The position numbers and the translations under genes were made by a program. From positions 19,671-83,670 of the forward strand of contig CAYMNK010000002.1 of the NCBI GenBank assembly GCA_964391805.1: DNA of 64,000 nucleotides. Direction: 5' to 3'. Shown piece by piece: positions 1-64,000 of the stretch. This stretch comes from an uncultured Christensenellaceae bacterium (lineage in GTDB: Bacteria > Bacillota > Clostridia > Christensenellales > CAG-1252). The notes under the pieces are model-generated. The model searched no databases and was not told the origin of the DNA. It saw nothing but the letters and a program-made list of their open reading frames with translations. Each line of letters opens with the position of its first letter. Positions within the stretch are counted from its first letter, which is position 1.

Positions 1-921
1 AATCATCGGGGAAATCATAGGAGTGGTGATTTTCCATAGTATAGTGGACTTAGAAGCTCCGTCAACCTTGGCTGCATCATAATACTGTTTGTTAACGCTT
101 TGGAGTGAGCTGAACAGAATCAATATCTTAAAAGGAAGGCCTGCCCATATCTCATATACTATAACAACGATATACTTCGCCCAAGGAATAGTTAACGAAC
201 CTATGTGCCATGTCGGAGAACCTATATTCATCCAATTAATAGGTTCTACTCCGAACAACCCTAAAAAGTTGTTTACCAAACCATATGTATCTGGGGCTGA
301 CGGTGTGCCTACTACAGTAAAGAAGGTAGCAAAAACAGCACCCATTGCCAAAGAGTTAGTCAAGTAAGGTAAGAATAGAACTGTTTGATAAGCCTTTTGC
401 AGAGGTTTAATAGATGTCAACGCAACTGCAATCAAAAGAGCAAGTAAGGTTGAAAGCGGTACGGATACAAGGGTAAACACCATTGTATTAACCAAACATT
501 GAAGGAAGCTTGCGCCACCGGTACCGGTATCGCCCTTAAGTACACGAATAAAGTTCTCGAAGCCCCAACCATCGAATCTACCGGTCAAACCGTTATATCC
601 TTGTTTAAAAGCACCGACAAATGCGTTAACGATGGGATAGAAGGTAAAGACTGCCATAAGAATTAGTGCGGGAAGTACGAAAAGCCAGCCCGACTGAGAC
701 TTAAGGAATCTCCTAACCTTTTCGCCCGTACTGAGAGTGGAGGCTTGATCAACTATAGTGACGCCCTCTATCTCATATACGGCATTATTATTCTTTTTAA
801 ATAAACCTTTGAATTTATCACCGAGGTCGGAGAAAAAGTTATTTTTCTTCTGTTCGAGATTTTCTACTTCTTCCTCAGTGGTAATCTCATCGATTCTTTC
901 GTCTAAATCATTCTGCGACAT
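1..921 (-). CDS. Sugar-type ABC transporter permease (MalF/UgpA-like); C-terminus lies beyond window start
   Basis: Not in the ORF track because it runs off the window. The minus-strand frame from ATG 921-919 stays open to nt 1. My translation is MSQNDLDERIDEITTEEEVENLEQ...SGWLFVLPALILMAVFTFYPIVNAF...LFSSLQSVNKQYYDAAKVDGASKSTILWKITTPMISPMI. It has several hydrophobic spans and an EAA-loop-like DAAxxDGA motif. The start overlaps the ATPase stop (TAATG). Confidence 0.8.
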   Translation of the reverse strand, partial: MSQNDLDERIDEITTEEEVENLEQKKNNFFSDLGDKFKGLFKKNNNAVYEIEGVTIVDQASTLSTGEKVRRFLKSQSGWLFVLPALILMAVFTFYPIVNAFVGAFKQGYNGLTGRFDGWGFENFIRVLKGDTGTGGASFLQCLVNTMVFTLVSVPLSTLLALLIAVALTSIKPLQKAYQTVLFLPYLTNSLAMGAVFATFFTVVGTPSAPDTYGLVNNFLGLFGVEPINWMNIGSPTWHIGSLTIPWAKYIVVIVYEIWAGLPFKILILFSSLQSVNKQYYDAAKVDGASKSTILWKITTPMISPMI

Positions 922-1994
922 TATAAGATCCTCTCTTCGGTTTCAGCATTAAATAGGAATACTTTATTAGGTTTCAAATTAAATCTAAACGCACCGAGTT
1001 GTTCGGGAAGTTTGACGTCGGAGTCAACTATAGAACGAACGGTAGGTTTATTAGAGCAAACGTGGCGAGATACGATAGATTTATCTCTACCCATAACCTC
1101 GATGTGGTCAACGTCGAGTGTCAAAACGCCGTTTTCGTCATAGATAAATCCTTCGGGACGGATACCGACCTTGATATTTTGATCTTCGAGGTCTGTACTC
1201 ATAACAACTTCTTCACCGATGTAAACGAGATGATTCTCGATTCTACCGTCGAAGATATTGATAGGAGGCGTACCTAAGAAGTTAGCTACGAATAGGTTAG
1301 CCGGATCGTCATAGATGGATTGAGGTTCACCGATTTGTTGAACAAGACCGAGTTTCATAACAACCATGATATCGCAAATAGACATTGCTTCTTCTTGGTC
1401 GTGGGTAACGAATACGGTGGTGATACCTGTTTCACGTTGGATACGCTTGATCTCCTCACGAGTTTGCAATCTCAAACGAGCGTCGAGGTTGGACAAAGGT
1501 TCGTCAAGAAGTAACACATTAGGCATCTTAACTAATGCACGAGCAATAGCTACACGTTGCTGTTGACCGCCGGATAATTCGGACGGTTTACGAGCTAACA
1601 ATTCTTCGATTTGAACGAGACGTGCGGCATCGAGCGCCTTAGCCTTAGCCTCTTCCTTGGGAATACGCATATTCAACAAGGGGAACATAATGTTTTGTTC
1701 AACCGTCATATGAGGATAAAGCGCATAGTTTTGGAATACTAAGCCGATACCTCTTCTTTCGGGAGCAAGGGTGGTTACATCTTGTTCGTCAAAGAAAATG
1801 TTACCTTGAGTGGGCGCCTCTAAGCCGCTAAGCATAAAAAGCGTCGTCGATTTTCCGCATCCGGAAGGTCCAAGTAAGCCTACAAGCTTACCGGAAGGGA
1901 TTTCTATAGACATATCGTTAACTGCAACGACAGGTTTACCCTTCTTCTCTCTTGACGGAAATACCTTAGTTAAGTGTTGAATCGAAATCTTCAT
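921..1994 (-). CDS. ABC transporter ATP-binding protein, MalK/UgpC/MsmX family
   Basis: Walker A GPSGCGKST, signature LSGGQQQRVAIARAL, Walker B LLLDEPLSNLD, H-loop FVTHDQ, and a MalK-like C-terminal domain. GAGGA lies about 10 nt upstream of the ATG. Confidence 0.95.
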   Translation of the reverse strand: MKISIQHLTKVFPSREKKGKPVVAVNDMSIEIPSGKLVGLLGPSGCGKSTTLFMLSGLEAPTQGNIFFDEQDVTTLAPERRGIGLVFQNYALYPHMTVEQNIMFPLLNMRIPKEEAKAKALDAARLVQIEELLARKPSELSGGQQQRVAIARALVKMPNVLLLDEPLSNLDARLRLQTREEIKRIQRETGITTVFVTHDQEEAMSICDIMVVMKLGLVQQIGEPQSIYDDPANLFVANFLGTPPINIFDGRIENHLVYIGEEVVMSTDLEDQNIKVGIRPEGFIYDENGVLTLDVDHIEVMGRDKSIVSRHVCSNKPTVRSIVDSDVKLPEQLGAFRFNLKPNKVFLFNAETEERIL

Positions 1995-2000
1995 AAAGCT

Positions 2001-3236
2001 TTAGTCCTCACGTTTTATAATCTTGAATGTTATTATTTTTTGATATCCTTCTGCCACGAGGGTTTCGGGAAGATCTTTGGTTACGTATTTATCGTCCAAG
2101 TCAATCCAGAGATTGACGTATTCGCCTGCTTTGACTTGTTCGGTCGATGCATAGTTACGACCTTTGAGAAGTACAAACGCCACGCCCGAATCTTCGTTAG
2201 AATACCTTATTTGTACGCTTCCGTCGAAATTCTCTATAGCGGATACGTCGGCTTGAAGCGTCACTTTACAGAAATAGTCGTGTCCGAATACTTCATTATA
2301 TTTAGGTCTCTTCTCTTTGAATTTGACCTTGAATACCTTGACAAGTAACCACTTAAAGAACTTAATAATATAACGACCGCCAAGTGCGATATCACCGATA
2401 ACGTAGATACATATGAAGTATACTATTACAACTATCGTTGCGGTATGGTCGGCACGTTTTTTAATCGACTCGACCTCTACCGGTGTACTCTGTTTAGTGT
2501 AAGCATCATCGATAGCTAAAAATTGTTCTTCAAGTTGTTTAAGTTCGGTCTCGGCAGAATCACGTTCAGCATCATCGGTTATCCAGGTATATTGATTATT
2601 TTTCTCAATCAAAAGCTCGACATCATCGAAGAACGATTCGGAATAATCGAGTCCTACATCTAACTCGGCAAACGTATTACCGTCCGCATCGATGAGAGTT
2701 ATCTTATCAATGGATTTACATAGATCTTCATATAAATCAATATATATAAATCCGTAATAGTAGTGTGTTGCCGATGTATCGTCAATCTCGTCACCACTCG
2801 AATCGCTATCGAGTAATTCGATATTATGAGTCGCTCCGCTATTATCGGTAACTATCAACTGCGTTTTATTTAAACTCGTCTTGGTTACCTTATAGGTTTC
2901 ACCGACTCCGTATATAAATCCGCCGTATGCCTTATGTATCGCACCGTTGGAAACAGTTTGATCGCCCTTCTCGGCTTCAGTCAAAGTCGCCGAAGAAAAC
3001 AGCACGATTCCACCACCCGACTCAAATTCCTCTTGGTAAACGGGAACACTGTCGTAATACGCAGGTGTGAGCAAATATGCTTCGCTGTATTCCCCTTTTT
3101 CAAGGGCTTCAACTACGTAATCGATAGCATAGTCGTAATAGGCTAAATAATAAGGTACGCTAACGGCAAGTATAAATCCTATAACAAATGTAAACAAATA
3201 ATATAGGACATTAGCAAAAATACGCCCTTTTCTCAT
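2001..3236 (-). CDS. Hypothetical membrane protein (N-terminal TM plus central TM), no family recognised
   Basis: 411-aa ORF, 6 nt upstream of the ABC ATPase. Hydrophobic segments IFANVLYYLFTFVIGFILAVSVPYYL and TIVVIVYFICIYVIGDIAL. No motif recognised. Confidence 0.6.
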   Translation of the reverse strand: MRKGRIFANVLYYLFTFVIGFILAVSVPYYLAYYDYAIDYVVEALEKGEYSEAYLLTPAYYDSVPVYQEEFESGGGIVLFSSATLTEAEKGDQTVSNGAIHKAYGGFIYGVGETYKVTKTSLNKTQLIVTDNSGATHNIELLDSDSSGDEIDDTSATHYYYGFIYIDLYEDLCKSIDKITLIDADGNTFAELDVGLDYSESFFDDVELLIEKNNQYTWITDDAERDSAETELKQLEEQFLAIDDAYTKQSTPVEVESIKKRADHTATIVVIVYFICIYVIGDIALGGRYIIKFFKWLLVKVFKVKFKEKRPKYNEVFGHDYFCKVTLQADVSAIENFDGSVQIRYSNEDSGVAFVLLKGRNYASTEQVKAGEYVNLWIDLDDKYVTKDLPETLVAEGYQKIITFKIIKRED

Positions 3237-3245
3237 TATAGGCCG

Positions 3246-3617
3246 TTATTCCTCTACACTTTCATCGGAAGACTCGACTGCTTCGGCAATATCGCTGTCG
3301 GATATATTGTCGAAACGAGCAACGATTTCCGATGCCTCTTCGTCACCGATTACCGATGATTCTAAGTGTTCGGCAACGAACTCTTCCTCAACTACTTCTT
3401 CTACCACTTCTTCGCTGTCGGCAACGGATTCGCCTTTATTGGCTCTAAACGCAGCCTCACGCTTACGGAGATTCTCTCTCTGCTCCTCATACTGTTTTTT
3501 GTTAAATACGGGAATCAGATAGTAGACCGCTATAATTAATGCAATAGCTACACCGCATCCGATAAAGAATCCGATGTCAACCGATTTTAAACCATTTAGA
3601 AGTAACAAGCCACTCAT
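3246..3617 (-). CDS. Small single-pass membrane protein with a highly acidic C-terminal tail
   Basis: 123-aa ORF with AAGGAG 8 nt upstream of the ATG. N-terminal TM FFIGCGVAIALIIAVYYLIPVF, then an E/D-rich tail. First gene after the long leader. Confidence 0.6.
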   Translation of the reverse strand: MSGLLLLNGLKSVDIGFFIGCGVAIALIIAVYYLIPVFNKKQYEEQRENLRKREAAFRANKGESVADSEEVVEEVVEEEFVAEHLESSVIGDEEASEIVARFDNISDSDIAEAVESSDESVEE

Positions 3618-3663
3618 ACTTTGCTCCTTAATCCATTAGTTATCTCTAAGAGACCATATAAAC

Positions 3664-3703
3664 AAAAAAGTACAATTACGTGGTTAAGCGCAAATTGTAC
3701 TTC
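3664..3703 (-). terminator. Intrinsic terminator inside the leader
   Basis: Minus strand reads (GA)AGTACAATT - 15 nt loop - AATTGTACT followed by TTTTTTG. Confidence 0.7.
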
Positions 3704-3797
3704 TCAATTCCATAATAAAAACACAAGGGGTGCCGAAAAAGACGGTTTGACCCAAATAAGACTTATTTGTTTGTCGTTCGCAACTGATTCTTAACAT
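3684..3797 (-). CDS. Candidate 37-codon leader ORF (MLRISCERQTNKSYLGQTVFFGTPCVFIMELRSTICA)
   Basis: ATG 3797-3795 is preceded by GAGGGT with a 6-nt spacer. The reading frame runs through the 5' arm of the terminator hairpin and stops (TAA, 3686-3684) inside its loop. Too short for the ORF track, and it could be a chance ORF. Confidence 0.25.
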   Translation of the reverse strand: MLRISCERQTNKSYLGQTVFFGTPCVFIMELRSTICA

Positions 3798-3841
3798 TTC
3801 GTTACCCTCGCAGTGTTTTTCAGATAAATCTTAATGAGTTT

Positions 3842-3870
3842 ATTCTAACACCACAGACGATAAAAATCAA
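3842..3870 (-). promoter_or_regulatory. Sigma-A-type promoter TTGATT-17-TGtTAGAAT
   Basis: Read on the minus strand: -35 TTGATT (3870-3865), 17-nt spacer, extended -10 TGTTAGAAT (3850-3842). Confidence 0.55.
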
Positions 3871-4084
3871 CAATTTTCGATAAACTCTCTTAAGATTTTT
3901 TATTAAAATATATAATCAATATATTTAGTACGTGAATTCGTCCCCGATAAATAGCCCAAATAGGGATGAATTCACATACCGTATAACTATTATATACTCT
4001 ATTTAATTATTTTTCAAGACCTAATTTTCCTTTTTTTGAAATAATTTTTTACATTTTTTATAAAATTGCAATATTTATATACCT

Positions 4085-4672
4085 TTATACCTTGAATTCG
4101 TAACGATAGGTCACTTTGGCTCCATCAGTAGACGTGTAAGATATGGTTATATAATTGAAGGTTGCGTCTTTGAAGGATGCCGTTACTGTCATATCGCTAC
4201 ATTCGATATCATTGCCCAAAAATTCCTTAGGAGAGGTAACTTTCGCTTTGAACATCGAAGTTGTGATCGATATATCGGTAAAATATGCTCCATCGAACTT
4301 CAAGCCAATTTCGGTCATTCCGCTAAGGTCGACATCTACTGCGTCGCCTTCGGTGATTGTTAGTTTACCCTCTTTAACGAGTGCTTTGCCCTCAATGGTG
4401 GTTTTAAATTCGCTCAATGCGTCAATGGATAACTCGTTGAGTTTTTCAACGGTGTAGTCGATTTCGTAACCTTCGCCTACTCGCGAGATTTCAAATTCGT
4501 TGGTTAGGCTTACATTATTCTTGAGGGTGGTCACATTGACGGTCCATCCGCTGTAATACTCGGATAGCTTGTCGTTAAGTGCGCCGATTGTCGAATCGCC
4601 TAAGCCGTCACACGCACAAAATACCAATACCAATAAACATAAAACTGCTAATACAGATATAATTCTTTTCAT
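4085..4672 (-). CDS. Secreted protein or putative lipoprotein, unknown function
   Basis: 195 aa with signal-like N-terminus MKRIISVLAVLCLLVLVFCAC|DG (non-canonical lipobox). AAGGAGG lies 8 nt upstream. 13 nt downstream of the nuclease gene. Confidence 0.6.
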   Translation of the reverse strand: MKRIISVLAVLCLLVLVFCACDGLGDSTIGALNDKLSEYYSGWTVNVTTLKNNVSLTNEFEISRVGEGYEIDYTVEKLNELSIDALSEFKTTIEGKALVKEGKLTITEGDAVDVDLSGMTEIGLKFDGAYFTDISITTSMFKAKVTSPKEFLGNDIECSDMTVTASFKDATFNYITISYTSTDGAKVTYRYEFKV

Positions 4673-4685
4673 TGCTCTATCCTCC

Positions 4686-6905
4686 TTACAATAATTTCTT
4701 GATCAACTCAAGCAAGGCACTTGCCACCAATAGGAAGACACCCGATGCGCAAACCGCATTCTCGGTACTTGTTTGGGAAGACTCGTTGATGTCGGAGACA
4801 ACAGCGTTGTAGGCGCTCAATGCCGATTGAAGGGTGGATAATGACGACTTGACTTCGCTATCCTCTTTTTGTTCGGCGGAAAGGGCGTTGTAGGCGCTTA
4901 TTGCCTTATTTAAGCTCTCGTAGCGTTGATACGGTGTGCCGTCTGTTACGATAAGGGATACCGCACTCGTGAACTTATCAATCAATGTTCTGTCCGGCGT
5001 GGGTTCGCCCTTTTGATTAATCTTGACCGATATGGTGGTAGAATTATCACCTGAGGTGATTGTTACCGTTTGTGCAGTGAATACTGTAGAATCAAAACCG
5101 CTAAGTACATAATCATCGATTTCGACTTTGCTTCCGTCCGAATATACTTCGTTTACCGTCAATTTTTCTCTTAGATCGTCTAAAGTTGCGTTATCTTCGT
5201 CAAGCGTTACAGATGAAGGCGTGCATTCAATTGATTCAACGGTCGGCTCTGGATCGTCACCGCCACCGATGTCGCCACCCGAACTGCCGCCGGGGGTTAC
5301 GTATTCAACAATAATACTGTCAAGGTAACTAGCACCTTCCTTTGAATCTAATTCATACGTCAAAGCAAAATAAGTGTCGTTTCCACTAACCGACCAAGTC
5401 ACTCCCTCGGAAGTAACAGTCTGCGTCCCCCAATCATTACCGTTAGTCGGTTTTCCTGTTACTTCAGTATATGCAGACGTTGATGTCAAAAGCTTCCATG
5501 GTCTATCCGTTTTACCTTCATAACCCTTGACTGTTACCGATGTAATATATCCATTCACCGCAACATTACTTGCTAAATAATAACTTGTTTGCTTCTTATT
5601 AAATTGTAAACCGGTCGAAGAATAATTGCCATTGCCTCCATATATAAAAGCAAGACCTCCAATTCCACCTGAACTCCAATCCTTAAAACCGTAGTTTGCA
5701 GTCATATTAAAACTATTCTTATCAATAGTGATATAATTAACTTCACCATCGCCAGAGGAAGATGATTTAGTAACAGTTACGAGTGCTAATACATCTATTT
5801 CGGGATTAGCTACGCTTGTAGCTGTAATAATTGCTTCACCCTCGCCCTTTGCCGTTAAAATACCGCTTGAATTAACAGTAACAACAGAGGTATTATTCGA
5901 CTCCCATGTTACTCTACCGTCAGCAGATGCCGGGTAAGGAGTTACAGATAATTTTTTACTTTGACCAATACTCAATTCTATCACATCGGGAGTAATTGTT
6001 AAATCTTCAAGCTCGGGAACAACTGCAGAATCACCCCAAATTCTATCGGCATAGGTTTGATCATCAATAAATGGGTTTCTATTACCTTGAATAGCATAAA
6101 CAGCATCGTTACGATTACGCTCGATATCGTCTACAGGATCAAGTTTATTCCATTCAAGAAGCAATGCAATTGCAGATGCTTCATTATGAGCACTAACGAC
6201 GTTTGTAAAATTCAAAGTGCCAAAGGAAGCGGAACCGGATCCATTGGTAGTACCACCTACATTTGAATACGTGTTATAGTGAGTATAAACGTACATTACA
6301 ATACGTGCAACGTCACCTTTTACGTTATCAAGAGGTTCGAAAACTTTAAGTGATTTATTGTTATAACCTCCAAGTGCTACAGGATTATCAGATGCGTCTT
6401 CATAGTAAACTTTATAACTGTCGCGTAATTCTAATTCGCCATATTTATTATTACCTCTTGCGCTATTTAAACCGGATTCCACTGGTCTTATGTGATGTAG
6501 GTCGCTACCGCCACCGGAAGTACCCCATAATCCGCCGGATAAACTTTGGCACCATACGTGCTCACGATTCCAAGTTCCTTGATTACCACCACCCCATTTG
6601 GAAGAAATGTTAACCTGAGAATAAAACTCCATAACGTTACCGTTGGTACCGGCATCGGTTTTAAGTATAGTTGAAGGAGTTTTACAATCGGTATAACTCG
6701 TATAGGTTTTATGAGTTGTTGTGATTAAATCGTGTAATTGTCCTAAAAGGGCTGTACCGCTCGATGCAGTAATGGACGAATAATAACTGCTACTATCCGC
6801 AAAAGCATAGTCGGTTTCGATAAAGCCAAGGAAAGAAAATACATTAAGAATTAACGCTACTACCAATAAAAATGATAGAAAACGCGTAAGGTTTAATTTT
6901 TTCAT
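4686..6905 (-). CDS. Cell-surface or secreted nuclease: endonuclease I family domain + Big_2 Ig-like domain + C-terminal hydrophobic anchor
   Basis: N-terminal signal/TM. Endonuclease-I-type motifs WNREHVWCQS and DLHHIRPVESGLNSARGNNKYGE (nt ~6456-6569). Big_2-like LTITPDVIELSIGQSKKLSVTPYPASADGRVTWESNNTSVVTVNSSGILTAKGEGEAIITATS. C-terminal VFLLVASALLELIKKLL. AGGAG lies 5 nt upstream. Confidence 0.8.
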   Translation of the reverse strand: MKKLNLTRFLSFLLVVALILNVFSFLGFIETDYAFADSSSYYSSITASSGTALLGQLHDLITTTHKTYTSYTDCKTPSTILKTDAGTNGNVMEFYSQVNISSKWGGGNQGTWNREHVWCQSLSGGLWGTSGGGSDLHHIRPVESGLNSARGNNKYGELELRDSYKVYYEDASDNPVALGGYNNKSLKVFEPLDNVKGDVARIVMYVYTHYNTYSNVGGTTNGSGSASFGTLNFTNVVSAHNEASAIALLLEWNKLDPVDDIERNRNDAVYAIQGNRNPFIDDQTYADRIWGDSAVVPELEDLTITPDVIELSIGQSKKLSVTPYPASADGRVTWESNNTSVVTVNSSGILTAKGEGEAIITATSVANPEIDVLALVTVTKSSSSGDGEVNYITIDKNSFNMTANYGFKDWSSGGIGGLAFIYGGNGNYSSTGLQFNKKQTSYYLASNVAVNGYITSVTVKGYEGKTDRPWKLLTSTSAYTEVTGKPTNGNDWGTQTVTSEGVTWSVSGNDTYFALTYELDSKEGASYLDSIIVEYVTPGGSSGGDIGGGDDPEPTVESIECTPSSVTLDEDNATLDDLREKLTVNEVYSDGSKVEIDDYVLSGFDSTVFTAQTVTITSGDNSTTISVKINQKGEPTPDRTLIDKFTSAVSLIVTDGTPYQRYESLNKAISAYNALSAEQKEDSEVKSSLSTLQSALSAYNAVVSDINESSQTSTENAVCASGVFLLVASALLELIKKLL

Positions 6906-6964
6906 AAACGCTCCTAAGTATAATTTGTGAATTAAAAAAAACGCATTATATGGTATTTTTATAC

Positions 6965-6993
6965 ATTATACCAAAGTTCTACATGTTTTTCAA
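6965..6993 (-). promoter_or_regulatory. Promoter TTGAAA-17-TGgTATAAT for the nuclease/lipoprotein genes
   Basis: Minus strand: -35 TTGAAA (6993-6988), 17-nt spacer, extended -10 TGGTATAAT (TATAAT = 6970-6965). Confidence 0.65.
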
Positions 6994-7080
6994 CCCCTTT
7001 TTAAGAAATCTTTAATAAAATAAACCACCGTTTTTTGTTTGTATACAATTTAAGGTATCGATAACGCGCCATACCGATTT

Positions 7081-7159
7081 CCGTCCCGTCATACTGAGCG
7101 TAGCGTAAGCGAAGTCGAACTGCAAAGCAGTGCGAGGTGCAAACCGAGCAGTATCTTGG
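7081..7159 (-). repeat. Rep-1 mosaic intergenic repeat, copy e (reverse orientation)
   Basis: The reverse complement reads AAGATACTGC...CTGCTTTGCAGTTCGACTTCGCTTACGCTACGCTCAGTATGACGGGACGG. It shares modules with the copies at 7201, 16644, 23628, 32207 and 32338. Confidence 0.8.
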
Positions 7160-7200
7160 ACCGTAACGAGTAGTCGATTAAACAACATCCTTATTATTAA

Positions 7201-7275
7201 GGAATAAGATTCCGACACCTTTGGTGTCGCCCTTCGGGTTCGACTACAGTCTGTCGATTTCCGCTCAGAATGACA
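7201..7275 (+). repeat. Rep-1 mosaic intergenic repeat, copy a
   Basis: GGAATAAGATTCCGACACCTTTGGTGTCGCCCTTCGGGTTCGACTACAG..CCGCTCAGAATGACA. With copy e it forms a head-to-head inverted pair of about 195 bp. Confidence 0.8.
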
Positions 7276-7389
7276 TTTGATGGTGAGATCTTACGCATTT
7301 TTAGCTCAGTATGACGGCGGACGCACAGTATGACATTTGATGGTATAGTGCTATTCTCTGTTAGGTATGACGCTCAGAATGACAAAAAG

Positions 7390-7420
7390 AAAAAACCTAC
7401 TCGCATATTACGAATAGGTT
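7390..7420 (-). terminator. Intrinsic terminator downstream of tRNA-Val
   Basis: Minus strand: AACCTATTCG-TAATATG-CGAGTAGGTT followed by TTTTTT. Confidence 0.75.
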
Positions 7421-7424
7421 TTAT

Positions 7425-7500
7425 TGGTGGGAACAATAGGGCTCGAACCTATGACCCTCTGCTTGTAAGGCAGATGCTCTCCCAACTGAGCTATGCTCCC
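7425..7500 (-). tRNA. tRNA-Val (anticodon TAC)
   Basis: The reverse complement GGGAGCATAGCTCAGTTGGGAGAGCATCTGCCTTACAAGCAGAGGGTCATAGGTTCGAGCCCTATTGTTCCCACCA folds as a cloverleaf. Anticodon loop CTTACAA, T-loop GGTTCGAGCC, encoded CCA. Confidence 0.92.
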
Positions 7501-7690
7501 GAAGTGAACAGTAATAAGATACCACAAATATTTTAGAATTGCAAGCGTTTTTATGTACTTTTTTAAAAATATTTTTTTATTTGAATTTTTGATGAAAACC
7601 ATTTACTCAGTCTGACTAATTGGTCGCTGTGTTGTTTGCTATGATAAGGATTATTGATAGATTGATGACAAGTTTAGTGCTAAATAAAGA

Positions 7691-7734
7691 GCAAGTGCGA
7701 GGACTTGCTTTGGCGGGCGTTTACTAAACGCCCC
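7691..7734 (+). repeat. Rep-2 unit: GCAAGTGCGAGGACTTGC hairpin + GGCGGGCGTTTACTAAACGCCCC palindrome
   Basis: Repeated directly at 7773-7815. The palindrome module recurs at 10687-10714 and 16749-16768. Confidence 0.8.
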
Positions 7735-7772
7735 TACATGTTTCTGATATGGTTTTGGTTCTCACGTGAAAG

Positions 7773-7815
7773 GCAAGTGCGAGGACTTGCTTTGGCGGGC
7801 GATTACTAATCGCCC
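7773..7815 (+). repeat. Rep-2 unit, second direct copy
   Basis: GCAAGTGCGAGGACTTGCTTTGGCGGGCGATTACTAATCGCCC, 82 nt after the first copy. Confidence 0.8.
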
Positions 7816-8116
7816 AATTTTATGATATATTGCCGTATTTTGTGTAAAAAGTGTGTGCTATAAAATATTCTTTTTTCAAGGAATTAGATCCTTCGACGAT
7901 CTCAGTATGACCTATATATAACGCACGCCTTGTGTATTCCTTTGGCATATGTTTCTTCTGTTGATTGTCATTTTAATTCTTTCTGAATTTATTATACCAC
8001 ATTCTTTCGCTCAGTATGACATATATATACGTAGTATGATTGCTAACGAAATTAATCCAACATGTTTAAGTAGGATCTAACGATGCAATCTTTTGGTATC
8101 TATTCGCTATTATTTA

Positions 8117-8455
8117 TTAAGAAATGCGTGAGAAAATATAGGAAAGTACTTCGGAAAGTCTTTCGACCATGCCGTACGAAGTGAATTCCTTAATTTGATT
8201 GATCATTATCAATGCAGTAACTACTACCAACAAAGCTACTGCCAATACTATGATAATCCAATATTCACTCATCCATTGAGAACGGCGAAGTTCTTTTTTA
8301 CGCTTTTCGTACTCTTTACGCTCTTTTTTGGATAATGTTTCGACATAAAGTTCCTCTTCATTTTGTTGAATAGGTTCTTTTTCGTCTATATTGTCGATAC
8401 GGGCGTCATCTGCCTTTACAGTATCGTTTTTTGTTTTATCAAAGTCAGGTTTCAT
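8117..8455 (-). CDS. Small membrane protein with a charged N-terminal region and a single TM
   Basis: 112-aa ORF with K/E-rich N-terminus and TM YWIIIVLAVALLVVVTALIMI. A consensus promoter ends 8 nt upstream of the ATG and there is no SD. Confidence 0.55.
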   Translation of the reverse strand: MKPDFDKTKNDTVKADDARIDNIDEKEPIQQNEEELYVETLSKKERKEYEKRKKELRRSQWMSEYWIIIVLAVALLVVVTALIMINQIKEFTSYGMVERLSEVLSYIFSRIS

Positions 8456-8463
8456 CTGTTACT

Positions 8464-8492
8464 ATTATAAGAAATTACGCTTCCTTTGTCAA
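8464..8492 (-). promoter_or_regulatory. Consensus promoter TTGACA-17-TATAAT, 8 nt upstream of ATG 8455
   Basis: Minus strand: TTGACA (8492-8487), 17-nt spacer, TATAAT (8469-8464), then AGTAACAG and the ATG. Confidence 0.65.
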
Positions 8493-8553
8493 GATTTAAT
8501 TACAACTTAATAATTTTTGTTCTATCAAAGACACAATTTCAATAAAATGTTCT

Positions 8554-9543
8554 ATGTCTTCAATTGTTTCATCACTAAAACTCGGCAAGTTCGGCATCTG
8601 TTGCAGTAATGCGTTTAAGTTGATTATTTGTATCGGGGCTTTGATTTTATTCGTCATTCATCCCGAGAGATATGCTCAATCCTTTTTAAACGGACTTACG
8701 CTCTTCGGTAAAAGTGTTTTACCCGTCCTGTTTCCTTTTTTCTTTATAACTAAGGCGCTCAACGCTTTAGGTGTTTCGTCCTCAATAGGTAAGGTGATAG
8801 CAAAACCGATCGGCAAACTATACAATGCCCCACCCGAATCCGCATATATACTCGTTATGAATATGATTTCGGGTTATCCAATAGGCGCAAGCCTTACCGC
8901 GCAATGCTACTCGAATGGCTCAATCGACAAGAATGATGCTTTATGTATAACTTCTTTTTGTTCGTCCGGCGGTCCAATATTCATTTTGGGAACGGTTAAC
9001 GGATTTTTCGGCAATATACGTTTTGCGTTTATTCTATTAATAACCAATTATTTATCCGCTTTTGTCAACGGTTTATTGTTTAGAAACAGGCACCGCAATC
9101 ACGTAAATGGTCCAAACCTCACACAAAACAGCGATACATTACCTAATATCATTAAGGGTAGTGTCGGCAATGTACTGCAAGTAGGCGGTTTTATTGCTCT
9201 TTTCAATATCCTTATAGATATGCTTACCGATATAGGCGTAGTAGATTTTTTTGCATTGCTTTTAAAACCGATTTTAAGTCAACAACAAGCGTTGGCACTT
9301 GCATCAGGCGTAATAGAAATGACAAGAGGGTGCAGTATGCTCTCCGCTTCGGGCGCTACCGTTTTCAATGGGTGCATCGCTTCGTTTATGATCGCTTTCG
9401 GCGGTATCGGCATCGCTATGCAGTCAATAAGCTACCTCGGCAAATGCGGTATCACTATGGGAGAACTGCTCCTTCGCAAACTGTCGCAAGCCACTATCGC
9501 TTTCGTGCTTGCTCTACCCTTGGGATTGCTACTACTAACTTAA
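8554..9543 (+). CDS. ylbJ: YlbJ-family integral membrane protein (nucleoside-recognition/Gate-type)
   Basis: Polytopic 329-aa protein with MNMISGYPIGASL, like the YlbJ ISGYPxGA motif. Sits convergent to rsmD-coaD, as in the Bacillus ylbH-ylbI-ylbJ region. Confidence 0.7.
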   Translation: MSSIVSSLKLGKFGICCSNAFKLIICIGALILFVIHPERYAQSFLNGLTLFGKSVLPVLFPFFFITKALNALGVSSSIGKVIAKPIGKLYNAPPESAYILVMNMISGYPIGASLTAQCYSNGSIDKNDALCITSFCSSGGPIFILGTVNGFFGNIRFAFILLITNYLSAFVNGLLFRNRHRNHVNGPNLTQNSDTLPNIIKGSVGNVLQVGGFIALFNILIDMLTDIGVVDFFALLLKPILSQQQALALASGVIEMTRGCSMLSASGATVFNGCIASFMIAFGGIGIAMQSISYLGKCGITMGELLLRKLSQATIAFVLALPLGLLLLT

Positions 9544-10022
9544 CGAATATGACGTTCGTACAATTCCTCTACCAATTCAATGGAATTGTCTGCTATAAAC
9601 CCTTCTAAAGATTCTTTGGCTACAATGCGACGTCTGACTTCGGTGGACGAAATGAAGGACATCTTGTTGCTCAAGAAACATACCGTATCCACACCGCCTT
9701 CTCCTAAATTGTATTCGGACATTTCGATTTCGTAGTCAAGGTCGCTTTCGGAACGGATGCCCCTTATCAAACAGTCAACTTCTAATTCGTGAGCAATGTT
9801 TATCGTTAAGCCGGCATACGAGATAACCGCAATGTTCTCTAATCCCTCGCAAGTCTTCCTGATTATAGCGATTCGATCCTCAACATTAAACAAATATTTC
9901 TTGGACGGGTTGACGAGGATAGCAATGTAAACCTTGTCAAACAATTTACACGCACGGCGCACCATGTCTAAATGCCCTTTGGTAAATGGATCGAAACTTC
10001 CTGTCACCATACACTTTTTCAT
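9540..10022 (-). CDS. coaD: Phosphopantetheine adenylyltransferase
   Basis: 160 aa. N-terminal GSFDPFTKGH nucleotidyltransferase motif and ISSTEVRRR near the C-terminus. Confidence 0.95.
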   Translation of the reverse strand: MKKCMVTGSFDPFTKGHLDMVRRACKLFDKVYIAILVNPSKKYLFNVEDRIAIIRKTCEGLENIAVISYAGLTINIAHELEVDCLIRGIRSESDLDYEIEMSEYNLGEGGVDTVCFLSNKMSFISSTEVRRRIVAKESLEGFIADNSIELVEELYERHIR

Positions 10023-10025
10023 AAG

Positions 10026-10553
10026 TTATTCTCCTTTTTTATAAAAAGATATTGTACAATATCCGTATTTTCGCGAGTCCTTTAGTGCAAGTCCTCGTAT
10101 TTCATCCGATTTGTCGCTATTGTGCTCGTAAATAACAACCGTGTCATCATTGATTAGTCCTTTTTTCAACAATTCATCTACAACAGGCTGAATGTCGAGT
10201 TTATAAGGGGGATCGAGAAAAATGTAGTTAAAAGGCGCTTTTTCGAGTCTAATGGCTGTCTTAAAGTCGTAATTGGTAATCTTGATGTCCTTTTCGGTCA
10301 CCAAAGCAACGTTTTTACGGATAATGTCAACACTTTTCTTGGCACTATCGTTAATTGTTACCGTTGCACCTCTCGAATATGCCTCTATTCCTACCGCTCC
10401 GCTTCCTCCGAAAAGATCGTAAAAAGTGCCGTTTATATACTGTCCGAGTATATTGAACAAGCTTTCACGAACCTTGTCTAAGGTCGGTCTTACATCGTCG
10501 TCTACGGGCGAATATAGTTTTCTTCCTTTGTGTTTACCACCTACAATTCTCAT
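10026..10553 (-). CDS. rsmD: 16S rRNA (guanine966-N2)-methyltransferase RsmD
   Basis: MRIVGGKHKGRKL, DLFGGSGAVGIEAYSRGA and the DPPY motif. Immediately upstream of coaD. Confidence 0.9.
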   Translation of the reverse strand: MRIVGGKHKGRKLYSPVDDDVRPTLDKVRESLFNILGQYINGTFYDLFGGSGAVGIEAYSRGATVTINDSAKKSVDIIRKNVALVTEKDIKITNYDFKTAIRLEKAPFNYIFLDPPYKLDIQPVVDELLKKGLINDDTVVIYEHNSDKSDEIRGLALKDSRKYGYCTISFYKKGE

Positions 10554-10598
10554 TTATTGTCCTTTTTTATATTATTGGTCGCTATCGCTAAGATTAAT

Positions 10599-10627
10599 GC
10601 GGATTTAGATACCGACGCTATGCGTCG
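10599..10627 (+). repeat. Rep-1 head module only (GCGGATTTAGATACCGACGC-TAT-GCGTCG)
   Basis: Matches the 5' part of copy b (16644), with a different loop. Confidence 0.7.
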
Positions 10628-10686
10628 TTTAATAATGTTTGCCTTTGACAAATGAAGCAATACTAAGCAATATTGCGAATGACGAA

Positions 10687-10714
10687 GGCGGGCGATTACT
10701 AATCGCCCCTACAT
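10687..10714 (+). repeat. Rep-2 palindrome module GGCGGGCGATTACTAATCGCCCCTACAT
   Basis: Identical core to 7794-7815 and shares the CCCCTACAT tail with 7731-7739. Confidence 0.8.
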
Positions 10715-10739
10715 TGGTGTATGTGCATTTTTATATATG

Positions 10740-11714
10740 CTATTCGATATATTCGAATTTACAGCGCCCGGTCAAGCCGACGTAAATCTCATAAGGAATT
10801 TTACCGCTCGCTTCGGCAAGAGCTGAAACACTTTTCAAACCCTTGATTATCGTAACTTCGTCACCTACTTCGGCTATGCAATTTAGTTCCACTATAAATG
10901 TATCCATACACACTGCAACTATCGGATGGTACTTATCGCGAATACGAACTTTGTATCCCAGACTATTGCGCGGAATTCCGTCGGCATAACCGCCGTATAC
11001 TATAGCAATCCTCGTTTTATTCTTCGCCTCATATATGCCGTTATAGCCGGCACGCTCACCTGCTCTTAGAGTCTTTACTAACGCTATTCGTGTAGTCACG
11101 GTCAACACATCCGAGTACGCGGTAAAACCTATTCTGCGCATATCATACTTATCACCCTTCGATGTTCCCGATGCCGCTGCATGACGCAGTAATCGCCCTA
11201 AATGTCGTTCGGCAAAATCGATATGTTTATCGAACTGCCTTACCTCGCTTTCCTTGGCTTCAGCGGACGAAAAATGAGTACAAATTCCGCTTATCTCAAC
11301 TCGCGATAACCGCTTAGAAACCATTATCATCTTAGACGTGTCTTTGAGCGTTTTACATCCAAATCGTCCCATTCCGCTATCCACTTTGAGATGCACGCGC
11401 ACCGACTTCGTGGAATAATCATTAATGGCAATCAAATGACACACGTCCGAAACCATGGGCGTCAATGCGTACCTATCATACAATGCGCTCATTCTAATAT
11501 CGGGCGCAGTGATAAGAATCGGCTTATCGGTATACTCCCTAAGTCTTACACCCTCACATTCGGTCGCCACGCCAAATGCCGTCACTAAATCGGATACCGC
11601 TTTAACAAGAGGCATTCCGTGTCCGTATGCGTTCGCCTTGACCATCAAAGCAACGGGATATTCAAGCTTTTTGACATTCTTTCGTAAGGTTGATAATTTA
11701 ACCCTGCAATTCAT
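10740..11714 (-). CDS. alr: Alanine racemase
   Basis: PLP-lysine motif MVKANAYGHG near the N-terminus and an alr-like C-terminal beta domain. 324 aa, which is short for the family. Confidence 0.85.
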   Translation of the reverse strand: MNCRVKLSTLRKNVKKLEYPVALMVKANAYGHGMPLVKAVSDLVTAFGVATECEGVRLREYTDKPILITAPDIRMSALYDRYALTPMVSDVCHLIAINDYSTKSVRVHLKVDSGMGRFGCKTLKDTSKMIMVSKRLSRVEISGICTHFSSAEAKESEVRQFDKHIDFAERHLGRLLRHAAASGTSKGDKYDMRRIGFTAYSDVLTVTTRIALVKTLRAGERAGYNGIYEAKNKTRIAIVYGGYADGIPRNSLGYKVRIRDKYHPIVAVCMDTFIVELNCIAEVGDEVTIIKGLKSVSALAEASGKIPYEIYVGLTGRCKFEYIE

Positions 11715-11747
11715 ATGAAATGATATGCCAAACCTCTCTATTATTTG

Positions 11748-12275
11748 CTACGCTTTTACGTATTTTTGTGTATATGCCGATTCGATTTCGCCCTCGATTT
11801 CCGGCAAGTCGGCTCGCAACAGTTCAAGAACACGCTCCTTGGTAAATCCCATAATTCTCAGCGCCAATAAGCACCCTATCAACGAATTTGAATTATATTC
11901 AAAAACTTTAAAACAACTGTTTAAACACTTCTGTGCACAATCTTTGGGGTATGCGCTAATTCCTCGAAGGACCGGTATCGGCATTATAGTTTTATTGGCT
12001 ATAACCATTCCGCCTTCATCCTTGGGATAAAAACGAACATTTAAAGACTCCGCCTGTTCAAGTGATATCACGACGTCTGCTCCACCCTCGAGAATCGGTC
12101 CGTATCCACCGCCTATTCGAATAGAATAACGGTCAACTGTCCGCTCGGGCGAAAACCCTTTTTCGGTATCGATATACAAATTTTCATTCAACGATCGTGC
12201 TAACTTGTCGAAAAAATCGATATATTTTCGAACGTTCTGTCCACCGACCGCACATATCAATATGTCAATTTTCAT
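11748..12275 (-). CDS. iorB: Indolepyruvate/2-oxoacid:ferredoxin oxidoreductase beta (gamma-domain) subunit-like
   Basis: 175 aa with N-terminal ILICAVGGQNV nucleotide-fold motif. Overlaps the upstream alpha-like gene by 11 nt. Confidence 0.65.
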   Translation of the reverse strand: MKIDILICAVGGQNVRKYIDFFDKLARSLNENLYIDTEKGFSPERTVDRYSIRIGGGYGPILEGGADVVISLEQAESLNVRFYPKDEGGMVIANKTIMPIPVLRGISAYPKDCAQKCLNSCFKVFEYNSNSLIGCLLALRIMGFTKERVLELLRADLPEIEGEIESAYTQKYVKA

Positions 12276-13653
12276 ATTTGCAAACCTTATCCGTTACTAC
12301 AAAGTATACGCCTTGCTCGATTCTGTCAAGTGCTTCAAATTGTTTTTCATCCAAAACATGCACTTCTTTTACTAAAGGGATGTATTTCTCAAAATCGTTA
12401 CCGCTTACATGTACTATAACGGCAACAGCGGAATCATTGATTTCATCGAATATACGATATTGCTCGCAAAACTCCTTATATGTAAGAATACATATACACA
12501 TACCCTTTTTACCAAATGCAAGAGCGGATGGCAACGAGTATTTGAGTCCTAACTCGGTTGCGCCTAAAAATCCACCGCCAAGTACACCACATCCGTTATC
12601 GGTAAATATGGGATAATCGAACGCCTTAGCTTTGATAAAAACAGATACAAAGCCACAGTCGATACAAAAGTCGGGAGTTCGCGGTGTGGATTTTGCCCCT
12701 TCTTCAGCATAAGCTCGCTTTAGAAGTGCTACCGATATCTCTCGAACCGTCCGCGGTCCGCTATTCGGGAATAACGCCTCTCCTATACAGTCTATTCCGT
12801 TCTTTTTGAGTTCAATTTCGATAAAGGGATGCTCCTCTATTACATATAATTTAGAATGCTTGGTGGCAAAATCTTTCAGTTTGTTAATTGGCAAAGGATA
12901 TGATATTCCGAGCGAAAATAACGCTACATCACCCATGCATTCTTTAACGCTTCTTGCAACCGAACCCGATGCTATTATTCCTATATCTCCACCATTGTCA
13001 CTTATGCTATTTACAGGAAAACCGTCGACGTCTTCCGCTATTCTTTGGCGTCTAACCTCGACATCCTCTCTACACAACTTAACAGTTGACGGCAATAATA
13101 CGTATTTGGACGGATCACGCCTATAAGGTCTATCCTTGATAATCTTCTTTTCGCCAATCTCGACATAACAAAATGAATCGAACAAGCGTCTGTTAACCCT
13201 AATCACTACCGGTATATCGTATTTTTCGCTAAAGTTAAAAGATATTTTGATAAAGCGCTTGATTTCATACGGATCGGACGGCTCGAAAATCGGATAATTA
13301 CATGCCGATAAAAACGGCCTCGAATCATATCCGATATGATCATTATCCTCTAAATATAGTATAACCAACGCTCCGTTTATTCCGGTATATCCGTACGCCG
13401 ATGCTAAGTCAAAGGGAATAGCCGATAAAAAGCAAACCGTTCGCTTACCCGATAGCGCTAAACCAAACGCATAAGATAATGCCGTTTTTTCGTCGGTTAG
13501 CCTTGTAACTTGTAAATCCACATCGTTAGGAATTACTCGATGATTATAGGGCAACGAGCCAAAAACAAAATGAGATGCACCGCCTTCGTATGCACCTTGA
13601 AATGTGGCATTGTAGCCGTCTAAAAGTTTTTTTTCGGGTAGGTTATTCTCCAT
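12265..13653 (-). CDS. iorA: Indolepyruvate/2-oxoacid:ferredoxin oxidoreductase alpha subunit-like (no ferredoxin Cys motifs seen)
   Basis: N-terminal LLDGYNATFQGAYEGGASHFVFGSLPYN, like the IorA/PorA N-terminus. TPP-domain-like FTDNGCGVLGG. GAGGTGAT SD. Confidence 0.65.
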   Translation of the reverse strand: MENNLPEKKLLDGYNATFQGAYEGGASHFVFGSLPYNHRVIPNDVDLQVTRLTDEKTALSYAFGLALSGKRTVCFLSAIPFDLASAYGYTGINGALVILYLEDNDHIGYDSRPFLSACNYPIFEPSDPYEIKRFIKISFNFSEKYDIPVVIRVNRRLFDSFCYVEIGEKKIIKDRPYRRDPSKYVLLPSTVKLCREDVEVRRQRIAEDVDGFPVNSISDNGGDIGIIASGSVARSVKECMGDVALFSLGISYPLPINKLKDFATKHSKLYVIEEHPFIEIELKKNGIDCIGEALFPNSGPRTVREISVALLKRAYAEEGAKSTPRTPDFCIDCGFVSVFIKAKAFDYPIFTDNGCGVLGGGFLGATELGLKYSLPSALAFGKKGMCICILTYKEFCEQYRIFDEINDSAVAVIVHVSGNDFEKYIPLVKEVHVLDEKQFEALDRIEQGVYFVVTDKVCKYEN

Positions 13654-14128
13654 CCTCTATCACCTCAACCGACACATGCGGATTGAGTTTTTGAATTTCG
13701 TCGATTATTTTGTCCGATTTAGAGGGGAATACCGATAGCACTAAGAAGCCTACATAATCTTCTTTGGTTTCGTCCTCTACGTATAACACGGTCAAACCGC
13801 TCTTTTTATCGCGCTTAATCGTGAGCAACTTTTCGGCAAGATATACCGTTTTGGTCAGTTTTCGATATATAAATGCGTTGTCGGTCACTTCATATCGATT
13901 GCAAAATAAAAATGCGGTTACAAATATCAACGCCAAGAAGCACACCGCAACCGATGCTATCTCTAAACCTCTGTAATAGGATACAAGTGTTCCTATTCCA
14001 AGCACTTTCATCAAATTGTATAATCCGCCTACAAGGAAAAGGACACACATGATAGCGTAAAACACATACACGGATGTCGGATGCTTATAATAATAAATCT
14101 TTACTTCATTCGTTTGTTTTTTCATCAT
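13643..14128 (-). CDS. Hypothetical membrane protein (2 TM + soluble C-terminal domain)
   Basis: 161-aa ORF with two hydrophobic spans. Overlaps the iorA-like start by 11 nt. Confidence 0.55.
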   Translation of the reverse strand: MMKKQTNEVKIYYYKHPTSVYVFYAIMCVLFLVGGLYNLMKVLGIGTLVSYYRGLEIASVAVCFLALIFVTAFLFCNRYEVTDNAFIYRKLTKTVYLAEKLLTIKRDKKSGLTVLYVEDETKEDYVGFLVLSVFPSKSDKIIDEIQKLNPHVSVEVIEDGE

Positions 14129-14206
14129 ATTATTATTATATAAGAAAGATTGGCATTTTTCAAGGGCTGTTTCGGTGTTTTTTTATAAAGATTATATAAT
14201 AATTTG

Positions 14207-14235
14207 TTTCAAAATAAAAAAAATTATGCTATACT
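14207..14235 (+). promoter_or_regulatory. Promoter TTTCAA-17-TGcTATACT, 6 nt upstream of the rdgB ATG
   Basis: Extended -10 TGCTATACT (14227-14235), then AAGGGT and ATG 14242. Confidence 0.55.
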
Positions 14236-14241
14236 AAGGGT

Positions 14242-14817
14242 ATGAAAGTTATCGTTGCAACTAATAATCAACACAAACTCTCCGAAATGAGAGCAATTTT
14301 GGGTTCAAAACTCGAACTCGTTTCTATGTCCGAATTCGGCATCGATATGAATATCGAGGAAAACGGCTCGACACTCGAGGAAAATTCAAGAATCAAGGCT
14401 TTGGCTGTATCGAGAATTGCTAATTTGCCGACATTGGCTGACGATACCGGGCTTTTGGTCGACGCTCTTAACGGAGCACCCGGCGTTTTTTCGGCAAGAT
14501 TCGCAGGAGTCGAACACAACGATAAGAAAAACCGCGAAAAATTGCTCGAAGAATTGTCGAATGTGGAATACAAGAATCGTACCGCTCATTTCGAAACTGT
14601 GTTGACATTGCTCTACCCCGACGGACACGAGATCGTCGCCAAAGGCGCAGTATATGGTCACATTCTCGAAAAAGAGGTCGGTGATAACGGTTTTGGATAC
14701 GATTCCTTGTTTTACGCCGATGAACTCGGTAAATCGTTCGCGGAAGCAAGTGCCGAAGATAAAAATTCGATAAGTCACAGAGGACGCGCCCTTCAAGCGC
14801 TACTCGAAAAACTATAA
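14242..14817 (+). CDS. rdgB: Non-canonical purine NTP pyrophosphatase (RdgB/HAM1)
   Basis: VIVATNNQHKLSEMRAIL, DDTGL, GAPGVFSARFAG, GFGYDSLF and SHRGRAL motifs. Confidence 0.93.
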   Translation: MKVIVATNNQHKLSEMRAILGSKLELVSMSEFGIDMNIEENGSTLEENSRIKALAVSRIANLPTLADDTGLLVDALNGAPGVFSARFAGVEHNDKKNREKLLEELSNVEYKNRTAHFETVLTLLYPDGHEIVAKGAVYGHILEKEVGDNGFGYDSLFYADELGKSFAEASAEDKNSISHRGRALQALLEKL

Positions 14818-14822
14818 CGACA

Positions 14823-15299
14823 ATGAAAAAGATTCTTGTTTTTTCCGATTGCCATTACGATAAGGATGCCGTCGGACTTTTGATGAATAAAATCGACGAA
14901 TATGACTACGTGTATTTTTTAGGAGACGGATTGGATAATATTACATTGTATTCGTACGCTTATCCTAATAAAATAGATGCGGTCAGAGGTAATTGCGATT
15001 ATTATTGCTACGGCAACATACCCTACGAGATTACCAATACCGTAGAAGGCGTAACCATTTTTCTAACACACGGTCACCTCTATAGAGCAAAATCATCACT
15101 CGACGAACTCGAGGTGCAAGCTTGTAAGCATAATGCAAACATTGTCCTTTACGGTCATACTCATTGTCAAGAAAAGTGTGAAAGAGAGGGCGTAATTTAC
15201 CTAAACCCGGGTGCTTTATGCGCTTCTCCCTATCCTCAATACGCCGAAATTACTATAAATGAAAAAAATATCCAAATTTACTTGAGAAAACTTCATTAG
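14823..15299 (+). CDS. YfcE/YsnB-like metallophosphoesterase (MJ0936 family)
   Basis: SDCHYD, GDG, THGH and GHTH motifs. Follows rdgB, as ysnA-ysnB does in Bacillus. Confidence 0.85.
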   Translation: MKKILVFSDCHYDKDAVGLLMNKIDEYDYVYFLGDGLDNITLYSYAYPNKIDAVRGNCDYYCYGNIPYEITNTVEGVTIFLTHGHLYRAKSSLDELEVQACKHNANIVLYGHTHCQEKCEREGVIYLNPGALCASPYPQYAEITINEKNIQIYLRKLH

Positions 15300-15304
15300 A
15301 TTAG

Positions 15305-15333
15305 TTGACAAATTTTTCTTAAAATGGTAATAT
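15305..15333 (+). promoter_or_regulatory. Promoter TTGACA-17-TGgTAATAT for the tRNA cluster
   Basis: -35 at 15305-15310 and extended -10 at 15325-15333, about 20 nt before tRNA-Gly. Confidence 0.7.
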
Positions 15334-15354
15334 CTAATAGCGTTAATTGAGTCT

Positions 15355-15428
15355 GCGAGTGTAGTTCAAAGGCAGAATCCCAGCCTTCCAAGCTGGTTGT
15401 GTGGGTTCGATTCCCATCACTCGCTCCA
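15355..15428 (+). tRNA. tRNA-Gly (TCC)
   Basis: Acceptor GCGAGTG/CACTCGC, anticodon arm CCAGC-CTTCCAA-GCTGG, T-loop GGTTCGATTCC, CCA encoded. Confidence 0.92.
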
Positions 15429-15432
15429 ACAT

Positions 15433-15508
15433 GGTTCAGTAGCTCAGTGGATAGAGCAACGGCCTTCTAAGCCGTAGGTCGAGGGTTCGAATCCCCCCTG
15501 GATCACCA
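15433..15508 (+). tRNA. tRNA-Arg (TCT)
   Basis: Anticodon arm ACGGC-CTTCTAA-GCCGT, T-loop GGTTCGAATCC, acceptor stem with two G-U pairs, CCA encoded. Confidence 0.85.
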
Positions 15509-15514
15509 AGGTGT

Positions 15515-15592
15515 GGTGGGATTAGCTCAGATGGTTAGAGCGCCAGGTTGTGGCCCTGGAGGCCAAGGGTTCGAATCCCTTATCTCACCCCA
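15515..15592 (+). tRNA. tRNA-His (GTG) with extra 5' G(-1)
   Basis: Anticodon arm CCAGG-TTGTGGC-CCTGG, G-1 opposite C73, T-arm AAGGG-TTCGAAT-CCCTT, CCA encoded. Confidence 0.9.
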
Positions 15593-15623
15593 TACTTAAT
15601 TAATCACTCGAAATCGCTAACTT

Positions 15624-15698
15624 AGGGGTATCGCCAAGCGGTAAGGCACTAGACTTTGACTCTAGCATTCGTAGGTTCAAATCCTGCTACCCCTGCCA
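15624..15698 (+). tRNA. tRNA-Gln (TTG)
   Basis: Acceptor AGGGGTA/TACCCCT, anticodon arm CTAGA-CTTTGAC-TCTAG, CCA encoded. Confidence 0.9.
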
Positions 15699-15774
15699 GA
15701 CCCACTAGCTCAGAAGGTAGAGCATTTGACTTTTAATCAAAGGGTCCGGGGTTCGAATCCCCGGTGGGTCACCA
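15699..15774 (+). tRNA. tRNA-Lys (TTT)
   Basis: Acceptor GACCCAC/GTGGGTC, anticodon arm TTTGA-CTTTTAA-TCAAA, T-arm CCGGGGTTCGAATCCCCGG, CCA encoded. Abuts tRNA-Gln with 0-nt spacer. Confidence 0.92.
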
Positions 15775-15869
15775 AGGGCTGTCTATGATTTTCTAGGCAG
15801 CCCTAAATTAAATGTACTGATTGGGATTCACCTCCCTCTTTTGATTCCAATCAGTACCCTCCTTTTTAA

Positions 15870-15951
15870 GCGCCTGTGGCGGAATGGCAGACGCGCTAGA
15901 CTTAGGATCTAGTGTTCACACGTGGAGGTTCAAGTCCTCTCAGGCGCACCA
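15870..15951 (+). tRNA. tRNA-Leu (TAG), long variable arm
   Basis: Acceptor GCGCCTG/CAGGCGC, anticodon arm CTAGA-CTTAGGA-TCTAG, variable arm, T-loop GGTTCAAGTCC, CCA encoded. Confidence 0.9.
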
Positions 15952-15960
15952 CAGGAAAAA

Positions 15961-15988
15961 ACGACAAGTTTCGGCTTGTCGTTTTTTT
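15961..15988 (+). terminator. Intrinsic terminator after the tRNA cluster
   Basis: ACGACAAG-TTTCGG-CTTGTCGT followed by T7. Confidence 0.85.
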
Positions 15989-16091
15989 AATTAAATTCGC
16001 TTTCGCAGAATAAATCCACTAACGTGGATGAAATCGCTATGCGATGAAATCTTGCTTTGCTTGGGTTAGGATAAATTGTAGTCTTTTGATT

Positions 16092-16562
16092 TTAGTCTTT
16101 TAAGTCGTTGGTAAACATTACCTTAACGGTATGTTCGGGATGTTTTAATTCTTCTTTGAAAAATTCAGGATATGCTTTTACATCGTCGTCCATCGATACC
16201 CAGTGATAATATTGCTGATCGCCGTCACCGGTGCAGTCACAAGTTTGAGGTTCGAAATCAGCGGGAACTTTCATGTAGTAGAAAAATGATAATTCGTGCA
16301 CTCTACCCTTCTTTTCAAGGTTGAAAAAGTTTTGATGAATAAACCCAAGTCTATCTATTTCCATATGTATACCAGTTTCTTCATAAACTTCTCTAACAAC
16401 CGCTTCTTCTGCCGTTTCAAGAAAATGAATTCGTCCCCCTACCGAGTATAGATAATCGGCATTTTTGTTACCTATCATCAAATATTTACCGTTTTTAAGA
16501 ATGATTGCGCCTACTCTAACGTTGAGAATGCCGTCTTCAATGGGTAATGTTAAGTCTTTCAT
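16092..16562 (-). CDS. NUDIX hydrolase
   Basis: Nudix box GGRIHFLETAEEAVVREVYEETGI. Start moved to ATG 16562 (MKDLTLPIEDG), which has AAGGAG 7-8 nt upstream. The longer track ORF start has no SD. Confidence 0.85.
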   Translation of the reverse strand: MKDLTLPIEDGILNVRVGAIILKNGKYLMIGNKNADYLYSVGGRIHFLETAEEAVVREVYEETGIHMEIDRLGFIHQNFFNLEKKGRVHELSFFYYMKVPADFEPQTCDCTGDGDQQYYHWVSMDDDVKAYPEFFKEELKHPEHTVKVMFTNDLKD

Positions 16563-16643
16563 TAGAATTCTCCTTAATGCGTAATACATTTGTTATAGGG
16601 TTAACAAATAGAAAATGCAACATTGTTGATATTATTTTTAAAA

Positions 16644-16714
16644 GCGGATTTAGATACCGACGCGTTGCGTCGCCCTATCGGGTTCGACTTCGCTTACGCT
16701 CCGCTCAGTATGAC
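16644..16714 (+). repeat. Rep-1 mosaic intergenic repeat, copy b (reference copy)
   Basis: GCGGATTTAGATACCGACGCGTTGCGTCGCCCTATCGGGTTCGACTTCGCTTACGCTCCGCTCAGTATGAC. Confidence 0.8.
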
Positions 16715-16875
16715 ATAATTGAAGCTATCGCTTACCTTGATATGGATAGGACGTTTACTAAACGCCCCTTGTATAATAAGTCAAGTGGTTTATGGGTGAA
16801 AAATATGATATAATATTTATAACATTGTGGATTGGTTAACGCCCCGATGCAATATTTAATTGTCGTTGTTCTTAC

Positions 16876-16908
16876 AAAAAAAAACGGCGTAGTGATTTCC
16901 ACTACGCC
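16876..16908 (-). terminator. Intrinsic terminator of rplS
   Basis: Minus strand: GGCGTAGTG-GAAAT-CACTACGCC(G) followed by T9. Confidence 0.85.
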
Positions 16909-16915
16909 TAATAAA

Positions 16916-17338
16916 CTACTTTGATTTCTTGTAAACGGTCTTTGCGGGACGAACCTTAGCAGCCTTACCTGTCTTATCACGGAGATAATACAATTTAGCT
17001 CTTCTAACAAAACCTTTACGAACAACCTTGATGTCCTTGATTAACGGGCTGTTGAGTAGGAATGTCTTCTCTACGCCTACACCTGCAGCAATCTTACGTA
17101 CGGTAATGGTCTCGTGTAAGCCCTTATTTTTACGAGCGATCAAAACACCTTCGTAAACCTGTTGTTTAATAGCAACGGTTTCGGTCTTAGCTGCGTGTTG
17201 GTTCTTAGAACCGCCGGCTGCCGTACCTGTACGGGTAACTTCCTTGATCTCAAGGGTTAAACGAAGTGTATCACCAATGTTAAACTCGGGGATATCTTTT
17301 CTAATTTGTTCTTGTTCAATAATATCAATAACGTTCAT
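16916..17338 (-). CDS. rplS: 50S ribosomal protein L19 (with ~20-aa internal insertion)
   Basis: [43 protein letters not shown], and [25 protein letters not shown]. The insertion is [26 protein letters not shown]. Confidence 0.93.
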
Positions 17339-17415
17339 GACTTAACCTCCATATATTTTTAGCGAAATGTTCGTGTTTTACTCAATAAAACATTGGACCA
17401 TCCGAAGTCTTGAAT

Positions 17416-17444
17416 ATAATAACATAATTTAATTTTATTGGCAA
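17416..17444 (-). promoter_or_regulatory. Promoter TTGCCA-17-TGtTATTAT for rplS (followed by ~80-nt structured leader)
   Basis: Minus strand: -35 at 17444-17439, -10 at 17421-17416. The leader contains hairpin GTTTTA-TTGAG-TAAAAC. Whether it matches the known L19 leader RNA could not be checked. Confidence 0.5.
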
Positions 17445-17470
17445 GCGTTTTTTACATCTTTTTAACGCTT

Positions 17471-17845
17471 TTACCAATGTTTTTTTCTTCCGGCGTCCTG
17501 CTTGGTGAATGCATTCTTTATATGCTCCTTCACTTCATCGGCACCGACTATCAAAATGTCGAATCTGCACAAGCAGTCACTCATTTTCTTTCGTAATAAG
17601 TATAATTCGGCGGTTTTTATTATACGGCTGATTTTTTCGGGAGTAACGCTTTCTAATCCGTTACCGTATTTATTACCCGTTCTACGTTTGACCTCAACAA
17701 ATACTATCACATTCTTAATGCGTGATATGATATCGATTTCACCGCTCTTTTCGGTGTAATTCCTTTCCAATATGCGATAGCCTTGCTGTTCTAAATATTC
17801 AATGGCTATTTGCTCGCCTAATATTCCTTCCGCTCTCGTAATCAT
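17471..17845 (-). CDS. yraN: YraN family (UPF0102) endonuclease-like protein
   Basis: GEIDIIS...VFVEVKRR and RFDIL motifs, 124 aa, immediately after rnhB. Confidence 0.85.
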   Translation of the reverse strand: MITRAEGILGEQIAIEYLEQQGYRILERNYTEKSGEIDIISRIKNVIVFVEVKRRTGNKYGNGLESVTPEKISRIIKTAELYLLRKKMSDCLCRFDILIVGADEVKEHIKNAFTKQDAGRKKHW

Positions 17846-17847
17846 AA

Positions 17848-18459
17848 TTAAACGAATTTCTTAATAAATGTTTTTCTATGTATGGGTGTGGCGCCACGCT
17901 CTTTCAATGCGTTAATATGTTCGGCTGTTCCGTACCCCTTATTACGATCAAATCCGTATTCGGGATAGGTTTGAGCATATTCATTCATCAGTCTATCTCT
18001 GTACACCTTAGCAATAATGCTTGCACAAGATATATTGTAGCTTCGCTGATCACCCTTAATTATAGATACCGTCTTCATAGGAACATCGAGTTTGACTGCA
18101 TCGATTAATACAACTTCGGGAGTTATTTGCATTCCCACGATAGATTGTTTCATAGCAAGTTTAGTTGCCTCTAATATATTGATTTCATCAATCGTCTTTT
18201 CGTCAATACAAACGATATTATAGCAAACGGCTTTTTCTAAAATAAGAGGATATAACTTTTCTCTCTTTTTTTCGGAAAGCTTTTTACTATCGTCTACGCC
18301 CTCTATCAATTCATCGGTAGGCATAATGACACATGCAACAACCACAGGACCCGCTAAGGGACCTCGTCCGACTTCGTCAACTCCGGCTATCAACGTGTAG
18401 CCCAATCCTTGCTCAATCTTTTCAAATTCTAACGTATCGTATAATTTTTTCTTAGCCAT
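17848..18459 (-). CDS. rnhB: Ribonuclease HII
   Basis: GVDEVGRGPLAGPVVVA, DSKKLS, and GYGT..H motifs. Confidence 0.95.
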   Translation of the reverse strand: MAKKKLYDTLEFEKIEQGLGYTLIAGVDEVGRGPLAGPVVVACVIMPTDELIEGVDDSKKLSEKKREKLYPLILEKAVCYNIVCIDEKTIDEINILEATKLAMKQSIVGMQITPEVVLIDAVKLDVPMKTVSIIKGDQRSYNISCASIIAKVYRDRLMNEYAQTYPEYGFDRNKGYGTAEHINALKERGATPIHRKTFIKKFV

Positions 18460-18460
18460 A

Positions 18461-19309
18461 TTATTCCTTATCGTCGGGCATTTCGAGTATTATTTTACCT
18501 AATCTACCCTTTCTAAAGTCATCCATTACACAGTTAGCTGTTCTCGTATAATCGATTTCTCTACCTTTCAGCACAAATCCACGAGATTTCGCTATAGCAT
18601 CGAATACGTCGAGTCCCGATTCTGTCTCCTCTATCTTATACCTTTCGGCAAGTGTACCGGGGTATTTCGACAAGCAATACTCGATAAATTTAAGAGCAAG
18701 TCCTTCCATATCGAGTACGGCATCTCTGATACTACCTAAAAATGCAAGATTGAGTGCAGTGCGTTCAACCTTTATACTGTGGCAAAGCGTACCCGGAGTA
18801 TCGAGAAGAACCATATTATTGGCTAATCTTATCCATTGTTCACTTCTGGTAACACCGGGCTTATTACCTGTAATTGTCTTTTTATCCTTGGCTAAACTAT
18901 TGATAAGGGTGGATTTACCTGTGTTTGGCATACCGATTACCATCGCTTTCGGCGAATAATTTACGCCCTTATCCGAATTACGCTTTAGTTTTTCCATATT
19001 GACCTCGGTCAATGCAGATAAAATAGTAGAAACGTTTTTACCCGATATAGATGACGAATAGACGACCTTTTTGCCCTCTAATGTGAAGTAATCTATCCAC
19101 TTATTGACAGCGTTTTGATTGACAAGGTCCGACTTATTGAGCACATACAAAACGGGGCGATTCTTTATAATCGCTTCGAATTCGGGATTGATGCACGAAT
19201 AAGGTGCGCGTGCATCTAACATGTAGATTACGCAATCCACCTTTTGAATGCTCTTTTCCATTGCTCTCAAGGCTTTGGTCATATGCCCGGGGAACCATTG
19301 TATCAACAT
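18461..19309 (-). CDS. rbgA: Ribosome biogenesis GTPase A (YlqF/RbgA)
   Basis: QWFPGHMTKA, circularly permuted GTPase motifs NKSDL and GMPNTGKSTLIN, and DTPG. Confidence 0.93.
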   Translation of the reverse strand: MLIQWFPGHMTKALRAMEKSIQKVDCVIYMLDARAPYSCINPEFEAIIKNRPVLYVLNKSDLVNQNAVNKWIDYFTLEGKKVVYSSSISGKNVSTILSALTEVNMEKLKRNSDKGVNYSPKAMVIGMPNTGKSTLINSLAKDKKTITGNKPGVTRSEQWIRLANNMVLLDTPGTLCHSIKVERTALNLAFLGSIRDAVLDMEGLALKFIEYCLSKYPGTLAERYKIEETESGLDVFDAIAKSRGFVLKGREIDYTRTANCVMDDFRKGRLGKIILEMPDDKE

Positions 19310-19311
19310 AA

Positions 19312-19998
19312 TTACTTCTTCTCCTTGTACTTATTATATAAATCGGGTCTACGTTCCTTAGTTATTTCAAGCGCCTTGTTCAAACGCCATTCGTTAATTT
19401 TAGCGTGATTACCGTTGAGCAATACTTCGGGAACAACAGAACCATTAAAATCGGCAGGACGAGTATATTGAGGGTATTCGAGTAGTCCTGTAGAAAATGA
19501 TTCGTCTACATCACTCTCTTTACTACCTAAAACACCGTCTACATGCCTTGACAATGTATTGATAACAACCATTGCGGGAAGCTCGCCTCCTGTCAAAACA
19601 TAGTCGCCGATACTCATTTCCTCGTCTATGCATAACTCTATTATTCTCTCGTCAATTCCCTCATAAGAACCACATAACAGTATTATCCAATCTTCCTGAG
19701 ATAATTCAACCGAAATTTCGTGATTTAACGTACGTCCTCTGGGGGACATATAGATACGTTTCGCCTTATGATCGGGATCGATACTCTGTATACAGTCATA
19801 GATGGGCTGTACAGTCATAACCATACCCAATCCACCGCCGAACGGATAATCATCGGTGCGGTGATGCTTATCAGTGGAATAATCACGAATATTCCATACG
19901 TTAACGGTCAGGCATTCCTTATGCAATGCTTTACCTAATACACCGCTATCCAATGCTTGAAACATCTCGGGAAAAATCGTCAATACGTCAATTCTCAT
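19312..19998 (-). CDS. trmD: tRNA (guanine37-N1)-methyltransferase
   Basis: MRIDVLTIFPEMF, DDYPFGGGLGMVM and GRYEGIDERI-like motifs. Confidence 0.95.
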   Translation of the reverse strand: MRIDVLTIFPEMFQALDSGVLGKALHKECLTVNVWNIRDYSTDKHHRTDDYPFGGGLGMVMTVQPIYDCIQSIDPDHKAKRIYMSPRGRTLNHEISVELSQEDWIILLCGSYEGIDERIIELCIDEEMSIGDYVLTGGELPAMVVINTLSRHVDGVLGSKESDVDESFSTGLLEYPQYTRPADFNGSVVPEVLLNGNHAKINEWRLNKALEITKERRPDLYNKYKEKK

Positions 19999-20488
19999 AA
20001 CAAACGACCTGCTTGAACACTTCGGGATCTAAAACCATAATTCCTTTATCGGTATCGATAGAAAGCACAAGTTTTTTGAGGAAAGGAACCATAAACGACT
20101 TATCGCCTTTAACGGAAAAAGCATCTACTCCGCCCGTCTTGATAACCTCTTTAAGTACACCGACTTCTTCGTCGGCAACGTACACGGTCAATCCCTCTAA
20201 TTCGACTATAAAATAACCGTCTCTAAACGGCTCAGCCTCTTCTAACGGAATAAAGACTTTTTTCTTACGGTAGGTCTCGGCAACATCTCTATCGCTTACG
20301 CCTTTTAACAAAAGAAATACGCCTGAGCCGTCATGACGCGCTCCGACGATTTCCTTATGTTGTCTGTCAATTATGACTGCCTTTAAGCTCTTATAGGCGT
20401 TCAACTTTTCCATATACGGAATCATTTTGACTTCGCCTTTGATGCCTTGGGGCTTAACTATTTCACCGATTTCTAATAGCTTTTTCAA
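19988..20488 (-). CDS. rimM: 16S rRNA processing protein RimM
   Basis: IGEIVKPQGIKGEVK N-terminus and PRC-barrel-like C-terminus. Overlaps trmD by 11 nt. Confidence 0.9.
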   Translation of the reverse strand: MKKLLEIGEIVKPQGIKGEVKMIPYMEKLNAYKSLKAVIIDRQHKEIVGARHDGSGVFLLLKGVSDRDVAETYRKKKVFIPLEEAEPFRDGYFIVELEGLTVYVADEEVGVLKEVIKTGGVDAFSVKGDKSFMVPFLKKLVLSIDTDKGIMVLDPEVFKQVVCYEN

Positions 20489-20715
20489 TCTCTCTCCAAT
20501 ATATCAACGTCGTAACGATGGTTGATCTTACTTGCAGATGCACGTACTATCGTGCGGATAGCTCTGGCAATTTTACCCGATTTACCGATAACCTTACCTA
20601 TATCCTCTTTATTGATATGCAAGTAGATTTTACGCTCTTTTTCGTTGACGTTGACGTCAAATTCCTTATCTTCTCCGATAAGTGAACCGACTATATAACG
20701 AACTAAATCTTCCAT
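20485..20715 (-). CDS. KH-domain RNA-binding protein (YlqC-like)
   Basis: 76 aa with KH motif IGKVIGKSGKIARAIRTI. Conserved position between rpsP and rimM. Confidence 0.88.
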   Translation of the reverse strand: MEDLVRYIVGSLIGEDKEFDVNVNEKERKIYLHINKEDIGKVIGKSGKIARAIRTIVRASASKINHRYDVDILERD

Positions 20716-20717
20716 TA

Positions 20718-20981
20718 CTATTTAGCCTTGATGATACCTGCTTTGCGGAATAAATCTCTTACGGTATCGGTGGGTTGTGCGCCGTTTGCAAGCCACTTAT
20801 TAGCAAGAGCCTCGTCAATCTTTACTACAGCTTCGGTGTCCTCGTTGTTCTTTCCACGGGGTTGATAGATACCGATTTGCTCGATGTATTCGCTGTCACG
20901 TGCTTTTCTTGCATCCATAGCTACGATACGGTAGCATGCATTCTTCTTAGAACCCATTCTTGTAAGTCTGATTTTAACCAT
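20718..20981 (-). CDS. rpsP: 30S ribosomal protein S16
   Basis: [29 protein letters not shown]. Start set to ATG 20981, which has GGAGG 8 nt upstream. The 5-codon upstream extension in the track is unsupported. Confidence 0.93.
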
Positions 20982-21052
20982 TGTATTTACCTCCAAATGA
21001 TGTATGTTTATTTATTTTTTCTTTATTATTTTATCAATATATTATTTAGCGA

Positions 21053-22369
21053 TTAAAACGGGAAAGGTCTTTTACCTCTCGACATCTTCTTCATCATATC
21101 GCGCGCCGCCATGAATTGCTTCAAAAGTTGATTCAAATCTTGTATGGTGGTACCGCTACCCTGACAAATACGCTTTTTACGATTGGCCTTGATTATATCG
21201 GGATTAGCCCTCTCTTCGGGTGTCATCGATAGAATCATCGCTCTAACCTTTTTCATGTAATCTTCGTTAACCGAAACGTCTTGCCCTCTGAGTTTATTAC
21301 CCATGCCGGGGATCATATTCATCATATCGCCGAGATTACCCATCTTTTTGAGCTTATCCATTTGTTCCAAATAATCTTGAAGATCAAATGATGCTGTGCG
21401 CATTTTTTGAGCCATCTTTTTGGCCTCGTCCTCGGTATACGCCTGTTCCGCTTTTTCGATGAGCGTCAGTACGTCGCCCATTCCAAGAATTCTCGATGCC
21501 ATTCTATCGGGATAGAAAGGCTCTAATTCGTGCATTTTCTCGCCGACGGAACAGAATTTTATAGGTTTTCCCGTAACCGCTTTTACCGACAGCGCCGCAC
21601 CGCCTCTCGTATCACCGTCAAGTTTGGATAACACTACACCGGTGATATCTAATTGACGGTTAAACTCGCTCGATACATTGACTGCTTCTTGACCTAAAGT
21701 GGAATCGATTACCAACAAAATTTCGGTCGGATCGAGTATTTCTTTTAGATCTCTCAATTCCTTCATCAATGGTTCGTCAATTTGAAGTCTACCTGCTGTA
21801 TCGACGATCATTACATCGATCATCTTACTTCTACAATACTCGAGAGCTTCTTTGACGGTCTTTTGAGGTGCTTGTTTACCTTTTTCAAAGACTTCTACGC
21901 CCGCTGTTTGACCAACTCGTTGTAATTGAGTAATTGCGGCAGGTCTATAGATATCGCATGCAACCAAAAGCGCCTTTTTGTTTTGCTTAGCAAACATATG
22001 TCCGAGCTTACCACACATAGTGGTCTTACCGCTACCTTGTAAACCGCACATCATGATAACTGTAGGCAACTTATCGGAGACTGCAAGCTTACTACGTTCG
22101 CTACCCATCAAAGCTATCAACTCTTCATTAACGATCTTGATAACTTGCTGTGCAGGAGATAATGATTTGAGTATATCCTCACCAACTGCTTTTTCGCTAA
22201 CTTTCGCTATAAAATCCTTAACGACATTGAAATTGACGTCGGCAGATAATAAGGCTACTCTAACCTCTCTCATCGCTTGTTTAATTTCAAGTTCGGTCAA
22301 GGCACCCTTATTTTTAAGCTTTGAAAATATGTGATTCAGTTTCTCGCTTAAGCCTTCGAATACTGCCAT
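21053..22369 (-). CDS. ffh: Signal recognition particle protein Ffh
   Basis: N/G domain GLQGSGKTT, DTAGR, TKLDGD-like SKLDGDTRGGAALS, and a Met-rich M domain. Confidence 0.97.
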   Translation of the reverse strand: MAVFEGLSEKLNHIFSKLKNKGALTELEIKQAMREVRVALLSADVNFNVVKDFIAKVSEKAVGEDILKSLSPAQQVIKIVNEELIALMGSERSKLAVSDKLPTVIMMCGLQGSGKTTMCGKLGHMFAKQNKKALLVACDIYRPAAITQLQRVGQTAGVEVFEKGKQAPQKTVKEALEYCRSKMIDVMIVDTAGRLQIDEPLMKELRDLKEILDPTEILLVIDSTLGQEAVNVSSEFNRQLDITGVVLSKLDGDTRGGAALSVKAVTGKPIKFCSVGEKMHELEPFYPDRMASRILGMGDVLTLIEKAEQAYTEDEAKKMAQKMRTASFDLQDYLEQMDKLKKMGNLGDMMNMIPGMGNKLRGQDVSVNEDYMKKVRAMILSMTPEERANPDIIKANRKKRICQGSGTTIQDLNQLLKQFMAARDMMKKMSRGKRPFPF

Positions 22370-22372
22370 TAG

Positions 22373-22681
22373 CTACTCCTCCAATATTTTGCGAATCTCC
22401 TCGATTGCCTTGTCGTTTCCGTCTTTGGAATACGCCACTTCCATTAATCTACGCTTGAATCGTACTATACCGAGTTTATCCTCATAGTTTTCTAAAGATG
22501 CTTTACCGTGTGAAATATGATCTCTGACACCTTGTCTCGAAATACCGGTTTGTTCGGATATCTCATTAAGTGATAGATCCATACAGCAATATAATTCAAT
22601 CATATCGTGCTGTTTATCCGTCAATAAACTTCCATATTCCTCAAAAAGATCTGATAGTTCAATTCGTTCTTGTATATTCAT
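22373..22681 (-). CDS. ylxM: YlxM/p13-like HTH protein (SRP operon)
   Basis: LFEEYGSLLTDKQHDMIELYCCMDLSLNEISEQTGISRQGVRDHI. The track start at 22687 is GTG. ATG 22681 is preceded by AGGTGAT. Confidence 0.88.
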   Translation of the reverse strand: MNIQERIELSDLFEEYGSLLTDKQHDMIELYCCMDLSLNEISEQTGISRQGVRDHISHGKASLENYEDKLGIVRFKRRLMEVAYSKDGNDKAIEEIRKILEE

Positions 22682-22710
22682 AATCACCTGTAAAGTCTTT
22701 TTACTTTACA

Positions 22711-22739
22711 AGTATAAAACAATAAGAGGTTTTTGTCAA
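22711..22739 (-). promoter_or_regulatory. Promoter TTGACA-17-TATACT for the ylxM-ffh-rpsP... operon
   Basis: Minus strand: -35 at 22739-22734, -10 at 22716-22711. Confidence 0.65.
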
Positions 22740-22821
22740 CGGTTTTTTAGTCAATTCAACATTTTTATCATAGTTTTTTCAATATTCTCATATCATTTAC
22801 CAAAAAGACAAGGAGTAAATT

Positions 22822-23499
22822 ATGAAAAAAAATATTGTTTTGTGTTTAATAGCCTTGGTGGCAGTTATAATGACGATTTGCACATCTTGTAAACCAAGTG
22901 AAACGGTAGAACCCAAAGAAGAAAATAACATAAGTTACATTCAAACATCGTTTTATATCGGCGAATGTGCGAACTTTATAGTTAAAATCACCGAAGGAAA
23001 GAAAGAAGTTTTATTTGTAGCGGACGGAAAAACAAATGACTGTAAAGAATTTTCAACCGTTACACTTATTCCCGATTCAACAGATTTATTTAATAATGAC
23101 TATAAATTTACAATAATCGGAGAAAGCGGTAAATTGAGCGGAACTCTTAACAAAGATTCATTCGGAGCTTATTACTATCTCGATATAGATATATCCTCCA
23201 TCGGCAAGCCAAACAAAATAGTCATTTCTTATAATGAGAATAATGAAGAAATCGAATTAACTGATATGCTCGAAAACAAAATCGATGCTATGAATGCTTT
23301 GGAAATCGCAAAGGAAACGCTAAAGTCAAAGCTCGACGCTGACAATAAGGAAAGAGAAATCTATATTCGAATGATTAACAACACCACCGATCCGGATAGT
23401 GCATATTATTGGTATGTAGCATTTATCGCCAACCCTACCGATTACTATGCATGTTTGATCGAGCCAACGAACGGTGATGTAGTGAGTTGCACAAAATAA
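22822..23499 (+). CDS. Secreted protein or putative lipoprotein, unknown function
   Basis: 225 aa with signal-like MKKNIVLCLIALVAVIMTICTSC. AAGGAG lies 6 nt upstream. The C-terminal YWYVAFIANP...GDVVS resembles PepSY-like folds, a weak match. Confidence 0.6.
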   Translation: MKKNIVLCLIALVAVIMTICTSCKPSETVEPKEENNISYIQTSFYIGECANFIVKITEGKKEVLFVADGKTNDCKEFSTVTLIPDSTDLFNNDYKFTIIGESGKLSGTLNKDSFGAYYYLDIDISSIGKPNKIVISYNENNEEIELTDMLENKIDAMNALEIAKETLKSKLDADNKEREIYIRMINNTTDPDSAYYWYVAFIANPTDYYACLIEPTNGDVVSCTK

Positions 23500-23581
23500 A
23501 AACAAAACGATTACGGATTCGTATCTATCTTGAATGTTAGAGATAAAATGAGAATCAAACACCATAGGTGTTTGGAATCTT

Positions 23582-23622
23582 GCGGACGATACGATAAGTT
23601 TTTGCTATCGTATCCGCTTTTT
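23582..23622 (+). terminator. Intrinsic terminator after 22822..23499
   Basis: GCGGA(C)GATACGATA - loop - TATCGTATCCGC followed by TTTTT. Confidence 0.75.
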
Positions 23623-23627
23623 AATAA

Positions 23628-23820
23628 GGATTAAGATACTGCAAGGCAAGCCTTGCACTGCTTCGCAGTTCGACTACAGGACGGTGTCCTTCCGCTCAGT
23701 ATGACGGCGGACGAAGAATGGCATATATTTTATCCATAACATTGCGAAGCAATACATCATTTGCCGTAGGCAAGCATCATTCATCATTATGCAGAGCATA
23801 ACATCATTTACGAAGAAGAA
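23628..23820 (+). repeat. Composite inverted repeat, left arm (Rep-1 copy f at 23628-23712 + mini-hairpin array at 23731-23820)
   Basis: GGATTAAGATACTGCAAGGCAAGCCTTGCACTGCTTCGCAGTTCGACTACAG..CCGCTCAGTATGACGGCGGAC, then TATCCATAACATTGCGAAGCAATACATCATTTGCCGTAGGCAAGCATCATTCATCATTATGCAGAGCATAACATCATT. The reverse complement of 32041-32289 aligns to it. Confidence 0.8.
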
Positions 23821-23865
23821 ACGAGAATCGGTGTGACGGTGGACGAAACCGACTCGGTATTACAT

Positions 23866-23896
23866 AAAAAAGTGCCCGCTATGGGGCATTTTTTTT
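23866..23896 (-). terminator. Bidirectional-looking intrinsic terminator after the 2,224-aa adhesin gene
   Basis: A6-GTGCCC-GCTAT-GGGGCA-T8. On the minus strand the stem is followed by TTTTTT. Confidence 0.65.
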
Positions 23897-23942
23897 ATGA
23901 ATAGGTAATAGTGAAAAGTGAAAATGTTAATTTTCTTATACA

Positions 23943-26900
23943 CTATTCGGTATCTATTGTTTCGTCATCCGTTTTGTTATCGACTTCTATCAATTTTATA
24001 TCGTCAAAGTCGACGTCAAGTTCGTCAATGGATAACTCATTGGGGTTGACAATCGGCTTTTCTACGGTATTGACCGGTTTATATGCATCGCTCGTATCCC
24101 TCACTATTTTACGGAAGTTTACAGCTTTATTTCCGTTGCGTTTTTTGCGCCTCGAGGTTCCTGCCATTACGATAGACAATACGGCAACAAATACAAGCAC
24201 TACAAATCCAATAATTACGTAGTATGGCCAAACCTCTTTGGTACAGAGCATTATATAGTTAAATTCGTCGTCCGTAACAATTATGGTGCCCTCACCTACC
24301 TCAACTTCGAGCAATTCATAGGAACCGTCACTTCTAATCGCAACCGCATAAATCGGTACGTTAATCAAACTATCGTCAACCGATAATTCAACCGTAATTT
24401 CCTTAGTCGGCTGTTTACCGTTATCGCTTGTCAGCACGAACATTTGCTTATTATTGAGAAGCATTGCTTTTACTACAAGATATGAATTATCCTGTTTAAC
24501 CGAATCGTCCTCTGCCAAAACCTTATAAGTTATATTGTTTTCGGGGAATACGACGGTTAATTTACTCACTTCGGTAATTATTTCGAAGTTTGAATCCTCT
24601 TCGTCCCCCGAATAGGTAGGTGCTATATTATTAGTACCCTCTTTAGGATTATTCAGTATTACCGTATCGAATTTTACCGATAATTTACTCAATATTTCAT
24701 CGGAAACGGTATTACCATCTCTATCCTTGAAAACCAATTCACCTATTATGGTTGAACCGTTCTTAACGTAAGTTTTTTCTTTGATAGATACATGCAATTC
24801 AAACTTTTCTATCACAAACTCCACGCCGTCGGGATTTTCGACGGTTGCATTATTTCGGATAATTACGTTGAAATATTCGGTTACGACTTTTCCGCTTTTA
24901 TCCTCTGTAATATAGATTTTATCGGAGTTATTAAGATCGATTTTATATGTACCCACATCTTCGCCCGCCTCTCTTATCGCCGACGAATCCGCTCTTAGAG
25001 AATAACCCTCAGGCAACGGATACTCATCTATCTCTTTTACCGCAATGATCGGATCTATGCTAAGATAGGTTTTCTTAATGCTATCATCGGCTAATACCAA
25101 AACCACATTAGTTTTAATAACGGTATAGTATGAAGTACCGCGCGAAGAAACGATATAATTATCCGTTACATTCTTTCCGTCGCCGTCATTAATTCTAATA
25201 TTTCCCAATGTAATCTTGTATTTAGCAAAAACCGTAGTTTCGGTGTTTGCTACCTGTTCTAAACCAAATCCACCCGATAGATAGAAACCGTCGTTAAGGA
25301 TATAATCCTTAAAAAGTCCGTTATTATCCGCTTTTATCGAATATCTCTTAACATCTGCGCTCAATGCGTATAACGCACTAAAATCATCGGTATATTTGGC
25401 GTTTTCACAGTCGATTGGAGTAATAAAGATTTCTTTTTTGTTAATTGTGAAACTTTGCTTAATGTAAGTAATCCTATAATTTGAGGATATATCCGCACCG
25501 CTACTATCGATAACGGCTATATTACTCAAATCTATTGCGTAACTTCCGACATCGTCAACAGACTTTTTACTCTCTCTTATGGGGCTATTAGCACCGTCAT
25601 ATTTGAGACTATCACCCTGAATTAACGAACCGCTAACGACTTCGCAGACCATTATAGGATCAACTTCGCCGTAATACTTGGACAAACCGTCGGTGACGCT
25701 AACCGTAATGGCACGACGTGTAATAGCATAGAACGAATTACTGTTATCGAGATTAATTTCGAAACAGTCCGATAGTAGCACTTTTTGTCCACTTGAAAGA
25801 CTAATTTCGGTATCTGCAACGGCAAGACTTCCTAAAATAATTCTATAAGAACCTACTTTATTTACACCAGCACCGCCTTCACGAGCAAGCATACCGGTAA
25901 ATACTTCATTACCTTGATAAAGAGATGACAGCAACTCATCCGAATATGTATATGTCAAATTATCGGCATCCTTATAGAACGGATCGAATTCACGCGTAAA
26001 TGAAGACGGAATAACTGTAATAATCTTCTTATCGATATTAGCATAAACGTCTTCAAACACCACATTATAACGTGAATAAACCGAATTAAGTTTATCCTTA
26101 TATGTATCGTTTAAATCACTTATTTGATCCAAAATGTATAGATATGCGCTCTTATCGTCCGACAAATCGCATATTTGAGGTAATTTTATACGCTTGTCAC
26201 CAATCAAACTGTATAGAGATACATGCGTTTTACCCGTCGAGACGGTATCGAATTCGGCAACGATATTACCGAAAAGTGCTTTAATTTCGTCAACAATGCC
26301 GTCGACCAAACTTCCGTCATCGATAACGTTAATTGACAAGTTGATTTTAATAGAAGCGCTTGAAGTATTGTCAAATACTTTATCCAATGCATTTATTCCG
26401 CTAACCGAAATATTTGACTGTTTTATACTAAATTCGATAAAACGTCCCTCTTTAATCATAGAATCGGTCAAAATCCCCATGGAATCGGTTAAACTTAAAC
26501 CGAATCTATCCGAATAGACAGTTGCATCACTATAACTATAGGGCAATTCTCCATCGAGAACTCTATAATCATAAAGTGTTCTTAAAAAGACTAATTCGAC
26601 CGCATACTCTCCGACTTCGGTAGGAATAGCCGTCATTCTCGTATACTTTCCGTCAACCTTGGTATAGTAACGAATGGCATAATCAACGTTTTTTATCAAA
26701 TTGACCGAAACGGAATTGTCCAATGCATTAAAGAAATCTAATGTATATACTAATTCCTTACCGAAATACGAATAATTGTATTTTTCTAAACCGGCATTGA
26801 TGTTTTTATTACCGTCGTTGAAGTTCCAACCAAGTTGCACAGGCTCGTTAATTGAGTAATAGTACTTCGCCGTTGTCTCGGAGTTTATGAACTCGTTCGA

Positions 26901-29900
26901 ACCACTAACAACAGTCGAACCTGAATTACTCGATAAACGGTATTGGTAAATATTCGAATCGAATTCGACTTGAATGCAATATTTACCCACACTCGAGGGA
27001 TATACTCCACCCGCTATAACGCTTTCGGTACCGTTTTCGACACGTAATAAGATTACGTTATGAGAAATATCGATTTTTTTACTGCCCGAAAGGAAATAAA
27101 TATCAAAAGGTTTTTGCTCGCCGTCATAAGCGAAACTCTCGAATCGACCTTCAAAAACTATGTTCACGGATTTTGCACTACTTACGGTAAAAGGTATATC
27201 TACATAAGAATTGACATCTAAACAATTACCAAGAACTGTTCCGTCACTTTCCTTGCCGTTAACCAAAGTAAAAAGTTTATAGATATCGCTTTCGTCTTCG
27301 CCAAACGTCACTCTAAGGACGTAATCACCAGATGTGAACATATAATGACCTAAATCGTACGAACCCTCGATACTTATAGGCTCATAAACTATTTGAGAAG
27401 AACCCGATAATCTACGATGATAGCGAATGGTGATTCCGTTACATAATGCACTATAGCTAGACGGATACACGTCACTCAATAAAAATCTATTACCGTCCTC
27501 GTCCGTTGCACTTATTGATAAGTCGGATAATCCTACTGCATAGGTATTACCATAATAATGCTCGGCAAAAGCATTCTCCTCTATGCTTTCAAGCGTCAGT
27601 GCATTGACAGAAATGGGCAGTGGTGTAATTCTGTATTCGGTCACAAAAGAATAATCCGACTTTTTAGATGCATAGTACATATCTGAACTATACTCTACCC
27701 CCGATTTAGCTCCGACCAAAGTGAAGATAACATTATCGATAACCATATTATCTTTCAAAGCATCCTTTACCGCTAAATTGCGTAAGTATTTAGCAGGAAG
27801 CACCGACTTATCGACCGCTGTATCGCAAACGATGGAATTGATATTACCGCTAAAAAGCGAAGAATCAAAATCATTGAGCGAGATATATGACAAAATCATA
27901 TCGTCGGTTAACTGAGAAGTCGAATCATAGCCGTTTGTCTTATAGAAAACGAACTCGGGAGATACCTCGACGCCCGACAAGCGATAATTTGCTTTATCTT
28001 CTACAGGAATTCGTACTACAACTGTAAGCGAAAGTTTTTCAACCGTTATTATCGAGCTAAAAATACTGCGTGACGCAAGATTGTCGCGTGTAAAATTACT
28101 ACTCTCTATATTCGGCTCATCGGTATAAATACCGTATTTTTGGTAATTATTGTCTAACGAATAATTGAAATAGATGGCAATTACATACTTGCCGGCATTG
28201 ACGGGGTTATTCGATGTAAACAAAGAATAGTCTCCGTTATTAATCGATGAATAAAGTAAAGAATATTCCGAAGGTGCAATTTCCACAGGACGATTTCCTA
28301 CTTTAAAGGTTACATCAAAGTCCTTTCCTTCGGGATTATTGTCATAGACAAGGTCTTTGGTTTGAGCATTTTGCTTAACGCTGAACTCCGCAGTAAGCTC
28401 CATTGTGTTAATTGTGAATGTATAAATAATTTTATCACCCGATTTTGCACCGAAAAAGCTGTTATCGCTATTAACGGCAAACACGGCACGATAAGTTGCG
28501 GGTAAAATAGGATAGTCGCAAACGCTCCATATTCCGTCTTCCACCGATTCAGAGTGACGATCGAGCATTTCATAGTAGAACGAATAATTCAAGCCTGATA
28601 TATCGCTATCGGACAAACCGTCAAATGAAGTCTTGACGAGTTGAATATTACCGTCATAGTCGACAAAATACTGTCCGTCTCTATATACGGCACCGTCTAA
28701 TGACAATGTAATACAATCCAAAGAGCTAACCGACTTCTTAACATAATCAAGTAAGAAAATATCACCTGCAAATAATCCAAACTCGGGATAATCTGCATTA
28801 ATTTCAACAAAAACGGTGTATTCGCCTATATGCTCCAACAAATCGGAACGGACAACTTGATAATTAAATTCGTTGTCCTTTTTAAAATATTTAACGGTAT
28901 AATCGGAAAATGCCACATTACCGCCGAAATCAATATTAATCTCGTCGTTTTGAACCTTAACGGAAACATTTGATTGAACGGACAAAACCGTAAAATCGTA
29001 GAAAAGTTTATATCCGTCGGTAATGACGGTATCTCCGTTGGTCCATTTATGGTTTTCGTTATCGATATTAAAGGTAACAACCGCTTTATATTCGCCCGAA
29101 TCGATTGCATCGCTAACATTCCAATCGGAATCATAATAGGTAACCGAATAATATGCACTCGGAATATCCGCCATTGTGCTGTCTTTAATCGATTTTACGA
29201 TTGCGGGACGCTTATTAGAATAATCGAGAATGGCACAGTTCCCGCCACCATCTACAACATAATCCGAATTGAAAGATATATTCAATTTGGGAATGATTTG
29301 AAAATCATATTCCACGGTATTATTATAAGAATCGATCACATATTCAGCATCACTTGCACCGAAAACGCTCGCACCACCAATATCACCGTCACTAATGTCA
29401 ATATAAAATCTTACCTTGTACCTTGCAACCTCGGTGGGATATTCTCCGTACGGTAATTCGGTCAAATTAGTATTATCGGTATAACGGAAATATTTGGTTT
29501 CTGATTGAATAATCTCTATATCGCGATTAAAAACAGGATTGATCAATATCGGGTTGCCTTGGTAAACAATAGAATAACCGCCATCGTTACTGACTGCATT
29601 ATTGACAAAAGATACCGAATAAGGTTTAGAATAAACGGTATAAGGAAGGTCTATAAAATCGCCCGAAGATATTCCGTAAGCATCGATATCGGCATTGAAA
29701 AGGAAGCGTACATAATAATCGCCTTCGGTACGAGGGGCAACGTCGTTAACGGTATTCCCGACTATATATTTGACGTCGTATTTGCCTTCGAATACGCTTT
29801 CGTTTACAATTTTACCGCTATAATCTACGCTGTAATAGTCATTTGCAAGTGTATCGGAATTGAGATATCTACCTTCGTATATTTTAGTATCACTTAACGA

Positions 29901-30617
29901 AACAAGATCTTTAAGCGAATTAACTATGCTAAATTCCCCTATAAACTCACTCCTTGTGTGCACATCGGCATTCTCAAGATCTCTAAGCATAGTGACAACG
30001 ATTCGGTATAATCCGGGATCGGTGGCTTTATCGGTAACGGAAGCAATTCCGTTATCAATCGAATACAAAGCGATACTATAATCGACATCTTTATTCAATT
30101 TAACACCCGAAGCGTATACCGCGGTATCATTTAATGCTTTCGAATACCAATCTGCTCCCGAATAATCGATATTTTGAGAAAGCGAATAAACAACTGCGAA
30201 ATTCTCGCCGACAATTTCGTAGCTATATGCGTTGAGCACAGTACCTTCTTTTATTTTATCGGTGCCGAAAAAGTAGTTATTAGCGCTATATTGGGAGTTT
30301 ACTATAGCTTTAACAGCATATTTACCAAGTGCTGTCGGAGCGACGGTACCTAATCGATTACCGAGTGCATCGTAATAAACAAGATCACACCAAGAAGAAT
30401 CAAAATCAGCCTTACTCCATTCTTTATTATCCAAGCTACTCCAAAAAGTTACCTCGGCATGTGTACCGGAGCCGTATACAGAACCGCACGAAAGACTTAT
30501 ATCCGCTTCGAGATACTTATCTATTTCGAGAGCTTCTGCAGAGAGAAAAACTCCGCTAAGGCTTAACGCTACAACGGTAAACACCAATATTAATAAACAA
30601 AGCTTGGATCTAAACAT
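23943..30617 (-). CDS. Giant (2,224 aa) surface adhesin-like protein: signal peptide, many Ig-like repeats, MBG-type (YGxxDP) repeats, C-terminal TM anchor + acidic cytoplasmic tail
   Basis: Start set to ATG 30617 (MFRSKLCLLILVFTVVALSLSGVFLSAEA) with GGGGAG upstream. MBG-like units include SKYYGEVDPIMVCEVVSGSLIQGDSL...VGSYAI (~25611-25700) and KKTYLSIDPIIAVKE...VGTYKI (~25021-25080). TM PYYVIIGFVVLVFVAVLSIVMAG (~24159-24233) followed by RRKKRNGNK. Confidence 0.85.
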   Translation of the reverse strand: MFRSKLCLLILVFTVVALSLSGVFLSAEALEIDKYLEADISLSCGSVYGSGTHAEVTFWSSLDNKEWSKADFDSSWCDLVYYDALGNRLGTVAPTALGKYAVKAIVNSQYSANNYFFGTDKIKEGTVLNAYSYEIVGENFAVVYSLSQNIDYSGADWYSKALNDTAVYASGVKLNKDVDYSIALYSIDNGIASVTDKATDPGLYRIVVTMLRDLENADVHTRSEFIGEFSIVNSLKDLVSLSDTKIYEGRYLNSDTLANDYYSVDYSGKIVNESVFEGKYDVKYIVGNTVNDVAPRTEGDYYVRFLFNADIDAYGISSGDFIDLPYTVYSKPYSVSFVNNAVSNDGGYSIVYQGNPILINPVFNRDIEIIQSETKYFRYTDNTNLTELPYGEYPTEVARYKVRFYIDISDGDIGGASVFGASDAEYVIDSYNNTVEYDFQIIPKLNISFNSDYVVDGGGNCAILDYSNKRPAIVKSIKDSTMADIPSAYYSVTYYDSDWNVSDAIDSGEYKAVVTFNIDNENHKWTNGDTVITDGYKLFYDFTVLSVQSNVSVKVQNDEINIDFGGNVAFSDYTVKYFKKDNEFNYQVVRSDLLEHIGEYTVFVEINADYPEFGLFAGDIFLLDYVKKSVSSLDCITLSLDGAVYRDGQYFVDYDGNIQLVKTSFDGLSDSDISGLNYSFYYEMLDRHSESVEDGIWSVCDYPILPATYRAVFAVNSDNSFFGAKSGDKIIYTFTINTMELTAEFSVKQNAQTKDLVYDNNPEGKDFDVTFKVGNRPVEIAPSEYSLLYSSINNGDYSLFTSNNPVNAGKYVIAIYFNYSLDNNYQKYGIYTDEPNIESSNFTRDNLASRSIFSSIITVEKLSLTVVVRIPVEDKANYRLSGVEVSPEFVFYKTNGYDSTSQLTDDMILSYISLNDFDSSLFSGNINSIVCDTAVDKSVLPAKYLRNLAVKDALKDNMVIDNVIFTLVGAKSGVEYSSDMYYASKKSDYSFVTEYRITPLPISVNALTLESIEENAFAEHYYGNTYAVGLSDLSISATDEDGNRFLLSDVYPSSYSALCNGITIRYHRRLSGSSQIVYEPISIEGSYDLGHYMFTSGDYVLRVTFGEDESDIYKLFTLVNGKESDGTVLGNCLDVNSYVDIPFTVSSAKSVNIVFEGRFESFAYDGEQKPFDIYFLSGSKKIDISHNVILLRVENGTESVIAGGVYPSSVGKYCIQVEFDSNIYQYRLSSNSGSTVVSGSNEFINSETTAKYYYSINEPVQLGWNFNDGNKNINAGLEKYNYSYFGKELVYTLDFFNALDNSVSVNLIKNVDYAIRYYTKVDGKYTRMTAIPTEVGEYAVELVFLRTLYDYRVLDGELPYSYSDATVYSDRFGLSLTDSMGILTDSMIKEGRFIEFSIKQSNISVSGINALDKVFDNTSSASIKINLSINVIDDGSLVDGIVDEIKALFGNIVAEFDTVSTGKTHVSLYSLIGDKRIKLPQICDLSDDKSAYLYILDQISDLNDTYKDKLNSVYSRYNVVFEDVYANIDKKIITVIPSSFTREFDPFYKDADNLTYTYSDELLSSLYQGNEVFTGMLAREGGAGVNKVGSYRIILGSLAVADTEISLSSGQKVLLSDCFEINLDNSNSFYAITRRAITVSVTDGLSKYYGEVDPIMVCEVVSGSLIQGDSLKYDGANSPIRESKKSVDDVGSYAIDLSNIAVIDSSGADISSNYRITYIKQSFTINKKEIFITPIDCENAKYTDDFSALYALSADVKRYSIKADNNGLFKDYILNDGFYLSGGFGLEQVANTETTVFAKYKITLGNIRINDGDGKNVTDNYIVSSRGTSYYTVIKTNVVLVLADDSIKKTYLSIDPIIAVKEIDEYPLPEGYSLRADSSAIREAGEDVGTYKIDLNNSDKIYITEDKSGKVVTEYFNVIIRNNATVENPDGVEFVIEKFELHVSIKEKTYVKNGSTIIGELVFKDRDGNTVSDEILSKLSVKFDTVILNNPKEGTNNIAPTYSGDEEDSNFEIITEVSKLTVVFPENNITYKVLAEDDSVKQDNSYLVVKAMLLNNKQMFVLTSDNGKQPTKEITVELSVDDSLINVPIYAVAIRSDGSYELLEVEVGEGTIIVTDDEFNYIMLCTKEVWPYYVIIGFVVLVFVAVLSIVMAGTSRRKKRNGNKAVNFRKIVRDTSDAYKPVNTVEKPIVNPNELSIDELDVDFDDIKLIEVDNKTDDETIDTE

Positions 30618-30750
30618 ATTCACTCCCCGCAAATTGAAAATGGATACAATTTGCATAGTAATATATTTTATTTTAACACGAGCAAGCAATTTTTGCAATA
30701 AAGAAGTAAAATAAATAATATATATTTATATTAAATATTTAATAAGATAT

Positions 30751-30772
30751 AAAAAAAGCCCCGTTTTGGAGC
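30751..30772 (-). terminator. Intrinsic terminator of the major pilin gene
   Basis: Minus strand: GCTCC-AAAAC-GGGGC followed by T7, 7 nt after the pilin stop. Confidence 0.65.
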
Positions 30773-30778
30773 CGAAAA

Positions 30779-31282
30779 TTATGAAACAGGAACGTCGTTT
30801 TTATACAAAACGCCCTCTTTATAAGACCAAAGGTTGCCTTCCTTGAGATAATATAGAAGATCGAGTCGCCACTCAGCAGAACCCGAAATAGAATTACCAG
30901 ACTCATCTTTAGGTACATAACGGCGAAATACAATGTAATAACCATCATTTTTATCAGAGCTTTCCGTTGCGGACGGTGCTCTATACGTTTCATTATTCGA
31001 ATACTGCTCACACGATTTTACACTGTCACCCAAAACCGATTGACAAGCCTCGTATAGCGAACCGTATGTGCTAAATCCCGAGTTCTTCTCAACCAAAACA
31101 GACTGAACCGAGTTATACGCCGTTTCAATTGCAGTTTGCTGAGCCTTTTCATTGGCTCTCTTCGTGAAAAAAGATGCACTTATACCTACAAGTGTACACA
31201 ATATTGCCAAAATTGCTATAGAAACCACAAGCTCCACCAATGTGAAACCTCTTCGATTTGACATTTTTTTCACAGACTTCAT
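30779..31282 (-). CDS. Type IV major pilin (prepilin, 167 aa)
   Basis: MKSVKKMSNRRG|FTLVELVVSIAILAILCTLVGISASFF shows the canonical prepilin leader, Gly-1/Phe+1/Glu+5 and a hydrophobic alpha1-N. A Cys pair sits in the head (EACQSVLGDSVKSCEQ). The track ORF start at 31465 adds 61 unsupported residues. Confidence 0.88.
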   Translation of the reverse strand: MKSVKKMSNRRGFTLVELVVSIAILAILCTLVGISASFFTKRANEKAQQTAIETAYNSVQSVLVEKNSGFSTYGSLYEACQSVLGDSVKSCEQYSNNETYRAPSATESSDKNDGYYIVFRRYVPKDESGNSISGSAEWRLDLLYYLKEGNLWSYKEGVLYKNDVPVS

Positions 31283-31288
31283 AAAATT

Positions 31289-31318
31289 ATTATACATTTT
31301 AAGGATATCTTTTGTCAA
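31289..31318 (-). promoter_or_regulatory. Consensus promoter TTGACA-18-TATAAT, 6 nt upstream of the pilin ATG
   Basis: Minus strand: TTGACA (31318-31313), 18-nt spacer, TATAAT (31294-31289), AATTTT, then ATG 31282. Confidence 0.65.
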
Positions 31319-31337
31319 CGTTGTTAAAAATAAATAT

Positions 31338-32039
31338 ATGAAACTTAATGAAACATTACTATCCATAGTATTTCTTATACTTATGTTAATAGGCGGTATT
31401 CCAAAAAATGCAATTACAACAGTCGAAACGGAACCGCTCGAATCAATTGATGAAAATACCGACACTTGTAACGATACTATTATAGATTATTATAGCGAAG
31501 ACATTAACAATAATACATTGTTCGAGATATTCGGAAACACAAAGATAATACCCGACGGGGAATTAAATATCAACCTATTATTGGAATCCACAGAAATAAT
31601 AAAAATCGAAGAATTCGCCCTTCCTTATAACAATCTTGGCTATGTGATACAAGAGATTATCTATCATAAGGCAAAAATCGATATTGACGGCAAAGTCACA
31701 AGTGTGGAAGTTCAAGGGACAAAAGAGAGAGCAAAACTAACTTTTACTCTGACAGTTGACCTTCACAAAAAGAACTTTCTAACTAAACTAATAGGAATAG
31801 ACGATTCCGAATTGACGGCGACAATAGAACTCGATACCGATTTAATAAATAAGTCGGTTAATTATACGATAACGGCAAACGAAATCAGCGTTTCGACATT
31901 AATAAGCAATATCGCATGTAAATATGTTTTCGGCGCAAACGATACCGAAGAATTAGTCAAGACGATTACAAATAAACTCTTTTGGGGAATAGGAACGGCA
32001 AGCGAGTTTGGGGATACGGAGATAATATATAATAAATGA
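31338..32039 (+). CDS. Secreted hypothetical protein (233 aa), divergent from the pilin gene
   Basis: Start set to ATG 31338 (MKLNETLLSIVFLILMLIGGIPKNAITT, signal-like). The upstream part of track ORF 31152.. overlaps the pilin gene antisense. No family recognised. Confidence 0.6.
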   Translation: MKLNETLLSIVFLILMLIGGIPKNAITTVETEPLESIDENTDTCNDTIIDYYSEDINNNTLFEIFGNTKIIPDGELNINLLLESTEIIKIEEFALPYNNLGYVIQEIIYHKAKIDIDGKVTSVEVQGTKERAKLTFTLTVDLHKKNFLTKLIGIDDSELTATIELDTDLINKSVNYTITANEISVSTLISNIACKYVFGANDTEELVKTITNKLFWGIGTASEFGDTEIIYNK

Positions 32040-32040
32040 T

Positions 32041-32289
32041 GTTATGCTATGCATAATGATGTTACTTCGTATGAAGTTTGCCTTACGGCAAATGATGTAT
32101 TGCTACGCAATATTGTGGATAAACATATGTCATAGTGAGAAGAAGACTGACGCTAAAGCGAATGATGTTTTGCTAAGCAATAATTATGAGCGAATAATGT
32201 CTTCATCCGCCGTCCCGTCATACTGCGCGGAAGACAAAGTCTGTAGTCGAACTGCGTAGCAGCGACGCTTAGCGTCGGTATCTGATTCC
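32041..32289 (-). repeat. Composite inverted repeat, right arm (mini-hairpin array at 32041-32200 + Rep-1 copy d at 32207-32289)
   Basis: The reverse complement reads GGAATCAGATACCGACGCTAAGCGTCGCTGCTACGCAGTTCGACTACAG..CCGCGCAGTATGACGGGACGG ... TATCCACAATATTGCGTAGCAATACATCATTTGCCGTAAGGCAAA ... CATCATTATGCATAGCATAAC. It matches 23628-23820 apart from an insertion of about 75 nt. Confidence 0.8.
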
Positions 32290-32337
32290 ATATTAGAAAA
32301 ACTGATACAATATCATAAGCTTATCGTTACCGTCCGC

Positions 32338-32421
32338 AAGATACCAAATTGTTATACAATTTGATTCTCACTTCGTTCGAATTTCGACTTCGCTAACGCT
32401 CCGCTCAGTATGACGGCGGAC
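32338..32421 (+). repeat. Rep-1 mosaic intergenic repeat, copy g
   Basis: AAGATAC-CAAATTG-TTATA-CAATTTG-...TTCGACTTCGCTAACGCTCCGCTCAGTATGACGGCGGAC. With copy d it forms a head-to-head inverted pair of about 215 bp. Confidence 0.75.
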
Positions 32422-32494
32422 TGACTTTTGTAATATATTATTATACTTTTCGCAATTTTTTTTTGCTTTTTTTGTGCTTTTTTCGCAATATTAT

Positions 32495-34168
32495 TTACAC
32501 TAATGTAAATACGGTGCGAACGTATTCCTCTACCGAAGTATCGCCTTCTTTGATGCGTTTACGGAGGTTTTCATCCATAAACTCCATTCCGTGAGCGGAC
32601 GCATACGCACGAATTTCGTCTGTACTTGCGTTTTTGGTAATCATTTGTCTAAGCTCAGTATTAAGTTCAAGCACCTCGTGAACGGCAAAACGTCCGGAAT
32701 ATCCGGTATAGTTACAAGATGAACAGCCTACAGGGAAATATGCTTGATCGATATCGTTTGAATTAATGAGTTTTTTCTCGTCTAAACTGAGTTGTTTAAG
32801 TTTCTTACACTTAGGACACAGTTTCTTTACCAATCTTTGAGCTAATACGCCGTTAACCGCCGCGGCGGTAAGGTAAGGTGCGATTCCCATATCGATAAGA
32901 CGGGCGATTGTTGCACATGCGTCATTGGTGTGCAAGGTGGACAATACCAAGTGACCGGTAATAGCCGCTCTCATGGCAATTTCCGCAGTTTCGTAGTCAC
33001 GAATCTCACCGACCATTACTATATCGGGGTCTTGACGAAGTATAGATCTAAGAGCAGTTGCAAAGGTCATACCCGCTTTTTCGTTGATTTGAACTTGATT
33101 GATGCCCATAACGCGTTTTTCGACAGGGTCCTCTACTGTGGTGATATTATGGGTAGGTTTGTTGAGTTGACTTAAAACGGTGTATAGCGTGGTAGATTTA
33201 CCGCTTCCGGTAGGTCCTGTAACGAGTACTACTCCGTTGGGGGAATTACAAATATGATCGAACACTTTGAAGTTTTCTTCGGTCATACCGAGTTCTTTTA
33301 ATCCTATCTGCTTACCTAAGGAAGTACCGAGTAAACGCAAAACGGCTTTTTCACCGTATACGGTAGGCAATGTAGATACACGAATATCGATGGTCACGCC
33401 TTCGAAGGTATAGTCGAATCTACCATCTAACGGAATACGCTTTTCGGCAATATTCATATTGGACAATATCTTCAAACGAGTAATCAACGAACGATGGGTA
33501 GAAGGAGTAAGTCTCATATACTCTTGTAAATCACCGTCCAATCTCATTCTTATAATAACTACGTCCTTGAACGGCTCAATATGGATATCCGATGCTTTAC
33601 GCAAATACGCTTGTTGAACAAGGGTGTTCAGCAACTTAACTATAGGTGCACTGTCTACACGCGAATCTATATCGTTGGTTTGGTTAGAATCTTGCTCTTC
33701 GTCCTCTAATTCGACCGCAATATTTTGCGCGCTTATATTGGCATAATACTTTTCAATGGCATCCTCTATAGATTTCTTGGTGGCAAGGGTGTAAAAAACA
33801 TCTCTACCCGATGAAGCTTTTACATCGAGTTCAATCTCCATATTGGTAGGATCTCTCGTGATTATCTCGAGTCTACCGTCCTCTCTGATCTTATAAGGGA
33901 TAATGTTATGCTTCCTTGCTATCTTTTCGGGAACAAGCTTGATAACATCGCTATCCGATATAAAAATATTACCTTCTATAACTTGCAACCCCATTCTTTC
34001 GCCCAAGGCACTCAAAATATTGATTTCGGGAGTTACGTTCATAGAGATTAGCGTTTCGGATATAGACATACGTGGATTTTGTTCGTTCAATTCACGAGCC
34101 TGTTTGAGTTGTTCGGGAGTTACGAAACCCTTTTGAAGTAGTATTTGACCAAATTTTAGTTTACTCAT
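32495..34168 (-). CDS. pilB: Type IV pilus assembly ATPase PilB (GspE family)
   Basis: Walker A GPTGSGKSTT, Asp/His boxes, Walker B DPDIVMVGEIRD, tetracysteine CPKCKK...CSSCNYTGYSGR, and a GspE-N-type N-terminal domain. Confidence 0.95.
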   Translation of the reverse strand: MSKLKFGQILLQKGFVTPEQLKQARELNEQNPRMSISETLISMNVTPEINILSALGERMGLQVIEGNIFISDSDVIKLVPEKIARKHNIIPYKIREDGRLEIITRDPTNMEIELDVKASSGRDVFYTLATKKSIEDAIEKYYANISAQNIAVELEDEEQDSNQTNDIDSRVDSAPIVKLLNTLVQQAYLRKASDIHIEPFKDVVIIRMRLDGDLQEYMRLTPSTHRSLITRLKILSNMNIAEKRIPLDGRFDYTFEGVTIDIRVSTLPTVYGEKAVLRLLGTSLGKQIGLKELGMTEENFKVFDHICNSPNGVVLVTGPTGSGKSTTLYTVLSQLNKPTHNITTVEDPVEKRVMGINQVQINEKAGMTFATALRSILRQDPDIVMVGEIRDYETAEIAMRAAITGHLVLSTLHTNDACATIARLIDMGIAPYLTAAAVNGVLAQRLVKKLCPKCKKLKQLSLDEKKLINSNDIDQAYFPVGCSSCNYTGYSGRFAVHEVLELNTELRQMITKNASTDEIRAYASAHGMEFMDENLRKRIKEGDTSVEEYVRTVFTLV

Positions 34169-34199
34169 ATTATCTCCGTATTTTGCCGTTTATTTTATA

Positions 34200-34228
34200 A
34201 TTATAAATTCCTTCCGATTATTTGTCAA
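34200..34228 (-). promoter_or_regulatory. Perfect consensus promoter TTGACA-17-TATAAT in the pilD-pilB gap
   Basis: Minus strand: TTGACA (34228-34223), 17-nt spacer, TATAAT (34205-34200). GGAG SD before ATG 34168. Confidence 0.7.
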
Positions 34229-34264
34229 TCGACATACATTTAGTTAACATTAATTCGCCGATAA

Positions 34265-35020
34265 TTATATGGTAAATAGCAGACTTATTATTTCGTTTCC
34301 ACAAAATACCGCTATCATCCACCCTATACATAGACACGGACCTAATGGCATTACCTTGGTTTTGTTAGGTCTAACCATCATTATTATTCCTATAATGCCA
34401 GCTAATACTATTCCTAAGAAACCGCCTAATAATACCAATTTCCAACCTAACAACAAGCCTACTGCAAGTGATAGTTTGATATCGCCTAAACCTATTGCTC
34501 CGTGTGTTACAAGGGTAATTATAATTAGCGGAAGACTTAGAGCAACCATTCCTAAAAGATATTCATACCATTTGACGTCGCCCATGAAGAAAGATAAAAT
34601 AAATCTTATCAAGCCTAACACGATTATCAATAAAACGGTACCGTTAGGAATTTCCATTATATCGAGGTCGATCGAGGCAACCACTATAAGCACACTAAAT
34701 AGAATAGCGAATATTACTAAATCATATATCGCATTTTTAAATAATATATACGCAAGAAGCCATAAAATCGCGTTTAGTAATTCTACTATAGGATAGCGTG
34801 GCGATATTCTTTCTTTACAATATCTACATCTACCGCCTAAGAATATATAACTAAATAGCGGTATCATATCGTACCATGCCAATTTATTTTTGCATTCGGT
34901 GCAATATGAAGTTGCACTCTTAAAAAAGATTTTTCTCGGCACTCTATAGATAACCACATTTAGAAAACTACCTATAACTAAGCCGTATATGAATATCAAT
35001 GCTCCGTATAAGTACTCCAT
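34265..35020 (-). CDS. pilD: Prepilin peptidase / N-methyltransferase PilD (A24 family)
   Basis: N-terminal Cys motifs YCTECKNKL...CRYCKERISPRYP. Polytopic. Catalytic-Asp contexts ASIDLDIMEIP and AIGLGDIKL. Confidence 0.93.
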   Translation of the reverse strand: MEYLYGALIFIYGLVIGSFLNVVIYRVPRKIFFKSATSYCTECKNKLAWYDMIPLFSYIFLGGRCRYCKERISPRYPIVELLNAILWLLAYILFKNAIYDLVIFAILFSVLIVVASIDLDIMEIPNGTVLLIIVLGLIRFILSFFMGDVKWYEYLLGMVALSLPLIIITLVTHGAIGLGDIKLSLAVGLLLGWKLVLLGGFLGIVLAGIIGIIMMVRPNKTKVMPLGPCLCIGWMIAVFCGNEIISLLFTI

Positions 35021-35023
35021 TGT

Positions 35024-35704
35024 CTACACCTCGAAATATTGGGTAGCATAATAGAGAACGAAGGCATATTTTATATCGTCTGTTCTCGTAGGTACTTTAG
35101 CCTCTCCCGACTTCCCGGCGGATAAAACCTTGATTTCGGTGCCGTATATGCTCATATTATACAGTCTAACGGTAGAAGTATGGGTGTAATCCACTCCGTT
35201 TTTGGATACGGTGGTGGTAATTTTGACGATTCGCCAACACTTCTTTTGGGTGCTGTCGCTATAACTTACCCTCTCATTCACCCCTTCGAAGGTGTAATAC
35301 AACTCTTTTACTTCGGCTCCTCTATATGATTTTTCTGTCAAAAGAATGTTTTCTTCTACCACCTTTTTAGAAGTAGGATCGAAGGCATACTTATAAATAT
35401 AGCCGTCCGAAGATTTGCCCATACAGTATTGATATTCCTTTTTGATTACGCTATTCGGATCGATCGTCCGTTCGTATAAACTTAAATCACGCGATGCTAT
35501 AAGTTCGTTATTGAGTGCGACGTGCAACTTCTGAGAAACGTTATACAATACAGTTTGCATTTCGGTTCGATTATACATAGTAAGCGTTGAACCGAGTATA
35601 GAAGACAATGAAACAGATATTATTGCCAATATAAGGGTGGCAACAATCAATTCTACAAGGGTAAAGCCTCGTTTATTCCGTTTTAGTCTTCTAAGTTTCT
35701 TCAT
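35024..35704 (-). CDS. Type IV minor pilin (226 aa)
   Basis: MKKLRRLKRNKRG|FTLVELIVATLILAIISVSLSSILG has the prepilin motif with Glu+5. Its ATG abuts the stop of the upstream pilin gene (TAAATG). Confidence 0.85.
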   Translation of the reverse strand: MKKLRRLKRNKRGFTLVELIVATLILAIISVSLSSILGSTLTMYNRTEMQTVLYNVSQKLHVALNNELIASRDLSLYERTIDPNSVIKKEYQYCMGKSSDGYIYKYAFDPTSKKVVEENILLTEKSYRGAEVKELYYTFEGVNERVSYSDSTQKKCWRIVKITTTVSKNGVDYTHTSTVRLYNMSIYGTEIKVLSAGKSGEAKVPTRTDDIKYAFVLYYATQYFEV

Positions 35705-36097
35705 TTATTCCTCATCCTCGTTTTCGGAAATGTCGTAATACACTACCTTGATGTCTTTACCGTCGTTAATCACTATGCCTGCGCGAAAGTCGTGGTCCTT
35801 GGGTGTCAGTCGCGTAGAACCGTCATCGATATCAAATTCAACAGTTATAGGCAAACCGTCTATATAATAACTTTTACTGCTTTCGTCATCTATCGAATCT
35901 CTTTCGGTTGCAAGTATTCCCGCAGCATCGGCGGAAGCTTGATCCAATTTTTGCGATTTCGAAACAAAAGTAAAGCCTTGTTGAAATAGTACAAGCATAG
36001 ATGAACACATTATACCGATTATCGCAATCGCTACCACGCATTCCAATAGGGTGAAGCCCCTCTTATTTCGTTTTAGTTTTTTAAAAAAGTTTTTCAT
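35705..36097 (-). CDS. Type IV minor pilin (130 aa)
   Basis: MKNFFKKLKRNKRG|FTLLECVVAIAIIGIMCSSMLVLF. GAGGTGA SD. Confidence 0.85.
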   Translation of the reverse strand: MKNFFKKLKRNKRGFTLLECVVAIAIIGIMCSSMLVLFQQGFTFVSKSQKLDQASADAAGILATERDSIDDESSKSYYIDGLPITVEFDIDDGSTRLTPKDHDFRAGIVINDGKDIKVVYYDISENEDEE

Positions 36098-36105
36098 AGT
36101 TCACC

Positions 36106-39100
36106 TCAATTAATCGCTATTCCTCTATAATACCAGTTCATACTCGAAACAGGTATGTCGTCGGGGGAGTCCCAAAATTCGGCAAGTTTATAACTTGAGC
36201 GATTGTCGCCTATCGAAGAAGTCGTTTCACCGCTCCTCAAATTGGTATATTTGAAAACGGTGTCGGACATGTCGGGTACCGTCTTTATGTAATTAATCTT
36301 ACTTGACAGTGAGTTATCCATTTCGAAATTGTCGCATACATACATTCCGTAAATATCCCAATGGTTGTTGCCCTCGCCGTTGTAATTGGCGGTCACCTTG
36401 AATACATTTCTCGCATCGGGATCTCCGTACGAATACCCGGAAGGCATATACACATACGCGGCGGTTTGGAAGTCCTGAACCTCGAAACTGATATTACCGC
36501 CCGTACCGACTATAAATAACCTCGGTTGAAGTTGGTATTGACCGCTACTCTTGGCTTTTTCGTCCATAACGGGATTACCGGACTCATCATAATAGGTTTT
36601 TTCGTCAAATCCGCTACCTGTAGTTTGAACATATCTCACACCGCCGAAAACATTGTAGGTTGCATCGGATTGTGTCCATTGAGAAATCCAATTATTATAA
36701 TCGCCGTATTCGTCATGAAGCCAGTTTGTAAAACCGTTACCCACAATCTTGATATCGGTATCCTCTTGTAAATACAAGAAAACTCTACCATTACCTATGA
36801 TATTCAAGCAACTGTCCTTATCCTGTTCCCATATCATCTTAGCACTCTTGGGCAATACGATATGTAGATCCTTTGCCTTGCTTCCGTACGGATCGGTGGG
36901 ATCTTCGCAGGTGAAGAAGGTCCAAGTAACATCATTAGACACCGATAGATTTGCTGTCCAGTTACCTCCGCCGTTACCCCAGAACCAACGACCTTGAGAG
37001 TCTTTTTCCTTAGTCATGTTGTCCGCTTTACGATATGTTTCGTCGAATACCGATTCACTTACCACTCCGCTATTGAAGAATACTAAGCCGACAGGACGCT
37101 GATTAAGCGAATAAGAGGTAGGAATAACCCAATTTTCGTTCCAACCTACGTATCTGATAAGATTATCGAGCATATCTCCGCTCGGGAAAGAACTATTGAC
37201 CACAAACGTTCGTCTTGTGATAATCATCATATCACTGCTACCGAGGTCAGATAAAACGGTTGAAACGTTGGAGGCACTTAACCTATAATACTCGGCATCT
37301 GATTTACTGGCAAACTCTAAACCCAAATAGTCGGACGAAGGTGTATAGAGCGAGGATAAATTGCTGAAGAAGTTTTGAGCGTTGCTATACAAACTCTTAC
37401 CTACACTCAATGCTTCTCCGTTCACCCAGTCCCAGAAATCTAAATCGTTGAATCGCTTAATATCCTCCGCACATGCTTCCAACGAGTCGATCGAACCGCC
37501 GAGTTTCTTTTCAGTAACGGTCAATACGTTATCGGCGTTATTATTCAAAGCTACGGCATCGCCTGCCGTTGTTTCGGTCGGCAATACCCACTTCAATGGG
37601 ATTGCTTGAGGATACCAATTATCGGTATTTAAACTTTTGAGAGGTAAATCCTCTTTATTTACTAATAGCTCATCCAACTGTGTTACTTTGTTAACGGTAT
37701 TGATTGCAATCGAGGTCAAGGGTGTTTTACGCTTGATGTCCATAGAAGACAAACTGTCCCACTCCAATCCGCCAAAGCCTACATTGGTTCCCGTTAGAAT
37801 CGGTAAATAGGTAAATCCACTTGATTCAATCGGATCGATTTTTACTAAAGCGTCTGCAAGTGATGATGAATTGCTAAGTCCGACCGAACAACTATCTACC
37901 TGAGTCGTAGAGCCATAAATCAGGTTGTTTACGTTATGATTACATAACGTATAATTCTTATCTCTTTCGCTCTTATCGATAACGCCCGACTTAGTATTGT
38001 GTCCTGCATTATCCTTATACTCGAAGCTTTGATAACTTGCAGTCTTACTCATAGAATAACCGTCGATTGATGCCTGTAAGGAGCAATAACCGTTATTTGT
38101 GTATCCCTTAGCTTGTAAAATACCGCCACAAGTATAAGTTGAACTCATATTAACCCAGTCATCCGTCCAACCCCAACCTTTGGTATCTCGCCAAGTTATT
38201 GTTTCTTGAATATTTAATTCAATTTTACCGTTATTGGTAAGCGTGCCTTTGCAATATATATTCAAACGAACAGTTGAAGACGATCCTATTGTCATATTTC
38301 CGCTTACGTATACGCCCTTAAACCAAGTATGAGCATGCTCTCTCGCGGTGGTAAATTCACTTCCGATGTAACTATCACCGCTTAAGGTCAATGCGTTAGC
38401 TACGTTTACGACGGTATAAGCGGTCAATTCGACATTAGACGTCGATATCGCACTCTCAATCGCTGTATTATACAATTCCAAACTACCGCCGAAATTATAG
38501 TACTTGGCATAGTTTCTAAATACCGTACTGTTAGTAGCGGTATATGACGAAAAATCAAAACTTTCGCCTAACTTAGAATTCGATATATATGCATTCTGAC
38601 TGGACCATAGCGTTATGTTAGAATAACACTCGACATTATCGAAATACAAGCCATAATTCGAACTTTCGTCTTTTTTGAGTCCTACATAGACCGAACCGAA
38701 TTTTGTACTGTATGCACTGTTTTGGGTATTATAGGTACCCTCTTGGGTGGAATAACAATGCTTAATAGTGCTTTTGTACCCCGATCCATAAAAGGTTGTA
38801 TATGTCGCATATACCCCTCTATCGGCATATAATGTCGAGCCGTTATATTTTTCATCCGCACCATTGAATATACAATTTCTCAAGAATGCTCGTCCGCCCA
38901 TTGAATTCGAAGATGCAACATAAACATTTGAAGAAAAATGTATATTTTTATTCGTATCATCAGTATATCCCTTGATACTAACGGGATTGTTTATAATGGT
39001 CGATTCGGTAATATCTGCACCTGTAGATAACACAACGTTACAAACAAGCAAAGACGCTTTTACATAACCGTAAAAATCGATATTCGACCGTGTTAATGCT

Positions 39101-42100
39101 ATAATAGCACCCTTTGACCAAACATTGCCACTGAATTCTATGGATAAATCGGATTCTATACGCATCGAACCGACTTCGACATCGCCGTCAATCGAACCTT
39201 GTACATTAACTGTACCGTTAGGCACATATACATAGCCCGAAACGACACTCAAAGTCAACTCTCCAACATAGTCGGGTAAATCGATATTTCCTTTAACAGA
39301 AGCAAATGTTGCATTCGAACTTGACAACGGTGTGGTTGTATTTTTGGCAAAAATGCCACCTTCGGCAGTCGGTTCTACACTCGGCGCATACACTAATGTA
39401 CCGCTACAATTAACATTTCCCGATATCTTGACCGAAGTTAAAATATTTGCTTTAAACACGGTCAATTTGTCGGTCTTGGCGTATACATTGCCTATATTTA
39501 GTCCGCTTATTGCACTATCGGTCCCCTCTTCGATAAAAACAGATACATAGAGCGCAACAACGGCACTTTCTTGCATTTTCAACTCGGATAATCTAACATA
39601 TTTAGCGTTTGTTTCGAGATTTTCTTCTCCCGTAGACGACGCTAATACCTTACCCGATAAAATACCGCCCGAAACCGTTACTGCAACGTTTTTACCGTCG
39701 ATTATGTTATCGATATAAGTAGGACTCCAGTTTGATGCGGACCTCAAAGTTTTAGTGGTCATTATTAATCCGCCGTCTATTTTGCAATCGATAAGGTCAT
39801 CCGCATAATCACAATACACTGTTCCGTATATTTCGCCGTTTAACATAGTAAATTTACCGCCGACATATACATTGCCCTCGTATTGTACCGAACCCGAAGT
39901 GTTATCGGTTGTATTTGTTCCGCCTACATAAGAGCGAACCATATCAAGATTTGCACTACCTACATCGAGACAGCCTTTGTATTCGGTACTGCTATTTGAC
40001 GGATAAACGGTGTGAGTCGTACCGCTGACGATACTGTCGGTAAATACCACCGTGCCCGATACATTCTTAAATTTCACCCATCCGCCGAAAGTGCTGTCGG
40101 TAACGGTTATTTTGTTCTTTACAAACTGATTGATTTGAATATCGCCCGATATCTCGAATTTGGTTATCACCGAAGACGAATCGAAATCAAAACTATCAAC
40201 CAAGTTGTCGAGTACTATCTTCATCTCTTCGGTATTGTTGACGTTAACCGTACTTCCGTCATAATCGGTAATTACTTTGTTTACCTTTAACGACTTACAT
40301 TTGAGTGTAACGCCCTTTCTAACAATCAATGTTCCCGATATAGTCAAGTCACCTAACGGTTTATCGGGCGTATCGTATACATAAACTATTACGTTTTCGT
40401 TGGTGAAAGTTGCACCTTCGGAATCGATTAGTCCGTCCGAACCGATAAATACGTAATCGTTATCTTCAAAGGTCGTGCCTTTGATATAAGGCTTTCCTGC
40501 CGAGCCCGAAATTTCCTCGAGCATCACGATTTGACCGTTTTTGACGTAGAGATCGTACACCCAACCGTTGAGAATAGCATTACCGCCGTTAACGTATATT
40601 TTATTACCGTTATTATTGACGGTAGTCAACCTCGGTGCATACGGATTTTGCCCGTCTCCTACGACCGCGGTATGAGAATCGACTACGATATCGCCGTTAA
40701 CATATATCGCTTTATCTAAATCGTTGCCCGATAATACGGCATTCGATTTTATACGCAATTTACCCTTAACGGAGGAACCTACCACCAATTCGCCCTCGAC
40801 AGTTCCGTCTATATATGCAACCGCTCCGTAACCCGATTCGACTACATCTTGAACAGTGCCCGATACATGGACGAATCCACCTGCGGAAGCGTGTAAAACA
40901 CTACCCGAATGCAATGAAAACATAGCGGAAGTTACTATTTGTCCGTAAAGATCGGAATTATTGACGGCAACGAAACAACCGTTGGTACCGCCCGCATTGA
41001 CCGAACATTGTTCGCCTATGGTGATACCCGAAATGACAATTTGCTCGCTGTCTATGCCTTTGGTAATACTACCGTTGTGAATAAAAATTTGTCTGACGTT
41101 ATTCGCCGAGCCTGCTTTTTGGGTATAAAGCGTACCTATAGTCGCACCGTTTAAATTAATAAAGTTATCTTGCAAATTGCTTAAATCAAAATCGTTTCCC
41201 TCGTTGTCTTTCTCTACTTGAAGAAGATTTTGTACACCGTCGCCCAAAACTACGTTCGAATAGGTTGTCAGCACTCCGCTTATATTGGATTTGGCTTCTT
41301 CGGTCGATTGGTTATTTTTACCGAAAAGCGGAATGCACTTTTTACCCGACGATAACAAAACATCACCGTTTATGGTAAGCGCCGACAAGTAACATACCGA
41401 ATAACTAACAGAATTGACAGTCGCATCGAGCGAACCTTTGATATTTAAATTACCGTTAATTACGGTTGCATTATTGGATGCAGAATAATTGATAGCGCCA
41501 TCTAACTCAACATTACCGTTAATAATTATGTTACCCTTATTACTGACATTATAAAAAGTTGCATTTTTACCTGCATGCAGTACCCATCCTGTGGACGGAG
41601 TTCCAATTTTTATTGTGCCTGTACTCTCGTTTTTGATTATTACATTACCTTTAGTTTCGATTTTACCTTTTACAAAAGTGTCTATAGAAGTTCTATTGGT
41701 GATATTAACGTTTCCGTCTGCATATATGTTTTCTTTGACGCTCGAATCGTATAGGGTTACGCTACCACCTGTCGAAATAGAAGTACATTCCACATTGTCG
41801 AGAATGATATTGCACCCAGTACCTCCGATAATTCTATCTACGGTACAATTTTTGATAGTTACATCACCTAAAGCGTAAATAGTACCGCCTACAAGTTTGG
41901 TACCTATATTGGAGATAGAACCGTTTATCGTAACGGTACCTCTTGAATATATATCTCCCGAAACCGATGCCGTTGACTCTATAGTCAAAGCATTACGGAT
42001 GTATATATCGTTCACGTTAACTCGACTAAGCGTCATACTTCCGTATGATGTAACGGAACCTAAAATGCTCCTTGTTTCCGCGCTCGAACTCGTAATGCCT

Positions 42101-42954
42101 ACGTCACCGGTACTGGTCAAATTGGCTTTTATATCGGTGGTAAGTGTATATGTATCGCTCGAACTCGAGCCATAGCCTTCACTTTCGTTATCGATGCCGT
42201 TATATAAATATACATTGGGTTGATAACTGTCCTCAATATTCCCTTCAGGGGCAAAATCGAAGGTCATTTCGGACGGATATGTAGAATAAATATTATACAC
42301 GCTAAATAGGTCGTGCATGGTATCCGAAAAGTCTTCGTCATCCAAGTAGGTGAATACCGTGGTAACAACCTCGGTAGCACCGTGATAACTTACCGTAACA
42401 TCAAGATACAAATAACGCTTATTGATATTCTTTTCGGAATGATTTTTCCCCTTACATAGATCGGATTGACAATATTCGGTATCGTTACCGTTTTTATCAA
42501 CCAAATCTTCGAGAGTGGTACCGCAATAGACACACTCGCTCTTAAAATAAAACTTCAAGTCGGCTACAAGATTAACTTCGGCTAAATCGTCGGCCGAAAG
42601 CCCTGTACCTCGTATTGCCTTCTCTATTTCTGCTTTTTTATTCTCGTCGTTGGGATCAAACGTTACGCTTGCCGTTCCCTTGACGGTTTTAGCGTATTTG
42701 GTATTTTTCTCGAGGTATGATACGATATTGTTGGCATCTACCTCTTCGGTGAGTTCCATTGCGAACGCCTTGCCTATCGCCTTGGCAAACATGAAACTCT
42801 GTGTCTTGTTCGCCGATACGGCGGTAGACTTATACATATTGACGGAAATCAAACTAAAAGACACCACGATGACCGAAAGTACCATTAAAAAGATCATCGT
42901 GTATGTCAGGGCTGCACCCTTCTTATTTTTTACAAATAAGTTTTTGATTCTCAT
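36106..42954 (-). CDS. Giant (2,282 aa) pilin-like protein: PilX/GspK-type prepilin-like N-terminus fused to a Cys4 head, ~1,300 aa of beta-helix-like repeats and a large C-terminal region
   Basis: ATG 42954 (the track start at 42957 is TTG) with AGGAG 6 nt upstream. N-terminus MRIKNLFVKNKKG|AALTYTMIFLMVLSVIVVSFSLISV (basic leader, Gly, ~25 hydrophobic residues, no Glu+5). CVYC-x17-CQSDLC. Long runs such as GDVTIKNCTVDRIIGGTGCNIILDNVECTSISTGGSVTLYDSSVKENIYADGNVNITN. Sits between pilO-like and the minor pilins. Confidence 0.75.
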   Translation of the reverse strand: MRIKNLFVKNKKGAALTYTMIFLMVLSVIVVSFSLISVNMYKSTAVSANKTQSFMFAKAIGKAFAMELTEEVDANNIVSYLEKNTKYAKTVKGTASVTFDPNDENKKAEIEKAIRGTGLSADDLAEVNLVADLKFYFKSECVYCGTTLEDLVDKNGNDTEYCQSDLCKGKNHSEKNINKRYLYLDVTVSYHGATEVVTTVFTYLDDEDFSDTMHDLFSVYNIYSTYPSEMTFDFAPEGNIEDSYQPNVYLYNGIDNESEGYGSSSSDTYTLTTDIKANLTSTGDVGITSSSAETRSILGSVTSYGSMTLSRVNVNDIYIRNALTIESTASVSGDIYSRGTVTINGSISNIGTKLVGGTIYALGDVTIKNCTVDRIIGGTGCNIILDNVECTSISTGGSVTLYDSSVKENIYADGNVNITNRTSIDTFVKGKIETKGNVIIKNESTGTIKIGTPSTGWVLHAGKNATFYNVSNKGNIIINGNVELDGAINYSASNNATVINGNLNIKGSLDATVNSVSYSVCYLSALTINGDVLLSSGKKCIPLFGKNNQSTEEAKSNISGVLTTYSNVVLGDGVQNLLQVEKDNEGNDFDLSNLQDNFINLNGATIGTLYTQKAGSANNVRQIFIHNGSITKGIDSEQIVISGITIGEQCSVNAGGTNGCFVAVNNSDLYGQIVTSAMFSLHSGSVLHASAGGFVHVSGTVQDVVESGYGAVAYIDGTVEGELVVGSSVKGKLRIKSNAVLSGNDLDKAIYVNGDIVVDSHTAVVGDGQNPYAPRLTTVNNNGNKIYVNGGNAILNGWVYDLYVKNGQIVMLEEISGSAGKPYIKGTTFEDNDYVFIGSDGLIDSEGATFTNENVIVYVYDTPDKPLGDLTISGTLIVRKGVTLKCKSLKVNKVITDYDGSTVNVNNTEEMKIVLDNLVDSFDFDSSSVITKFEISGDIQINQFVKNKITVTDSTFGGWVKFKNVSGTVVFTDSIVSGTTHTVYPSNSSTEYKGCLDVGSANLDMVRSYVGGTNTTDNTSGSVQYEGNVYVGGKFTMLNGEIYGTVYCDYADDLIDCKIDGGLIMTTKTLRSASNWSPTYIDNIIDGKNVAVTVSGGILSGKVLASSTGEENLETNAKYVRLSELKMQESAVVALYVSVFIEEGTDSAISGLNIGNVYAKTDKLTVFKANILTSVKISGNVNCSGTLVYAPSVEPTAEGGIFAKNTTTPLSSSNATFASVKGNIDLPDYVGELTLSVVSGYVYVPNGTVNVQGSIDGDVEVGSMRIESDLSIEFSGNVWSKGAIIALTRSNIDFYGYVKASLLVCNVVLSTGADITESTIINNPVSIKGYTDDTNKNIHFSSNVYVASSNSMGGRAFLRNCIFNGADEKYNGSTLYADRGVYATYTTFYGSGYKSTIKHCYSTQEGTYNTQNSAYSTKFGSVYVGLKKDESSNYGLYFDNVECYSNITLWSSQNAYISNSKLGESFDFSSYTATNSTVFRNYAKYYNFGGSLELYNTAIESAISTSNVELTAYTVVNVANALTLSGDSYIGSEFTTAREHAHTWFKGVYVSGNMTIGSSSTVRLNIYCKGTLTNNGKIELNIQETITWRDTKGWGWTDDWVNMSSTYTCGGILQAKGYTNNGYCSLQASIDGYSMSKTASYQSFEYKDNAGHNTKSGVIDKSERDKNYTLCNHNVNNLIYGSTTQVDSCSVGLSNSSSLADALVKIDPIESSGFTYLPILTGTNVGFGGLEWDSLSSMDIKRKTPLTSIAINTVNKVTQLDELLVNKEDLPLKSLNTDNWYPQAIPLKWVLPTETTAGDAVALNNNADNVLTVTEKKLGGSIDSLEACAEDIKRFNDLDFWDWVNGEALSVGKSLYSNAQNFFSNLSSLYTPSSDYLGLEFASKSDAEYYRLSASNVSTVLSDLGSSDMMIITRRTFVVNSSFPSGDMLDNLIRYVGWNENWVIPTSYSLNQRPVGLVFFNSGVVSESVFDETYRKADNMTKEKDSQGRWFWGNGGGNWTANLSVSNDVTWTFFTCEDPTDPYGSKAKDLHIVLPKSAKMIWEQDKDSCLNIIGNGRVFLYLQEDTDIKIVGNGFTNWLHDEYGDYNNWISQWTQSDATYNVFGGVRYVQTTGSGFDEKTYYDESGNPVMDEKAKSSGQYQLQPRLFIVGTGGNISFEVQDFQTAAYVYMPSGYSYGDPDARNVFKVTANYNGEGNNHWDIYGMYVCDNFEMDNSLSSKINYIKTVPDMSDTVFKYTNLRSGETTSSIGDNRSSYKLAEFWDSPDDIPVSSMNWYYRGIAIN

Positions 42955-43004
42955 CAATTTCTCCTGCTTAATTATGGTTTATCTATCCAATAGCAACACT
43001 TTAA

Positions 43005-43868
43005 CTAACCTATTGTAGTCCCGTCAAGAACTAATTCGCAATCGGGACATTTGACGATACCGTCGCCCTCGATGGTTGCTTCTTCACTTTTTGTCAAGAA
43101 CCAATCCTTGGTGTAGGCATAACCGCATTCGTGACACTCGCATATCTCACTCGCGTATTTAGAATAATCGGTCGAAGCCGGTGTGTATACCACAATAGTA
43201 ACGCTTATAGTGGTTTTAGCGTCTTCGCCGATTGCCTTATTGTAATCGAATTCGGATACGTAACAAGAACCGCGTCTAATGGCTTGTGATGCTAATACAA
43301 GCATCGAGGCTAAATCATTGATGCTGTCGTTGTTGTTGCAAAAATCGAGTTCGAAATTAAAATCGATATCGGTAGAAAGTATCGCATCCACATCGGCAAT
43401 GTATTTGTTAACGTCGTAACTCGTTTCGCCTTCCGTCAATATGTCGTCGGGAGTTACTACTTGAGCGGTTACGTTGAGAGAATCGAAGTATGCTGTTTCG
43501 CCTACCACAAATCCCTTATATTTCATGGTATAAATCCAATTTTTAGCGGTATCGAAGGAATCTTGCCTACATACCGAATTGGATTGATGCGCTAAATCGT
43601 GTTTTTGCTCTAAAAGTTTATTTTCCAAGTATTTTTTAGCCATTGCACCGTTTTCCGCATATGCTCCGTTTATACCGCTAACTATTAGGTCCGCATACAA
43701 CTTTTGATTCTCGATCTTTTGGGCGTCTATCTCCGCCTTTGTTTCCGATCTCGTGGTCAACAATGCATAAATACCATAATTCGGTATCATTATTGCTGCA
43801 AATACTACCAATATTATTGCCAATACAAGCAATAACGCTTTATCTCTTGCTGTTAAGGTGGTTTCCAT
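43005..43868 (-). CDS. pilO: PilO-position bitopic protein (287 aa) with C-terminal Cys-rich zinc-ribbon-like motif
   Basis: Start set to ATG 43868 (METTLTARDKALLLVLAIILVVFAAIMI) with AAGGAGGAG upstream. One N-terminal TM and a coiled-coil-like segment. C-terminus CECHECGY-x23-KCPDCEL. Assigned by operon position only. Confidence 0.5.
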   Translation of the reverse strand: METTLTARDKALLLVLAIILVVFAAIMIPNYGIYALLTTRSETKAEIDAQKIENQKLYADLIVSGINGAYAENGAMAKKYLENKLLEQKHDLAHQSNSVCRQDSFDTAKNWIYTMKYKGFVVGETAYFDSLNVTAQVVTPDDILTEGETSYDVNKYIADVDAILSTDIDFNFELDFCNNNDSINDLASMLVLASQAIRRGSCYVSEFDYNKAIGEDAKTTISVTIVVYTPASTDYSKYASEICECHECGYAYTKDWFLTKSEEATIEGDGIVKCPDCELVLDGTTIG

Positions 43869-43878
43869 ATGCTCCTCC

Positions 43879-45027
43879 TTATTTGTTAGCGAATAGGTCT
43901 TCAACCTTTTCGCTCATAATGTCGACGGCATAATTGTCGATATTAAACTTCAAATCCGCAGACTGCTCGGATGCACCGTCTATAAAATCAAATACAAGAT
44001 CTTTACCGGCGCTGAAAAATTCGCTGTCATCGATTGCATGTACAATATCTTCTAATCCGAATGCCTCAGTTTGAGTTGCGCTGATTTTAAAGGATATCGT
44101 TCTTTCTGATGGATTGATCGATAATGAACCTAACGAGTAACTATAATCTATACCGGTTTGATCGTATTCGCTCTCGATTGCCAATGCAATGCGCTCGTCC
44201 ATTATATCGAATAATCTTTCTATACAGGACTTACGGGTAATGCTGATAACGGAGTACTGTTCGTCCCCTATTTCCACGGTCATACCGTAACCCTCGGTAA
44301 GTATGTCTCTTCCTGTCGACGAATCGGCTACCAGTCTAAAGAAGGGATCCGCACCCAATGTATCGGGAGCGGTGAGATTAGTGATAAGGTCGGAATAACT
44401 TCCGTTTCCTTTGACGACCGCTATAAATTGACCTCTAAAATAAGAGTACCATATGCCGTCTTCCCCTTGCTCGGGCAAATCTTCGAACAATTCCGAATAG
44501 TCTATCATTCCCGATACAGCGGTGTATAAATATTTATAACTTTCGGCTAAAATCGCAGCGTCATCACTACTCGAATCGATATTATAAGGGGCTAACATAA
44601 CCTTAAGTTTTAATTCATCGGCAATTTCCGATAAATCGAATTTGGTGGAAAAGCCTTGCTCGTTAATAAATTGCTTAACTATCCCTATCTCGCTTGTCGA
44701 TAACGGTGAGAAAATATCGGAATGTATTTCGCTATAATACTCTATAAAACTCAAGGAAGCCTTGGTATTTTTAACGGTATTATATTCCTTTAACAAAGAC
44801 TGAGTAATGCGTTTAGTAAATTCATAAGCATCCTTTTGTGCAATAAGAGTATCGAGTTCCTTTTTCTGTTGCGCATTGGTATAGGAAAATACCGATATCA
44901 ATACGATACATACCAATAGAACCAAGCCCAAAACATATAACAGTTTTTTGGTAAGCGGAATTTTTTTTGCCTTAGACACCGCTCCGCCCGCAGCTTTAAA
45001 TAAGTTAATGTCCTTCTTGTAAGCCAT
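43879..45027 (-). CDS. pilN: PilN-like bitopic pilus alignment protein (382 aa, unusually long)
   Basis: N-terminal KKDINLFKA (compare the PilN INLLP motif) followed by TM LLYVLGLVLLVCIVLISVF. AAGGAG SD. Directly after pilM. Confidence 0.6.
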   Translation of the reverse strand: MAYKKDINLFKAAGGAVSKAKKIPLTKKLLYVLGLVLLVCIVLISVFSYTNAQQKKELDTLIAQKDAYEFTKRITQSLLKEYNTVKNTKASLSFIEYYSEIHSDIFSPLSTSEIGIVKQFINEQGFSTKFDLSEIADELKLKVMLAPYNIDSSSDDAAILAESYKYLYTAVSGMIDYSELFEDLPEQGEDGIWYSYFRGQFIAVVKGNGSYSDLITNLTAPDTLGADPFFRLVADSSTGRDILTEGYGMTVEIGDEQYSVISITRKSCIERLFDIMDERIALAIESEYDQTGIDYSYSLGSLSINPSERTISFKISATQTEAFGLEDIVHAIDDSEFFSAGKDLVFDFIDGASEQSADLKFNIDNYAVDIMSEKVEDLFANK

Positions 45028-45030
45028 ATT

Positions 45031-45951
45031 CTATCTCCTTACAAACGTGCCTAAAGCACAAGTGAATGCATTATAGTCCAACAGTTCCAATCCCTTGACG
45101 AAGGACGGCAAAGGAAGGTGGGATATCATTAGATTGACCGAATCGGCTAATGACTGCATTATTTGGTCTAATACCAAGGCATTACCGGTTACGAATACCG
45201 CCTCGATGCTCTTCTCGGGATTTCTCGATTGATAATAACGAATAGTACTATTCAACTGTGTGGATAACTCGCTCGCAAGATAACCCAAATCGAGATTATC
45301 GGGATCGGTAACATAGAGAACCGAACTCTTGGTGAATTGCTGAACGAATTCGTCAAAAATATAAACGGAAATAAACGTGTCCTTATAATCGAGTAGCACG
45401 AAGGTCTTAGTCAAAAGTTTACGATCGTTAGCATTGGAATTATATAACGATATAAGTTTACTCATTGCGTTAGGTCCGATATCCAATGAAACGGGTGTCA
45501 ATCCTAATTCAACCGCCGATACCGACAAATTATCGATAATTTCGTTGTTGATATATGTAACCATTACGCGCAGTTTGGACACCTTCTTATCATCCTTAAA
45601 TTTGTCTATCACTATATAGTCAATGGTGCTATTTTGTCCTTTGGAATCGGCGAACAACTCGGACTGAATTACCTTCTTGAGTTTTTGGTCGGGGACGTCG
45701 GGTACTATCATTTCACGGAATACTATACGGCTGTTATCCAATACGTAGCACGCTTTACCCGGTTTCATATTGGTTGCTTGCATACAGTCTTGTAGTGCCT
45801 GTGTGAACACGACGGTATCCTTGATAGAACCGCTTTCGAGCGAACCTGCTTTGGTGTTTATATCATAAAACCTTTGCACCGATATTTTATTACCGCGAGC
45901 ATCACCCTCGATAAGTTTGATTTTTTCGTCGCTAATGTATACGCAAATCAT
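45031..45951 (-). CDS. pilM: PilM-like actin-fold pilus assembly protein
   Basis: 306 aa and cytoplasmic. Lies between pilC and pilN-like, with a VLDIGPN-like phosphate-binding segment (SLDIGPNAMS) and AAGGAG SD. Sequence-level support is modest. Confidence 0.6.
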   Translation of the reverse strand: MICVYISDEKIKLIEGDARGNKISVQRFYDINTKAGSLESGSIKDTVVFTQALQDCMQATNMKPGKACYVLDNSRIVFREMIVPDVPDQKLKKVIQSELFADSKGQNSTIDYIVIDKFKDDKKVSKLRVMVTYINNEIIDNLSVSAVELGLTPVSLDIGPNAMSKLISLYNSNANDRKLLTKTFVLLDYKDTFISVYIFDEFVQQFTKSSVLYVTDPDNLDLGYLASELSTQLNSTIRYYQSRNPEKSIEAVFVTGNALVLDQIMQSLADSVNLMISHLPLPSFVKGLELLDYNAFTCALGTFVRR

Positions 45952-45962
45952 TTTCTTGCTCC

Positions 45963-47138
45963 TTATTCGATATTGAAGTTAAACATCGGTTGTACCACCG
46001 CTAATAACAGCATTCCTATAACTACCGCCATTACTACCATCATCAACGGATTGATAAGTGCGGTCAAACCCTTGATAGCCGAATCGGCTTCCTCGTCGAA
46101 ATAGTTGGCAACTCTATTGAGTACGTCTCCCAATACGCCCGACTCTTCGCCGACGAATAACATGCTCGTCAACAAAGGATCGAAACAGTCTACCGAAGAT
46201 ATCGCTTTACTCATCGTTTCGCCCTTTTTGATAAGGAAAACCGCTTCTTCCATTTGTTGGGATATGTAACTGTTTCCGACCGTCGCCGTTGCCATAGATA
46301 TGGCGTCTACTATCGATATACCGCCCTCATAAAGGGTTGCAAGCGTTCTCGCAAAAGTTGCAGTATATGTCTTGCGAACGAGTTTACCGATTTTTGGCAA
46401 CTTGATTTTAAGTCGGTCGAGCTCATACCTTATCTTGGGGATATTCTTGATAATCGGCAAGGTGAAATACAATATCACTATCACAAGCACCAAGATATAC
46501 CAGTAATTCAATATGAAGTTGGCTATATTTAGCAACAGTTGAGTCATAGCAGGAATCTCGGTCATACCGCTAACCATCTTAGGCAATACGAAAACGGCAA
46601 GCACAATGAATACTACAGCAGTAATCAAACCGAGTATTTTTGGGTAATTCATGGCACTCTTGACTTGATTCTTGAGTTTCATTTCCTTCTCGAACTGCTC
46701 GGACAGCTTACTGAGCGACTTATCGAGATCACCCGTTTGTTCACCTGCTTTGATCATATTGTACATGATGCTCGGAAACGCTCTACCTTGTTTGGATATT
46801 GCATCGGATAAAGAATTACCCTTTTGGACTAACTCCAACAGGTTCCCCGTAACATCCCGAAGATTGCCTTTTTCCATCTTGGAATACAGCATATCGAGGG
46901 CGTTCGCCAACGCTACACCTGCATGGATTATAGATGATAACTGCGAACAAAAATTGATAAGCTGTTTTAACGGCAACGGCTTATTACCCGAGGTTTGATC
47001 CTTTAGTCGGGTGTACGACAAACAGTAGTTACCGTTTTTGGTAACCAACTGTTTGATTTCCTCATCGCTTTGAGCAATCATCGTTCCCTTGATTGTCTTA
47101 CCCTCGGGGGTTAGTGCAACATACGAATATTTTTGCAT
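45963..47138 (-). CDS. pilC: Type IV pilus platform protein PilC (GspF family)
   Basis: Two GspF-type repeats (..FCSQLSSIIHAGVALANALDML.. and ..FARTLATLYEGGISIVDAISMA..) and three TM segments. Start set to ATG 47138 (MQKYSYVALTPEGK) with AAGGAG upstream. Confidence 0.92.
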   Translation of the reverse strand: MQKYSYVALTPEGKTIKGTMIAQSDEEIKQLVTKNGNYCLSYTRLKDQTSGNKPLPLKQLINFCSQLSSIIHAGVALANALDMLYSKMEKGNLRDVTGNLLELVQKGNSLSDAISKQGRAFPSIMYNMIKAGEQTGDLDKSLSKLSEQFEKEMKLKNQVKSAMNYPKILGLITAVVFIVLAVFVLPKMVSGMTEIPAMTQLLLNIANFILNYWYILVLVIVILYFTLPIIKNIPKIRYELDRLKIKLPKIGKLVRKTYTATFARTLATLYEGGISIVDAISMATATVGNSYISQQMEEAVFLIKKGETMSKAISSVDCFDPLLTSMLFVGEESGVLGDVLNRVANYFDEEADSAIKGLTALINPLMMVVMAVVIGMLLLAVVQPMFNFNIE

Positions 47139-47174
47139 TATAATCTCCTTGCGAGAATATCGCCTCAATAATTA

Positions 47175-47203
47175 ATTTTATTATATAATTATATATTTGT
47201 CAA
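47175..47203 (-). promoter_or_regulatory. Promoter TTGACA-17-TAAAAT upstream of pilC
   Basis: Minus strand: TTGACA (47203-47198), 17-nt spacer, TAAAAT (47180-47175). Lies in the 112-nt gap after the LRR giant. Confidence 0.6.
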
Positions 47204-47250
47204 TGAAGGTTGTACCTCAATGGCGTTTCTTGATTAAAACTTAACATTGA

Positions 47251-50200
47251 TTAACCGACTTGTTCTACCGTGTATCCCGTAAATGCATCCGCTTCATAGG
47301 TCAGACGATTGCCGTCTACGGCATATAACGGTAATAGTATCTTTTCACCGTTATGACGGTTGTTATGATTCTCACATACGCTTGCCAACTGCTTGATTAC
47401 ATAGTTTTCTATAGAGAAGTGCGACCAATTCCAGTGAGGAATCAAAACTCCGCCTTCGTAACCACTCAACACGTTACTCATATCGGTTTCGTCGGTAGAA
47501 TAAGCTATCGGATAGTAAATCTTAGCACCGCTTGCGAAGACATTAGAGGATAGCTCTAAATTCTTATTCATAGAAATAAACTGCACCTCGCTAACGGTTG
47601 CGAATGATTGAGTGCGAATGGACGAGTAAACAGCAGAAACAATCAAGAAAGATATGCTTGTACCCTTGAATGCATTTTCGGATACAGTCAAATTTTTACC
47701 TCTAAGCGATAAAGACTTCAATCCGATACAGTTTTCAAAAGCACTTACGCCTATGTAACTAAGTGACGAAGCGGAACTAAAATCAACTGCATTATAGCCC
47801 GTGCAACTTCCTCTCAATTCGCATTCGTAGCGATGTAAACAGTTTGCACCGCCTTCGCAATCGACTAATCCCGTACATCCGGCAAAGGCATAATCGCCTA
47901 TGCTTTCGACATACGAACCAATCGTCACGTACTCGAGAGAGGTTACGTTATAAAATGCGTAAGACTCTATACCGATACAGTTAAAATCGGTTAGATATAG
48001 CGCATTGATAGTACTGTTCATAAACGCTCTCGTACCGATAATAACATATCCTTTGCCCTTTCCTAAGGTTTGATAATAGCCGTCAGATGTCTTATAAACA
48101 CCAATGGAAGATTGCTCGGAAACACTTATTTCGTTGCAGTACGATAAAATGTCGGCAGGATATGCGATTAATTTAGTTACATTATTATCTTGATTGACGA
48201 ACAATGCTCCGTTAAGCACAAAATACTTAGCGTTTGCCGAATCGACTTTAATATTTTTCAACTTCGGCGTATTCTCGATAGCGCCGAGCACGAAATCACC
48301 GTTTTCGAGTGTAATCGGAGCGGAAAAGTCTGTTAAGTCCTTACCTAATGAAAGTTTGGCTATCGATGTACCCGAGAATACGCCTGCTCCTATCTCGCAA
48401 ATACTTAACAACGTCACGTTATTCAAAGTAACGACATTGTCATATATGGCGGTATGTTTCAACGATTTATCGAAGGGAATATCCGTTTGAATGCTTCCCG
48501 ATAATACGCTGAGTCCGCGTGCGTAGGCGTATGCGCCGATATACTCTACATTGCTTGCTACAAATCCTATCTTAGTATTGGCAAAAGCGTAATCGCCCAC
48601 CGTCTTAATAGAATAGGACACAAAATCATTTCCGCTCACCGAGCTCAAATCGGTAGCATAGAAGGCGCCCTCTCCTACTTCACCAAGTCCACCGCTTATT
48701 TGGAAGTTTGAATTTGACGATCCTAAAAGGGTATTCTTTGCAAATGCATAACTATCAATTATCGCTCCGTCTGCAAATACTATATCGATATTTTGTAGTA
48801 CGCCGTCGTTGACTTTCAAAACTTCCTTGCCGTTCTCACCGCCGAATTCAACGTTTGCAAAGGCGTATGCGCCTATTCTCTTGACCGAACCGAGTTTAAG
48901 TGAGGTCAAAGCAACACCGGAGAAAGCATAATCGTCAATATAGTCTAAATCAATAGACGGAATACTTACGCTTGTTATCGAAGTACCTACAAATGCATAT
49001 TTGCCTATATATTCGAGGTTACTTTGATTTCTCGAACCGAATACAACATTAGTAAGTGAGGTCATTCCGTATAAAGCATTATCCTCGATATACCTTAACT
49101 GCGAATTGAACTCTATGGTTTTGATTTTGCTCGATACCTTAGTTGAAAATTCTTCGCCTACACCTATAACGGTTTGTCCGTCTATTTCATCGGGGAAGTA
49201 AACAGCCTCGGAACAATATTGACAGTTTTCATAGTCGTGAGAAGCACTCTTTTTCATTCCGACAATTTCGATACCGTTTTCAGTTACAACAAACTCGAAA
49301 CAGGTACTCGGAGTATAAAGGAATAGATTTTGCTCTTCTTCGGGATGCTCGACAATGTATTCGCTATCCTTGTAGCCTAATGCCTCGAGATATGCGATAA
49401 CCTTGGTTGCGTTGTATGGTACTTTTACCGTAATGTTATCGTGAAGCACAAATAATGGCGTTTCAGAGGTGTCGGGAAGCGACAAGACGTCGTCTTGGAA
49501 ATGCACGTACAACAACGAGTTACAGTTATCGAATGCGCCCTCGCCTATGGATTCGACGGAAGAAGGAATGCTGATTTCGGTTATTCCGTCACAATCGGCA
49601 AAGGCAAATGCTCCAATATTCTTAATCGAACCCGTAAATACTACTTCGCTTATATTCGAGTCTCTAAACGCTTCGCTTCCTATGGAAATCAATGCGTCAG
49701 AGGTAGGAATTGAACGGAGTGCTGTATTTTTGAAAGCACCGTTTGCAATTTCCGTTACGGTATTAGGAAGTTTAACGCTTACTAACGAATTACACGATGC
49801 AAAAACGTTCTCGGGAATAACCTCAATGTGCGTTTCGGATAAATCTACCGAAACGAGATTATAACAACCTTCGAATACGCCTATCGGTAAACTCGTTATC
49901 GTATCGAGAAGTTCTATTGTTTCGATTGCCGAGTTACCGCTGAATGCATCCTTGGATATCGAAGAAACTTGCTTACCCTCAAGATAGTATGGTATTACTA
50001 TTTGCCTTGAATTGAGCACATCGCTTAGTCCGATTATCTCGATTTTTCCGTTCTTTTCTCTATAAACCAAGTCACTTTTGACGGATACCTCTTTATATCC
50101 TATAGCAAAGTTGTTTAAGTTATCGATTAGTTGTGCACCTTGTGGCAAGTATACAAACGCTCCGTCTACAAAAACTCTCTTGTCGGAGTCGGTTGAGTAT

Positions 50201-53200
50201 ACGTCCGATTCGAAGTGAATAGTCTTGACATTACAGTTATCAAATGCACCCTCGCCTATCGATATAGACGAATTGGTCGATTCGTACGGTACGACAACGG
50301 TCCTAATGTCGGTAGAAACGCCGTAGAAAGCGTAGTTATCTATGCCCAAAACATTAATACCGTTAACGATTGACGGCAATATTACGATAGAATTATTCTT
50401 CAACTTCGATGTCGATAGGAAGGTATGCAACAGCACCTTTTCGTCTTTAACAGTATATAAAATACTGTTATCCTTATCGAATATCATATTGCCAAAACTA
50501 TATGAGAGAGTTCCGTCATCGTTCAATACGGCAATTTCAACAATGCTTGCACAGGATGCAAAGGCTTTATTGTCTATTTCGGCAAGTTTTTCGCTTCCGT
50601 ATACAGCAGTAAGCGCTGTGTCGCCTTCAAAGGCACCTGCACCTATACTTGTTACGTTATTGCCTAAATATAAAGCGCCTTCTGTACCGACAAGAGCGGT
50701 ATCGTAAGCAAATGCATAATCGGGAATATTTACTATACCGTCATGCATTATTACGTTTTTAAGATACCTATTGTATGCAAAAGCACCGTATCCGATCTGT
50801 TCGATATCGGTAGGTATTACAAACTCGGTTAATGTAGACGAAGTGGTATATAACACCAAAGTATTAAATCCGTCTACATTACCTACCAATGCGCTATAAG
50901 ACAATCCGTCAATCACTTCACCGATAACGCTAAATACCGAATTGGTGGAGTACATAGTACTCAATTCGTCATCGGGATCGTAGTCGATATTGGAAATGCT
51001 TGCTACATATACGCGTTCTATTTCGTTACCGTATAAGAATCCTTCACCTAAGGTGTATACATATCTTCCTAATGCAAATACTCTAATTCCCGCATTTGCG
51101 AAAGCGTTCGCGGATATTTCTCTTACCTCTTTGCCGTTTATGTATGTAGGAATTACCAATGTATCGTGATTATTGCATTCACAGTTATTGGACAATCCGG
51201 TAATAGTTATATATTCACCCTCTGTATAGGTAAAACATTCAACTGCGGTATGTTGTACGCAAATTACTCCGTTGACCGATACCGATGAAATATCCGTTCC
51301 GAAGGGTAGGCAATTGTAACCTTTGTCTAAACAATAATCATATACATTGCTACCTACCGGGCAATCGATTACGAGGTTTGTCAGCGAATAACATTCCAAC
51401 TCGGACGAGATTATAGAATACCTCGTCAATACAGAGGAATGTGCTCTATCTAAAGTGAAGGAATAGCCGTCATTCGATACGTAATCGCCCTCATTATCGA
51501 GAACAAACCTTGCCTTAGAGTACTTCGTTTTACCGCTCTCGGACAGCACATATTTGCCGTCCATTAACGAATAGATACCTTCGGAATTTTCGTAGAACCC
51601 ATTGAAGAATTTAACATATTCGCCGTCGAGTAATACGAAGTCACCGTCTTCGCTTATATACGCTTTGGGGAGTATTCCGTTAAAAATATCTTCTCCGTTG
51701 ATATCGATATCACCTTCGAAGTAGATATTAACCAACGAATCAGCACCCATAAATGCATCTCTACCTATTGTCTTTACGCTTTCGGGGATATATACGGTAA
51801 TAAGTTTACTGTATTCGAAAGCGTTGGACTCGATAGCTATCGTATTAGAAGGTACTTTATATAGCCTGTCATCACCCGATGGAATTAACCCTGCCGGATA
51901 GACTTTGAGTATTACTCTACCTGTGTATACACCGTCCGAACCTATTTCACGCTCGAATAATACTCCGTCATCCATATTAACGAAAGTGGTGTTTCTACTA
52001 CTTACATTAATAAGTTTAAGGTTGATCGTTCCCGAGAACACGCTCTTACCGAGGTTTTGGAGATTACCTCCTATTTGCACGCTTTCGAGATTCTTATTGT
52101 CCTTAAATGCGTAATCGCCGACCGACTCGATTCCGTCGGATATCAACACGGTGGTAAGTGCGCAGTTTGCAAATGAATAATCGCCTATAGAACGCACGTT
52201 GATACCGAATTGCACATAGGTTAATCCGTTTGATAGGTTCATTTCTTTACCGCCACTTACCGACAATACGCCCGATTTATAAACGATATATAAATTCTCG
52301 TATACTGCGGTGGTAACGATTTCGCCCTCTATTTCGTTACGAATACATGCAACAGTCTTGTCGTTGACGGTAATATTACCGCCGACAACCCTTATTTGTA
52401 ATCCGTCGACTATCAAATAAATGTTTTTATTTCTCTCTGTAGTGATGAGATATTCGTCGACTGCGCCATTCGAATCGTTTACGGTAACTATATTATCACC
52501 ATCCTTGATAGACACTATTTTATTCTCAATGTCGAACAATCCATTACAGCCGTTGAAAGCATAGTCATGTATAGCGGTAACCGCACTCGATAGCGTTATC
52601 TCGGTCAAATACTTACAATTTTCAAAAGCGTGTGCCGGTATTTCCTTCAATCCGATACCAAAGGAAACGGATATCAATCCGCTATCGGCAAAAGCATATT
52701 CGCCCAATTCCTTGACACTTTCGGTCAACGCGGTGGGCAATTCTCTTAACGCGGACGTTCCTTTAAATGCACTATTACCAATCTTAACGATTACGCCTTG
52801 AACTACTATTCCTTCGAGATTATCCGCACCCTCGAACAAACTGTCCGCGATTTCGGTAATGGACAAAGGAAGGGTTATAGAGGTAATCGCAGTTCCCATA
52901 AAGGCACCTTTACCTATGGTGGTTACACTTTCGGGAATGATTATTTCCTCTAACGATCCGCACGAGGCAAAAGCATATTCTCCAATAGTATGAACATTTT
53001 CGGGAATGGTAACGGTTACTAAACTGTCACAGCCCATAAATGCACCGTCGGAAATGGTGAATAGCAATTCGGGTAGATTGTTTATGCTCTTCAATCCGCT
53101 GTTACCGAATGCATTTGCTCCTATAGATTTGAGTGAATTCAATAAAGGCATTTCCTCGAGACTCTCGCATCCATAGAAGGTGCGTTCTTCTATGCTGTAT

Positions 53201-56200
53201 ATCGCACTATCGGGATCGATAATTATGTTTTTGATAAACAATGCGTTTTCAAAAGCGCCTATACCTATAGAGGTAAGTTGTTCACCTAAAACAAGCGTTG
53301 AAACATTACTGTTTTCATATCCGTACATCGCATAAGGTAAAATACTCGTCACTCCGTTAGGAATGGTCAAAGTATCTATCGAATTGGGATTGATTGCAGA
53401 CGAAAGTACAGCTACAAGTTCAATACCGTTATGTACTAACGCAGTATAAATAGGTTTACCGTTGCCCGAATTGTAGCTAACGAGCGAATATCCATAAGAA
53501 TTATTGATTTCGCCACTAAACGATTCGAGCGATTTCACTCCTGCAAAGGCACCGGATGCGATGTATTCTATAGAATTCGTAAGCTCAAAGGTTTTAGCGG
53601 TAGTCGTTGCAAGTACGGCATAAATGCTAATCGATTCGTCTAAGCCTTCGTCATAATTATTTGTGATATATTTAAGTCCGCTTACATTATTCAATTTAAA
53701 GTTATTATTAGCGCCTCTAAATATCACCTCATTTAATACGATGGTTCCGTCGGTAACGGTGTAGTCGGATTCGCTGAGTATGTCGTTTATAACTGCCTCG
53801 GACAGCACTTCTTTATCGATATCGGTAAATGTACCGACAAATACGTATTCACCGAAAGTGGTGAGATCTTCGGGCAAACTTACCGTCAATAGTTTATCTG
53901 CATGCGAAAATGCTCCGTCCCCTATAGCGGTTACCTTTTTACCGTCAATATATCTCGGCACTACAAGTTTAAGTGCGTTCTTTCCGCTGTCCGTTAATCC
54001 GCTTATCATTATTTCGTTACCGTTAACGGTTTCATAAGTGAAATAACTTATAGGCGAATAATATATAGTCGTTGATTTATTAGCCTTAACATATGCTTCG
54101 ATATTGGTTACGCCTAAGGGTGCATAGAAGGTAACAGAATCGCCCTTTCCATTAGCCATAAAGGCTTTACCCGATATAGAAATATCATTTTCGACATATA
54201 CGCTCAAGGTGTCGGACTTAACGGCAAATGCATTATTACCAACCGATGTAATACTTCTCTGTAAAACAACCTCTGTTATATATGTACCCGAGAAACTGTT
54301 ATCGGCTATATAACGTACAGATGACGGAATGGATATTGCGGTAATTTTCTTCTTGAGATTAACGCTGACCTTGGATAAGTCTATACCTACTATTTCCGCT
54401 CCGTCTACAAATCTCGGTATCAACAGTTCGGTATCGTTCAGCAACGCGTTTCCGTCGATTCCGCTCAATATTGCCTCGTTATCGCTTATCTTAGTTATAA
54501 CCATATTCTTAGCGTAATCTGTATTAATTACAGGTACCGATGTCTTTTGAATAAAGGCATCGAGGTTGTCGCTGTTTCCGTAAATAACTACATTGGCGTT
54601 ACTACCCTTAAATACGCCGTTACCTATGGTAAACGTGCGTGCGCTTTCTACATATACGCCGACGATAGATGTATCGTAAGCAAATACCGTATTGCCTAAC
54701 GTAATGGCTCCGTCTCCTAAGAAGATAACGGTTTCTAAATTACTGAGTTCGGCAAAGGCGTTATTACCGATACTTCTGACGCTTTCGGGAATTATTACCT
54801 TAGTTATCGAACGGATTCCGTAGAATACCGCAGAATCGATACAAACTACCTTAGCTTTAACCGCACTTCCGTCGCTGAGTTTAACAGTTAAATATTCGGG
54901 TATTATCAAGGTAGACTTGATCTTATCTTTATTAACTGCAATGATGGTCGCTTCATATACACCCGAAGAAGACATCGTTACTTCAACTATAAAGGCATCT
55001 TCGGATACGTATGCTCTAAACGGAATTCCGTGAAGTTTCGCATAACTTTCTACCAAACTATTCTCTATACCGTATACCGTGAACGAATCGTTGTAATCGG
55101 TAAATACCGTTACATCTCCGTCTTCGACATATCCTAATGAGGTAGGTTCGCTACGGAATATTACCTGAACAAGATCGCTCATTCCGTCAAATGCGCCCGC
55201 TTCCACCCTCTTTAATGTGGTCGGAAGTATTATCTTGGTAACCTTGACACTACTACTCGAAACATACCTAAATGCACCGCTCTTAATCGTGCTGATGCCT
55301 TCGGGCAATACTACTGTACCTAATTCGCCACCTTCTCCACCTAAACCATAGTATGCATAAAGGATAGATCCGTCCTTACTTAACAGCATGTTATCGGTCG
55401 AATCGTCTTCGAAACTTTGGTTATTGACAGATACCGATACGTTAATTGCATTGGTTATTGCACCGCTACTAACAGTGTAACTTCTATCCGAGAACATGTT
55501 ACCGTCAATAGTCATTACGTTATCGCCAATAGTTACATTCTTGATAACCTTACATCCGCTCAAAACATTTGCTCCAATATGCAATACGCTATTACCGAAA
55601 GTTATGGATTGCAATCTGCTTGCATCGAGGAAGGCTTCATCCGATACTTCGGTAATGTTACCGCTTATCGAAATAGATTGAATGGTCGTATTCGCGAAAC
55701 CTCTGTTTGCGATCTCTATAACCGGGTAACTTATTCCGTTAATATACGCATAATCGGGAAGTTTTACATCGGTGTTATAGGCAGTTTGTTTCCAAATACT
55801 GTCACTTACGTCTTTTATGCTTATGGTAGCACCCAAAGTTTTACCGAGATATACGTTTGAAATGGTATATAAATCGATCTTTTCGGTGAGTTCTTCGACT
55901 TCACCTTTGATGAGCGAATAATAAACTTTACCGTCGGACAATCTTTCGTATGCATATAAGCATTTTTGTGTACCCGACAAGATGTTGGCAAATCTACCGA
56001 TATATAATTCATCGGGTAATACGTTGCGCTTACCGCTTATCGACATACTGTCACTTACGGTGGCTTCCTTACCGAGTGCGTAAACTACGCCGTCAAAAAC
56101 TTCTACCGATACAAACTCGTTGTCGTCGCTAAGGTAATAATATTCGTTATTCAAGTACTTATCGTATGACAATAAATCTTGTTTTAGCGATACCAATGCG

Positions 56201-59200
56201 TTGTCAGATTTACGAATATAATATTCGAAACCGTCCGATTCTAACAATGTTACCTTTATACTCAAATAAATGTTGTTATTAACTTCAGCCTCGCTATTAC
56301 CTACAATTTGTTCAAAGCAAACGGCATCCTCGTTATAGCGGTAAGGTATGTTGTTGCGAACATATACGAATTCAACCGTCGAAGAATCTCCGTTACGATT
56401 AATTGCAAGATAACGTCTATATAAGTCCTTGCTGTCGACGGTGCTCAAATAATCGTTTCTATAGTATACCGCTCCATTGACGAGAGTTACCTCTATCAAG
56501 GTATTTCTATTGGCAACAGGATAGATTACATAGTATTCTTCCTCTATCTCGAAAATATCGTCGTCGAGATCGATTACATCGAAATTGCCGTCCTTATATT
56601 GGTAATAAGTACTTCCGCCGATAGTTTGATATACTCTATAATCAACCTTATTGAATATATCGTCATCCACTATACCAAAGTAACCGTTGGTTTCTGTCCA
56701 AGACGAAGTCTTCTCGGAATAGGTGTAATATACGCCGTTTAGCATATAAATTTGTCCGTCGGTGAGGTCATCCGCTCTCAGATCGAAATCGAAATAATCG
56801 ACAGGGATATATGCATACTTATTGACAAGTTCTCCGTCGTTGATGTTGCAATCGATGGGATAATATATCTCGACGTTCGCCAACAACGATGCATTCTTGA
56901 TTGTGATGCTTTCCGCGTTAATATACAACTTGGATAGACTATTCAATAAAATATATCCTTCGTCGTCGCAAAGTATCTTGGCATCGAGTTCGGTGATAGC
57001 CTTAGGTAATACCAATGTTTTGATATTATCACAGCCTATAAATGCACCCTTTGCTATATCGGTTGCCTTATCGGGCGCGAATGTCTCGCTATTGACGTCG
57101 TAGCACAACAGCAATACACCGTCACCGCTGTAAATCGCTCCGTCTTGAGCGATATATTGAATCTTACCGCTATTGAAGGAATTGTCAATTACTACATTGT
57201 TAAGGTTAGTACATCCTTCAAAGACGGTGTAAACCTCATAAACTTCGTTTAGGTTATCGTCCATAGAGGATACACCTATTACAGAGTTGCGCATTAGAGA
57301 CATTACTACCGTTGCCAATGAAGTGCACTTACTGAAGGCATATTCTCCTATACGCTGTACCTTGCCGAGGTTGGCGATAGATAGCGATGTACAGTTGCGG
57401 AATGCACCCTCGCCGATTATTATGCCGTAGCCCGATGCATAACTTGCGCCGTTTTCTATCGTGACGCTTCGAATTGTAGTATTGCCGGCAAAAGCTCTTT
57501 CCTCTATTTCGAGGACGGGAAGGCCGCCTATGGTTGCAGGAATAATTAGATCTTTATGATTGCCAACAGAGCAATTGGTGTGGGACTTTAATCCCGTAAT
57601 CTTGACGTAATCTCCGTAGGCAGTGCCTAAAACCACCTCATAATCGAAACATTCCTTATATTTATCGGCATCACTCAAGTTCTCGATGTAACTCGGCTTA
57701 GTGCTATAATTATTGCGGAAATAGGTTATCATCGCACTTGCGGAACTATGGATTTCCACAAAATCAATGGTACCTCTTATTCCGTCAAGCAAGCCTACAC
57801 CCAACTCGGTATCGGGATTACAGAAACGCAACTCGCTCAAACCGCTACATCCGCGGAACGCGTAATCACCTATGCTTTCAACATTATTACCGAGCATTAA
57901 CGAGCCTAACGAGTAACAATCTGCAAATGCGCTTTGTTCTATCGTTTTCAACGATTCGGGCAAATAAATATATGTTAGCGACGAGCAGTCTTCGAATGCG
58001 TGTTCGCCTATGCTCGTGACATAATTACCGAGTATCACAGTAGTAAGTGTGGTGTTACCCATAAAGGCAAGATCACCTATTCTTACTACGTTCTTACCGT
58101 CGATTCTATCAGGTATTCTTATCTTGGTATACTCATTGCCTTCGTCGTGCATACCGAGTATTTCTACTCCGCCTACCACATTAGCAGTAATAAATACCTT
58201 ACCAACCGTGATGGAAGTGACGTGAGCCTTAGATACAGCGTTTTGTGATTTGATATTATTGTAATCGCATGCGTAAACGGTTACGCCCGATGCGTTATCG
58301 TCAAATGCGCCGTCTTCGATAGTCGTACTATTGTTGGTGGAATTCAACAGATATACCGTTTTCAGTCTTTCACAGCCGGTAAAGGCATCCTTTGCAATAA
58401 CGAAGTTATCGGTATCGCCGTCGATTGATATGCTTATCAAATCGGTACCGCTGAACGCACCTTCCGATATTTCAACCACTTTTCTTCCGTTAATGGTAGA
58501 AGGAATGGTTATGTATTTATGAGATGTGTTGCAATGATGATTGACTAATCCTACGATAGCGACTTTATCGGTTCCGATAGCCTTGATCTCCAAGCAACCC
58601 CAATAGGTGCCCACATTGAAGGCAATACCCGCCTCGTCACAGTAAGTTTCGAGTTCGGTTGCGGAAATTCCATATACATTGAGTATATCGGTATCGCAAT
58701 CAAGGAATATATCTACACCTAAATCGGTGATCATACCCTCAATATATACCTGAGATAGGTTGCTACATCCGTAGAACGCTTGATCGCCTATACTTGTTAT
58801 AGATGACGGAATCGTGACGGTTTCAAGCGTCTTATTGCCCGAGAAGGCAAGATCGAGAATAGCCGTTACCGTCATTCCGTTAATGAATTCGGGAATGTCT
58901 ATCTTGGTTTCGTTTTCCGCATTCTTTAATCCCTTAATTCTGATTTCGTTGCCGTTAATAATTTCATAGTTAAACTTACTAACCGCAGAGAATCTCTTAT
59001 AGGTCAAAGGTATATTGTGATCGTTATATACATACGAATCGGCATATTCGCTGACTATATTGCTTTCGCCCTTTTCGAGAGGTGCGTAAATATAGATTTC
59101 TGCATTGTTTCCGAATATCGAGGCACCGATACCGCCACTTACAGAGTAATCGAGTCGACTTGGTGTGATATTAGATAAATATACAATATCGGATGCCGAT

Positions 59201-62200
59201 TGTAGTGTGTCACCCGTATATAATACCAACGAATAGTAATAGGAGCCGTCATCTAAACGACTATCTACACGTGCCGACTTATAGTCCATTCCGGTTAGAT
59301 TTTCTGTGGTATATGTGCCATTCGAATATACACTGTTTTTAGCGGAACCTAATAAAATTTCGCTATAATCATAGTTTGACGCATTCGAATCTGTTTCTAC
59401 AACATATCCTACAAGGTTACGCTCGTCTTGAGCTATATAGTTATCGCTATAAACGCTGTATGTGCATGTGTTGGTCGAATAATCGACTACAATTTTTGCT
59501 ACAGGCACCTGCAACACCCTCGTTTGTATTACTTCACCACCCAAATCGTCACTCACGGTAATGGGGTTGCCGTTACTATCAGTTCTCATTAGGTTGCGAT
59601 TCTCAAGAACGGTGTAGATTATGCTACCGCCGTTGAGATAGGTCAACTCGTTGGGTATATAACTTACCTTATATTCGTTCGAATTACTCGGCAATAAGGA
59701 CGATACAGTCTGCTCTATAATATCCCTATCGGATAAACCGTTTGCTATGCCGTTTTCGAAGTAAATAGACTTGAGCGGACAACCGTCGAATGCATACGAA
59801 CCGATATAGGTACAGTCTTCGGGAATATTGACATAGGTCAATTTTTCACAATTTGCGAAGGCGTATTCTCCTATACTCGTCACGTTATTAAGGTCTATTT
59901 CCTCGAGCACAGTGTTATACGCAAATGCATAGTTACCTATATGAGTTATATGGATAGGCATCATCTCATAGGTGCTATAATTCAATATCTCGTCGGGTAT
60001 CTTGAATGAGGTTACCGTATTGGTCGATAGGTAACTTATCAACGTATAGGTCGGTAATCCGTCTTTATCGTATATAGTATTACCGTCTGCATCAAGGTTA
60101 ACCTCGAGAATTGCTCCACCTGCGTATGCGTAATTCGGATCGTTATGATCTATGGTATAGATATAGAACTTATCCGAATATGAACCAACTTGAGCAAGAT
60201 TCGATATATTGATGAAGGAACCTTCCTCTATGGTGTGAATCATAGACTGCAATCTAAGTTGAGTAATTCCGCTACAACCTTCGAGTGCGAATGCTCTAAA
60301 AGTAGTAATTGCATTCAATGTACCGGTATCGTCCTTAGATTTATTACCGCTGAGTACTGAATATAAAGTACTGTCTATTATTGATCCGTTCTTAACGGTC
60401 AACAGTGAAGAATTATAGTAATATGATGCTACTCCGTCCTTTTCCTTGATGACTATGTCAAGAGATGTGTCGCTGAACGGATCGGTTATCGTGCTTGCAG
60501 GCACAGTATGTATTGCCGTCTTAATCGTTACCACTACGAAGTCTTCTTGATAGTTAAACGTAGCTTTATAGGAGTTCTTAACGTTATTTACATAGGTATT
60601 ATAAGTGAGTACGACTTCGCCTTTAATGTCGGGATTTAATTCGCTTAAGCCCGATACTAAGGTTATTGTTCCGCTCTTATCGTCATAAGAGAAGTACTTG
60701 TTGAATATATCTGCATTTTCAAACGATATCGTGCTTTGTTCTCCGTCGGCAGTATATTCAAGTTCGGCATTTTTAAATCCCGATATTACAAGTCTATCGG
60801 CAAACTGTATAGTTACACTGTTTTCCGACGTCGAACCCCAGTAATTCCACGTTATGAACTGGCTGTATACCTTATATGAATAATCGAAGGTGATTGTTTG
60901 GATGTATTCGCCAATATCCAAATTTCTTAGCGCTTCGGCATCGACGTAGAATGCATAGATATCACCAGATTTTTCTATCTTGGTTACGGTAATATTGGTG
61001 ATGCTCTTAGATTTATCTACAACCTCCGTTAAATTGAGTTTAATCGTTCCATCAATTATTGTACGTTCGCTTTCCCACTTAGACTTATCCGAATCGGTTT
61101 CGTCTTTTTCGGGGAAGGATGTTGAGCCGATGTAAACATATTCTTCATCGTTCTTTATTATCGTTTCGGGGAATAGTATGTTTTTATCGTTCGAATCGAA
61201 GGTAAAGGATGTTTGTCCCTCGGAATCATTTTCCTTAACCGGCAACATCGTTTCGATTTCGTAAAGTATTCCGTTAGAACCTACTACATAATTTTCGTTT
61301 TTACCGCTCAATACAAGGTTTGGACAATCGGCAAAAGCACCAAATCCCAATTCCACGATTCCGCTTATATCAAAGGTTTTAATGCCTGTATTTGCGAATA
61401 CCTTTTCACCGATGCGTAACAAAGGAAGTGATGTAATTGCATCGTTCTTTACCGACGGATATAGCGAATTGTAGAATGCTCTCTCGCCTAACTCATATAT
61501 CTCGGCAGGCATTCCGGAAATGGTTACCGTATCAAAATACATTATCTCGCTTAACGAAGTGGTATTTTCGAAGAAAGATGCAGGGATCGATCTAATATCC
61601 TTAGATAATCTTATGCTAACAAGATTAGAACAGTTTTTGAATAAGCCTTCCGCATCGTTAACATTGGTAACGGTATCGGGTAATACGAAACTTCTTAACG
61701 AATGACAAGATGCGAATGCATATTTGCCTACGCTCTTAACGTTAGGTAATACCACGCTTGTCAATGAAATACAGTTATAGAAAGCGTATTCCCCTATCGT
61801 TCTAACCGACGACGGAATAGTTACCGAAGTAAGGTTGGTACAATTCTCAAAGAATCTGTCGCCGATAGATGTTAAATAATCGGGCAATTTAACGCTCGTA
61901 ATTACGGTATTACCTTTGAGCAAATTGTCCGCCAATTGGGTAACCGGCTTACCGTCTATCGAACTTGGAATGATAATATTGGAATGATTACCGTTACATG
62001 TGTGATTCTTTAGACTTGTAATGATAATACTATTGCTGTCTATGTAGGTGACACCGTTCGAAGTGTATTTGACATATTCATATTCGAAGCAGTTAAAGCT
62101 TGTTCCGTTGTTATAAATGCTTTCATCGAAACAACTCTCTAAATATCCGCCCGAAGGACCGAATACGGCTATTCCGTAACCATCCTTATCGTAAGTGTTG

Positions 62201-64000
62201 GCGAATACATTACTGCCTAATAATGCTATCTCTCCAACGAAATATGCTTCATATAACGAAGTACAACCGTTGAACGCATTGTCACCTATTTCCTTTACCG
62301 TTTGAGGGAATACTATTCTCTCAAGGTTACGGATGTTCATAAACGCAGTCTTTTCTATGGTTGCGATTCCGTCTGGAATTATTATGCTTGTTGCGTTAAT
62401 ACCCGCAAACGCTTCTTGACCTATTACGGTAACACGACGGTCATTGATGTATTGAGGTATGATGACAACCATATTAGATTCGTCTTTATCTCCTACGGGT
62501 TGATTGTAAGCAACAATCTTAACGGTATCATCATCGAGATACTCGATAGTATACAAAGATGATACAATATTATTTTCCTTGAATGAATCGGAACTGAATA
62601 ATTCACCCGAATTGCTCGACAACAAATCGGTATATCTGCCATCGGCTTCCTCAAAGACTGCGTCGGTAAGATATTCGTTGATAAAGCTGAGATATAGATT
62701 GCTCAAATATTCTCCGTTCTTCTTGGGTCCAAATATTATCAAGTTGACACTTGCTCCGTCAAAGACGTGCTTTCCTATCTCGAGATCTTTATTAAAGGTT
62801 ATCGAGGTGAGGTTTGTTGCAGACTTAAACGCACCGTCATTTATCTTCAATACCGTCTTAGGTACTGTAAACGTTAAAGCAGAATTGCTCGATAAATAGG
62901 TGTGCAATACCGTTTGATTAATATTATACAAAGCACCGTTTTCAAACATGTAGTGCTCGTTCTTATCCAATACGATCTCGGTAAGATTACCGCAATCGGC
63001 AAAAGCACCTTCTCCGATGAAGGTAACGCTCGAAGGTATTTCAATTCTTACAATGCTGTCTAATCCGCTAAATGCATCCTTGGCAATTCCGGTAACATAT
63101 TTAATCTTTCCATTGGATGAAATAATCGTTGACGGAATGACAATATTGTTATGATTAACAGTGCAAGCGTGATTCTTGATACCGGTGATGATAAGTTCGT
63201 TACCGTTAACAGCACTCGTCTCGAAACAACAAGCATATTTTACATCTTCAACATTAAATCCTAAGTTGTCAAGTGTCTTATATAGAGGTAACGATTCTAC
63301 ATCCATTTCCTTAGAGATAGCATCAACATAAACTTCACAAGACGAGGTATCTACGCCTGTAAATACATCGGTGTAAATGCTGATGTCGTTGCCAAGGAAA
63401 TATATACTATCCAATTCTTGACATTGATAGAAAGCATTCTTGAATATCTTGGTAACATTTTCACCGATTACAACACTGCGTAGATTTTCAACGCCTAAGA
63501 AAGACGCTACGCCTAACGTCGTTACCGTACGCGGTATGTAAAGAGTTTGGATATCTTGATTGTATTGGAACGCTCTTTCGGCAATTACCGTTACCTTCAA
63601 ATTGTTAATAAACATTGGAATAACGACGTCTTTCATACCCGAAAGGCTGGCAATATTGTTCCAATTGACGATGCATATCGTACCGTCTTCCATATTGTCT
63701 GTGCTTGTAACGAAATAATTCAACGGAGTGGCTTGACGGAATTGAACATTGTTTTCTATACAGAACAATTCGAGTTCGTTACCGATATACAAACTGCTCA
63801 CTTGTAAATCTTCGTCGGTACCGATAAAAGCATCCCTACCAACAGTTGCAACTTCACCGAGTACTTGGACGTCATATAGATTCTCGCAATCTTTGAACGC
63901 TTTATCGCTTATAGTCTTGATACCACTACCGATAGTTACGCTTTGGAGATTCTTTGCACCCGCAAATGCCGAAGGCCATATAGAAATAACGCTATCAGGA
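47251..64000 (-). CDS. Giant BspA-type leucine-rich-repeat (LRR_5-like) protein, at least 5,581 aa; N-terminus beyond window end
   Basis: Hundreds of ~23-aa units such as IPSSVTSIGDQAFYGCSNLSQVYI. The track start at 63801 is an internal GTG. I translated 63802-64000 in frame: ..IPDSVISIWPSAFAGAKNLQSVTIGSGIKTISDKAFKDCENLYDVQVLGEVATVGRDAFIGTDEDLQV-SSLYIG.. has no stop and continues the LRR pattern. Confidence 0.9.
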   Translation of the reverse strand, partial: PDSVISIWPSAFAGAKNLQSVTIGSGIKTISDKAFKDCENLYDVQVLGEVATVGRDAFIGTDEDLQVSSLYIGNELELFCIENNVQFRQATPLNYFVTSTDNMEDGTICIVNWNNIASLSGMKDVVIPMFINNLKVTVIAERAFQYNQDIQTLYIPRTVTTLGVASFLGVENLRSVVIGENVTKIFKNAFYQCQELDSIYFLGNDISIYTDVFTGVDTSSCEVYVDAISKEMDVESLPLYKTLDNLGFNVEDVKYACCFETSAVNGNELIITGIKNHACTVNHNNIVIPSTIISSNGKIKYVTGIAKDAFSGLDSIVRIEIPSSVTFIGEGAFADCGNLTEIVLDKNEHYMFENGALYNINQTVLHTYLSSNSALTFTVPKTVLKINDGAFKSATNLTSITFNKDLEIGKHVFDGASVNLIIFGPKKNGEYLSNLYLSFINEYLTDAVFEEADGRYTDLLSSNSGELFSSDSFKENNIVSSLYTIEYLDDDTVKIVAYNQPVGDKDESNMVVIIPQYINDRRVTVIGQEAFAGINATSIIIPDGIATIEKTAFMNIRNLERIVFPQTVKEIGDNAFNGCTSLYEAYFVGEIALLGSNVFANTYDKDGYGIAVFGPSGGYLESCFDESIYNNGTSFNCFEYEYVKYTSNGVTYIDSNSIIITSLKNHTCNGNHSNIIIPSSIDGKPVTQLADNLLKGNTVITSVKLPDYLTSIGDRFFENCTNLTSVTIPSSVRTIGEYAFYNCISLTSVVLPNVKSVGKYAFASCHSLRSFVLPDTVTNVNDAEGLFKNCSNLVSIRLSKDIRSIPASFFENTTSLSEIMYFDTVTISGMPAEIYELGERAFYNSLYPSVKNDAITSLPLLRIGEKVFANTGIKTFDISGIVELGFGAFADCPNLVLSGKNENYVVGSNGILYEIETMLPVKENDSEGQTSFTFDSNDKNILFPETIIKNDEEYVYIGSTSFPEKDETDSDKSKWESERTIIDGTIKLNLTEVVDKSKSITNITVTKIEKSGDIYAFYVDAEALRNLDIGEYIQTITFDYSYKVYSQFITWNYWGSTSENSVTIQFADRLVISGFKNAELEYTADGEQSTISFENADIFNKYFSYDDKSGTITLVSGLSELNPDIKGEVVLTYNTYVNNVKNSYKATFNYQEDFVVVTIKTAIHTVPASTITDPFSDTSLDIVIKEKDGVASYYYNSSLLTVKNGSIIDSTLYSVLSGNKSKDDTGTLNAITTFRAFALEGCSGITQLRLQSMIHTIEEGSFINISNLAQVGSYSDKFYIYTIDHNDPNYAYAGGAILEVNLDADGNTIYDKDGLPTYTLISYLSTNTVTSFKIPDEILNYSTYEMMPIHITHIGNYAFAYNTVLEEIDLNNVTSIGEYAFANCEKLTYVNIPEDCTYIGSYAFDGCPLKSIYFENGIANGLSDRDIIEQTVSSLLPSNSNEYKVSYIPNELTYLNGGSIIYTVLENRNLMRTDSNGNPITVSDDLGGEVIQTRVLQVPVAKIVVDYSTNTCTYSVYSDNYIAQDERNLVGYVVETDSNASNYDYSEILLGSAKNSVYSNGTYTTENLTGMDYKSARVDSRLDDGSYYYSLVLYTGDTLQSASDIVYLSNITPSRLDYSVSGGIGASIFGNNAEIYIYAPLEKGESNIVSEYADSYVYNDHNIPLTYKRFSAVSKFNYEIINGNEIRIKGLKNAENETKIDIPEFINGMTVTAILDLAFSGNKTLETVTIPSSITSIGDQAFYGCSNLSQVYIEGMITDLGVDIFLDCDTDILNVYGISATELETYCDEAGIAFNVGTYWGCLEIKAIGTDKVAIVGLVNHHCNTSHKYITIPSTINGRKVVEISEGAFSGTDLISISIDGDTDNFVIAKDAFTGCERLKTVYLLNSTNNSTTIEDGAFDDNASGVTVYACDYNNIKSQNAVSKAHVTSITVGKVFITANVVGGVEILGMHDEGNEYTKIRIPDRIDGKNVVRIGDLAFMGNTTLTTVILGNYVTSIGEHAFEDCSSLTYIYLPESLKTIEQSAFADCYSLGSLMLGNNVESIGDYAFRGCSGLSELRFCNPDTELGVGLLDGIRGTIDFVEIHSSASAMITYFRNNYSTKPSYIENLSDADKYKECFDYEVVLGTAYGDYVKITGLKSHTNCSVGNHKDLIIPATIGGLPVLEIEERAFAGNTTIRSVTIENGASYASGYGIIIGEGAFRNCTSLSIANLGKVQRIGEYAFSKCTSLATVVMSLMRNSVIGVSSMDDNLNEVYEVYTVFEGCTNLNNVVIDNSFNSGKIQYIAQDGAIYSGDGVLLLCYDVNSETFAPDKATDIAKGAFIGCDNIKTLVLPKAITELDAKILCDDEGYILLNSLSKLYINAESITIKNASLLANVEIYYPIDCNINDGELVNKYAYIPVDYFDFDLRADDLTDGQIYMLNGVYYTYSEKTSSWTETNGYFGIVDDDIFNKVDYRVYQTIGGSTYYQYKDGNFDVIDLDDDIFEIEEEYYVIYPVANRNTLIEVTLVNGAVYYRNDYLSTVDSKDLYRRYLAINRNGDSSTVEFVYVRNNIPYRYNEDAVCFEQIVGNSEAEVNNNIYLSIKVTLLESDGFEYYIRKSDNALVSLKQDLLSYDKYLNNEYYYLSDDNEFVSVEVFDGVVYALGKEATVSDSMSISGKRNVLPDELYIGRFANILSGTQKCLYAYERLSDGKVYYSLIKGEVEELTEKIDLYTISNVYLGKTLGATISIKDVSDSIWKQTAYNTDVKLPDYAYINGISYPVIEIANRGFANTTIQSISISGNITEVSDEAFLDASRLQSITFGNSVLHIGANVLSGCKVIKNVTIGDNVMTIDGNMFSDRSYTVSSGAITNAINVSVSVNNQSFEDDSTDNMLLSKDGSILYAYYGLGGEGGELGTVVLPEGISTIKSGAFRYVSSSSVKVTKIILPTTLKRVEAGAFDGMSDLVQVIFRSEPTSLGYVEDGDVTVFTDYNDSFTVYGIENSLVESYAKLHGIPFRAYVSEDAFIVEVTMSSSGVYEATIIAVNKDKIKSTLIIPEYLTVKLSDGSAVKAKVVCIDSAVFYGIRSITKVIIPESVRSIGNNAFAELSNLETVIFLGDGAITLGNTVFAYDTSIVGVYVESARTFTIGNGVFKGSNANVVIYGNSDNLDAFIQKTSVPVINTDYAKNMVITKISDNEAILSGIDGNALLNDTELLIPRFVDGAEIVGIDLSKVSVNLKKKITAISIPSSVRYIADNSFSGTYITEVVLQRSITSVGNNAFAVKSDTLSVYVENDISISGKAFMANGKGDSVTFYAPLGVTNIEAYVKANKSTTIYYSPISYFTYETVNGNEIMISGLTDSGKNALKLVVPRYIDGKKVTAIGDGAFSHADKLLTVSLPEDLTTFGEYVFVGTFTDIDKEVLSEAVINDILSESDYTVTDGTIVLNEVIFRGANNNFKLNNVSGLKYITNNYDEGLDESISIYAVLATTTAKTFELTNSIEYIASGAFAGVKSLESFSGEINNSYGYSLVSYNSGNGKPIYTALVHNGIELVAVLSSAINPNSIDTLTIPNGVTSILPYAMYGYENSNVSTLVLGEQLTSIGIGAFENALFIKNIIIDPDSAIYSIEERTFYGCESLEEMPLLNSLKSIGANAFGNSGLKSINNLPELLFTISDGAFMGCDSLVTVTIPENVHTIGEYAFASCGSLEEIIIPESVTTIGKGAFMGTAITSITLPLSITEIADSLFEGADNLEGIVVQGVIVKIGNSAFKGTSALRELPTALTESVKELGEYAFADSGLISVSFGIGLKEIPAHAFENCKYLTEITLSSAVTAIHDYAFNGCNGLFDIENKIVSIKDGDNIVTVNDSNGAVDEYLITTERNKNIYLIVDGLQIRVVGGNITVNDKTVACIRNEIEGEIVTTAVYENLYIVYKSGVLSVSGGKEMNLSNGLTYVQFGINVRSIGDYSFANCALTTVLISDGIESVGDYAFKDNKNLESVQIGGNLQNLGKSVFSGTINLKLINVSSRNTTFVNMDDGVLFEREIGSDGVYTGRVILKVYPAGLIPSGDDRLYKVPSNTIAIESNAFEYSKLITVYIPESVKTIGRDAFMGADSLVNIYFEGDIDINGEDIFNGILPKAYISEDGDFVLLDGEYVKFFNGFYENSEGIYSLMDGKYVLSESGKTKYSKARFVLDNEGDYVSNDGYSFTLDRAHSSVLTRYSIISSELECYSLTNLVIDCPVGSNVYDYCLDKGYNCLPFGTDISSVSVNGVICVQHTAVECFTYTEGEYITITGLSNNCECNNHDTLVIPTYINGKEVREISANAFANAGIRVFALGRYVYTLGEGFLYGNEIERVYVASISNIDYDPDDELSTMYSTNSVFSVIGEVIDGLSYSALVGNVDGFNTLVLYTTSSTLTEFVIPTDIEQIGYGAFAYNRYLKNVIMHDGIVNIPDYAFAYDTALVGTEGALYLGNNVTSIGAGAFEGDTALTAVYGSEKLAEIDNKAFASCASIVEIAVLNDDGTLSYSFGNMIFDKDNSILYTVKDEKVLLHTFLSTSKLKNNSIVILPSIVNGINVLGIDNYAFYGVSTDIRTVVVPYESTNSSISIGEGAFDNCNVKTIHFESDVYSTDSDKRVFVDGAFVYLPQGAQLIDNLNNFAIGYKEVSVKSDLVYREKNGKIEIIGLSDVLNSRQIVIPYYLEGKQVSSISKDAFSGNSAIETIELLDTITSLPIGVFEGCYNLVSVDLSETHIEVIPENVFASCNSLVSVKLPNTVTEIANGAFKNTALRSIPTSDALISIGSEAFRDSNISEVVFTGSIKNIGAFAFADCDGITEISIPSSVESIGEGAFDNCNSLLYVHFQDDVLSLPDTSETPLFVLHDNITVKVPYNATKVIAYLEALGYKDSEYIVEHPEEEQNLFLYTPSTCFEFVVTENGIEIVGMKKSASHDYENCQYCSEAVYFPDEIDGQTVIGVGEEFSTKVSSKIKTIEFNSQLRYIEDNALYGMTSLTNVVFGSRNQSNLEYIGKYAFVGTSITSVSIPSIDLDYIDDYAFSGVALTSLKLGSVKRIGAYAFANVEFGGENGKEVLKVNDGVLQNIDIVFADGAIIDSYAFAKNTLLGSSNSNFQISGGLGEVGEGAFYATDLSSVSGNDFVSYSIKTVGDYAFANTKIGFVASNVEYIGAYAYARGLSVLSGSIQTDIPFDKSLKHTAIYDNVVTLNNVTLLSICEIGAGVFSGTSIAKLSLGKDLTDFSAPITLENGDFVLGAIENTPKLKNIKVDSANAKYFVLNGALFVNQDNNVTKLIAYPADILSYCNEISVSEQSSIGVYKTSDGYYQTLGKGKGYVIIGTRAFMNSTINALYLTDFNCIGIESYAFYNVTSLEYVTIGSYVESIGDYAFAGCTGLVDCEGGANCLHRYECELRGSCTGYNAVDFSSASSLSYIGVSAFENCIGLKSLSLRGKNLTVSENAFKGTSISFLIVSAVYSSIRTQSFATVSEVQFISMNKNLELSSNVFASGAKIYYPIAYSTDETDMSNVLSGYEGGVLIPHWNWSHFSIENYVIKQLASVCENHNNRHNGEKILLPLYAVDGNRLTYEADAFTGYTVEQVG

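Follow-up and report, generated by a model that had tools for sequence, protein, structure and literature searches.

The leader upstream of a membrane-protein and ABC-transporter operon in an uncultured Christensenellaceae bacterium, found in no fewer than 13 related lineages of uncultured gut Clostridia, is most likely a genuine switch that annotation has missed, with transcription of the operon depending on a ribosome that translates the leader. As far as sequence comparison can tell, it is a conserved element that belongs to no described family. Our preferred reading, which we hold with somewhat more belief than doubt, is that it acts as a leader-peptide transcription attenuator by direct ribosome occlusion. 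Comparison of this DNA with its relatives brings out a promoter, an upstream open reading frame (uORF) with its own Shine-Dalgarno sequence (SD), a terminator that covaries, a constant geometry, the lack of an antiterminator, and a predicted pairing that would sequester the SD of the uORF.

By the window we mean the whole 64,000-nt stretch of DNA that was analysed (GCA_964391805.1 CAYMNK010000002.1:19671-83670). The locus lies on its minus strand, where ORF and domain calls place a secreted 739-aa Endonuclease_1/Big_2 protein at 4686-6905, followed by p195, a lipoprotein-like ORF of 195 aa at 4085-4672, and then, across an intergenic region of 467 nt (4084-3618), by p123, the first gene of the operon (3246-3617). 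The SD of p123, AAGGAG at 3629-3624, and its ATG at 3617-3615 (together 3615-3629) occupy invariant columns of the leader alignment. Next come p411 (2001-3236) and a MalK/UgpC-like ABC ATPase recognized by both Pfam and NCBIfam (921-1994). The part of the operon that lies inside the window thus runs from 921 to 3617, and in relatives two BPD_transp_1 permeases come after the ABC ATPase. The controlled unit is two unknown membrane proteins together with a CUT1-type, sugar-type ABC importer system, and no binding-protein gene occurs in the stretch of operon examined. Neither Pfam nor NCBIfam holds a family match for p123, p411 or p195, and an AlphaFold2 model of p411 (pLDDT 87.7) matches only generic beta-sandwich folds in the PDB, so that it offers no clue to the signal that might be sensed.

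All the elements that the original prediction had placed in this intergenic region are present on the minus strand where it put them. The good promoter that it saw upstream of the operon, TTGATT (3870-3865) and an extended -10 TGtTAGAAT (3850-3842) separated by 17 nt (3842-3870 in all), is borne out both by a promoter scan and by relatives, since hexamers and spacing are identical in loci L002 and L031 and the promoter columns are conserved in the leader alignment. Transcription from it would start near 3835, which is what gives the 5' untranslated region its length of 218 nt. The scan also found a second promoter-like site, TTGAAA-17-TATAAT, at 3989-4017 on the same strand (11 of 12 matches), whose hexamers recur in L002 and L031 and can be made out by eye in other relatives; transcripts from this site would likewise cross the leader. 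A separate promoter downstream of the hairpin had been named beforehand as a finding that would speak against regulation by the leader, and in the window the scan returned no promoter-like site between the terminator and p123. As a whole, the leader folds modestly better than shuffled sequences (RNAfold, z = -1.99).

Within the leader, the uORF occupies 3684-3797 on the minus strand and comprises 37 codons, encoding the peptide MLRISCERQTNKSYLGQTVFFGTPCVFIMELRSTICA. Its SD, GAGGGT (3809-3804), stands 6 nt ahead of the ATG (3797-3795), and its stop codon TAA (3686-3684) falls inside the 8-nt loop of an intrinsic terminator, exactly the arrangement that had been read from the window at the outset. 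This terminator spans 3664-3702 on the minus strand, with the 5' arm at 3702-3689, the loop at 3688-3681, the 3' arm at 3680-3668 and a tract of six U at 3669-3664. RNAfold gives the hairpin 13 pairs and -12.3 kcal/mol, with the U-tract partly paired, and the strong hairpin announced at 3664-3703 was accordingly found at 3702-3664. Its predicted distance of about 45 nt from the end of the U-tract to the SD of p123 needs correction, as the tract ends 34 nt before that SD; it is the ATG that lies 46 nt away. A simple terminator scan listed the orthologous hairpin of L002 and did not list that of the window, probably because a bulge and the 8-nt loop put the latter outside its rule.

A locus scan of genomes with a 10-sequence alignment as query returned 22 loci from Christensenellaceae- and Clostridia-labelled metagenome-assembled genomes, all with p123, p411 and the ABC gene in the same order. 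Further loci were added from look-ups of the closest of the 108 p411 homologue clusters. A leader of the window type stands before the same operon in 13 lineages (the window, L001, L023/24, L002, L025, L034, L003/L028-30, L031/32, L039, L047, L035/36, L037 and L040), whose p411 proteins are about 48-84% identical to that of the window and whose leader DNA can be aligned at 68-89% identity. The tests of frame, geometry and antiterminator cover 12 of these lineages, L047 having come later. Recurrence of the arrangement in 13 lineages is more than chance would produce, although the lineages are related and their counts are therefore not independent. A leader profile run with nhmmer found no second copy in the window or in any locus, and no match in the distant loci. 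The genes upstream of the leader differ among loci, and no regulator gene is retained beside it.

Two more distant loci carry the same design built from other parts. In L020, whose p411 is 36% identical to that of the window, an unrelated 40-codon uORF with an SD stops at the top of a 15-bp terminator, and an SD-sequestering helix, GGGGUGGG/CCCAACCC, follows directly after CUU UUC codons. In L013 (p411 45% identical), an unrelated 27-codon uORF with a GAGGG SD reads through the whole leader terminator. That unrelated uORFs are placed in the same way in both loci argues that selection keeps the arrangement and not the peptide.

Alignment of orthologous upstream regions, proposed at the start as a check, supports the reading frame as well as the hairpin. 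Over 29 codons from the ATG there are no in-frame stops in any of 12 lineages, against 24 and 23 stops in the other two frames, and shuffling leads one to expect an open frame with a frequency of about 0.12 per sequence. Every one of the 13 lineages has a GGAG-type SD ahead of the uORF ATG, and the indels in the conserved part of the uORF, seen in L031 and L035, are whole codons. The peptide consensus is M-x3/4-C-x2-Q-(T)-N-K-S-Y-x4-V-F-F followed by 12-23 free C-terminal residues: the N-terminal 21 residues are conserved and the C-terminal third to half is not. A core, C-x2-Q-T-N-K-S-Y-x4-V-F-F, was delimited from peptide alignments as codons 6-21 (3735-3782, minus strand). Where conserved, it shows wobble-type variation; it is absent from L040, L013 and L020, which nevertheless retain the geometry, and in L040 the N-K-S-Y motif has been lost through two 1-nt indels, with the frame still open to the terminator loop. 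At ten conserved codons pairwise diversity is 0.10, 0.06 and 0.30 at positions 1, 2 and 3, with third-position variants such as TGC/TGT, TCT/TCA and GTC/GTA. Averaged over codons 2-24, however, the values are 0.32, 0.33 and 0.36, with no third-position excess, a point against the attenuator reading, and several conserved codons (AAT, TTT, CAA) show no synonymous change at all, so that part of what looks like peptide conservation may lie at the RNA level. Selection on the codons of the uORF is thus patchy and may be partly RNA-level.

These patterns invite a reading in which the architecture is the same and the sensor is the nascent peptide, whose core would slow or arrest the ribosome in response to a small molecule or an antibiotic, or when a charged tRNA is limiting; arrival of the ribosome at the terminator in time would then depend on this delay. 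We regard this as unlikely, while recognizing what speaks for it: the restriction of conservation to 21 N-terminal residues with the remainder free, the invariance of M1, C6, Q9, N11, S13 and F20 in the nine peptides first aligned, the wobble-type variation in conserved codons, and the existence in Firmicutes of antibiotic-sensing leader peptides ahead of terminators, such as bmrB (PMC4191407). Weighing against it, the geometry persists in L040, L037, L013 and L020, where the peptides are different or unrelated, the number of residues between motif and stop is not constant (13-16, but 23 in L034), and the conserved codons without synonymous change fit an RNA-level constraint instead. Moreover, a stall at V-F-F could only switch the operon off, because the terminator would be left free and there is no antiterminator. 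A more specific form of the idea, that the 16-residue core is a new nascent-chain sensor setting the speed of the pioneer ribosome upon a metabolite or the transporter substrate, with the terminator controlled purely by occlusion, strikes us as rather unlikely.

Sensing through codon content was considered as well. Rare-codon sensing was rejected, since neither rare nor repeated regulatory codons form a run in the uORF of the window, which also tells against the nascent-peptide sensor. The same applies to cysteine codons: TGY counts in the three frames are 34, 23 and 17, a mild in-frame excess that is mostly compositional. The only conserved tandem in the uORF is Phe-Phe, and the operon is that of a CUT1-type importer.

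It might also be asked whether the uORF is simply an ordinary gene for a small protein, whose own terminator lies over its stop codon as is common in Firmicutes; steady leakage through that terminator would then express the operon, and translation would exert no control. In favour, conservation covers the N-terminal half of the peptide, and a hairpin may lie within 6 nt of the stop at a minimum of two gene ends in the window; clear gene-end terminators are few within the window when stop-to-terminator distances are used to gauge coupling. Transcription in B. subtilis runs ahead of translation, and its ordinary terminators stand a few nt past stop codons and go unmasked (review PMC7858274), so stop-proximal terminators are normal there and a stop codon in the loop is, by itself, weak evidence for regulation in a Firmicute. 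Against the small gene, conservation of the peptide does not extend to its C-terminal third to half, the frame across the terminator varies, and in L034 the uORF reads through the hairpin. The peptide has no Pfam family, a word-indexed protein search of 5.8 billion sequences returned no homologue, and the three matches from a full HMMER scan of 1.84 billion representatives were all tandem-repeat translation artefacts. A degenerate DNA pattern of the conserved codons, run against metagenome contigs, gave 4 chance matches, none of them in a leader-like context. The label "orphan" attached to the leader at the outset was thus apt, there being no Rfam or Pfam match and no true peptide homologue in either protein search. 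The element is found only before this operon and once in the window, and a strong terminator that separates a conserved operon directly from its only promoters calls for some means of relief. Taken together, we consider the small gene with its own terminator improbable.

The terminator itself is kept as an RNA structure. Across 12 lineages 91.9% of alignment cells are paired and 5 pairs have changed on both sides (compensatory changes such as AAAA/UUUU to AAUU/AAUU), a covariation score that none of 500 shuffles reached, and registers slid along the alignment pair at 41-57%. Predicted energies range from -8.6 to -17.9 kcal/mol. The position of the hairpin relative to the uORF is similarly constant: in 12 of 12 lineages the 5' arm begins 88-96 nt past the uORF AUG, and the ORF reaches the terminator in all 12. 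The stop lies at +15 from the stem start, within the loop, in 7 of the 12, and at +9, +11, +14, -4 or +38 in the rest. In L002 and L034 the uORF crosses the terminator in a different frame (GAG TAC AAA vs AGT ACA AAA), and that of L034 extends through the entire hairpin. A run of five U at 3740-3736, upstream of the terminator, is conserved too.

No RNA antiterminator could be found in any of the 12 lineages, where pairing of the 5' arm with its best partner anywhere upstream gives -3.9 to -6.4 kcal/mol, no better than with shuffled arms. It follows that only something sitting on the RNA could block the hairpin, and the element is thereby set apart from trp-type attenuators, from bmrB and from the expression platforms of riboswitches.

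The second structure to consider is a long-range helix, P1, which pairs 3820-3798 with 3738-3717 and is interrupted. Its 5' arm (3798-3820, minus strand), AAAAACAC..GGGU..CGAAA, holds the uORF SD, and its 3' arm (3717-3738, minus strand), UUUCG..ACCCC..GUGUUUUU, lies over uORF codons 20-27. A helix enclosing about 100 nt had been predicted here; the helix is present, but it encloses 72-88 nt. In relatives the pairing joins the roughly 24-30 nt before the AUG, SD included, with some 30 nt from the F-F codons onward. The arms form better duplexes than shuffles in 7 of 9 sequences, and cognate arms average -14.9 kcal/mol vs -10.6 when combined with arms of other clades; the clade of the window, the L002/L025/L034 clade, L039 and L037 all pair best with their cognate arm, and the pairing is weak or absent in L003, L031, L035 and L040. 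Arm sequences differ by clade (GAGGGU/ACCCC vs GGAGCGUAGG/CUUGCGCUCU) and the register shifts among clades, with 62-68% of cells paired in either fixed register, still above controls. RNAalifold did not call P1 and found the terminator as the only consensus helix. We count this, together with the 62-68% pairing, against P1 as one positionally conserved helix. Other clades lack the three small hairpins that P1 encloses in the window. Counted from the AUG, P1 ends at +81, which leaves 14 nt to the terminator stem, and it does not overlap the terminator. A register that shifts by clade, along with inner hairpins that are not conserved, suggests a clamp rather than an aptamer, and on these comparisons P1 fits the part of an SD-sequestering clamp.

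These observations largely refute the idea of a riboswitch in which the helix CAC..GAGGG/CCCCUUGUG would close a ligand-binding aptamer that controls the terminator, and we consider it very improbable. One could cite in its favour a long-range helix enclosing 72-88 nt just ahead of a terminator, and a leader that folds somewhat better than shuffles. But the helix first proposed to close an aptamer (CAC..GAGGG/CCCCTTGTG), real as it is, hides the SD of the uORF, shifts its register and has no conserved hairpins within it; no alternative pairing joins it to the terminator, and the sequence that it encloses evolves as a reading frame. The original prediction had not been able to match the leader to a known riboswitch or T-box, and the Rfam scan that it called for agrees, with no match to curated cis-regulatory RNA families either at the gathering score or with E relaxed to 10. 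Inspection by eye for a BglG/LicT-type RAT site turned up nothing convincing, and the sequence just ahead of the terminator varies.

Sugar-uptake operons of Firmicutes are often governed by RNA-binding antiterminator proteins, and one might therefore think of a trans-acting factor, whether protein, small RNA or metabolite, that binds the SD and P1 or the terminator stem, the uORF being a read-out or incidental. Such a factor would account for a lower stem (AGUACAA/UUGUACU) and a stretch CAACAAACAAAUAAGUC that are more constant than pairing or coding alone requires, and would suit an SD hidden by P1. It would not explain the asymmetry of 0 vs 24 and 23 stops or the whole-codon indels, and the empty search of curated RNA families, the want of conserved helices inside P1 and the changing upstream neighbours, with no regulator gene kept among them, also count against it. 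To us a trans-acting factor seems quite unlikely, less so than a small gene.

Ribosome occlusion is the reading that we prefer, and we propose that it would proceed as follows. Transcription would begin at the TTGATT/TGtTAGAAT promoter, and the SD and AUG of the uORF would emerge first, leaving a window for ribosome loading that closes when the P1 3' arm has been made, about 60-80 nt later. Once P1 is closed the SD would be locked and further loading limited. If the ribosome is absent or lags, the AU-rich hairpin with its U6 would form and the transcript would end at about 3664, making off the default. A ribosome close behind polymerase, in contrast, could cover the terminator 5' arm (3702-3689) during synthesis of the 3' arm, because the ORF extends to the loop; the hairpin would then be blocked and polymerase would continue into p123, p411 and the ABC-transporter genes. 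P1 may have a further role in timing ribosome loading and in pausing polymerase until the ribosome melts it, by analogy with the trp leader.

Of the two explanations that had been offered for the leader, the comparison thus favours the one in which a translating ribosome melts the terminator: uORF, SD, distance and overlap with the 5' arm are kept in 13 lineages, the C-terminal half of the peptide and the frame across the terminator are not, and there is no RNA antiterminator. What does not stand is the description of this coupling as classical, if by that the trp type is meant, since there is neither a 2:3 antiterminator nor a run of regulatory codons, and for the same two reasons efficient translation should turn the operon on. 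The case for occlusion is made by the conservation of ORF and geometry, the absence of any other anti-termination device and, in the window, of a promoter-like site downstream of the hairpin, and the recurrence of the design in L013 and L020. We infer that the uORF is translated by a ribosome that keeps pace with polymerase in the host, and that good translation switches the operon on. The signal sensed could be general translation capacity or the availability of one particular charged tRNA, or it could act through the conserved nascent peptide. There is no obvious physiological logic in having a sugar-type importer on under good translation, and this counts against the occlusion model.

The closest parallel is pyrBI of E. 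coli, a ribosome-occlusion attenuator in which the leader ORF overlaps an intrinsic terminator and no antiterminator hairpin exists. The two have in common a leader ORF running into the terminator, the lack of an antiterminator and, here as a proposal, read-through when the ribosome is close to polymerase. They differ in that the present leader belongs to a Firmicute-type host, precedes a sugar-type ABC importer and unknown membrane proteins in place of pyrimidine genes, usually has its stop in the terminator loop, and adds an SD-sequestering long-range helix; there is no sequence similarity, and UTP-sensitive pausing is a feature of pyrBI. By analogy, then, the leader resembles pyrBI and not trp, and because the genes downstream are p123, p411 and a UgpC/MalK-like ABC ATPase, it would work like the pyrBI family without being a member of it. 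That a ribosome can act in this way has been documented in E. coli, where a stop codon near a terminator allows the lead ribosome to repress termination, an effect that pyrBI uses together with pausing (PMC4824070).

Among Firmicutes, the nearest case is bmrB of B. subtilis, in which the small leader ORF ahead of the ABC-transporter genes bmrCD is translated and contains a terminator, abolishing leader translation lowers downstream expression, and a predicted antiterminator and anti-antiterminator allow an antibiotic-slowed ribosome to induce (PMC4191407). A terminator within a leader ORF ahead of ABC-transporter genes is thus shared, whereas the peptides are unrelated, BmrCD is an exporter and the operon of the window encodes a CUT1-type importer, and the window leader has no antiterminator, so that slowing of the ribosome should repress here, the opposite of bmrB. 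The trp, his, phe, leu and thr leaders likewise encode a short peptide with its own SD, and they have a terminator ahead of the first structural gene and an upstream hairpin that may pause polymerase until the ribosome melts it. The 2:3 antiterminator and the tandem regulatory codons of those amino-acid leaders are, however, absent from the window leader; their stop lies upstream of the terminator and not inside it, and the predicted logic is inverted. A further comparison is tet(M)/Tn916 orf12, for which the model of Su et al. 1992, as given in bioRxiv 10.1101/2021.03.24.436905, proposes that faster leader translation lets the ribosome catch polymerase and prevents the terminator; the role of the orf12 leader peptide is disputed in that preprint. 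On this model, a Gram-positive host and a terminator that fast leader translation would prevent are common to both, while orf12 differs in its resistance gene on a mobile element, its rare codons and its lack of sequence or context similarity to the window leader.

If the uORF were merely a small gene with its own terminator, all this would amount to an annotation detail. If the occlusion reading is true, uncultured Christensenellales-like bacteria of the gut would contribute a conserved leader-peptide attenuator so far without annotation, and its design is rare outside enterobacteria: there is no antiterminator, the ribosome would be the sole anti-termination factor, and a helix would close the loading window. 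Such a switch would work only with the first ribosome within about 30-40 nt of polymerase, which would make the leader a natural test of coupling in a Firmicute lineage. Should the core prove to be a nascent-chain sensor, that too would mean physical transcription-translation coupling, at least at this leader, in a Clostridia lineage where B. subtilis predicts uncoupling. The leader would also offer a way into the regulation of p123, p411 and their CUT1-type ABC system, a conserved operon of unknown function.

The first two genes of the minus-strand operon, p123 (3246-3617) and p411 (2001-3236), form a conserved pair that belongs to no Pfam or NCBIfam family and is always followed directly by a CUT1-type ABC ATPase and a pair of unusually long permeases. 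No binding-protein gene was found within the operon stretch examined. An AlphaFold2 model of p411 (pLDDT 87.7) combines two long helical membrane segments with beta-sandwich domains, and gave no significant match in the PDB. Identity across loci is 79-97% for the ABC ATPase (921-1994, minus strand) but only 36-75% for the adjoining p411 in the same loci; constraint within this one operon is strikingly unequal.

On the far side of the leader, the gene for the lipoprotein-like p195 and that for a 739-aa predicted secreted protein with Endonuclease_1, Big_2 and Big_3 domains (4686-6905, minus strand) are syntenic with the operon in several relatives, though not all. The window also carries a single tRNA gene (7428-7500, minus strand) and a six-gene tRNA cluster (15355-15948, plus strand).

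A second promoter-like site, near-consensus TTGAAA-17-TATAAT (3989-4017, minus strand), precedes the leader promoter by about 150 nt; its hexamers are identical in the related loci L002 and L031 and, judged by eye, the site is visible in most relatives. Directly 3' of it, in the window and in L023, lies a 12-bp hairpin (GUAUGUGAAUUC/GAAUUCACGUAC; 3928-3979, minus strand) whose arms differ in sequence between the two loci while retaining their pairing. This hairpin could be a 5' stabilising stem-loop. A smaller hairpin, UCUC-UUA-GAGA (3641-3655, minus strand), is located downstream of the terminator and ahead of the SD of p123. It recurs with differing sequences in L001, L002, L025 and L034, and an alternative pairing of its CUCUU with the SD itself, AAGGAG, is conceivable.

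In the distant operon relatives L013 (3540-3740) and L020 (3514-3764), the leaders hold uORFs that are unrelated to that of the window and likewise run into or through a terminator, and L011 has the segments GGGGGAA, UUUCCCCC and GGGGAAA, which could form alternative pairings. The p123/p411 operon may be attenuated by several distinct leader designs. The clade of L004-L010, L016 and L045 has, in place of the uORF leader, a conserved stretch situated some 350 nt ahead of its p123 homologue; called as a 95-aa ORF in L045/L046, this stretch holds a strong hairpin with a U-run about 220 nt before p123.

Follow-up and report, generated by a model that had tools for sequence, protein, structure and literature searches.

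The spacer between rplS and a NUDIX gene in the DNA of an uncultured Christensenellaceae bacterium raises the question of what kind of element keeps its hairpins perfect while their sequences change from copy to copy. The element in this spacer (copy A) has the rplS terminator on one side and the NUDIX gene on the other, is antisense to both, and belongs to a repeat called Rep-1. The whole stretch of DNA that was analysed, 64,000 nucleotides long, is referred to as the window. Rep-1 repeats are non-coding, lie between genes and form a very abundant family in uncultured gut bacteria. The family has apparently not yet been described or named, and a literature search for its motifs as DNA, RNA and translated strings gave nothing relevant.

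The Rep-1 core of about 27 nt consists of three invariant blocks, AGATAC, GTTCGACT and YCGCTCAGTATGAC, and the unit is ordered as AGATAC, 0-2 hairpins, GTTCGACT, 0-1 hairpin and YCGCTCAGTATGAC. The two fixed slots hold perfect Watson-Crick hairpins of free sequence. The ends of the core pair with each other, ATAC with GTAT, to form helix P2, and both slots lie within the resulting loop; an outer stem, P1, closes the whole unit in some lineages only. A full unit with three hairpins and closing helices measures about 90 nt in all. The initial annotation had recognized a framework of AGATAC followed by a hairpin, which is real, but the slot before GTTCGACT holds two hairpins (HP1 and HP2) and not one, the second having a stem of 3-4 bp, e.g. 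CCC-TATC-GGG or CTGC-TTC-GCAG. Both of the alternative versions of a middle block described there were seen as well, although the block itself is the third hairpin slot (HP3): the ACAG-N10-TT version is A-stem-loop-stem-T and the TCGCTTACGCT version is a degenerate form with a 2-bp hairpin. The GGCGGAC and GGGACGG motifs, taken for the end of the framework, are present but are the 3' halves of P1, which pair with GTCCGC or CCGTCC upstream of the head. Terminal inverted complementarity of 5-10 bp is found in the MAGs CAZUET01, JBGVFH01, JAFQMR01 and JAZOWC01. Within the window, P1 occurs only in copies C (4 bp) and F (6 bp); it is also missing from the largest set, the 91 copies of MAG CAZLNZ01. 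The outermost bases of Rep-1 are variable and the inner ones fixed. In minimal forms AGATAC is joined directly to GTTCGACT, and hairpin-less cores exist in which the invariant blocks are kept. An alternative closing helix between an upstream GCGGA and the tail TCCGC was rejected, its variants showing no covariation.

All seven copies that had been listed for the window were found, six of them full and one truncated. A covariance model trained on 112 copies from other genomes and the window recovered the six full copies with E-values from 3e-21 to 3e-8 and detected no copies in the second half of the window. The list was incomplete, since it lacked the tail-only pieces at 7302-7315, 7321-7334 and 7370-7383 and the cores at 7874-7923 and 7980-8032. 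Besides the listed copies, the window therefore holds at least five relatives that are hairpin-less or reduced to a tail. The motif CCGCTCAGTATGAC occurs 15 times in the window at up to 3 mismatches (2.9 expected), and none of 100 shuffles reached 15. The features are as follows (bit scores and E-values from the covariance model).

7076-7168, minus strand: copy C, full unit (57 bits); HP1 imperfect, outer stem of 4 bp, GTCC/GGAC
7195-7286, plus strand: copy B, full unit (69 bits); HP1 CGACACC-TTT-GGTGTCG, HP2 CCC-TTC-GGG
7302-7383, plus strand: cluster of three tail-only pieces, GCTCAGTATGAC-GGCGGAC, GCACAGTATGAC and GCTCAGAATGAC, directly downstream of the tRNA-Val terminator
7874-7923, plus strand: hairpin-less core AGATCC-TTCGAC-GAT-CTCAGTATGAC (16 bits, E=0.07)
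7980-8032, plus strand: hairpin-less "Rep-1b" member TTATAC-CACATTCT-TTCGCTCAGTATGAC (23 bits, E=8e-4); P2 retained
10595-10627, plus strand: copy G, truncated (11 bits); flank GCGGATTT, head AGATAC and HP1 CGACGC-TAT-GCGTCG only
16640-16726, plus strand: copy A, full unit (70.5 bits, E=4e-17), containing the flank motif GCGGATTT
16652-16657, plus strand: AGATAC of copy A, read from the sequence like the next five features
16658-16672, plus strand: HP1 of copy A, CGACGC-GTT-GCGTCG
16673-16682, plus strand: HP2 of copy A, CCC-TATC-GGG
16682-16689, plus strand: GTTCGACT of copy A
16690-16701, plus strand: slot 2 of copy A in the degenerate form, TCGCTTACGCTC
16702-16714, plus strand: tail of copy A, CGCTCAGTATGAC
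23622-23717, plus strand: copy D, full unit (66 bits; DNA fold); HP1 TGCAAGG-CAAG-CCTTGCA, HP2 CTGC-TTC-GCAG, HP3 AGGAC-GGT-GTCCT, 3' flank GGCGGAC with no upstream partner
32205-32295, minus strand: copy E, full unit (85 bits); HP1 CGACGC-TAA-GCGTCG, HP2 CTGC-TAC-GCAG, HP3 AGAC-TTT-GTCT
32327-32426, plus strand: copy F, full unit (39 bits); slot 1 long, CAAATTG-TTATA-CAATTTG plus 18 nt, GTTCGACT replaced by TTTCGACT, 6-bp outer stem GTCCGC/GCGGAC

The six hairpin stems reported earlier are correct as written, and HP1 of copy C (placed at 7081-7159 in the initial annotation) is imperfect. Copies B and C lie head-to-head with their heads about 40 nt apart, and E and F are also head-to-head. Copy D begins right after a terminator-like hairpin and T run (about 23585-23625). 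The contig carrying pilB ends inside copy F.

The possibility that Rep-1 is confined to the window was ruled out, since several MAGs carry the family genome-wide. The 170 matches represent 153 distinct copies spread over the window and 72 loci, which come from MAGs of Christensenellaceae and other Clostridia, and 145 of the 153 lie outside long ORFs. Minimal versions are also present in Bacteroidota and Acidobacteriota, and the 27 invariant bases are common to Clostridia, Bacteroidota, Acidobacteriota and possibly Patescibacteria. About 40 relatives of Rep-1b were found in MAG CAZLNZ01. The viral contigs, plasmids and phages searched contained no copy.

Conservation of structure but not of sequence in the hairpin slots was confirmed by covariation. 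Double-sided changes numbered 351 compared with 117 in shuffles, and the covariation score was 0.329 compared with 0.149, a value that none of 500 shuffles reached. HP1, HP2 and HP3 are paired at 91-97%, whereas controls with slid positions scored 3-5 times lower, and the slots hold 40 and 16 distinct stem arms. The hairpins comprise 1238 Watson-Crick pairs and only 9 single mismatches, 2 G·T and 1 A·C, counts which, like those of the loops given below, are not independent events because the copies are related by descent. This excess of pairs over mismatches is in agreement with the earlier view that simple sequence decay does not account for the differences between copies. P2 covaries as well: ATTC/GAAT occurs in MAG JBGVFH01 and in window copy B, where the head AGATTC is compensated in the tail CAGAATGAC, ATCT/AGAT in MAG CALVPX01, and ATTT/AAAT and ATTGC/GCAAT in Pedobacter.

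Covarying helices, P1 and P2 included, arranged as a multi-helix junction with invariant joining strands, could also belong to a structured RNA. Such an RNA would be read from the reverse strand, which is the gene-sense one, would be located in operon spacers or 3' UTRs, and would serve as an mRNA stabiliser, a processing site, a protein-binding platform or a small RNA gene. Roles in mRNA stabilisation, in processing and as a protein platform have been proposed for transcribed REPs. The retention of the invariant bases across phyla would suit such an RNA too. Natural RNAs use G·U pairs freely, but at most 2 were found among about 1240 pairs on either strand of Rep-1. Moreover, no Rfam family matches Rep-1: at the gathering score, Rfam 15 detected only tRNAs in the window; with E up to 10, copies B and C gave nothing relevant on either strand; and with E up to 1, eight loci gave nothing relevant. 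In all these searches together, the matches were limited to tRNAs, rRNA and one unrelated Gut-1 match.

The loops indicate which strand folds. GNA triloops (GAA, GTA and GCA) make up 97 of 167 triloops on the reverse strand but only 1 of 167 on the forward (AGATAC-first) strand. The most frequent tetraloop on the reverse strand is GAAA, and the most frequent HP3 on that strand reads GCGAAGC, a classic hyperstable DNA mini-hairpin. In DNA folding the reverse strand is about 1 kcal/mol better than the forward one. The orientation in which the element was first written is probably not the one that folds; the folding strand is probably the complement, reading GTCATACTGAGCG-hairpin-AGTCGAAC-hairpins-GTATCT. 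The lead of GAAA among the tetraloops would fit an RNA, whereas the preponderance of triloops over tetraloops (167 and 77) speaks against it.

Orientation on the chromosome is also biased. In about 76% of copies the strand that folds is also the G-rich and gene-sense one, and the AGATAC-first strand is the C-rich one in 117 of 153. Between co-directional genes, 45 copies in the AGATAC-first orientation are antisense and 7 sense. GC skew is negative along the entire plus strand of the window, which carries every solitary copy. Where the two cues disagree, 14 copies agree with GC skew and 9 with gene direction, GC skew being measured on stretches of 8-20 kb only and the direction of replication inferred from this local skew; co-orientation with transcription confounds the orientation bias. 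Co-orientation of the folding strand with the flanking genes would fit an RNA, but the location of copies downstream of intrinsic terminators does not, nor do the very high copy number with tandem, nested and truncated copies and the reassortment of modules between copies. Altogether we regard a structured RNA as unlikely. Rep-1 is best read as behaving like a selfish single-stranded-DNA element rather than an RNA gene. A preference for the lagging-strand template is known for the insertion sequences IS608 and ISDra2 (PMC6006769, PMC5027513).

The term mosaic proved to be appropriate: in 91 copies of one genome, linkage equilibrium holds among the variants of HP1, HP3, flank and tail. Strains whose L19 proteins are identical have, in the rplS-NUDIX spacer, the same head half of the element, whereas the third hairpin, the tail and the adjoining flank all differ among them, the break being at AGTCGAAC. 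Strains thus differ at one locus by exchanges breaking at conserved blocks. A search for further strain comparisons by exact match to five flanking proteins yielded none, and when metagenomes were scanned with the NUDIX protein, the relatives detected were no closer than 38-52% identity and no empty site was seen. Such differences between strains at the same locus bear on another explanation, in which Rep-1 is a chromosomal site that serves the host: its copies, folded or as duplex, would bind a conserved host protein, for instance gyrase, a nucleoid protein or a factor of recombination or replication, its orientation bias reflecting a function that is polar relative to replication. BIMEs have been reported to bind host proteins such as nucleoid protein and gyrase. 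The 27 invariant bases common to several phyla, an orientation bias that tracks GC skew and a high density (219 tails in 594 kb, measured over loci chosen for containing the repeat) agree with this proposal. However, copy number and subfamilies differ widely among related genomes, copies are nested, truncated and clustered in places, and the second half of the window has none. Variation, clustering and uneven distribution of this kind typify a selfishly spreading element, not a functional site placed at intervals, and we consider a host-serving site very unlikely.

If Rep-1 spreads selfishly, it might do so as a classical MITE, with P1 and AGATAC/GTATGAC as imperfect terminal inverted repeats and double-stranded cut-and-paste by a DDE transposase encoded elsewhere. 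Its small size, intergenic location and abundance would fit a MITE, as would the terminal inverted complementarity of 5-10 bp in four MAGs and window copy F and the breaks of public assemblies at Rep-1 copies. No target-site duplication was found at the P1 borders, where the mean flanking direct repeat (0.85 nt) equals that of permuted flanks; this absence is as expected for single-strand transposition but not for a MITE. The inverted termini are lineage-specific, as seen from the lack of P1 in the CAZLNZ01 copies, and the variability of outer bases around fixed inner ones is the reverse of what is found at transposase-bound ends. A double-stranded mechanism also predicts neither the strand asymmetry of the loops nor the orientation bias. 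No transposase was found near Rep-1 copies, no protein family recurs among the proteins adjoining copies, and the genes bracketed by outward-facing tails are ordinary (CBM26, DUF2804, DAP dehydrogenase). A classical MITE is therefore quite improbable. The mobility of Rep-1 is itself putative, as neither a precise insertion nor an empty-site pair was found among the spacers compared.

The initial annotation had likened the repeats to REP/BIME or MITE elements. Their behaviour fits REP/BIME, being intergenic, clustered, head-to-head and mixed with other repeat types, while membership of either class was not borne out, with neither a GTAG/CGTC tag nor a target-site duplication present. The high copy number, intergenic setting and inverted doublets that mark REP-type repeats are all found. 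Like the REP/BIME elements of Enterobacteria and Pseudomonas, Rep-1 is short, palindromic and of high copy number, occurs as single copies, inverted pairs and mosaic clusters with other motifs, lies mostly downstream of genes, between co-directional or convergent ones, and lacks target-site duplications; in both, recognition presumably involves a hairpin that has a short single-stranded "foot". REPs are defined by GTAG or CGTC at the foot, as a 5' tag, of a conserved imperfect palindrome of 20-40 bp (PMC3733652, PMC6006769). Neither tetranucleotide was found at a fixed position beside any of the three Rep-1 hairpins, the palindromes of which are free in sequence and perfect, with invariant linkers, and are combined as three hairpins plus closing helices in a unit of about 90 nt. 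Fixed linkers, varying hairpins and 27 bases invariant across phyla are unusual for REPs or MITEs. The hosts differ too: they are Clostridia, for which the REP survey literature searched contains no REP families. Atypical REP-like hairpins with a CnGA foot adjoin class 3 TnpA-Y1 genes (PMC6006769, Table S1). In these, a GC-rich hairpin is preceded on its 5' side by single-stranded CTGAG or CCGAG, comparable to CTGAGCG 5' of HP3 on the folding strand of Rep-1, and both repeats can number hundreds of copies; unlike in Rep-1, their hairpin is conserved, CCGCGACC-GTNA-GGGAGCGG (PMC6006769). None of the REP-like sequences in Table S1 of PMC6006769 could be aligned with Rep-1, and their hosts belong to different phyla.

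The ends of IS200/IS605 elements and of their non-autonomous derivatives (PATEs) share with Rep-1 subterminal hairpins beside short conserved single-stranded motifs, a single (for Rep-1, presumed) active strand biased to the lagging-strand template (PMC5027513, PMC6006769), and the lack of target-site duplications. In Rep-1, by contrast, the ends of the unit pair together (P2, P1), the hairpin sequences are free, and neither a parent insertion sequence nor a target tetranucleotide or cleavage site was found. No associated tnpA or tnpB was detected either, nor the single-copy RAYT gene that in REPIN-RAYT systems is flanked by the repeats (a REPtron): phmmer with IS200, IS608 and E. coli RAYT queries gave no match among 2942 ORFs in about 0.6 Mb of loci, a weak search for Y1/HUH enzymes. 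The BOX elements of Streptococcus pneumoniae resemble Rep-1 in design alone, both being modular intergenic repeats of Firmicutes with variable internal modules and pairable fixed ends; boxA, boxB and boxC are sequence-conserved modules of 45-59 nt, whereas the internal modules of Rep-1 are free-sequence hairpins. Integron attC sites are recognised as folded single-stranded DNA, as is presumed for Rep-1, with structure kept, most of the sequence free, unpaired bases conserved and a variable apical part. Rep-1 differs from them in having three separate hairpins instead of one long imperfect one, no RYYYAAC/GTTRRRY (R''/R') box pair (a single GTT inside GTTCGACT has no AAC partner), no cassette ORFs in tandem arrays, copies dispersed in both orientations, no integrase nearby and no recombinase in the window. 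The Gut-1 RNA motif (RF01706) also has variable hairpins split by a fixed linker (GUGAAAU) and shares the gut-Clostridia setting, lying 260 nt from Rep-1 copies at locus L033, but linker sequence and architecture differ and Rep-1 fails the Gut-1 model.

Small ribozymes, which are often carried by repeats, are recognised by variable helices that surround invariant junction strands. Rep-1 has this arrangement and might carry a catalytic nucleic acid, such as a small self-cleaving ribozyme, with its invariant joining strands as the active site. This is highly improbable, since no Rfam ribozyme matched on either strand with E up to 10, wobble pairs are absent, and hairpin-less cores retain the invariant blocks. 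Several specific candidates were rejected. Manual comparison of both strands with the hammerhead gave a core CUGAGCG, not CUGANGA, and no stem I. The AG/GAC internal loop fits the consensus of neither a kink-turn nor a loop E. GTTCGACT resembles a tRNA T loop and GCTCAGT a D loop, but their order is wrong, the flanking bases form neither T nor D stems, and the base following the putative T loop is fully degenerate.

The explanation we favour, giving it about an even chance, is that Rep-1 resembles REP/BIME repeats, acts as single-stranded DNA and is probably processed at the replication fork. The anatomy, the covariation, the lack of wobble pairs, the asymmetry of the loops, the orientation bias, the reassortment and the polymorphism between strains are observed, whereas the function at the fork is inferred. 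Rep-1 would act as DNA and not as RNA, and as one strand; since the folding strand is mostly G-rich, it would be the lagging-strand template, which is single-stranded at each passage of the fork. The folded element would probably be copied, moved or recombined by a putative enzyme that reads the feet of the hairpins and the invariant single-stranded blocks, for which Y1 HUH nucleases such as those of IS200/IS605 elements or RAYTs are the best-known model. The invariant blocks may double as points of crossover or template switching, so that hairpin modules would be shuffled between copies, giving the mosaic. Two processes may keep the hairpins perfect: propagation restricted to copies that can fold, or re-templating of one arm from the other. 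It is also conceivable, though rather doubtful, that the 27 invariant bases form the active core, or the substrate, of a hitherto undescribed system. This might be a new single-stranded-DNA mobile class, served by an unrecognised nuclease or recombinase, in which templated palindrome formation or an exchange of cassettes at the linkers diversifies the hairpin slots; alternatively, the repeat might carry a nucleic acid that is catalytic or binds a ligand. In either case Rep-1 would be part of a much wider superfamily of modules of the form AGAT-stem-TTCG...CTC-stem-ATGAC, which are also found in Pedobacter.

REP-type elements are barely documented in gut Clostridia. If the interpretation is true, common uncultured Clostridia of the human and animal gut carry hundreds of copies of an element with an inverted logic, in which the single-stranded linkers are fixed and the hairpins free, and hairpin modules swap between copies and strains over very short evolutionary times. 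Rep-1 would then be a natural system for the study of the origin and upkeep of palindromes and of the use of single-stranded DNA at the fork, and its invariant blocks point to a putative DNA-processing enzyme. In practical terms, the repeats break short-read assemblies and create spurious ORFs, and a model of the family aids the assembly, annotation and strain typing of MAGs.

The seven Rep-1 copies described in the initial annotation are all present in the sequence and align to the framework proposed there. The repeat is real, and its extent and structure exceed that first account. A covariance model built from 112 copies recovered six full copies in the window (39-85 bits, E 3e-8 to 3e-21) in addition to the two hairpin-less cores and the shortened copy listed below. 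The tail motif CCGCTCAGTATGAC with up to 3 mismatches occurs 15 times in the window vs 2.9 expected, a count reached by 0/100 shuffles. The window, with ~40% GC, is an unremarkable piece of bacterial chromosome. Among its genes are rplS, ffh, alr, a cluster of tRNAs and genes for type IV pili; no transposase was found. Within the window, Rep-1 is confined to the first 32.5 kb; the remainder is nearly all taken up by giant ORFs. The window features are:

7302-7383, three Rep-1 tail-only pieces
7691-7733, 7773-7815, 10666-10708 and 16749-16767, Rep-2, a separate repeat (GCAAGTGCGAGGACTTGC-TTTGG-CGGGCGWTTACTAAWCGCCC, two hairpins)
7874-7923, hairpin-less Rep-1 core, covariance model match
7980-8032, hairpin-less Rep-1 core, covariance model match
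10595-10627, shortened Rep-1 copy, weak covariance model match
23729-23810 and 32033-32123, arms (93-97% identical) of a ~90-nt inverted repeat
23943-30698, - strand, 2251-aa ORF within the 8.3-kb segment
30779-31465, - strand, prepilin-like ORF within the 8.3-kb segment
32495-34168, pilB
34265-35020, prepilin peptidase gene
36106-42957, - strand, giant ORF of 2283 aa neighbouring type IV pilus genes
47251-63801, - strand, giant ORF of 5516 aa neighbouring type IV pilus genes

Rep-2 was seen in this species only. The ~90-nt inverted repeat consists of small hairpins between (A)CATCATT linkers and brackets an 8.3-kb segment which adjoins Rep-1 copies D and E on their inner side and could be invertible or mobile. 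The 5516-aa ORF carries numerous internal repeats spaced at multiples of 69 nt.

Read from the AGATAC head to the tail (the reader's orientation), Rep-1 has three invariant blocks, (A/G)AGATAC, GTTCGACT(N)C and (T)YCGCTCAGTATGAC. Slot 1, between the first two, holds two hairpins in most copies (HP1, stem 6-7 bp; HP2, stem 3-4 bp) and none in minimal forms (loci L002, L009, L016, L020 and others), and slot 2, between the last two, holds one hairpin (HP3) or none. Both versions of the middle block noted initially exist; since ACAG-N10-TT is HP3 and TCGCTTACGCT is its degenerate 2-bp form, this block is in fact a hairpin slot. The inner closing helix P2 pairs the head ATAC with the tail GTAT. It is near-invariant in the main set and shows compensatory changes elsewhere: ATTC/GAAT in window copy B and the JBGVFH01 MAG, ATCT/AGAT in about eight copies of the CALVPX01 MAG, and ATTT/AAAT and ATTGC/GCAAT in related Pedobacter modules. 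Beyond P2 there is an AG//GAC internal loop. Some lineages then add an outer stem P1, whose sequence changes from one lineage to another (CCGTCC/GGACGG, GTCCGC/GCGGAC, CGCCCG/CGGGCG, GTCCCATCCG/CGGATGGGAC or GCGCCGCTG/CAGCGGCGC); all 91 copies of the CAZLNZ01 MAG lack it. In the CAZUET01 MAG and in the window, modules made of a stem and the head, or of the tail and a stem, are nested up to two or three deep.

In the 112-copy alignment, HP1, HP2 and HP3 are 91-97% paired and 20/24 hairpin pairs show changes on both sides. Double-change cells numbered 351 vs 117 ± 16 in shuffles, and the covariation score of 0.329 (0.149 shuffled; 0.06-0.11 in a slid-partner control) was matched by 0/500 shuffles. 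Counting different stem arms gives 40 for slot 1 and 16 for slot 2, and the slot folding energy is -6.3 kcal/mol vs -2.5 for shuffled sequences. The initial description of a hairpin that keeps its structure and not its sequence is therefore correct. The perfect stems may reflect a sieve by which only foldable copies propagate; alternatively, one arm might be re-templated on the other.

The stems comprise 1238 Watson-Crick pairs vs 9 single mismatches, including 2 G·T and 1 A·C. A structure-selected RNA is expected to carry numerous G·U pairs on one strand, so this near-zero wobble favours DNA. Triloops occur in 167/262 hairpins, and 97/167 are GNA on the reverse strand (GAA 50, GTA 26, GCA 19) vs 1/167 on the forward strand. 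The commonest HP3, read on the reverse strand, is GCGAAGC, reportedly a textbook hyperstable DNA mini-hairpin described by Hirao and colleagues. In co-directional gene spacers, 45 copies in the reader's orientation are antisense vs 7 sense. Wobble lack, loop asymmetry and orientation bias in these sequences point to DNA acting as a single strand, complementary to the one that the reader wrote. Because the strand in the reader's orientation is locally richer in C in 117/153 copies and copies are mostly antisense, this folding strand is usually the G-rich strand, the template for lagging-strand synthesis, and also the gene-sense strand. In the window, GC skew of the + strand is negative throughout, genes lie on the - strand and solitary copies on the + strand. 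In discordant regions, 14 copies agree with a replication account vs 9 with a transcription account, counts by which the two are not separable. The copies tend to sit directly past intrinsic terminators (those of rplS and tRNA-Val and, ahead of copy D, a hairpin plus T run), which counts against a role inside mRNAs.

Confinement to this region, named initially as a refuting observation, was not found: scanning GTTCGACT-N9-18-CGCTCAGTATGAC against 185,579 species genomes gave at least 72 loci elsewhere. Among the matches listed, two uncultured Christensenellaceae MAGs supply most loci, CAZLNZ01, with dozens of copies and tandem arrays, and CAZUET01, the closest to the window. Further matches lie in other Clostridia and Eubacteriales MAGs and Candidatus Coproplasma, and a few in Pedobacter, Bacteroidales, Flavobacteriaceae, Acidobacteriaceae and one Patescibacteria bin; none was found in viral contigs, plasmids or phages. 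Relaxed matching in these loci and the window gave 170 matches (153 distinct copies) and 219 tails.

Locus L002 of a Pedobacter MAG (3380-4230) contains three tandem 294-bp units, each with a minimal Rep-1 core and related modules, e.g. AGATTGCTTCGTACCTCGCAATGAC and GTCATTTCGAC...GAGAAATCT, which suggests a far wider 'AGAT-stem-TTCG..CTC-stem-ATGAC' superfamily in Bacteroidota. In L004 (450-2250, - strand) and CAZLNZ01 loci generally, cores lie inside longer tandem units of 150-300 nt; one hairpin-less subfamily is TTGTCATTTGGATT...TTATTATACCACATTCCTTYCGCTCAGTATGAC, the upstream part of which resembles a sigma-70-type promoter (TTGTCA, 18-19 nt, TATTRT) facing the tail. At L033, 260 nt from two Rep-1 copies, 5603-5686 (- strand) matches Gut-1 RNA (RF01706) with 56 bits, exceeding the gathering score. 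This Gut-1 match has three variable hairpins with GUGAAAU between them, a 'free hairpin, fixed linker' design shared with Rep-1, and Gut-1 may be another DNA-level repeat instead of an RNA gene.

In the 91 CAZLNZ01 copies, variants of flank, HP1, HP2, HP3 and tail are statistically independent, with linkage between immediate neighbours only; Rep-1 thus does not form clonal subfamilies and its modules are exchanged. The rplS-NUDIX spacer, which holds copy A (16640-16726, + strand), illustrates this in ten public contigs encoding an L19 protein identical to that of the window. The half AGTCGAAC-HP2-HP1-head is common to every such contig that extends to the NUDIX side. Towards rplS, HP3 is GTGT/ACAC, GGTT/AACC, AGGAC/GTCCT or a degenerate form, the tail spelling varies, and the tail is separated from the rplS terminator by 22 or ~170 nt, depending on the strain. 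In strains L073-L076, Rep-2 directly adjoins Rep-1 and takes the place of the outermost 10 nt of the Rep-1 tail. The shared and the differing halves meet at the conserved middle block. Several public short-read contigs from this species (L077-L083) stop inside Rep-1, so assemblies of the organism are broken up by the repeat.

No Rfam family matches Rep-1, and no prior description was found in the open-access literature. Rep-1 fails the test for integron attC sites. The proposed likeness to MITEs failed, since no target-site duplication occurs at the P1 borders and the termini differ by lineage. The likeness to REP/BIME elements holds for the way Rep-1 probably works and not for membership by the tests run: it has no GTAG/CGTC tag, its hairpins are variable and no associated gene was found. 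By the same tests, the variable hairpins and the failure to find an associated gene speak against membership among IS200/IS605 ends, which probably work similarly. The REP surveys consulted include no Clostridia families, and the atypical REP-like hairpins of PMC6006769 do not align to Rep-1. No recurring protein family was found near the copies, the genes that lie between tails facing outwards are all of ordinary kinds, and a weak search of the loci analysed (~0.6 Mb) gave no match to Y1 transposases. IS200/IS605 and REP/RAYT systems combine strand-specific hairpins beside invariant single-stranded blocks, absence of duplication and a lagging-strand-template bias (PMC5027513, PMC6006769). Rep-1 appears to share this combination, and for this reason an HUH-type, replication-coupled mechanism, accompanied by recombination or template switches at the linkers, would most likely act on it. 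Unusual in Rep-1 are its inverted conservation logic, 27 bases that stay invariant across phyla, and a rapid exchange of modules.

Follow-up and report, generated by a model that had tools for sequence, protein, structure and literature searches.

We analyzed a 64,000-nt window (the whole stretch of DNA under study) from an uncultured gut or rumen Christensenellaceae bacterium. Along its minus strand, the window holds the gene for an LRR giant, a promoter, pilC, pilM, pilN-like and pilO-like genes, a gene for a giant pilin, two minor pilin genes, and pilD. Past pilD follow a second promoter, pilB, a dispersed repeat, a divergent gene for a small secreted protein, the major pilin gene, and the gene for an MBG giant. 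These open reading frames (ORFs) and this gene order had been described in an earlier note, and the ORF listing of the window agreed with all of them. The features are given below, with a slash at the end of each pilin leader.

47251..64000, minus strand: BspA-type LRR giant, C-terminal 5,582 codons and stop; the N-terminus lies outside the window, with no in-frame stop up to base 63999
47175..47203, minus strand: sigma-70-type promoter TTGACA-17-TAAAAT, inside the 112-nt gap between the LRR giant and pilC (ATG at 47138)
45963..47138, minus strand: pilC, platform protein, 391 aa; T2SSF 185.9 bits, in two stretches
45031..45951, minus strand: pilM, actin-like assembly protein, 306 aa; PilM_2 27.4 bits (cut-off 27)
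43879..45027, minus strand: PilN-like bitopic protein, 382 aa; one TM segment, residues 29–47; syntenic in all relatives
43005..43868, minus strand: PilO-like bitopic protein, 287 aa, Cys-rich at its C-terminal end; one TM segment, residues 11–29; syntenic in relatives
36106..42954, minus strand: giant pilin-like protein, 2,282 aa; KNKKG/AAL leader, hydrophobic helix, long middle, conserved C-terminal domain
35705..36097, minus strand: minor pilin, 130 aa, KRG/FTLLE; N_methyl 34.1 bits, TIGR02532
35024..35704, minus strand: minor pilin, 226 aa, KRG/FTLVE; N_methyl 33.4 bits, TIGR02532
34265..35020, minus strand: pilD, prepilin peptidase, 251 aa; A24_N_bact 114 bits, Peptidase_A24 51.2 bits
34200..34228, minus strand: perfect-consensus promoter TTGACA-17-TATAAT before pilB, 12/12 consensus positions
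32495..34168, minus strand: pilB, extension ATPase, 557 aa; T2SSE 433.6 bits (cut-off 24.9), MshEN N-terminal domain 45 bits
32033..32421, no strand: copy of a dispersed intergenic repeat, 75–81% identical to its inverted copy
31344..32039, plus strand: small secreted protein, 231 aa, with a hydrophobic N-terminus; divergent from the pilin gene
30779..31282, minus strand: major pilin, 167-aa pre-protein, RRG/FTLVE; N_methyl 36.4 bits, TIGR02532 27.9 bits
23943..30617, minus strand: tail-anchored MBG giant, 2,224 aa; signal peptide and C-terminal TM segment, residues 2134–2152
23546..23810, no strand: dispersed intergenic repeat, inverted copy, lying downstream of the MBG giant gene

Of the components of a monoderm type IV pilus, the locus encodes a PilB-family ATPase, a PilC platform, an A24 peptidase, and a class III major pilin. 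PilC is 62–84% identical in the related loci L001–L004. Within the PilM/PilN/PilO subcomplex, the PilM_2 match is marginal, and TIGR01175 matched PilM at E=1.6e-12, under that model's own cut-off. The PilN-like and PilO-like proteins gave no Pfam or NCBIfam family match; each has the expected single N-terminal TM segment, and the N-like protein has an INLF motif, visible in the relatives' ORFs as an N-terminal DINLF(K/R)AAGG. A single T2SSE protein was found among the ORFs scanned, so that the window contains no PilT retraction ATPase; PilT may be encoded elsewhere in the genome. The window also contains no secretin, as is expected in a monoderm. The locus resembles the primary pil clusters of Clostridioides difficile and Clostridium perfringens in having PilB, PilC, PilM, N- and O-like proteins, and PilD without a secretin, together with a single major pilin and three genes for minor pilin-like proteins. 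Unlike those clusters, it encodes oversized N- and O-like proteins (382 and 287 aa) that fit no family model, it has giants flanking the operon and a further one inside it, and no pilT is present in the window.

Promoters divide the locus at two points. The consensus promoter that the earlier note placed ahead of pilB was found with all 12 positions intact and is conserved in four lineages. The promoter-bearing 112-nt gap before pilC was likewise as described, and its TTGACA and −10 box are retained in five of six lineages while the flanking sequence diverges. Because these conserved promoters lie between the LRR giant and pilC and between pilD and pilB, co-transcription is not required. Control by a c-di-GMP or other riboswitch was rejected, as the Rfam matches were tRNAs only.

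The major pilin gene has its own promoter (31318–31289, 12/12 consensus positions) and a terminator (30773–30757). Adjoining it, the 231-aa secreted protein had no Pfam match; homologs or positional analogs of this protein adjoin the pilin gene in relatives. The repeat DNA noted in this region proved real and belongs to a dispersed intergenic family, with shorter copies at 7086, 7304, 10595, and 16683. We also considered an invertible switch at the pilin cassette and rejected it, since the ends of the cassette carry no flanking inverted repeat.

The 2,282-aa protein is encoded in a tightly packed operon (gaps of 0–50 nt), with the pilO-like gene on one side and the minor pilins on the other. 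Its N-terminus reads KNKKG/AALTYTMIFLMVLSVIVVSF, with Y at +5 where Glu is expected. A single N-terminal TM segment (residues 20–38) is followed by a middle rich in Gly, Asn, Ser, and Thr, which is probably β-helical, and by a conserved C-terminal domain of ~330 aa. N10, G13, A14, and L16 do not vary among 16 homologs (24–86% identity); among distant homologs, the ends are 49–50% identical and the middle is 20–27% identical. The protein matched neither N_methyl (Pfam) nor TIGR02532 (NCBIfam) and thus carries no class III signature. What it does carry are the features of GspK/PilX/PilK-type capping subunits: a basic leader, Gly at −1, a hydrophobic α1-N, and no Glu5. The pilin-type N-terminus that had been ascribed to it therefore stands as a pilin-like leader and helix, but of the Glu5-less GspK/PilX type rather than the canonical class III type. 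No curated or solved capping pilin was matched, in that PilX_N was sub-threshold (in 4 of 10 members of the family; best E=0.18) and PDB profile searches with the giant pilin hit no solved pilin. Two AF2 models were weak (pLDDT 59.5 and 60.9), with a low-confidence helix at residues 11–47, then two shorter helices and beta strands, and Foldseek comparison of the models against the PDB returned nothing at E≤0.001.

The missing Glu5, the lack of an N_methyl match, and the failure of AF2 and Foldseek to recover a pilin fold would all suit a protein that is not a pilin but a signal-anchored, wall-spanning fiber held in the membrane by its N-terminal helix, which may serve as a PilY1-like accessory or as scaffolding of the machine. 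However, the 16 homologs show no variation in the basic leader or in the Gly-Ala at the predicted cleavage site, features that would be needless in a plain anchor, and the gene lies among minor pilins, upstream of pilD. Moreover, capping pilins without Glu5, such as GspK, are a known class among T2SS pseudopilins. We consider such a fiber decidedly improbable. For a pilin-like protein, the resemblance of the N-terminus to GspK, PilX, and PilK (basic leader, invariant Gly, no Glu5) suggests cleavage by PilD and a location at the filament apex.

Modular pilins have been proposed to lie at the tip, with GspK discussed as a tip subunit (PMC8179133), and PilU, PilV, and PilK form a proposed tip complex in C. 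difficile (PMC9556784). Like modular or tip pilins such as S. sanguinis PilB/PilC, ETEC CofB, GspK, and C. difficile PilK, the giant pilin joins a pilin-type N-terminal segment to a large extra module and is encoded among minor pilins and a prepilin peptidase, and the role expected of such proteins is tip adhesion (PMC8179133; PMC9556784). It shares the missing Glu5 with GspK-type capping subunits in particular. It differs from modular pilins in size, at 2,009–2,977 aa against 860 aa for the most extreme multi-domain example in an InterPro survey (PMC8179133), and in having no known adhesion domain or recognizable pilin signature by Pfam, NCBIfam, or PDB profiles. Its taxonomic range is also narrow: the family comprises only 18 proteins among 5.8 billion, and 14 GTDB species, all of them uncultured Christensenellaceae/Clostridia metagenome-assembled genomes.

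We then examined the two flanking giants. The earlier estimate of at least 5,581 aa for the LRR ORF was right, as no in-frame stop interrupts 47251..63999 up to the window edge. Contig L005, whose PilC is identical and whose downstream genes match in size, has the gene called at 10,074 aa, and the start of the gene in the present genome was estimated to lie ~13.5 kb beyond the window edge. Pfam detected 30 LRR_5 (BspA-type) stretches, as 12 + 18 (553 and 756 bits), tandem repeats that define a BspA-type LRR protein; the giant is also weakly similar to the HupY/LrrG LRR adhesin model. The internal repeats are mutually only 23–42% identical, so that the LRR giant is not an assembly artifact; for the locus as a whole, an assembly artifact or pseudogene was ruled out by ORFs that are intact and of similar length across many independent assemblies. 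The BspA proteins found with the C-terminal 999 aa were all unrelated and no longer than 1,750 aa, and with the 1,200 visible residues nearest the N-terminus as query, a full HMMER search recovered a single 779-aa fragment as its only ortholog. The protein is like other BspA-type surface proteins in its 30 LRR_5 stretches and differs in its size, ~10,000 aa against 7,983 aa for the largest among its 150 best matches in a library of 1.84 billion proteins, in its near-constant length among lineages, and in always preceding pilC where the region is visible.

The MBG giant is anchored by a C-terminal TM segment, as had been proposed. Its designation as an MBG adhesin rests on a single MBG_2 domain (22.3 bits on the whole protein against a cut-off of 25, and 29.8 bits when the segment was scanned alone), other YDG and MBG matches being sub-threshold. 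Orthologs at 25–45% identity follow the pilin gene in L001, L002, L004, L011, and L014, and the L002 ortholog matched YDG at 31.2 bits. The earlier note's statement that none of the giants carries an LPXTG, SLH, or choline-binding anchor was upheld by a motif scan and Pfam: no LPXTG motif and no SLH or CW_binding domain was found in the three giants, for the LRR giant in its visible part. That part, 5,582 codons, also lacks a TM segment.

Unlinked giants and pil genes in close relatives had been named as grounds for dropping the idea of one attachment apparatus. The linkage is conserved. On seven relatives' contigs (L001–L004, L020, L022, and L023), representing about seven lineages with giant-pilin identities of 24–60%, a giant of 9,813–10,153 aa ends 15–175 nt upstream of pilC; after pilC come pilM, the N-like and O-like genes, a giant pilin of 2,009–2,977 aa, minor pilins, and pilD. 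L005 repeats this whole arrangement. The upstream giant was a BspA-LRR protein in all six loci tested by tblastn or Pfam, a set that leaves out L022 and L023; those of L002 and L020 match LRR_5 likewise. Among the GTDB loci, L009, L010, and (weakly) L014 likewise have an LRR C-terminus upstream of pilC. Recent horizontal acquisition was rejected, as the G+C content resembles that of the flanks, housekeeping genes directly adjoin, and the locus is kept clade-wide.

The giants could still be independent surface proteins beside a pilus used for motility, DNA uptake, or biofilm, passed on vertically with no coupling between them. The separate conserved promoters would fit this, as would the great abundance of BspA-LRR proteins (349,090 representatives at E≤0.001 in the 1.84-billion-protein library) and the replaceability of the MBG giant: the MBG/YDG giant is retained only in nearer lineages, in the most distant clade it is replaced by a transglutaminase-like protein, and in the L003/L009 lineage a PA/Flg_new protein comes immediately after pilD. 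Against mere proximity, the linkage of the LRR giant to the pil operon and giant pilin persists while their proteins diverge to 24–33% identity, whereas elsewhere in the locus the same divergence has seen inversion of the pilin cassette, loss of pilB from the locus, and replacement of the MBG giant; the giant pilin, moreover, lies inside the operon. We find an uncoupled neighborhood rather unlikely. Conservation of the arrangement throughout the small clade in which it occurs points to one inherited attachment module. As to the earlier proposal that filament and giants work as one attachment apparatus, the linkage behind it holds in relatives, but the joint working of the two flanking giants is something we infer.

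Tight coupling could take other forms. The machine might be a secretion device resembling a T2SS pseudopilus that pushes the ~10,000-aa LRR giant, and perhaps others, through the thick wall, with the giant "pilin" as piston tip or docking piece. The LRR giant ends 15–175 nt before pilC wherever the region is visible and has no anchor in its 5,582 visible residues, and in Omnitrophota, giant genes are reported to come after a conserved, T2SS-like locus containing class III signal peptide genes (bioRxiv 10.1101/2023.11.21.568195). However, the perfect promoter and terminator of the major pilin are what one would expect of a highly expressed filament subunit, and a conserved promoter separates the LRR giant from pilC. 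In addition, 116 of 143 unrelated BspA giants that start with Met have an ordinary hydrophobic N-terminal signal, which suggests export by Sec. Together these points make a secretion device quite unlikely in our judgment. It is also conceivable, though unlikely, that the LRR protein, pilus machine, and giant pilin constitute one organelle, in which the filament is needed to export, extend, or hold the LRR giant, the length of this giant being kept near 10,000 aa in the manner of a ruler or tether. If so, this would be filament-dependent display of giant adhesins in a monoderm and might mediate attachment between cells in consortia of the gut and rumen; flocculation with methanogens is known for Christensenella (PMC7002349).

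The reading that we prefer, and hold to be reasonably probable from the genes and their conservation, is a monoderm type IV pilus with a giant tip pilin, inherited together with giant surface adhesins. The locus would then be a chromosomal adhesion module of a monoderm, Christensenellaceae-like member of the Clostridia, in which a PilB/PilC/PilM/PilN-like/PilO-like/PilD machine polymerizes the 167-aa major pilin. Assembly would be primed by a tip complex that combines the 2,282-aa protein with the two small minor pilins; the giant would be cleaved by PilD and positioned at the apex, so that the growing pilus pushes the giant's stalk (probably β-helical) and conserved C-terminal domain outward from the cell. 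The ~10,000-aa LRR giant and the membrane-anchored MBG giant would be surface adhesins transcribed from neighboring units, most likely binding at close range once the pilus has made first contact.

A comparable pairing is found in Omnitrophota, where genes for very long surface proteins keep a conserved place beside a machine of the type IV filament family and beside small genes with class III signal peptides (bioRxiv 10.1101/2023.11.21.568195). That phylum and its envelope are different, its locus has a gspD secretin and rcpC homologs, and the order is reversed, the giant preceding the machine here; further, the present giant consists purely of a BspA-LRR array, and the operon here encloses a giant pilin-like gene. 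The present locus adds a second and independent example of a giant gene tied to type IV filament machinery, and its occurrence in a monoderm means that comparison with Omnitrophota can test what these pairings do. If the preferred reading is true, the modular-pilin idea would extend to a size about three times that of the 860-aa example. Christensenellaceae are a heritable, health-associated group of the gut and rumen, and their surface biology is, to our knowledge, almost unknown. The pilus, its predicted 2,282-aa tip pilin, and the ~10,000-aa LRR protein form a module that is a concrete candidate for how these bacteria may attach to partners, particles, or host.

ORF inspection confirmed the gene order that the earlier note had read along the minus strand from 64000 to 23943, and Pfam and NCBIfam matches supported its pil assignments. 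The features concerned are:

32495-34168, minus strand: PilB (T2SSE at 433.6 bits, plus an MshEN N-terminal domain)
minus strand: PilC (T2SSF at 185.9 bits)
minus strand: PilD (both A24 domains matched)
minus strand: PilM (score just at the family cut-off)
36106-42954, minus strand: giant pilin (2,282 aa)

The locus also encodes three pilins of canonical type, each with G|FTL(V/L)E. The 382-aa (PilN-like) and 287-aa (PilO-like) proteins between pilM and the giant pilin matched no family model, and each has a single N-terminal TM segment. The former begins with DINLF(K/R)AAGG, a stretch also present in relatives' ORFs, which we take to be akin to the INLLP-type PilM-binding peptide of PilN. MshEN domains bind c-di-GMP in other systems, and the one on PilB hints that pilus assembly may be under c-di-GMP control. 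Residues ~141-170 of the giant pilin (~42445-42535) and the C-terminus of the PilO-like protein (43005-43140), both predicted to lie outside the membrane, are Cys-rich and resemble zinc ribbons (CxxC...C....C and CxCxxC...CxxC, respectively); in 4 of 10 homologs Pfam gave weak hints of HypA and double-zinc-ribbon domains. The locus adjoins the core ylxM-ffh-rimM-trmD-GTPase-rnhB region and is therefore chromosomal, not on an obvious mobile element. Elsewhere, the window holds a cluster of six tRNA genes (Gly, Arg, His, Gln, Lys, Leu; 15355-15951), a separate tRNA-Val (7425-7500), and a 739-aa protein with Endonuclease_1 and Big_2 domains (4686-6905), likely a secreted or surface nuclease.

All three giants had been proposed to be linked to the pil genes. 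We compared the neighbourhoods of seven giant-pilin homologs (24-60% identical to the window protein), and for an upstream giant and the giant pilin the linkage held in all seven: pilC is preceded at 15-175 nt by the end of a giant gene, and after pilC come pilM, the genes for the PilN-like and PilO-like proteins, the giant pilin, and the minor pilins, and then pilD. The LRR nature of this upstream giant was tested in five of the seven relatives (contigs L001-L004 and L020). Here tblastn identified its C-terminal portion in L001-L004 as orthologous to the LRR giant of the window (33-60% identity), Pfam matched BspA LRR_5 in L002 and in L020, which represents the most distant clade, and an LRR C-terminus also lies upstream of pilC in GTDB loci L009 and L010 (clear) and L014 (weak).

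The linkage did not extend to the MBG giant throughout. L001, L002, L004, and L022 all carry genes for PilB, the major pilin, the small secreted protein, and an MBG/YDG-type giant (2,188-2,394 aa), and homology of the downstream giant to the window MBG giant was confirmed in L001, L002, L004, and GTDB loci L011 and L014; in L023 the comparison covered the locus up to the small secreted protein, shortly beyond which the contig stops. In the L003/L009 lineage, a 2,021-aa surface protein (PA plus Flg_new, a Listeria-Bacteroides repeat) directly follows pilD and pilB is absent from the locus, while the place of the MBG giant in the most distant clade is taken by a transglutaminase-like protein. 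Two divergent pilin genes in L020 (22742-23888; 153 and 201 aa, both N_methyl) stand in for the pilin/small-protein pair. The major pilin and the fast-evolving small secreted protein are always divergently transcribed, and their cassette is inverted relative to pilB in L002, L004, L011, L014, and L023 versus L001 and L022; no inverted repeats flanking it were seen in the window.

Because relatives share one gene set while the downstream part varies, the invariant core consists of the LRR giant, pilCMNO, the giant pilin, the minor pilins, and pilD. Such linkage may be inheritance without coupling. The core was held together, however, while neighbours rearranged and its proteins diverged to about 25-35% identity, and this persistent proximity points to joint selection of the pilus and the LRR giant.

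The LRR ORF (47251-63999) does run to the window edge, as had been claimed: it is listed from its first GTG, yet its frame has no in-frame stop up to the last base, and the gene is therefore cut by the window. Pfam detected 30 LRR_5 (BspA-type) stretches in the 5,582 visible residues, identifying a very long BspA-type putative adhesin with its N-terminus outside the window. Its repeats share just 23-42% identity, so the array is old and diverged, which rules out an assembly artefact. On public contig L005, with an identical PilC and matching downstream gene sizes, the gene is called at 10,074 aa. Lengths in L001-L004, L020, L022, and L023 (10,138; 9,813; 10,153; 10,122; 9,838; 10,141; and 10,151 aa) are nearly constant (9,813-10,153 aa) though tested orthologs are only 33-60% identical, which may reflect selection or constraint on length. 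BspA-LRR proteins as such abound: the library searched contained 349,090 representatives at E<=0.001, and the longest protein among the best 150 of these matches was 7,983 aa. Most unrelated BspA giants starting with Met carry an ordinary hydrophobic N-terminal signal (116/143), and this lends slight prior weight to Sec export of the LRR giant. Alternatively, the pilus-like machine may be required to export it, in a secretion-type role; a conserved T2SS-like locus adjoins the giant genes of Omnitrophota (bioRxiv 10.1101/2023.11.21.568195).

The giant pilin had been credited with a pilin-type N-terminus. It resembles the capping minor pilins GspK, PilX, and PilK rather than a standard pilin: its N-terminus reads MRIKNLFVKNKKG|AALTYTMIFLMVLSVIVVSF, +5 is Tyr rather than Glu, and neither Pfam nor NCBIfam found an N_methyl signature. 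N10, G13, A14, and L16 are invariant in a 16-homolog alignment, and PilX_N matches, in 4 of 10 homologs, all fell below threshold. The protein may instead be a signal-anchored fibre and not a pilin.

Identity between the window giant pilin and its seven most distant homologs, by region
Residues 1-60: 49%
Residues 61-310: 39%
Residues 311-1740: 20-27%
Last ~330 residues: 50%

Given the conservation at both termini, the protein may be a pilin module interrupted by a very long insertion; in GspK, an extra domain sits within the pilin beta-sheet (PMC8179133). The middle, where Gly, Asn, Ser, and Thr are abundant and Pfam gave only weak bactofilin-type matches, would fit a long beta-helical spacer. 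AF2 placed a helix at 11-47, two shorter helices, and beta strands in residues 1-329 (pLDDT 59.5), and modelled the C-terminal 543 residues at pTM 0.67 and pLDDT 60.9; neither weak model, nor the sequence profiles, matched a solved structure. The family comprises 18 proteins among 5.8 billion, all of 2,009-2,977 aa, and its C-terminal domain occurs in 14 species in a scan of 185,579 species genomes. All 14 are uncultured Christensenellaceae or Clostridia MAGs, two of them Christensenella sp. UBA bins, with goat rumen, buffalo rumen, and roe-deer cecum as named sources.

In the "MBG adhesin", only one probable MBG_2 domain was recognised (~residues 1637-1724), scoring below the cut-off of 25 on the whole protein (22.3 bits) and above it for the segment alone (29.8 bits), and Pfam gave no match to the first ~1,500 residues. 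With a clear signal peptide and, as proposed, a clear C-terminal TM anchor (residues 2134-2152), it is predicted to be a Sec-exported, tail-anchored surface fibre. A motif scan and Pfam found no LPXTG, SLH, or choline-binding feature in the three giants (the LRR giant in its visible part), again as claimed.

Promoter calls in the earlier note likewise held on a sequence check. The sites, read in descending coordinates, are:

47203-47175: promoter in the 112-nt gap before pilC, 11/12 consensus
34228-34200: promoter before pilB, 12/12 consensus
31318-31289: promoter before the major pilin, 12/12 consensus
30773-30757: terminator of the major pilin

TTGACA-17-TATAAT-like boxes are kept in 5 of 6 lineages although the LRR-pilC intergenic sequence has diverged, and the pilB promoter is kept in 4 of 6. 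This retention suggests separate transcription units, with predicted promoters for the pil operon (running from pilC to pilD with 0-50 nt between genes), for pilB, and for the major pilin, and presumably for each flanking giant too. Read-through from the LRR giant into pilC is possible, as no terminator-like site was found in that gap. The pilin -10 box ends at 31289, adjoining the first ATG at 31282, so the mRNA may be leaderless or translated from the second ATG (31264). The "repeat DNA" at 32033-32421 is a real repeat, though not a pilus-locus feature: it belongs to a dispersed, genome-wide family of intergenic elements that has no Rfam match. A second long copy, inverted and 75-81% identical, is found immediately downstream of the MBG gene (23546-23810), with shorter copies at 7086, 7304, 10595, and 16683; the two long copies enclose the block of genes for the small secreted protein, the pilin, and the MBG giant.

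Modular pilins are widespread, and an InterPro-based survey names one of 860 aa as its most extreme multi-domain case (PMC8179133). In contrast, members of the giant-pilin family are 2,009-2,977 aa long and lack any pilin signature that could be recognised, and would therefore escape surveys of that type. In the literature searched, the only report of giant genes being consistently paired with a type IV filament machine concerns Omnitrophota (bioRxiv 10.1101/2023.11.21.568195). The locus is not a new category, as modular pilins, BspA-LRR proteins, and filament-giant pairing are each already known. It is relevant to pilus and gut-microbiome specialists, and its carriers are all uncultured.

The apex subunit of a type IV filament, with nothing stacked on top, can do without Glu5, GspK being the classic example; we propose the giant pilin as apex subunit because it fits this Glu5-less first-subunit role. 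The gene complement is that of a monoderm type IV pilus built from one major pilin and three minor pilin-like subunits, like the primary cluster of C. difficile, where PilU, PilV, and PilK have been suggested to form a tip complex (PMC9556784). PilD would cleave the giant pilin after Gly13, the predicted site, and the giant together with the two small minor pilins would prime assembly. PilB-driven polymerisation of the major pilin would then lift the giant's stalk and conserved C-terminal domain off the cell, where it would act as a tip adhesin. Judged from sequence, this tip-pilin model appears better supported than inheritance without coupling, pilus-dependent export of the LRR giant, or a signal-anchored fibre. 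On the simplest reading, the pilus tip would capture at long range, and the giants would then bind at close range.

Follow-up and report, generated by a model that had tools for sequence, protein, structure and literature searches.

Known minor pilins of the GspK/PilX/PilK class are roughly 200–550 aa long. In the described systems (T2SS GspK-I-J; C. difficile PilU-PilV-PilK, PMC9556784), the class member lacks Glu5, is the largest pilin of its cluster, stands beside small Glu5-bearing minor pilins, and has a proposed role in capping and priming the filament. ComZ of Thermus thermophilus (PDB 6QVI family), a GspK-like tip pilin without Glu5, joins its pilin module to a beta-solenoid of ~380 residues and ~6 nm lying inside the pilin beta-sheet; its partner is a neighbouring minor pilin, and it was argued on steric grounds to be confined to the tip (PMC6561018). 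In modular pilins such as S. sanguinis PilB (vWA) and PilC (lectin), the pilin module carries an added functional module that the filament displays, probably at its tip (PMC8179133, PMC9934059); the largest in a published census has 860 residues, and the modules are recognisable InterPro domains (PMC8179133). PilY1/PilC of Gram-negative T4aP is a large Sec-secreted non-pilin carried on the minor-pilin tip complex. The tapirins of Caldicellulosiruptor are beta-helix cellulose adhesins of the cell surface, encoded beside a Firmicutes T4P locus; they carry Sec signal peptides but lack a pilin N-terminus.

We analysed a 64,000-nucleotide stretch of DNA (the window) from an uncultured Christensenellaceae bacterium of the gut or rumen, whose pil operon contains a gene for a giant pilin-like protein (Table 1). 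A Pfam scan of the operon bore out the gene order given in the original prediction; in all, pilC-pilM-pilN-like-pilO-like lie on one side of the giant gene, while the other side holds two canonical minor pilins, pilD, pilB and pilA. In weak NCBIfam matches the minor pilins resemble T2SS pseudopilins. Other giant surface proteins flank the operon, and a giant BspA-LRR gene is conserved directly upstream of pilC. The ORF is real, running on the minus strand from ATG 42954 to the stop at 36106; the ATG directly follows TTG 42957, from which the ORF span is 36106..42957, and the 2,282 residues are counted from the ATG. The gene's coordinates and N-terminal sequence were as originally described. 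The family comprises ~30 clusters, all from Christensenellaceae/Clostridia MAGs, with total protein length varying from 1,322 to 3,170 aa. A survey of related genomes placed homologues inside pil loci, rather than mostly outside them, at all 17 distinct readable loci (24–97% identity), always in the slot that follows the pilO-like gene and precedes the two minor pilins.

Table 1 Features of the pil operon and of the giant pilin-like protein in the window (a slash follows the Gly at the end of each pilin leader).
Feature	Coordinates	Strand	Remarks
PilC platform protein	45963..47168	-	T2SSF 185.9 bits (Pfam)
PilM	45031..45951	-	PilM_2 27.4 bits; TIGR01175 47 bits
PilN-position bitopic protein	43879..45027	-	no Pfam match; synteny conserved
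PilO-position bitopic protein	43005..43904	-	no Pfam match; synteny conserved
Ribosome-binding site AGGAG	42961..42965	-	6 nt 5' of giant-gene ATG
Giant pilin-like gene	36106..42954	-	2,282 aa, 248 kDa, pI 4.7; identical protein P0001 in public collection
Leader, residues 1-13	42916..42954	-	basic, MRIKNLFVKNKKG, invariant final Gly; putative PilD cleavage after Gly13
Predicted alpha1 helix, residues 14-71	42742..42915	-	28 uncharged residues, Tyr +5, conserved Q52/A57/G61 stretch
Head domain, residues 72-270	42145..42741	-	strands 90-98, 128-141, 175-190, 193-202; model confidence low
Cys4 insert, residues 141-167	42454..42534	-	C-x2-C-x17-C-x4-C, zinc-ribbon-like
Stalk, residues 271-1620	38095..42144	-	variable, G/S/T/N/V-rich, bactofilin-like beta-helix
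Linker, residues 1621-1775	37630..38094	-	poorly conserved; fission point of split variant at linker start
C-terminal module, residues 1776-2282	36109..37629	-	conserved, ~500 aa; core 1951-2282
Minor pilin 1, 130 aa, KRNKRG/FTLLEC	35705..36097	-	N_methyl 34.1 bits; TIGR02532
Minor pilin 2, 226 aa, KRNKRG/FTLVEL	35024..35704	-	N_methyl 33.4 bits
PilD prepilin peptidase	34265..35020	-	A24_N_bact 114 bits, Peptidase_A24 51 bits
PilB assembly ATPase	32495..34168	-	T2SSE 433.6 bits, MshEN
Putative major pilin PilA, 168 aa, SNRRG/FTLVEL	30779..31285	-	N_methyl 36.7 bits

We consider it reasonably probable that the protein is a tip-capping minor pilin of the GspK/PilX class, without Glu5 and with an ectodomain expanded into a fibre; the sequence evidence supports this giant tip-pilin reading but does not prove it. 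A 248-kDa protein with a pilin-like start, a beta-helix rod and a conserved end module would probably be the largest pilus-tip subunit yet seen.

At the N-terminus, the leader is followed by AALTYTMIFLMVLSVIVVSF, with 28 uncharged residues after Gly13 and Tyr, not Glu, at +5. All 30 family N-termini carry a basic leader of 10–18 residues ending in N-x-K-G, then (A/V/I/F)(A/V/I)(L/M) at +1 to +3, with ~25 hydrophobic residues after the Gly and, in full-length members, Tyr/Phe in place of Glu at +5. Gly-1 is invariant, conservation reaches at least 90% at Asn-4 and Lys-2 (n = 30), and the same leader ending, N-K-[KR]-G, occurs in co-encoded canonical pilins. In one locus (L004) position -1 is Ala in the canonical minor pilin but still Gly in the giant, leaving no covariation to exploit. 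When compared by hhalign with 44 co-encoded prepilins, the giant N-terminal profile aligned over 56 columns with Gly-1 on Gly-1 (95.6%, E = 1e-8), against 2.7% for the PilN-like and 7.6% for the PilO-like anchors of the same operons and ≤0.8% for 20 column-shuffled controls. The pilin-type N-terminus is thus supported at the family level and, judged by its sequence, is probably not a generic membrane anchor. In the pilin profile searches, PilX_N ranked first among 24,736 Pfam families for residues 1–71 (E = 0.008; residues 12–32 on profile positions 1–21, in register), but its 16.6 bits fell below the 25.5-bit cutoff, E ≤ 1 was reached in only 6 of 30 members, and N_methyl and TIGR02532 gave no match to the giant N-terminus. 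The protein resembles the GspK/PilX/PilK class in its missing Glu5, its size rank and neighbours within the cluster, and its best Pfam match, and differs from it in the sub-threshold score, the length of the family members and a head model of low confidence. It also differs from modular pilins, as the canonical IPR012902/N_methyl motif was not detected.

AF2 placed a helix of ~60 residues (11–71) at the N-terminus, followed by a beta-sheet. The head contains the invariant motifs DLFSVYNIYST.P and P.VYLYNG, and the AlphaFold model of residues 1–315 reached pLDDT 60 and pTM 0.47; a Foldseek search of this low-confidence model against PDB returned no pilin and no match. The Cys4 head noted originally was found as C141, C144, C162 and C167, and the motif is a lineage-specific insert missing in the P0017-19 clade. 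The KD19 maximum (2.74, at residue 20) marks the sole membrane-grade hydrophobic segment of the giant protein, and no LPXTG/sortase motif occurs in its 2,282 aa, so that the N-terminus is the only anchor.

One point against a tip pilin is that an uncleaved N-terminal signal anchor would give the same hydropathy. The protein could instead be a membrane-anchored surface fibre, held by an uncleaved signal anchor (type II) with the beta-helix rod projecting; it would be expressed together with the pilus, or belong to the assembly platform, without entering the filament. The single 28-residue hydrophobic segment, the sub-threshold curated pilin HMMs and the unmatched head model agree with such a fibre, and the giant surface proteins flanking the operon suggest a general adhesion island. 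We nevertheless regard it as rather unlikely: a plain anchor would not need the invariant Gly and N-x-K-G leader, which are kept down to <30% identity, the profile aligns in register with prepilins and not with the anchors of the same operons, the place beside the minor pilins never varies, and a membrane-anchored rod of ~30 nm would lose part of its reach across the wall.

Of the quasi-periodic beta-helix originally proposed for the stalk, the helix gained support and the periodicity proved weak: the Bactofilin HMM (PF04519) matched within the stalk of 14 out of 17 members of the family, with a best E of 1.1e-8, which points to the same right-handed beta-helix repeat as in bactofilins, whereas autocorrelation at lags 6, 18 and 21 was weak (≤0.23). 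On the window protein itself the HMM scored 17.9 bits, under its 27.9-bit cutoff, and AF2 modelled residues 267–314 as short-strand coils (pLDDT 67–81). Bactofilins are small cytoplasmic polymer-forming proteins, unlike the giant, which is a single extracytoplasmic chain; the NCBI name 'polymer-forming cytoskeletal protein' given to one fragment (P0025) is a misnomer. Compared with ComZ, to which there is no sequence or fold match, the solenoid is ~1,350 residues long, follows the head domain and is succeeded by a 500-residue module. The tapirin C-domain was among the top rows of a Foldseek search, but the match was not significant (E = 0.66, TM 0.08–0.12). Both ends of the protein are conserved, while stalk and linker vary, as in anchor-stalk-tip adhesins; only the linker is less conserved than the stalk.

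The C-terminal module carries the invariants D2029-x-H2031, D2045, GNGRVFLYL, YVYMP.G and D2208 (alignments A3/A4) and was modelled by AF2 with pLDDT 79.8 and pTM 0.82. PDB and BFVD yielded no fold relative; the module contains no domain recognisable as binding or catalytic and shows a distant link to DUF7305. With 32 matches among 1.84 billion representatives, the module is almost confined to giant pilin-like proteins. The part added to the pilin module, stalk plus uncharacterised module, amounts to at least 2,000 residues. The earlier statement that described modular pilins carry modules of a few hundred residues holds, the largest pilin of the census having 860. In one locus (L006) a gene lying between those for the pilin-stalk protein and the minor pilins encodes the module separately, as a Sec-secreted protein of 666 aa (P0050) that has a signal peptide of its own; this fission variant shows the module as a predicted autonomous extracellular unit. 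P0050 follows the same logic as PilY1, with the differences that no beta-propeller domain was detected and that the window module is covalently fused to the pilin.

We infer from sequence a mechanism of six steps, PilD cleavage and tip location included. PilD, encoded three genes downstream, would cut after Gly13. The mature alpha1 helix and the two downstream Glu5-bearing minor pilins would then form a priming complex on PilC/PilMNO, with the Glu5-less giant on top, and PilB, by polymerising the major pilin below, would drive the giant outward so that it forms the tip of the pilus. At ~18 residues and 0.48 nm per turn, the bactofilin-like stalk would extend ~25–35 nm and keep the conserved C-terminal module clear of the filament. 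The module would supply the terminal function, with ligand binding as the most likely candidate. In lineages with a separate Sec-secreted module, non-covalent docking would be required, and the fused form could then be likened to a fusion of PilX with PilY1. A further point against the tip-pilin reading is that a tip of 248 kDa, bearing a globular end module of 500 residues, has to get across the cell wall.

As originally noted, the window holds no pilT-like ATPase: PilB was the only T2SSE match, with no second T2SSE/PilT ATPase in the 64 kb (the larger ORFs were all scanned; the remainder are <230 aa). This would suit a system that builds no long pili but a short T2SS-like pseudopilus, a piston that is primed by the giant and pushes the fibre across the wall. 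The T4P machinery would then serve as a dedicated launcher, possibly for the neighbouring giants too; the conserved BspA-LRR gene and the pseudopilin resemblance of the minor pilins favour the same view. Many non-retractile T4P still make long filaments. We think such a piston improbable, given the conservation of a pilA that stands apart behind its own promoter region, that PilM/N/O-type alignment proteins are typical of T4P, and that the absence of pilT applies to the 64-kb window only. An assembly or annotation artefact, in which a chimeric or read-through ORF fuses a short pilin gene with a beta-helix protein unrelated to it, could draw on the two genes in the corresponding region of L006; it is already effectively refuted by colinear full-length homologues (1,322–3,170 aa) in >30 independent clusters from different assemblies, by GC content even with the flanks, by the good ribosome-binding site before the ATG, and by the L006 split itself, whose own signal peptide and extra 250-residue domain mark a genuine fission, not a frameshift.

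The giant, the 2,282-residue candidate tip pilin encoded in the pil operon of the window, begins with MRIKNLFVKNKKG|AALTYTMIFLMVLSVIVVSFSLISVNMY, that is, a basic leader of 13 residues ending in Gly, followed by 28 uncharged residues with Tyr at position +5. The original prediction of a basic leader, a Gly, a hydrophobic stretch and no Glu at +5 thus holds in its details (MRIKNLFVKNKKG|A, Tyr at +5). The uncharged stretch is the sole membrane-grade hydrophobic segment of the protein, which is devoid of an LPXTG motif. Across the family, 30/30 full-length N-termini carry a leader of 10–18 residues ending in N-x-K-G, with Gly at −1 invariant (30/30) and Asn at −4 and Lys at −2 conserved in ≥90%; positions +1 to +3 follow the pattern (A/V/I/F)(A/V/I)(L/M), and about 25 hydrophobic residues lead into a conserved Q..F..AKS.G motif. 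Nearly all members have Tyr or Phe, and not Glu, at +5. Since tip pilins of the GspK/PilX class are typically without Glu5, this residue pattern is compatible with the giant being a pilin.

The 44 canonical prepilins (Glu5-bearing minor pilins and PilA) encoded in the same loci have leaders ending in ..N-K-[KR]-G|FTLVE, as in the giants. Alignment of the N-terminal profile of the giant with these co-encoded prepilins using hhalign scored 95.6% (E = 1e-8, 56 columns) and placed Gly−1 on Gly−1 and Tyr+5 of the giant on Glu+5 of the prepilins. The same profile scored 2.7% and 7.6% against the PilN-like and PilO-like membrane anchors of the same operons, respectively, and ≤0.8% against 20 column-shuffled prepilin alignments; the likeness is therefore specific to prepilins rather than a matter of generic hydrophobicity. 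These scores weigh against the main alternative, in which the giant is an uncleaved membrane anchor. Its sole hydrophobic segment, together with the lack of any match to N_methyl (PF07963)/TIGR02532 at E ≤ 0.1, would suit such an anchor, which we nonetheless consider unlikely. The profile searches proposed with the original prediction gave a mixed answer: among 24,736 Pfam families, PilX_N (PF14341) was the best for residues 1–71 and matched in register (E = 0.008), but with 16.6 bits it stayed under its gathering score of 25.5. Six of the 30 members matched PilX_N at E ≤ 1, the best at E = 0.0017. An AF2 prediction of residues 1–315 (13-sequence alignment) gave a helix at 11–71 and four strands after it, so that the elements come in the order of a pilin, but in a weak model (pLDDT 60, pTM 0.47). 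Owing to this weakness, Foldseek searches of the PDB with the model yielded nothing below E = 0.03, only noise, and sequence searches of the PDB with either the full-length or the N-terminal profile yielded only transmembrane-helix noise.

Several canonical pilins in three loci (L004, L014 and L016) carry Ala in place of Gly at −1 (..NKRA|FTL, ..NKKA|FTL and ..NKLA|FTL), which is unusual among prepilin peptidase substrates. A search for covariation of Gly and Ala at this position in the giants and the pilins encoded with them found none.

The gene order proposed for the operon was recovered by Pfam assignment and runs, in the direction of transcription: pilC (T2SSF), pilM, one ORF each in the pilN and pilO positions, the giant, two minor pilins, pilD, pilB and a 168-aa pilin. 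Both minor pilins have canonical leaders (KRNKRG|FTLLEC and KRNKRG|FTLVEL), and all three canonical pilins encoded in the operon are matched by N_methyl with 33–37 bits. The ORFs occupying the pilN and pilO positions are both bitopic, and neither has a match among Pfam and NCBIfam models at E ≤ 0.001; position and topology are kept in the 13 loci that have this part of the operon in sequence and a detectable tblastn match (L005 and L006 cover the region with no match, pilO is not matched in L018, and the sequences of L013, L014 and L016 stop before the region). The ORF in the pilO position has a Cys-rich C-terminal tail (CECHECG...CPDC).

Taken together, and arguing from sequence, we think it fairly probable that the giant is a PilD-cleaved, Glu5-less, tip-capping pilin with a beta-helix stalk and an end module. 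It would be inserted by way of a class III signal peptide and cleaved after Gly13 by the prepilin peptidase PilD, which is encoded within its own operon. Because it is without Glu5, it would cap a priming complex formed with the two Glu5-bearing minor pilins, and PilB would polymerise PilA beneath it; the beta-helix stalk would then hold the conserved module tens of nanometres past the filament tip, and this module would probably bind some ligand. The giant could also be carried by a pseudopilus launcher. Such a machine would be in keeping with the finding, anticipated in the original prediction, that the window contains no second T2SSE/PilT ATPase, and it would have to be squared with the pil gene set just described; we regard it as decidedly improbable. 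That the giant is an artefact can be dismissed almost entirely, as the ORF is uninterrupted, has an AGGAG 6 nt 5' of its ATG and the same GC content as its flanks, and an assembly chimera was rejected on the grounds that colinear full-length homologues are known.

A whole-giant query against 5.8 billion proteins returned only 19 clusters, all of 1,993–2,337 aa and full-length colinear, while filter-free HMMER with the C-terminal profile against 1.84 billion representatives returned 32 proteins, nearly all full-length ones being 1,322–3,170 aa long. Only fragments were gained from word-indexed searches for homologues with the N-terminal profile and a DUF7305-like one. In a scan of GTDB species representatives, the family was found in rumen, caecum and gut MAGs of uncultured Christensenellaceae/Clostridia, one of which has a contig 87% identical to the window. 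The relatives are labelled 'hypothetical protein' at NCBI, apart from one fragment labelled 'polymer-forming cytoskeletal protein', which is wrong. We read 17 distinct loci (L001–L018, L008 being a duplicate of L002), and the slot of the giant was the same in 17/17: pilC-pilM-N-O-giant-minor pilin-minor pilin-pilD-pilB-pilA, with neighbour identity ranging from 97% down to about 25%. Homologues lying mostly outside pil loci, which would have spoken against the original prediction, were thus not seen. The giant stands next to small Glu5-bearing minor pilins in a machinery operon in all 17 loci, which does not imply that these neighbours are equivalent to GspI/GspJ.

The giant is well conserved at its two ends and poorly between them. 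Relatives of about 37% overall identity are about 57% identical in alpha1 (residues 14–71), 42% in the head (72–270), 25–28% in the stalk (~271–1620), 6–15% in the linker (1621–1775) and 60–66% in the C-terminal core. The head has invariant motifs; the Cys4 ascribed to it is present in the window as a zinc-ribbon-like element, but it belongs to an insert missing from one clade. The stalk is rich in G/S/T/N/V, and the quasi-periodic repeat ascribed to it needs qualifying, since autocorrelation is weak and the sequence weakly rather than strictly periodic, although a beta-helix HMM matches the stalks of relatives. Specifically, the Bactofilin HMM (PF04519) matches the stalk in 14/17 members at E ≤ 0.05 (best 1.1e-8), with the window giant below the gathering score (17.9 vs 27.9 bits). 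Judged by these profile matches, the stalk shares the predicted Bactofilin repeat fold; the giant is not a member of that family, because its architecture and location differ from those of the small, cytoplasmic, polymerising Bactofilin. In the AF2 model of residues 1–315, confidence is also highest at the start of the stalk, with coils of short strands at pLDDT 67–81. By analogy with bactofilin geometry, we infer that the stalk of the window giant would form a rod of ~25–35 nm, and we attribute the spread of total length across the family (1,322–3,170 aa) mainly to the stalk.

The C-terminal module (residues 1776–2282) gave a confident AF2 model (pLDDT 79.8, pTM 0.82; 27-sequence alignment), for which Foldseek found nothing below E = 0.5 in the PDB and BFVD, the top, insignificant rows being tapirin and TPS beta-helices. 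Its family-wide invariants include D2029-x-H2031, D2045, G-x-G-R-V-F-x-Y, Y-M-P-x-G and D2208. The 27 C-terminal modules had 0 matches in Pfam, including the PilY1 beta-propeller domain, and the whole giant had nothing above threshold in Pfam and NCBIfam. DUF7305 (PF23981; gathering score 27 bits) does not match the window module; it scores 30.3 bits (E = 4.6e-7) in a distant family member, P0056, and 16.3 bits in another, P0055, so that any link to the window module would be distant and transitive only. A literature search on DUF7305 found nothing. The module defines a new domain family, confidently modelled and with no fold relative in the libraries searched.

In L006 the giant is naturally split into two genes. 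The first encodes a 1,677-aa pilin-plus-stalk protein with an NNKG|AVL leader that ends where the linker of the window giant begins; the second encodes 666 aa, in which an ordinary Sec-type signal peptide and a new ~250-residue domain accompany the C-terminal module, and this product shares 35% identity with P0055, a fused relative (E = 4e-61). The short, split-off form occurs in three independent clusters. The existence of the split form indicates that the module is an autonomous extracellular unit, able to reach the surface alone, which must then dock, following the same logic as PilY1 on a PilX-containing tip complex. In L003, two paralogues (2,973 and 2,958 aa) stand in tandem; each has an NKKG|VAL leader of the pilin type, and they may be alternative tips. 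The family may record both fusion and fission of an end module, with PilX-PilY1-like arrangements in both states, plus tandem duplication of alternative tips, and the co-existence of fused and split forms offers a natural experiment on the relation of PilY1-type non-pilin tip proteins to pilins.

In the current picture, the tip of a pilus bears a small complex of minor pilins, at times extended by one grafted domain or joined by a PilY1-type adhesin as a separate protein. If the reading of the giant as a tip pilin is true, a pilin can anchor a fibrillar adhesin, and a fibre ectodomain of 2,000–3,000 residues raises the known upper limit of what type IV pili (T4P) prime and push through the envelope. 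Among known systems, ComZ of Thermus comes closest, being a GspK-like tip pilin with a beta-solenoid of ~380 residues and 6 nm (PMC6561018); homology to ComZ was unsupported by PDB sequence searches and by Foldseek with the C-terminal model. Tip minor pilins of the GspK/PilX/PilK class are also close, and PilU-V-K of C. difficile has been proposed as a tip complex (PMC9556784). The most extreme case in a census of >1,200 modular pilins had 860 residues (PMC8179133), which a tip pilin of 250–350 kDa would exceed three to four times; literature searches on giant or large pilins returned incidental mentions only, none of them describing a pilin as large as this. Homology to tapirins (C-terminal beta-helix of PDB 4WA0 and 6N2B; Foldseek E = 0.66–2.9, TM ≤ 0.12) and to PilY1/PilC adhesins (no beta-propeller domain by Pfam, no fold match) was likewise unsupported. 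On these profile and fold comparisons, the giant falls outside PilX_N, N_methyl, Bactofilin, PilY1 and tapirin at their defining thresholds, and is best described as a family of its own that resembles tip modular pilins.

Christensenellaceae, a gut family that is heritable and associated with health, is very poorly characterised in molecular terms, and the locus provides a concrete candidate adhesion apparatus in it. We tentatively suggest that gut and rumen Christensenellaceae might build T4P tipped by a single pilin of 250–350 kDa, a rigid beta-helical lance of 25–50 nm with an undescribed end module. Such an apparatus could serve attachment in cell–cell or cell–fibre adhesion, of which the flocs that Christensenella is reported to form with methanogens (PMC7002349) are a possible example.

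Coordinates of the giant, its variants in other loci and neighbouring genes
Feature	Sequence	Coordinates	Strand	Product
Giant	window	36106-42954 (ATG 42954, stop 36106)	-	2,282 aa, 248 kDa, pI 4.7
pilN-/pilO-position ORFs	window	43005-45027	-	382 and 299 aa
BspA-type LRR giant gene	window	47251-64000	-	many LRR_5 copies
Surface protein downstream of pilA	window	23943-30698	-	2,251 aa; signal peptide, MBG_2, C-terminal TM and basic tail
Divergent pair	window	30779-32039		
pilA of the pair	window	30779-31285	-	
Signal-peptide ORF of the pair	window	31335-32039	+	234 aa
Endonuclease_1 protein	window	4686-6905	-	739 aa; Big_2 and Big_3 Ig-like domains
Split giant	L006	4950-12001		1,677 and 666 aa
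Tandem giants	L003	10001-28714		2,973 and 2,958 aa

The operon is flanked by further large genes. The BspA-type LRR gene lies directly upstream of pilC, and its frame runs on past the window end, giving a product of more than 5,580 aa; its equivalent in L001, L002, L003 and L005 encodes 8,742–10,122 aa, with synteny to the pil operon kept. The 2,251-aa surface protein has a homologue in the same position in L001, L002, L012 and L015. The divergent pair of pilA and the signal-peptide ORF lies, as one block, in the opposite orientation to that in L001, L002, L012, L015 and L018; L005, L007 and L014 share the orientation of the window. A phase-variable invertible pilA segment was rejected, since the flanks showed no convincing inverted repeats and orientation tracks lineage; the rearrangement looks like a lineage-specific evolutionary inversion, not a switch. 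The Endonuclease_1 protein has no relation to the pil operon and is probably a nuclease that is secreted or displayed on the surface.
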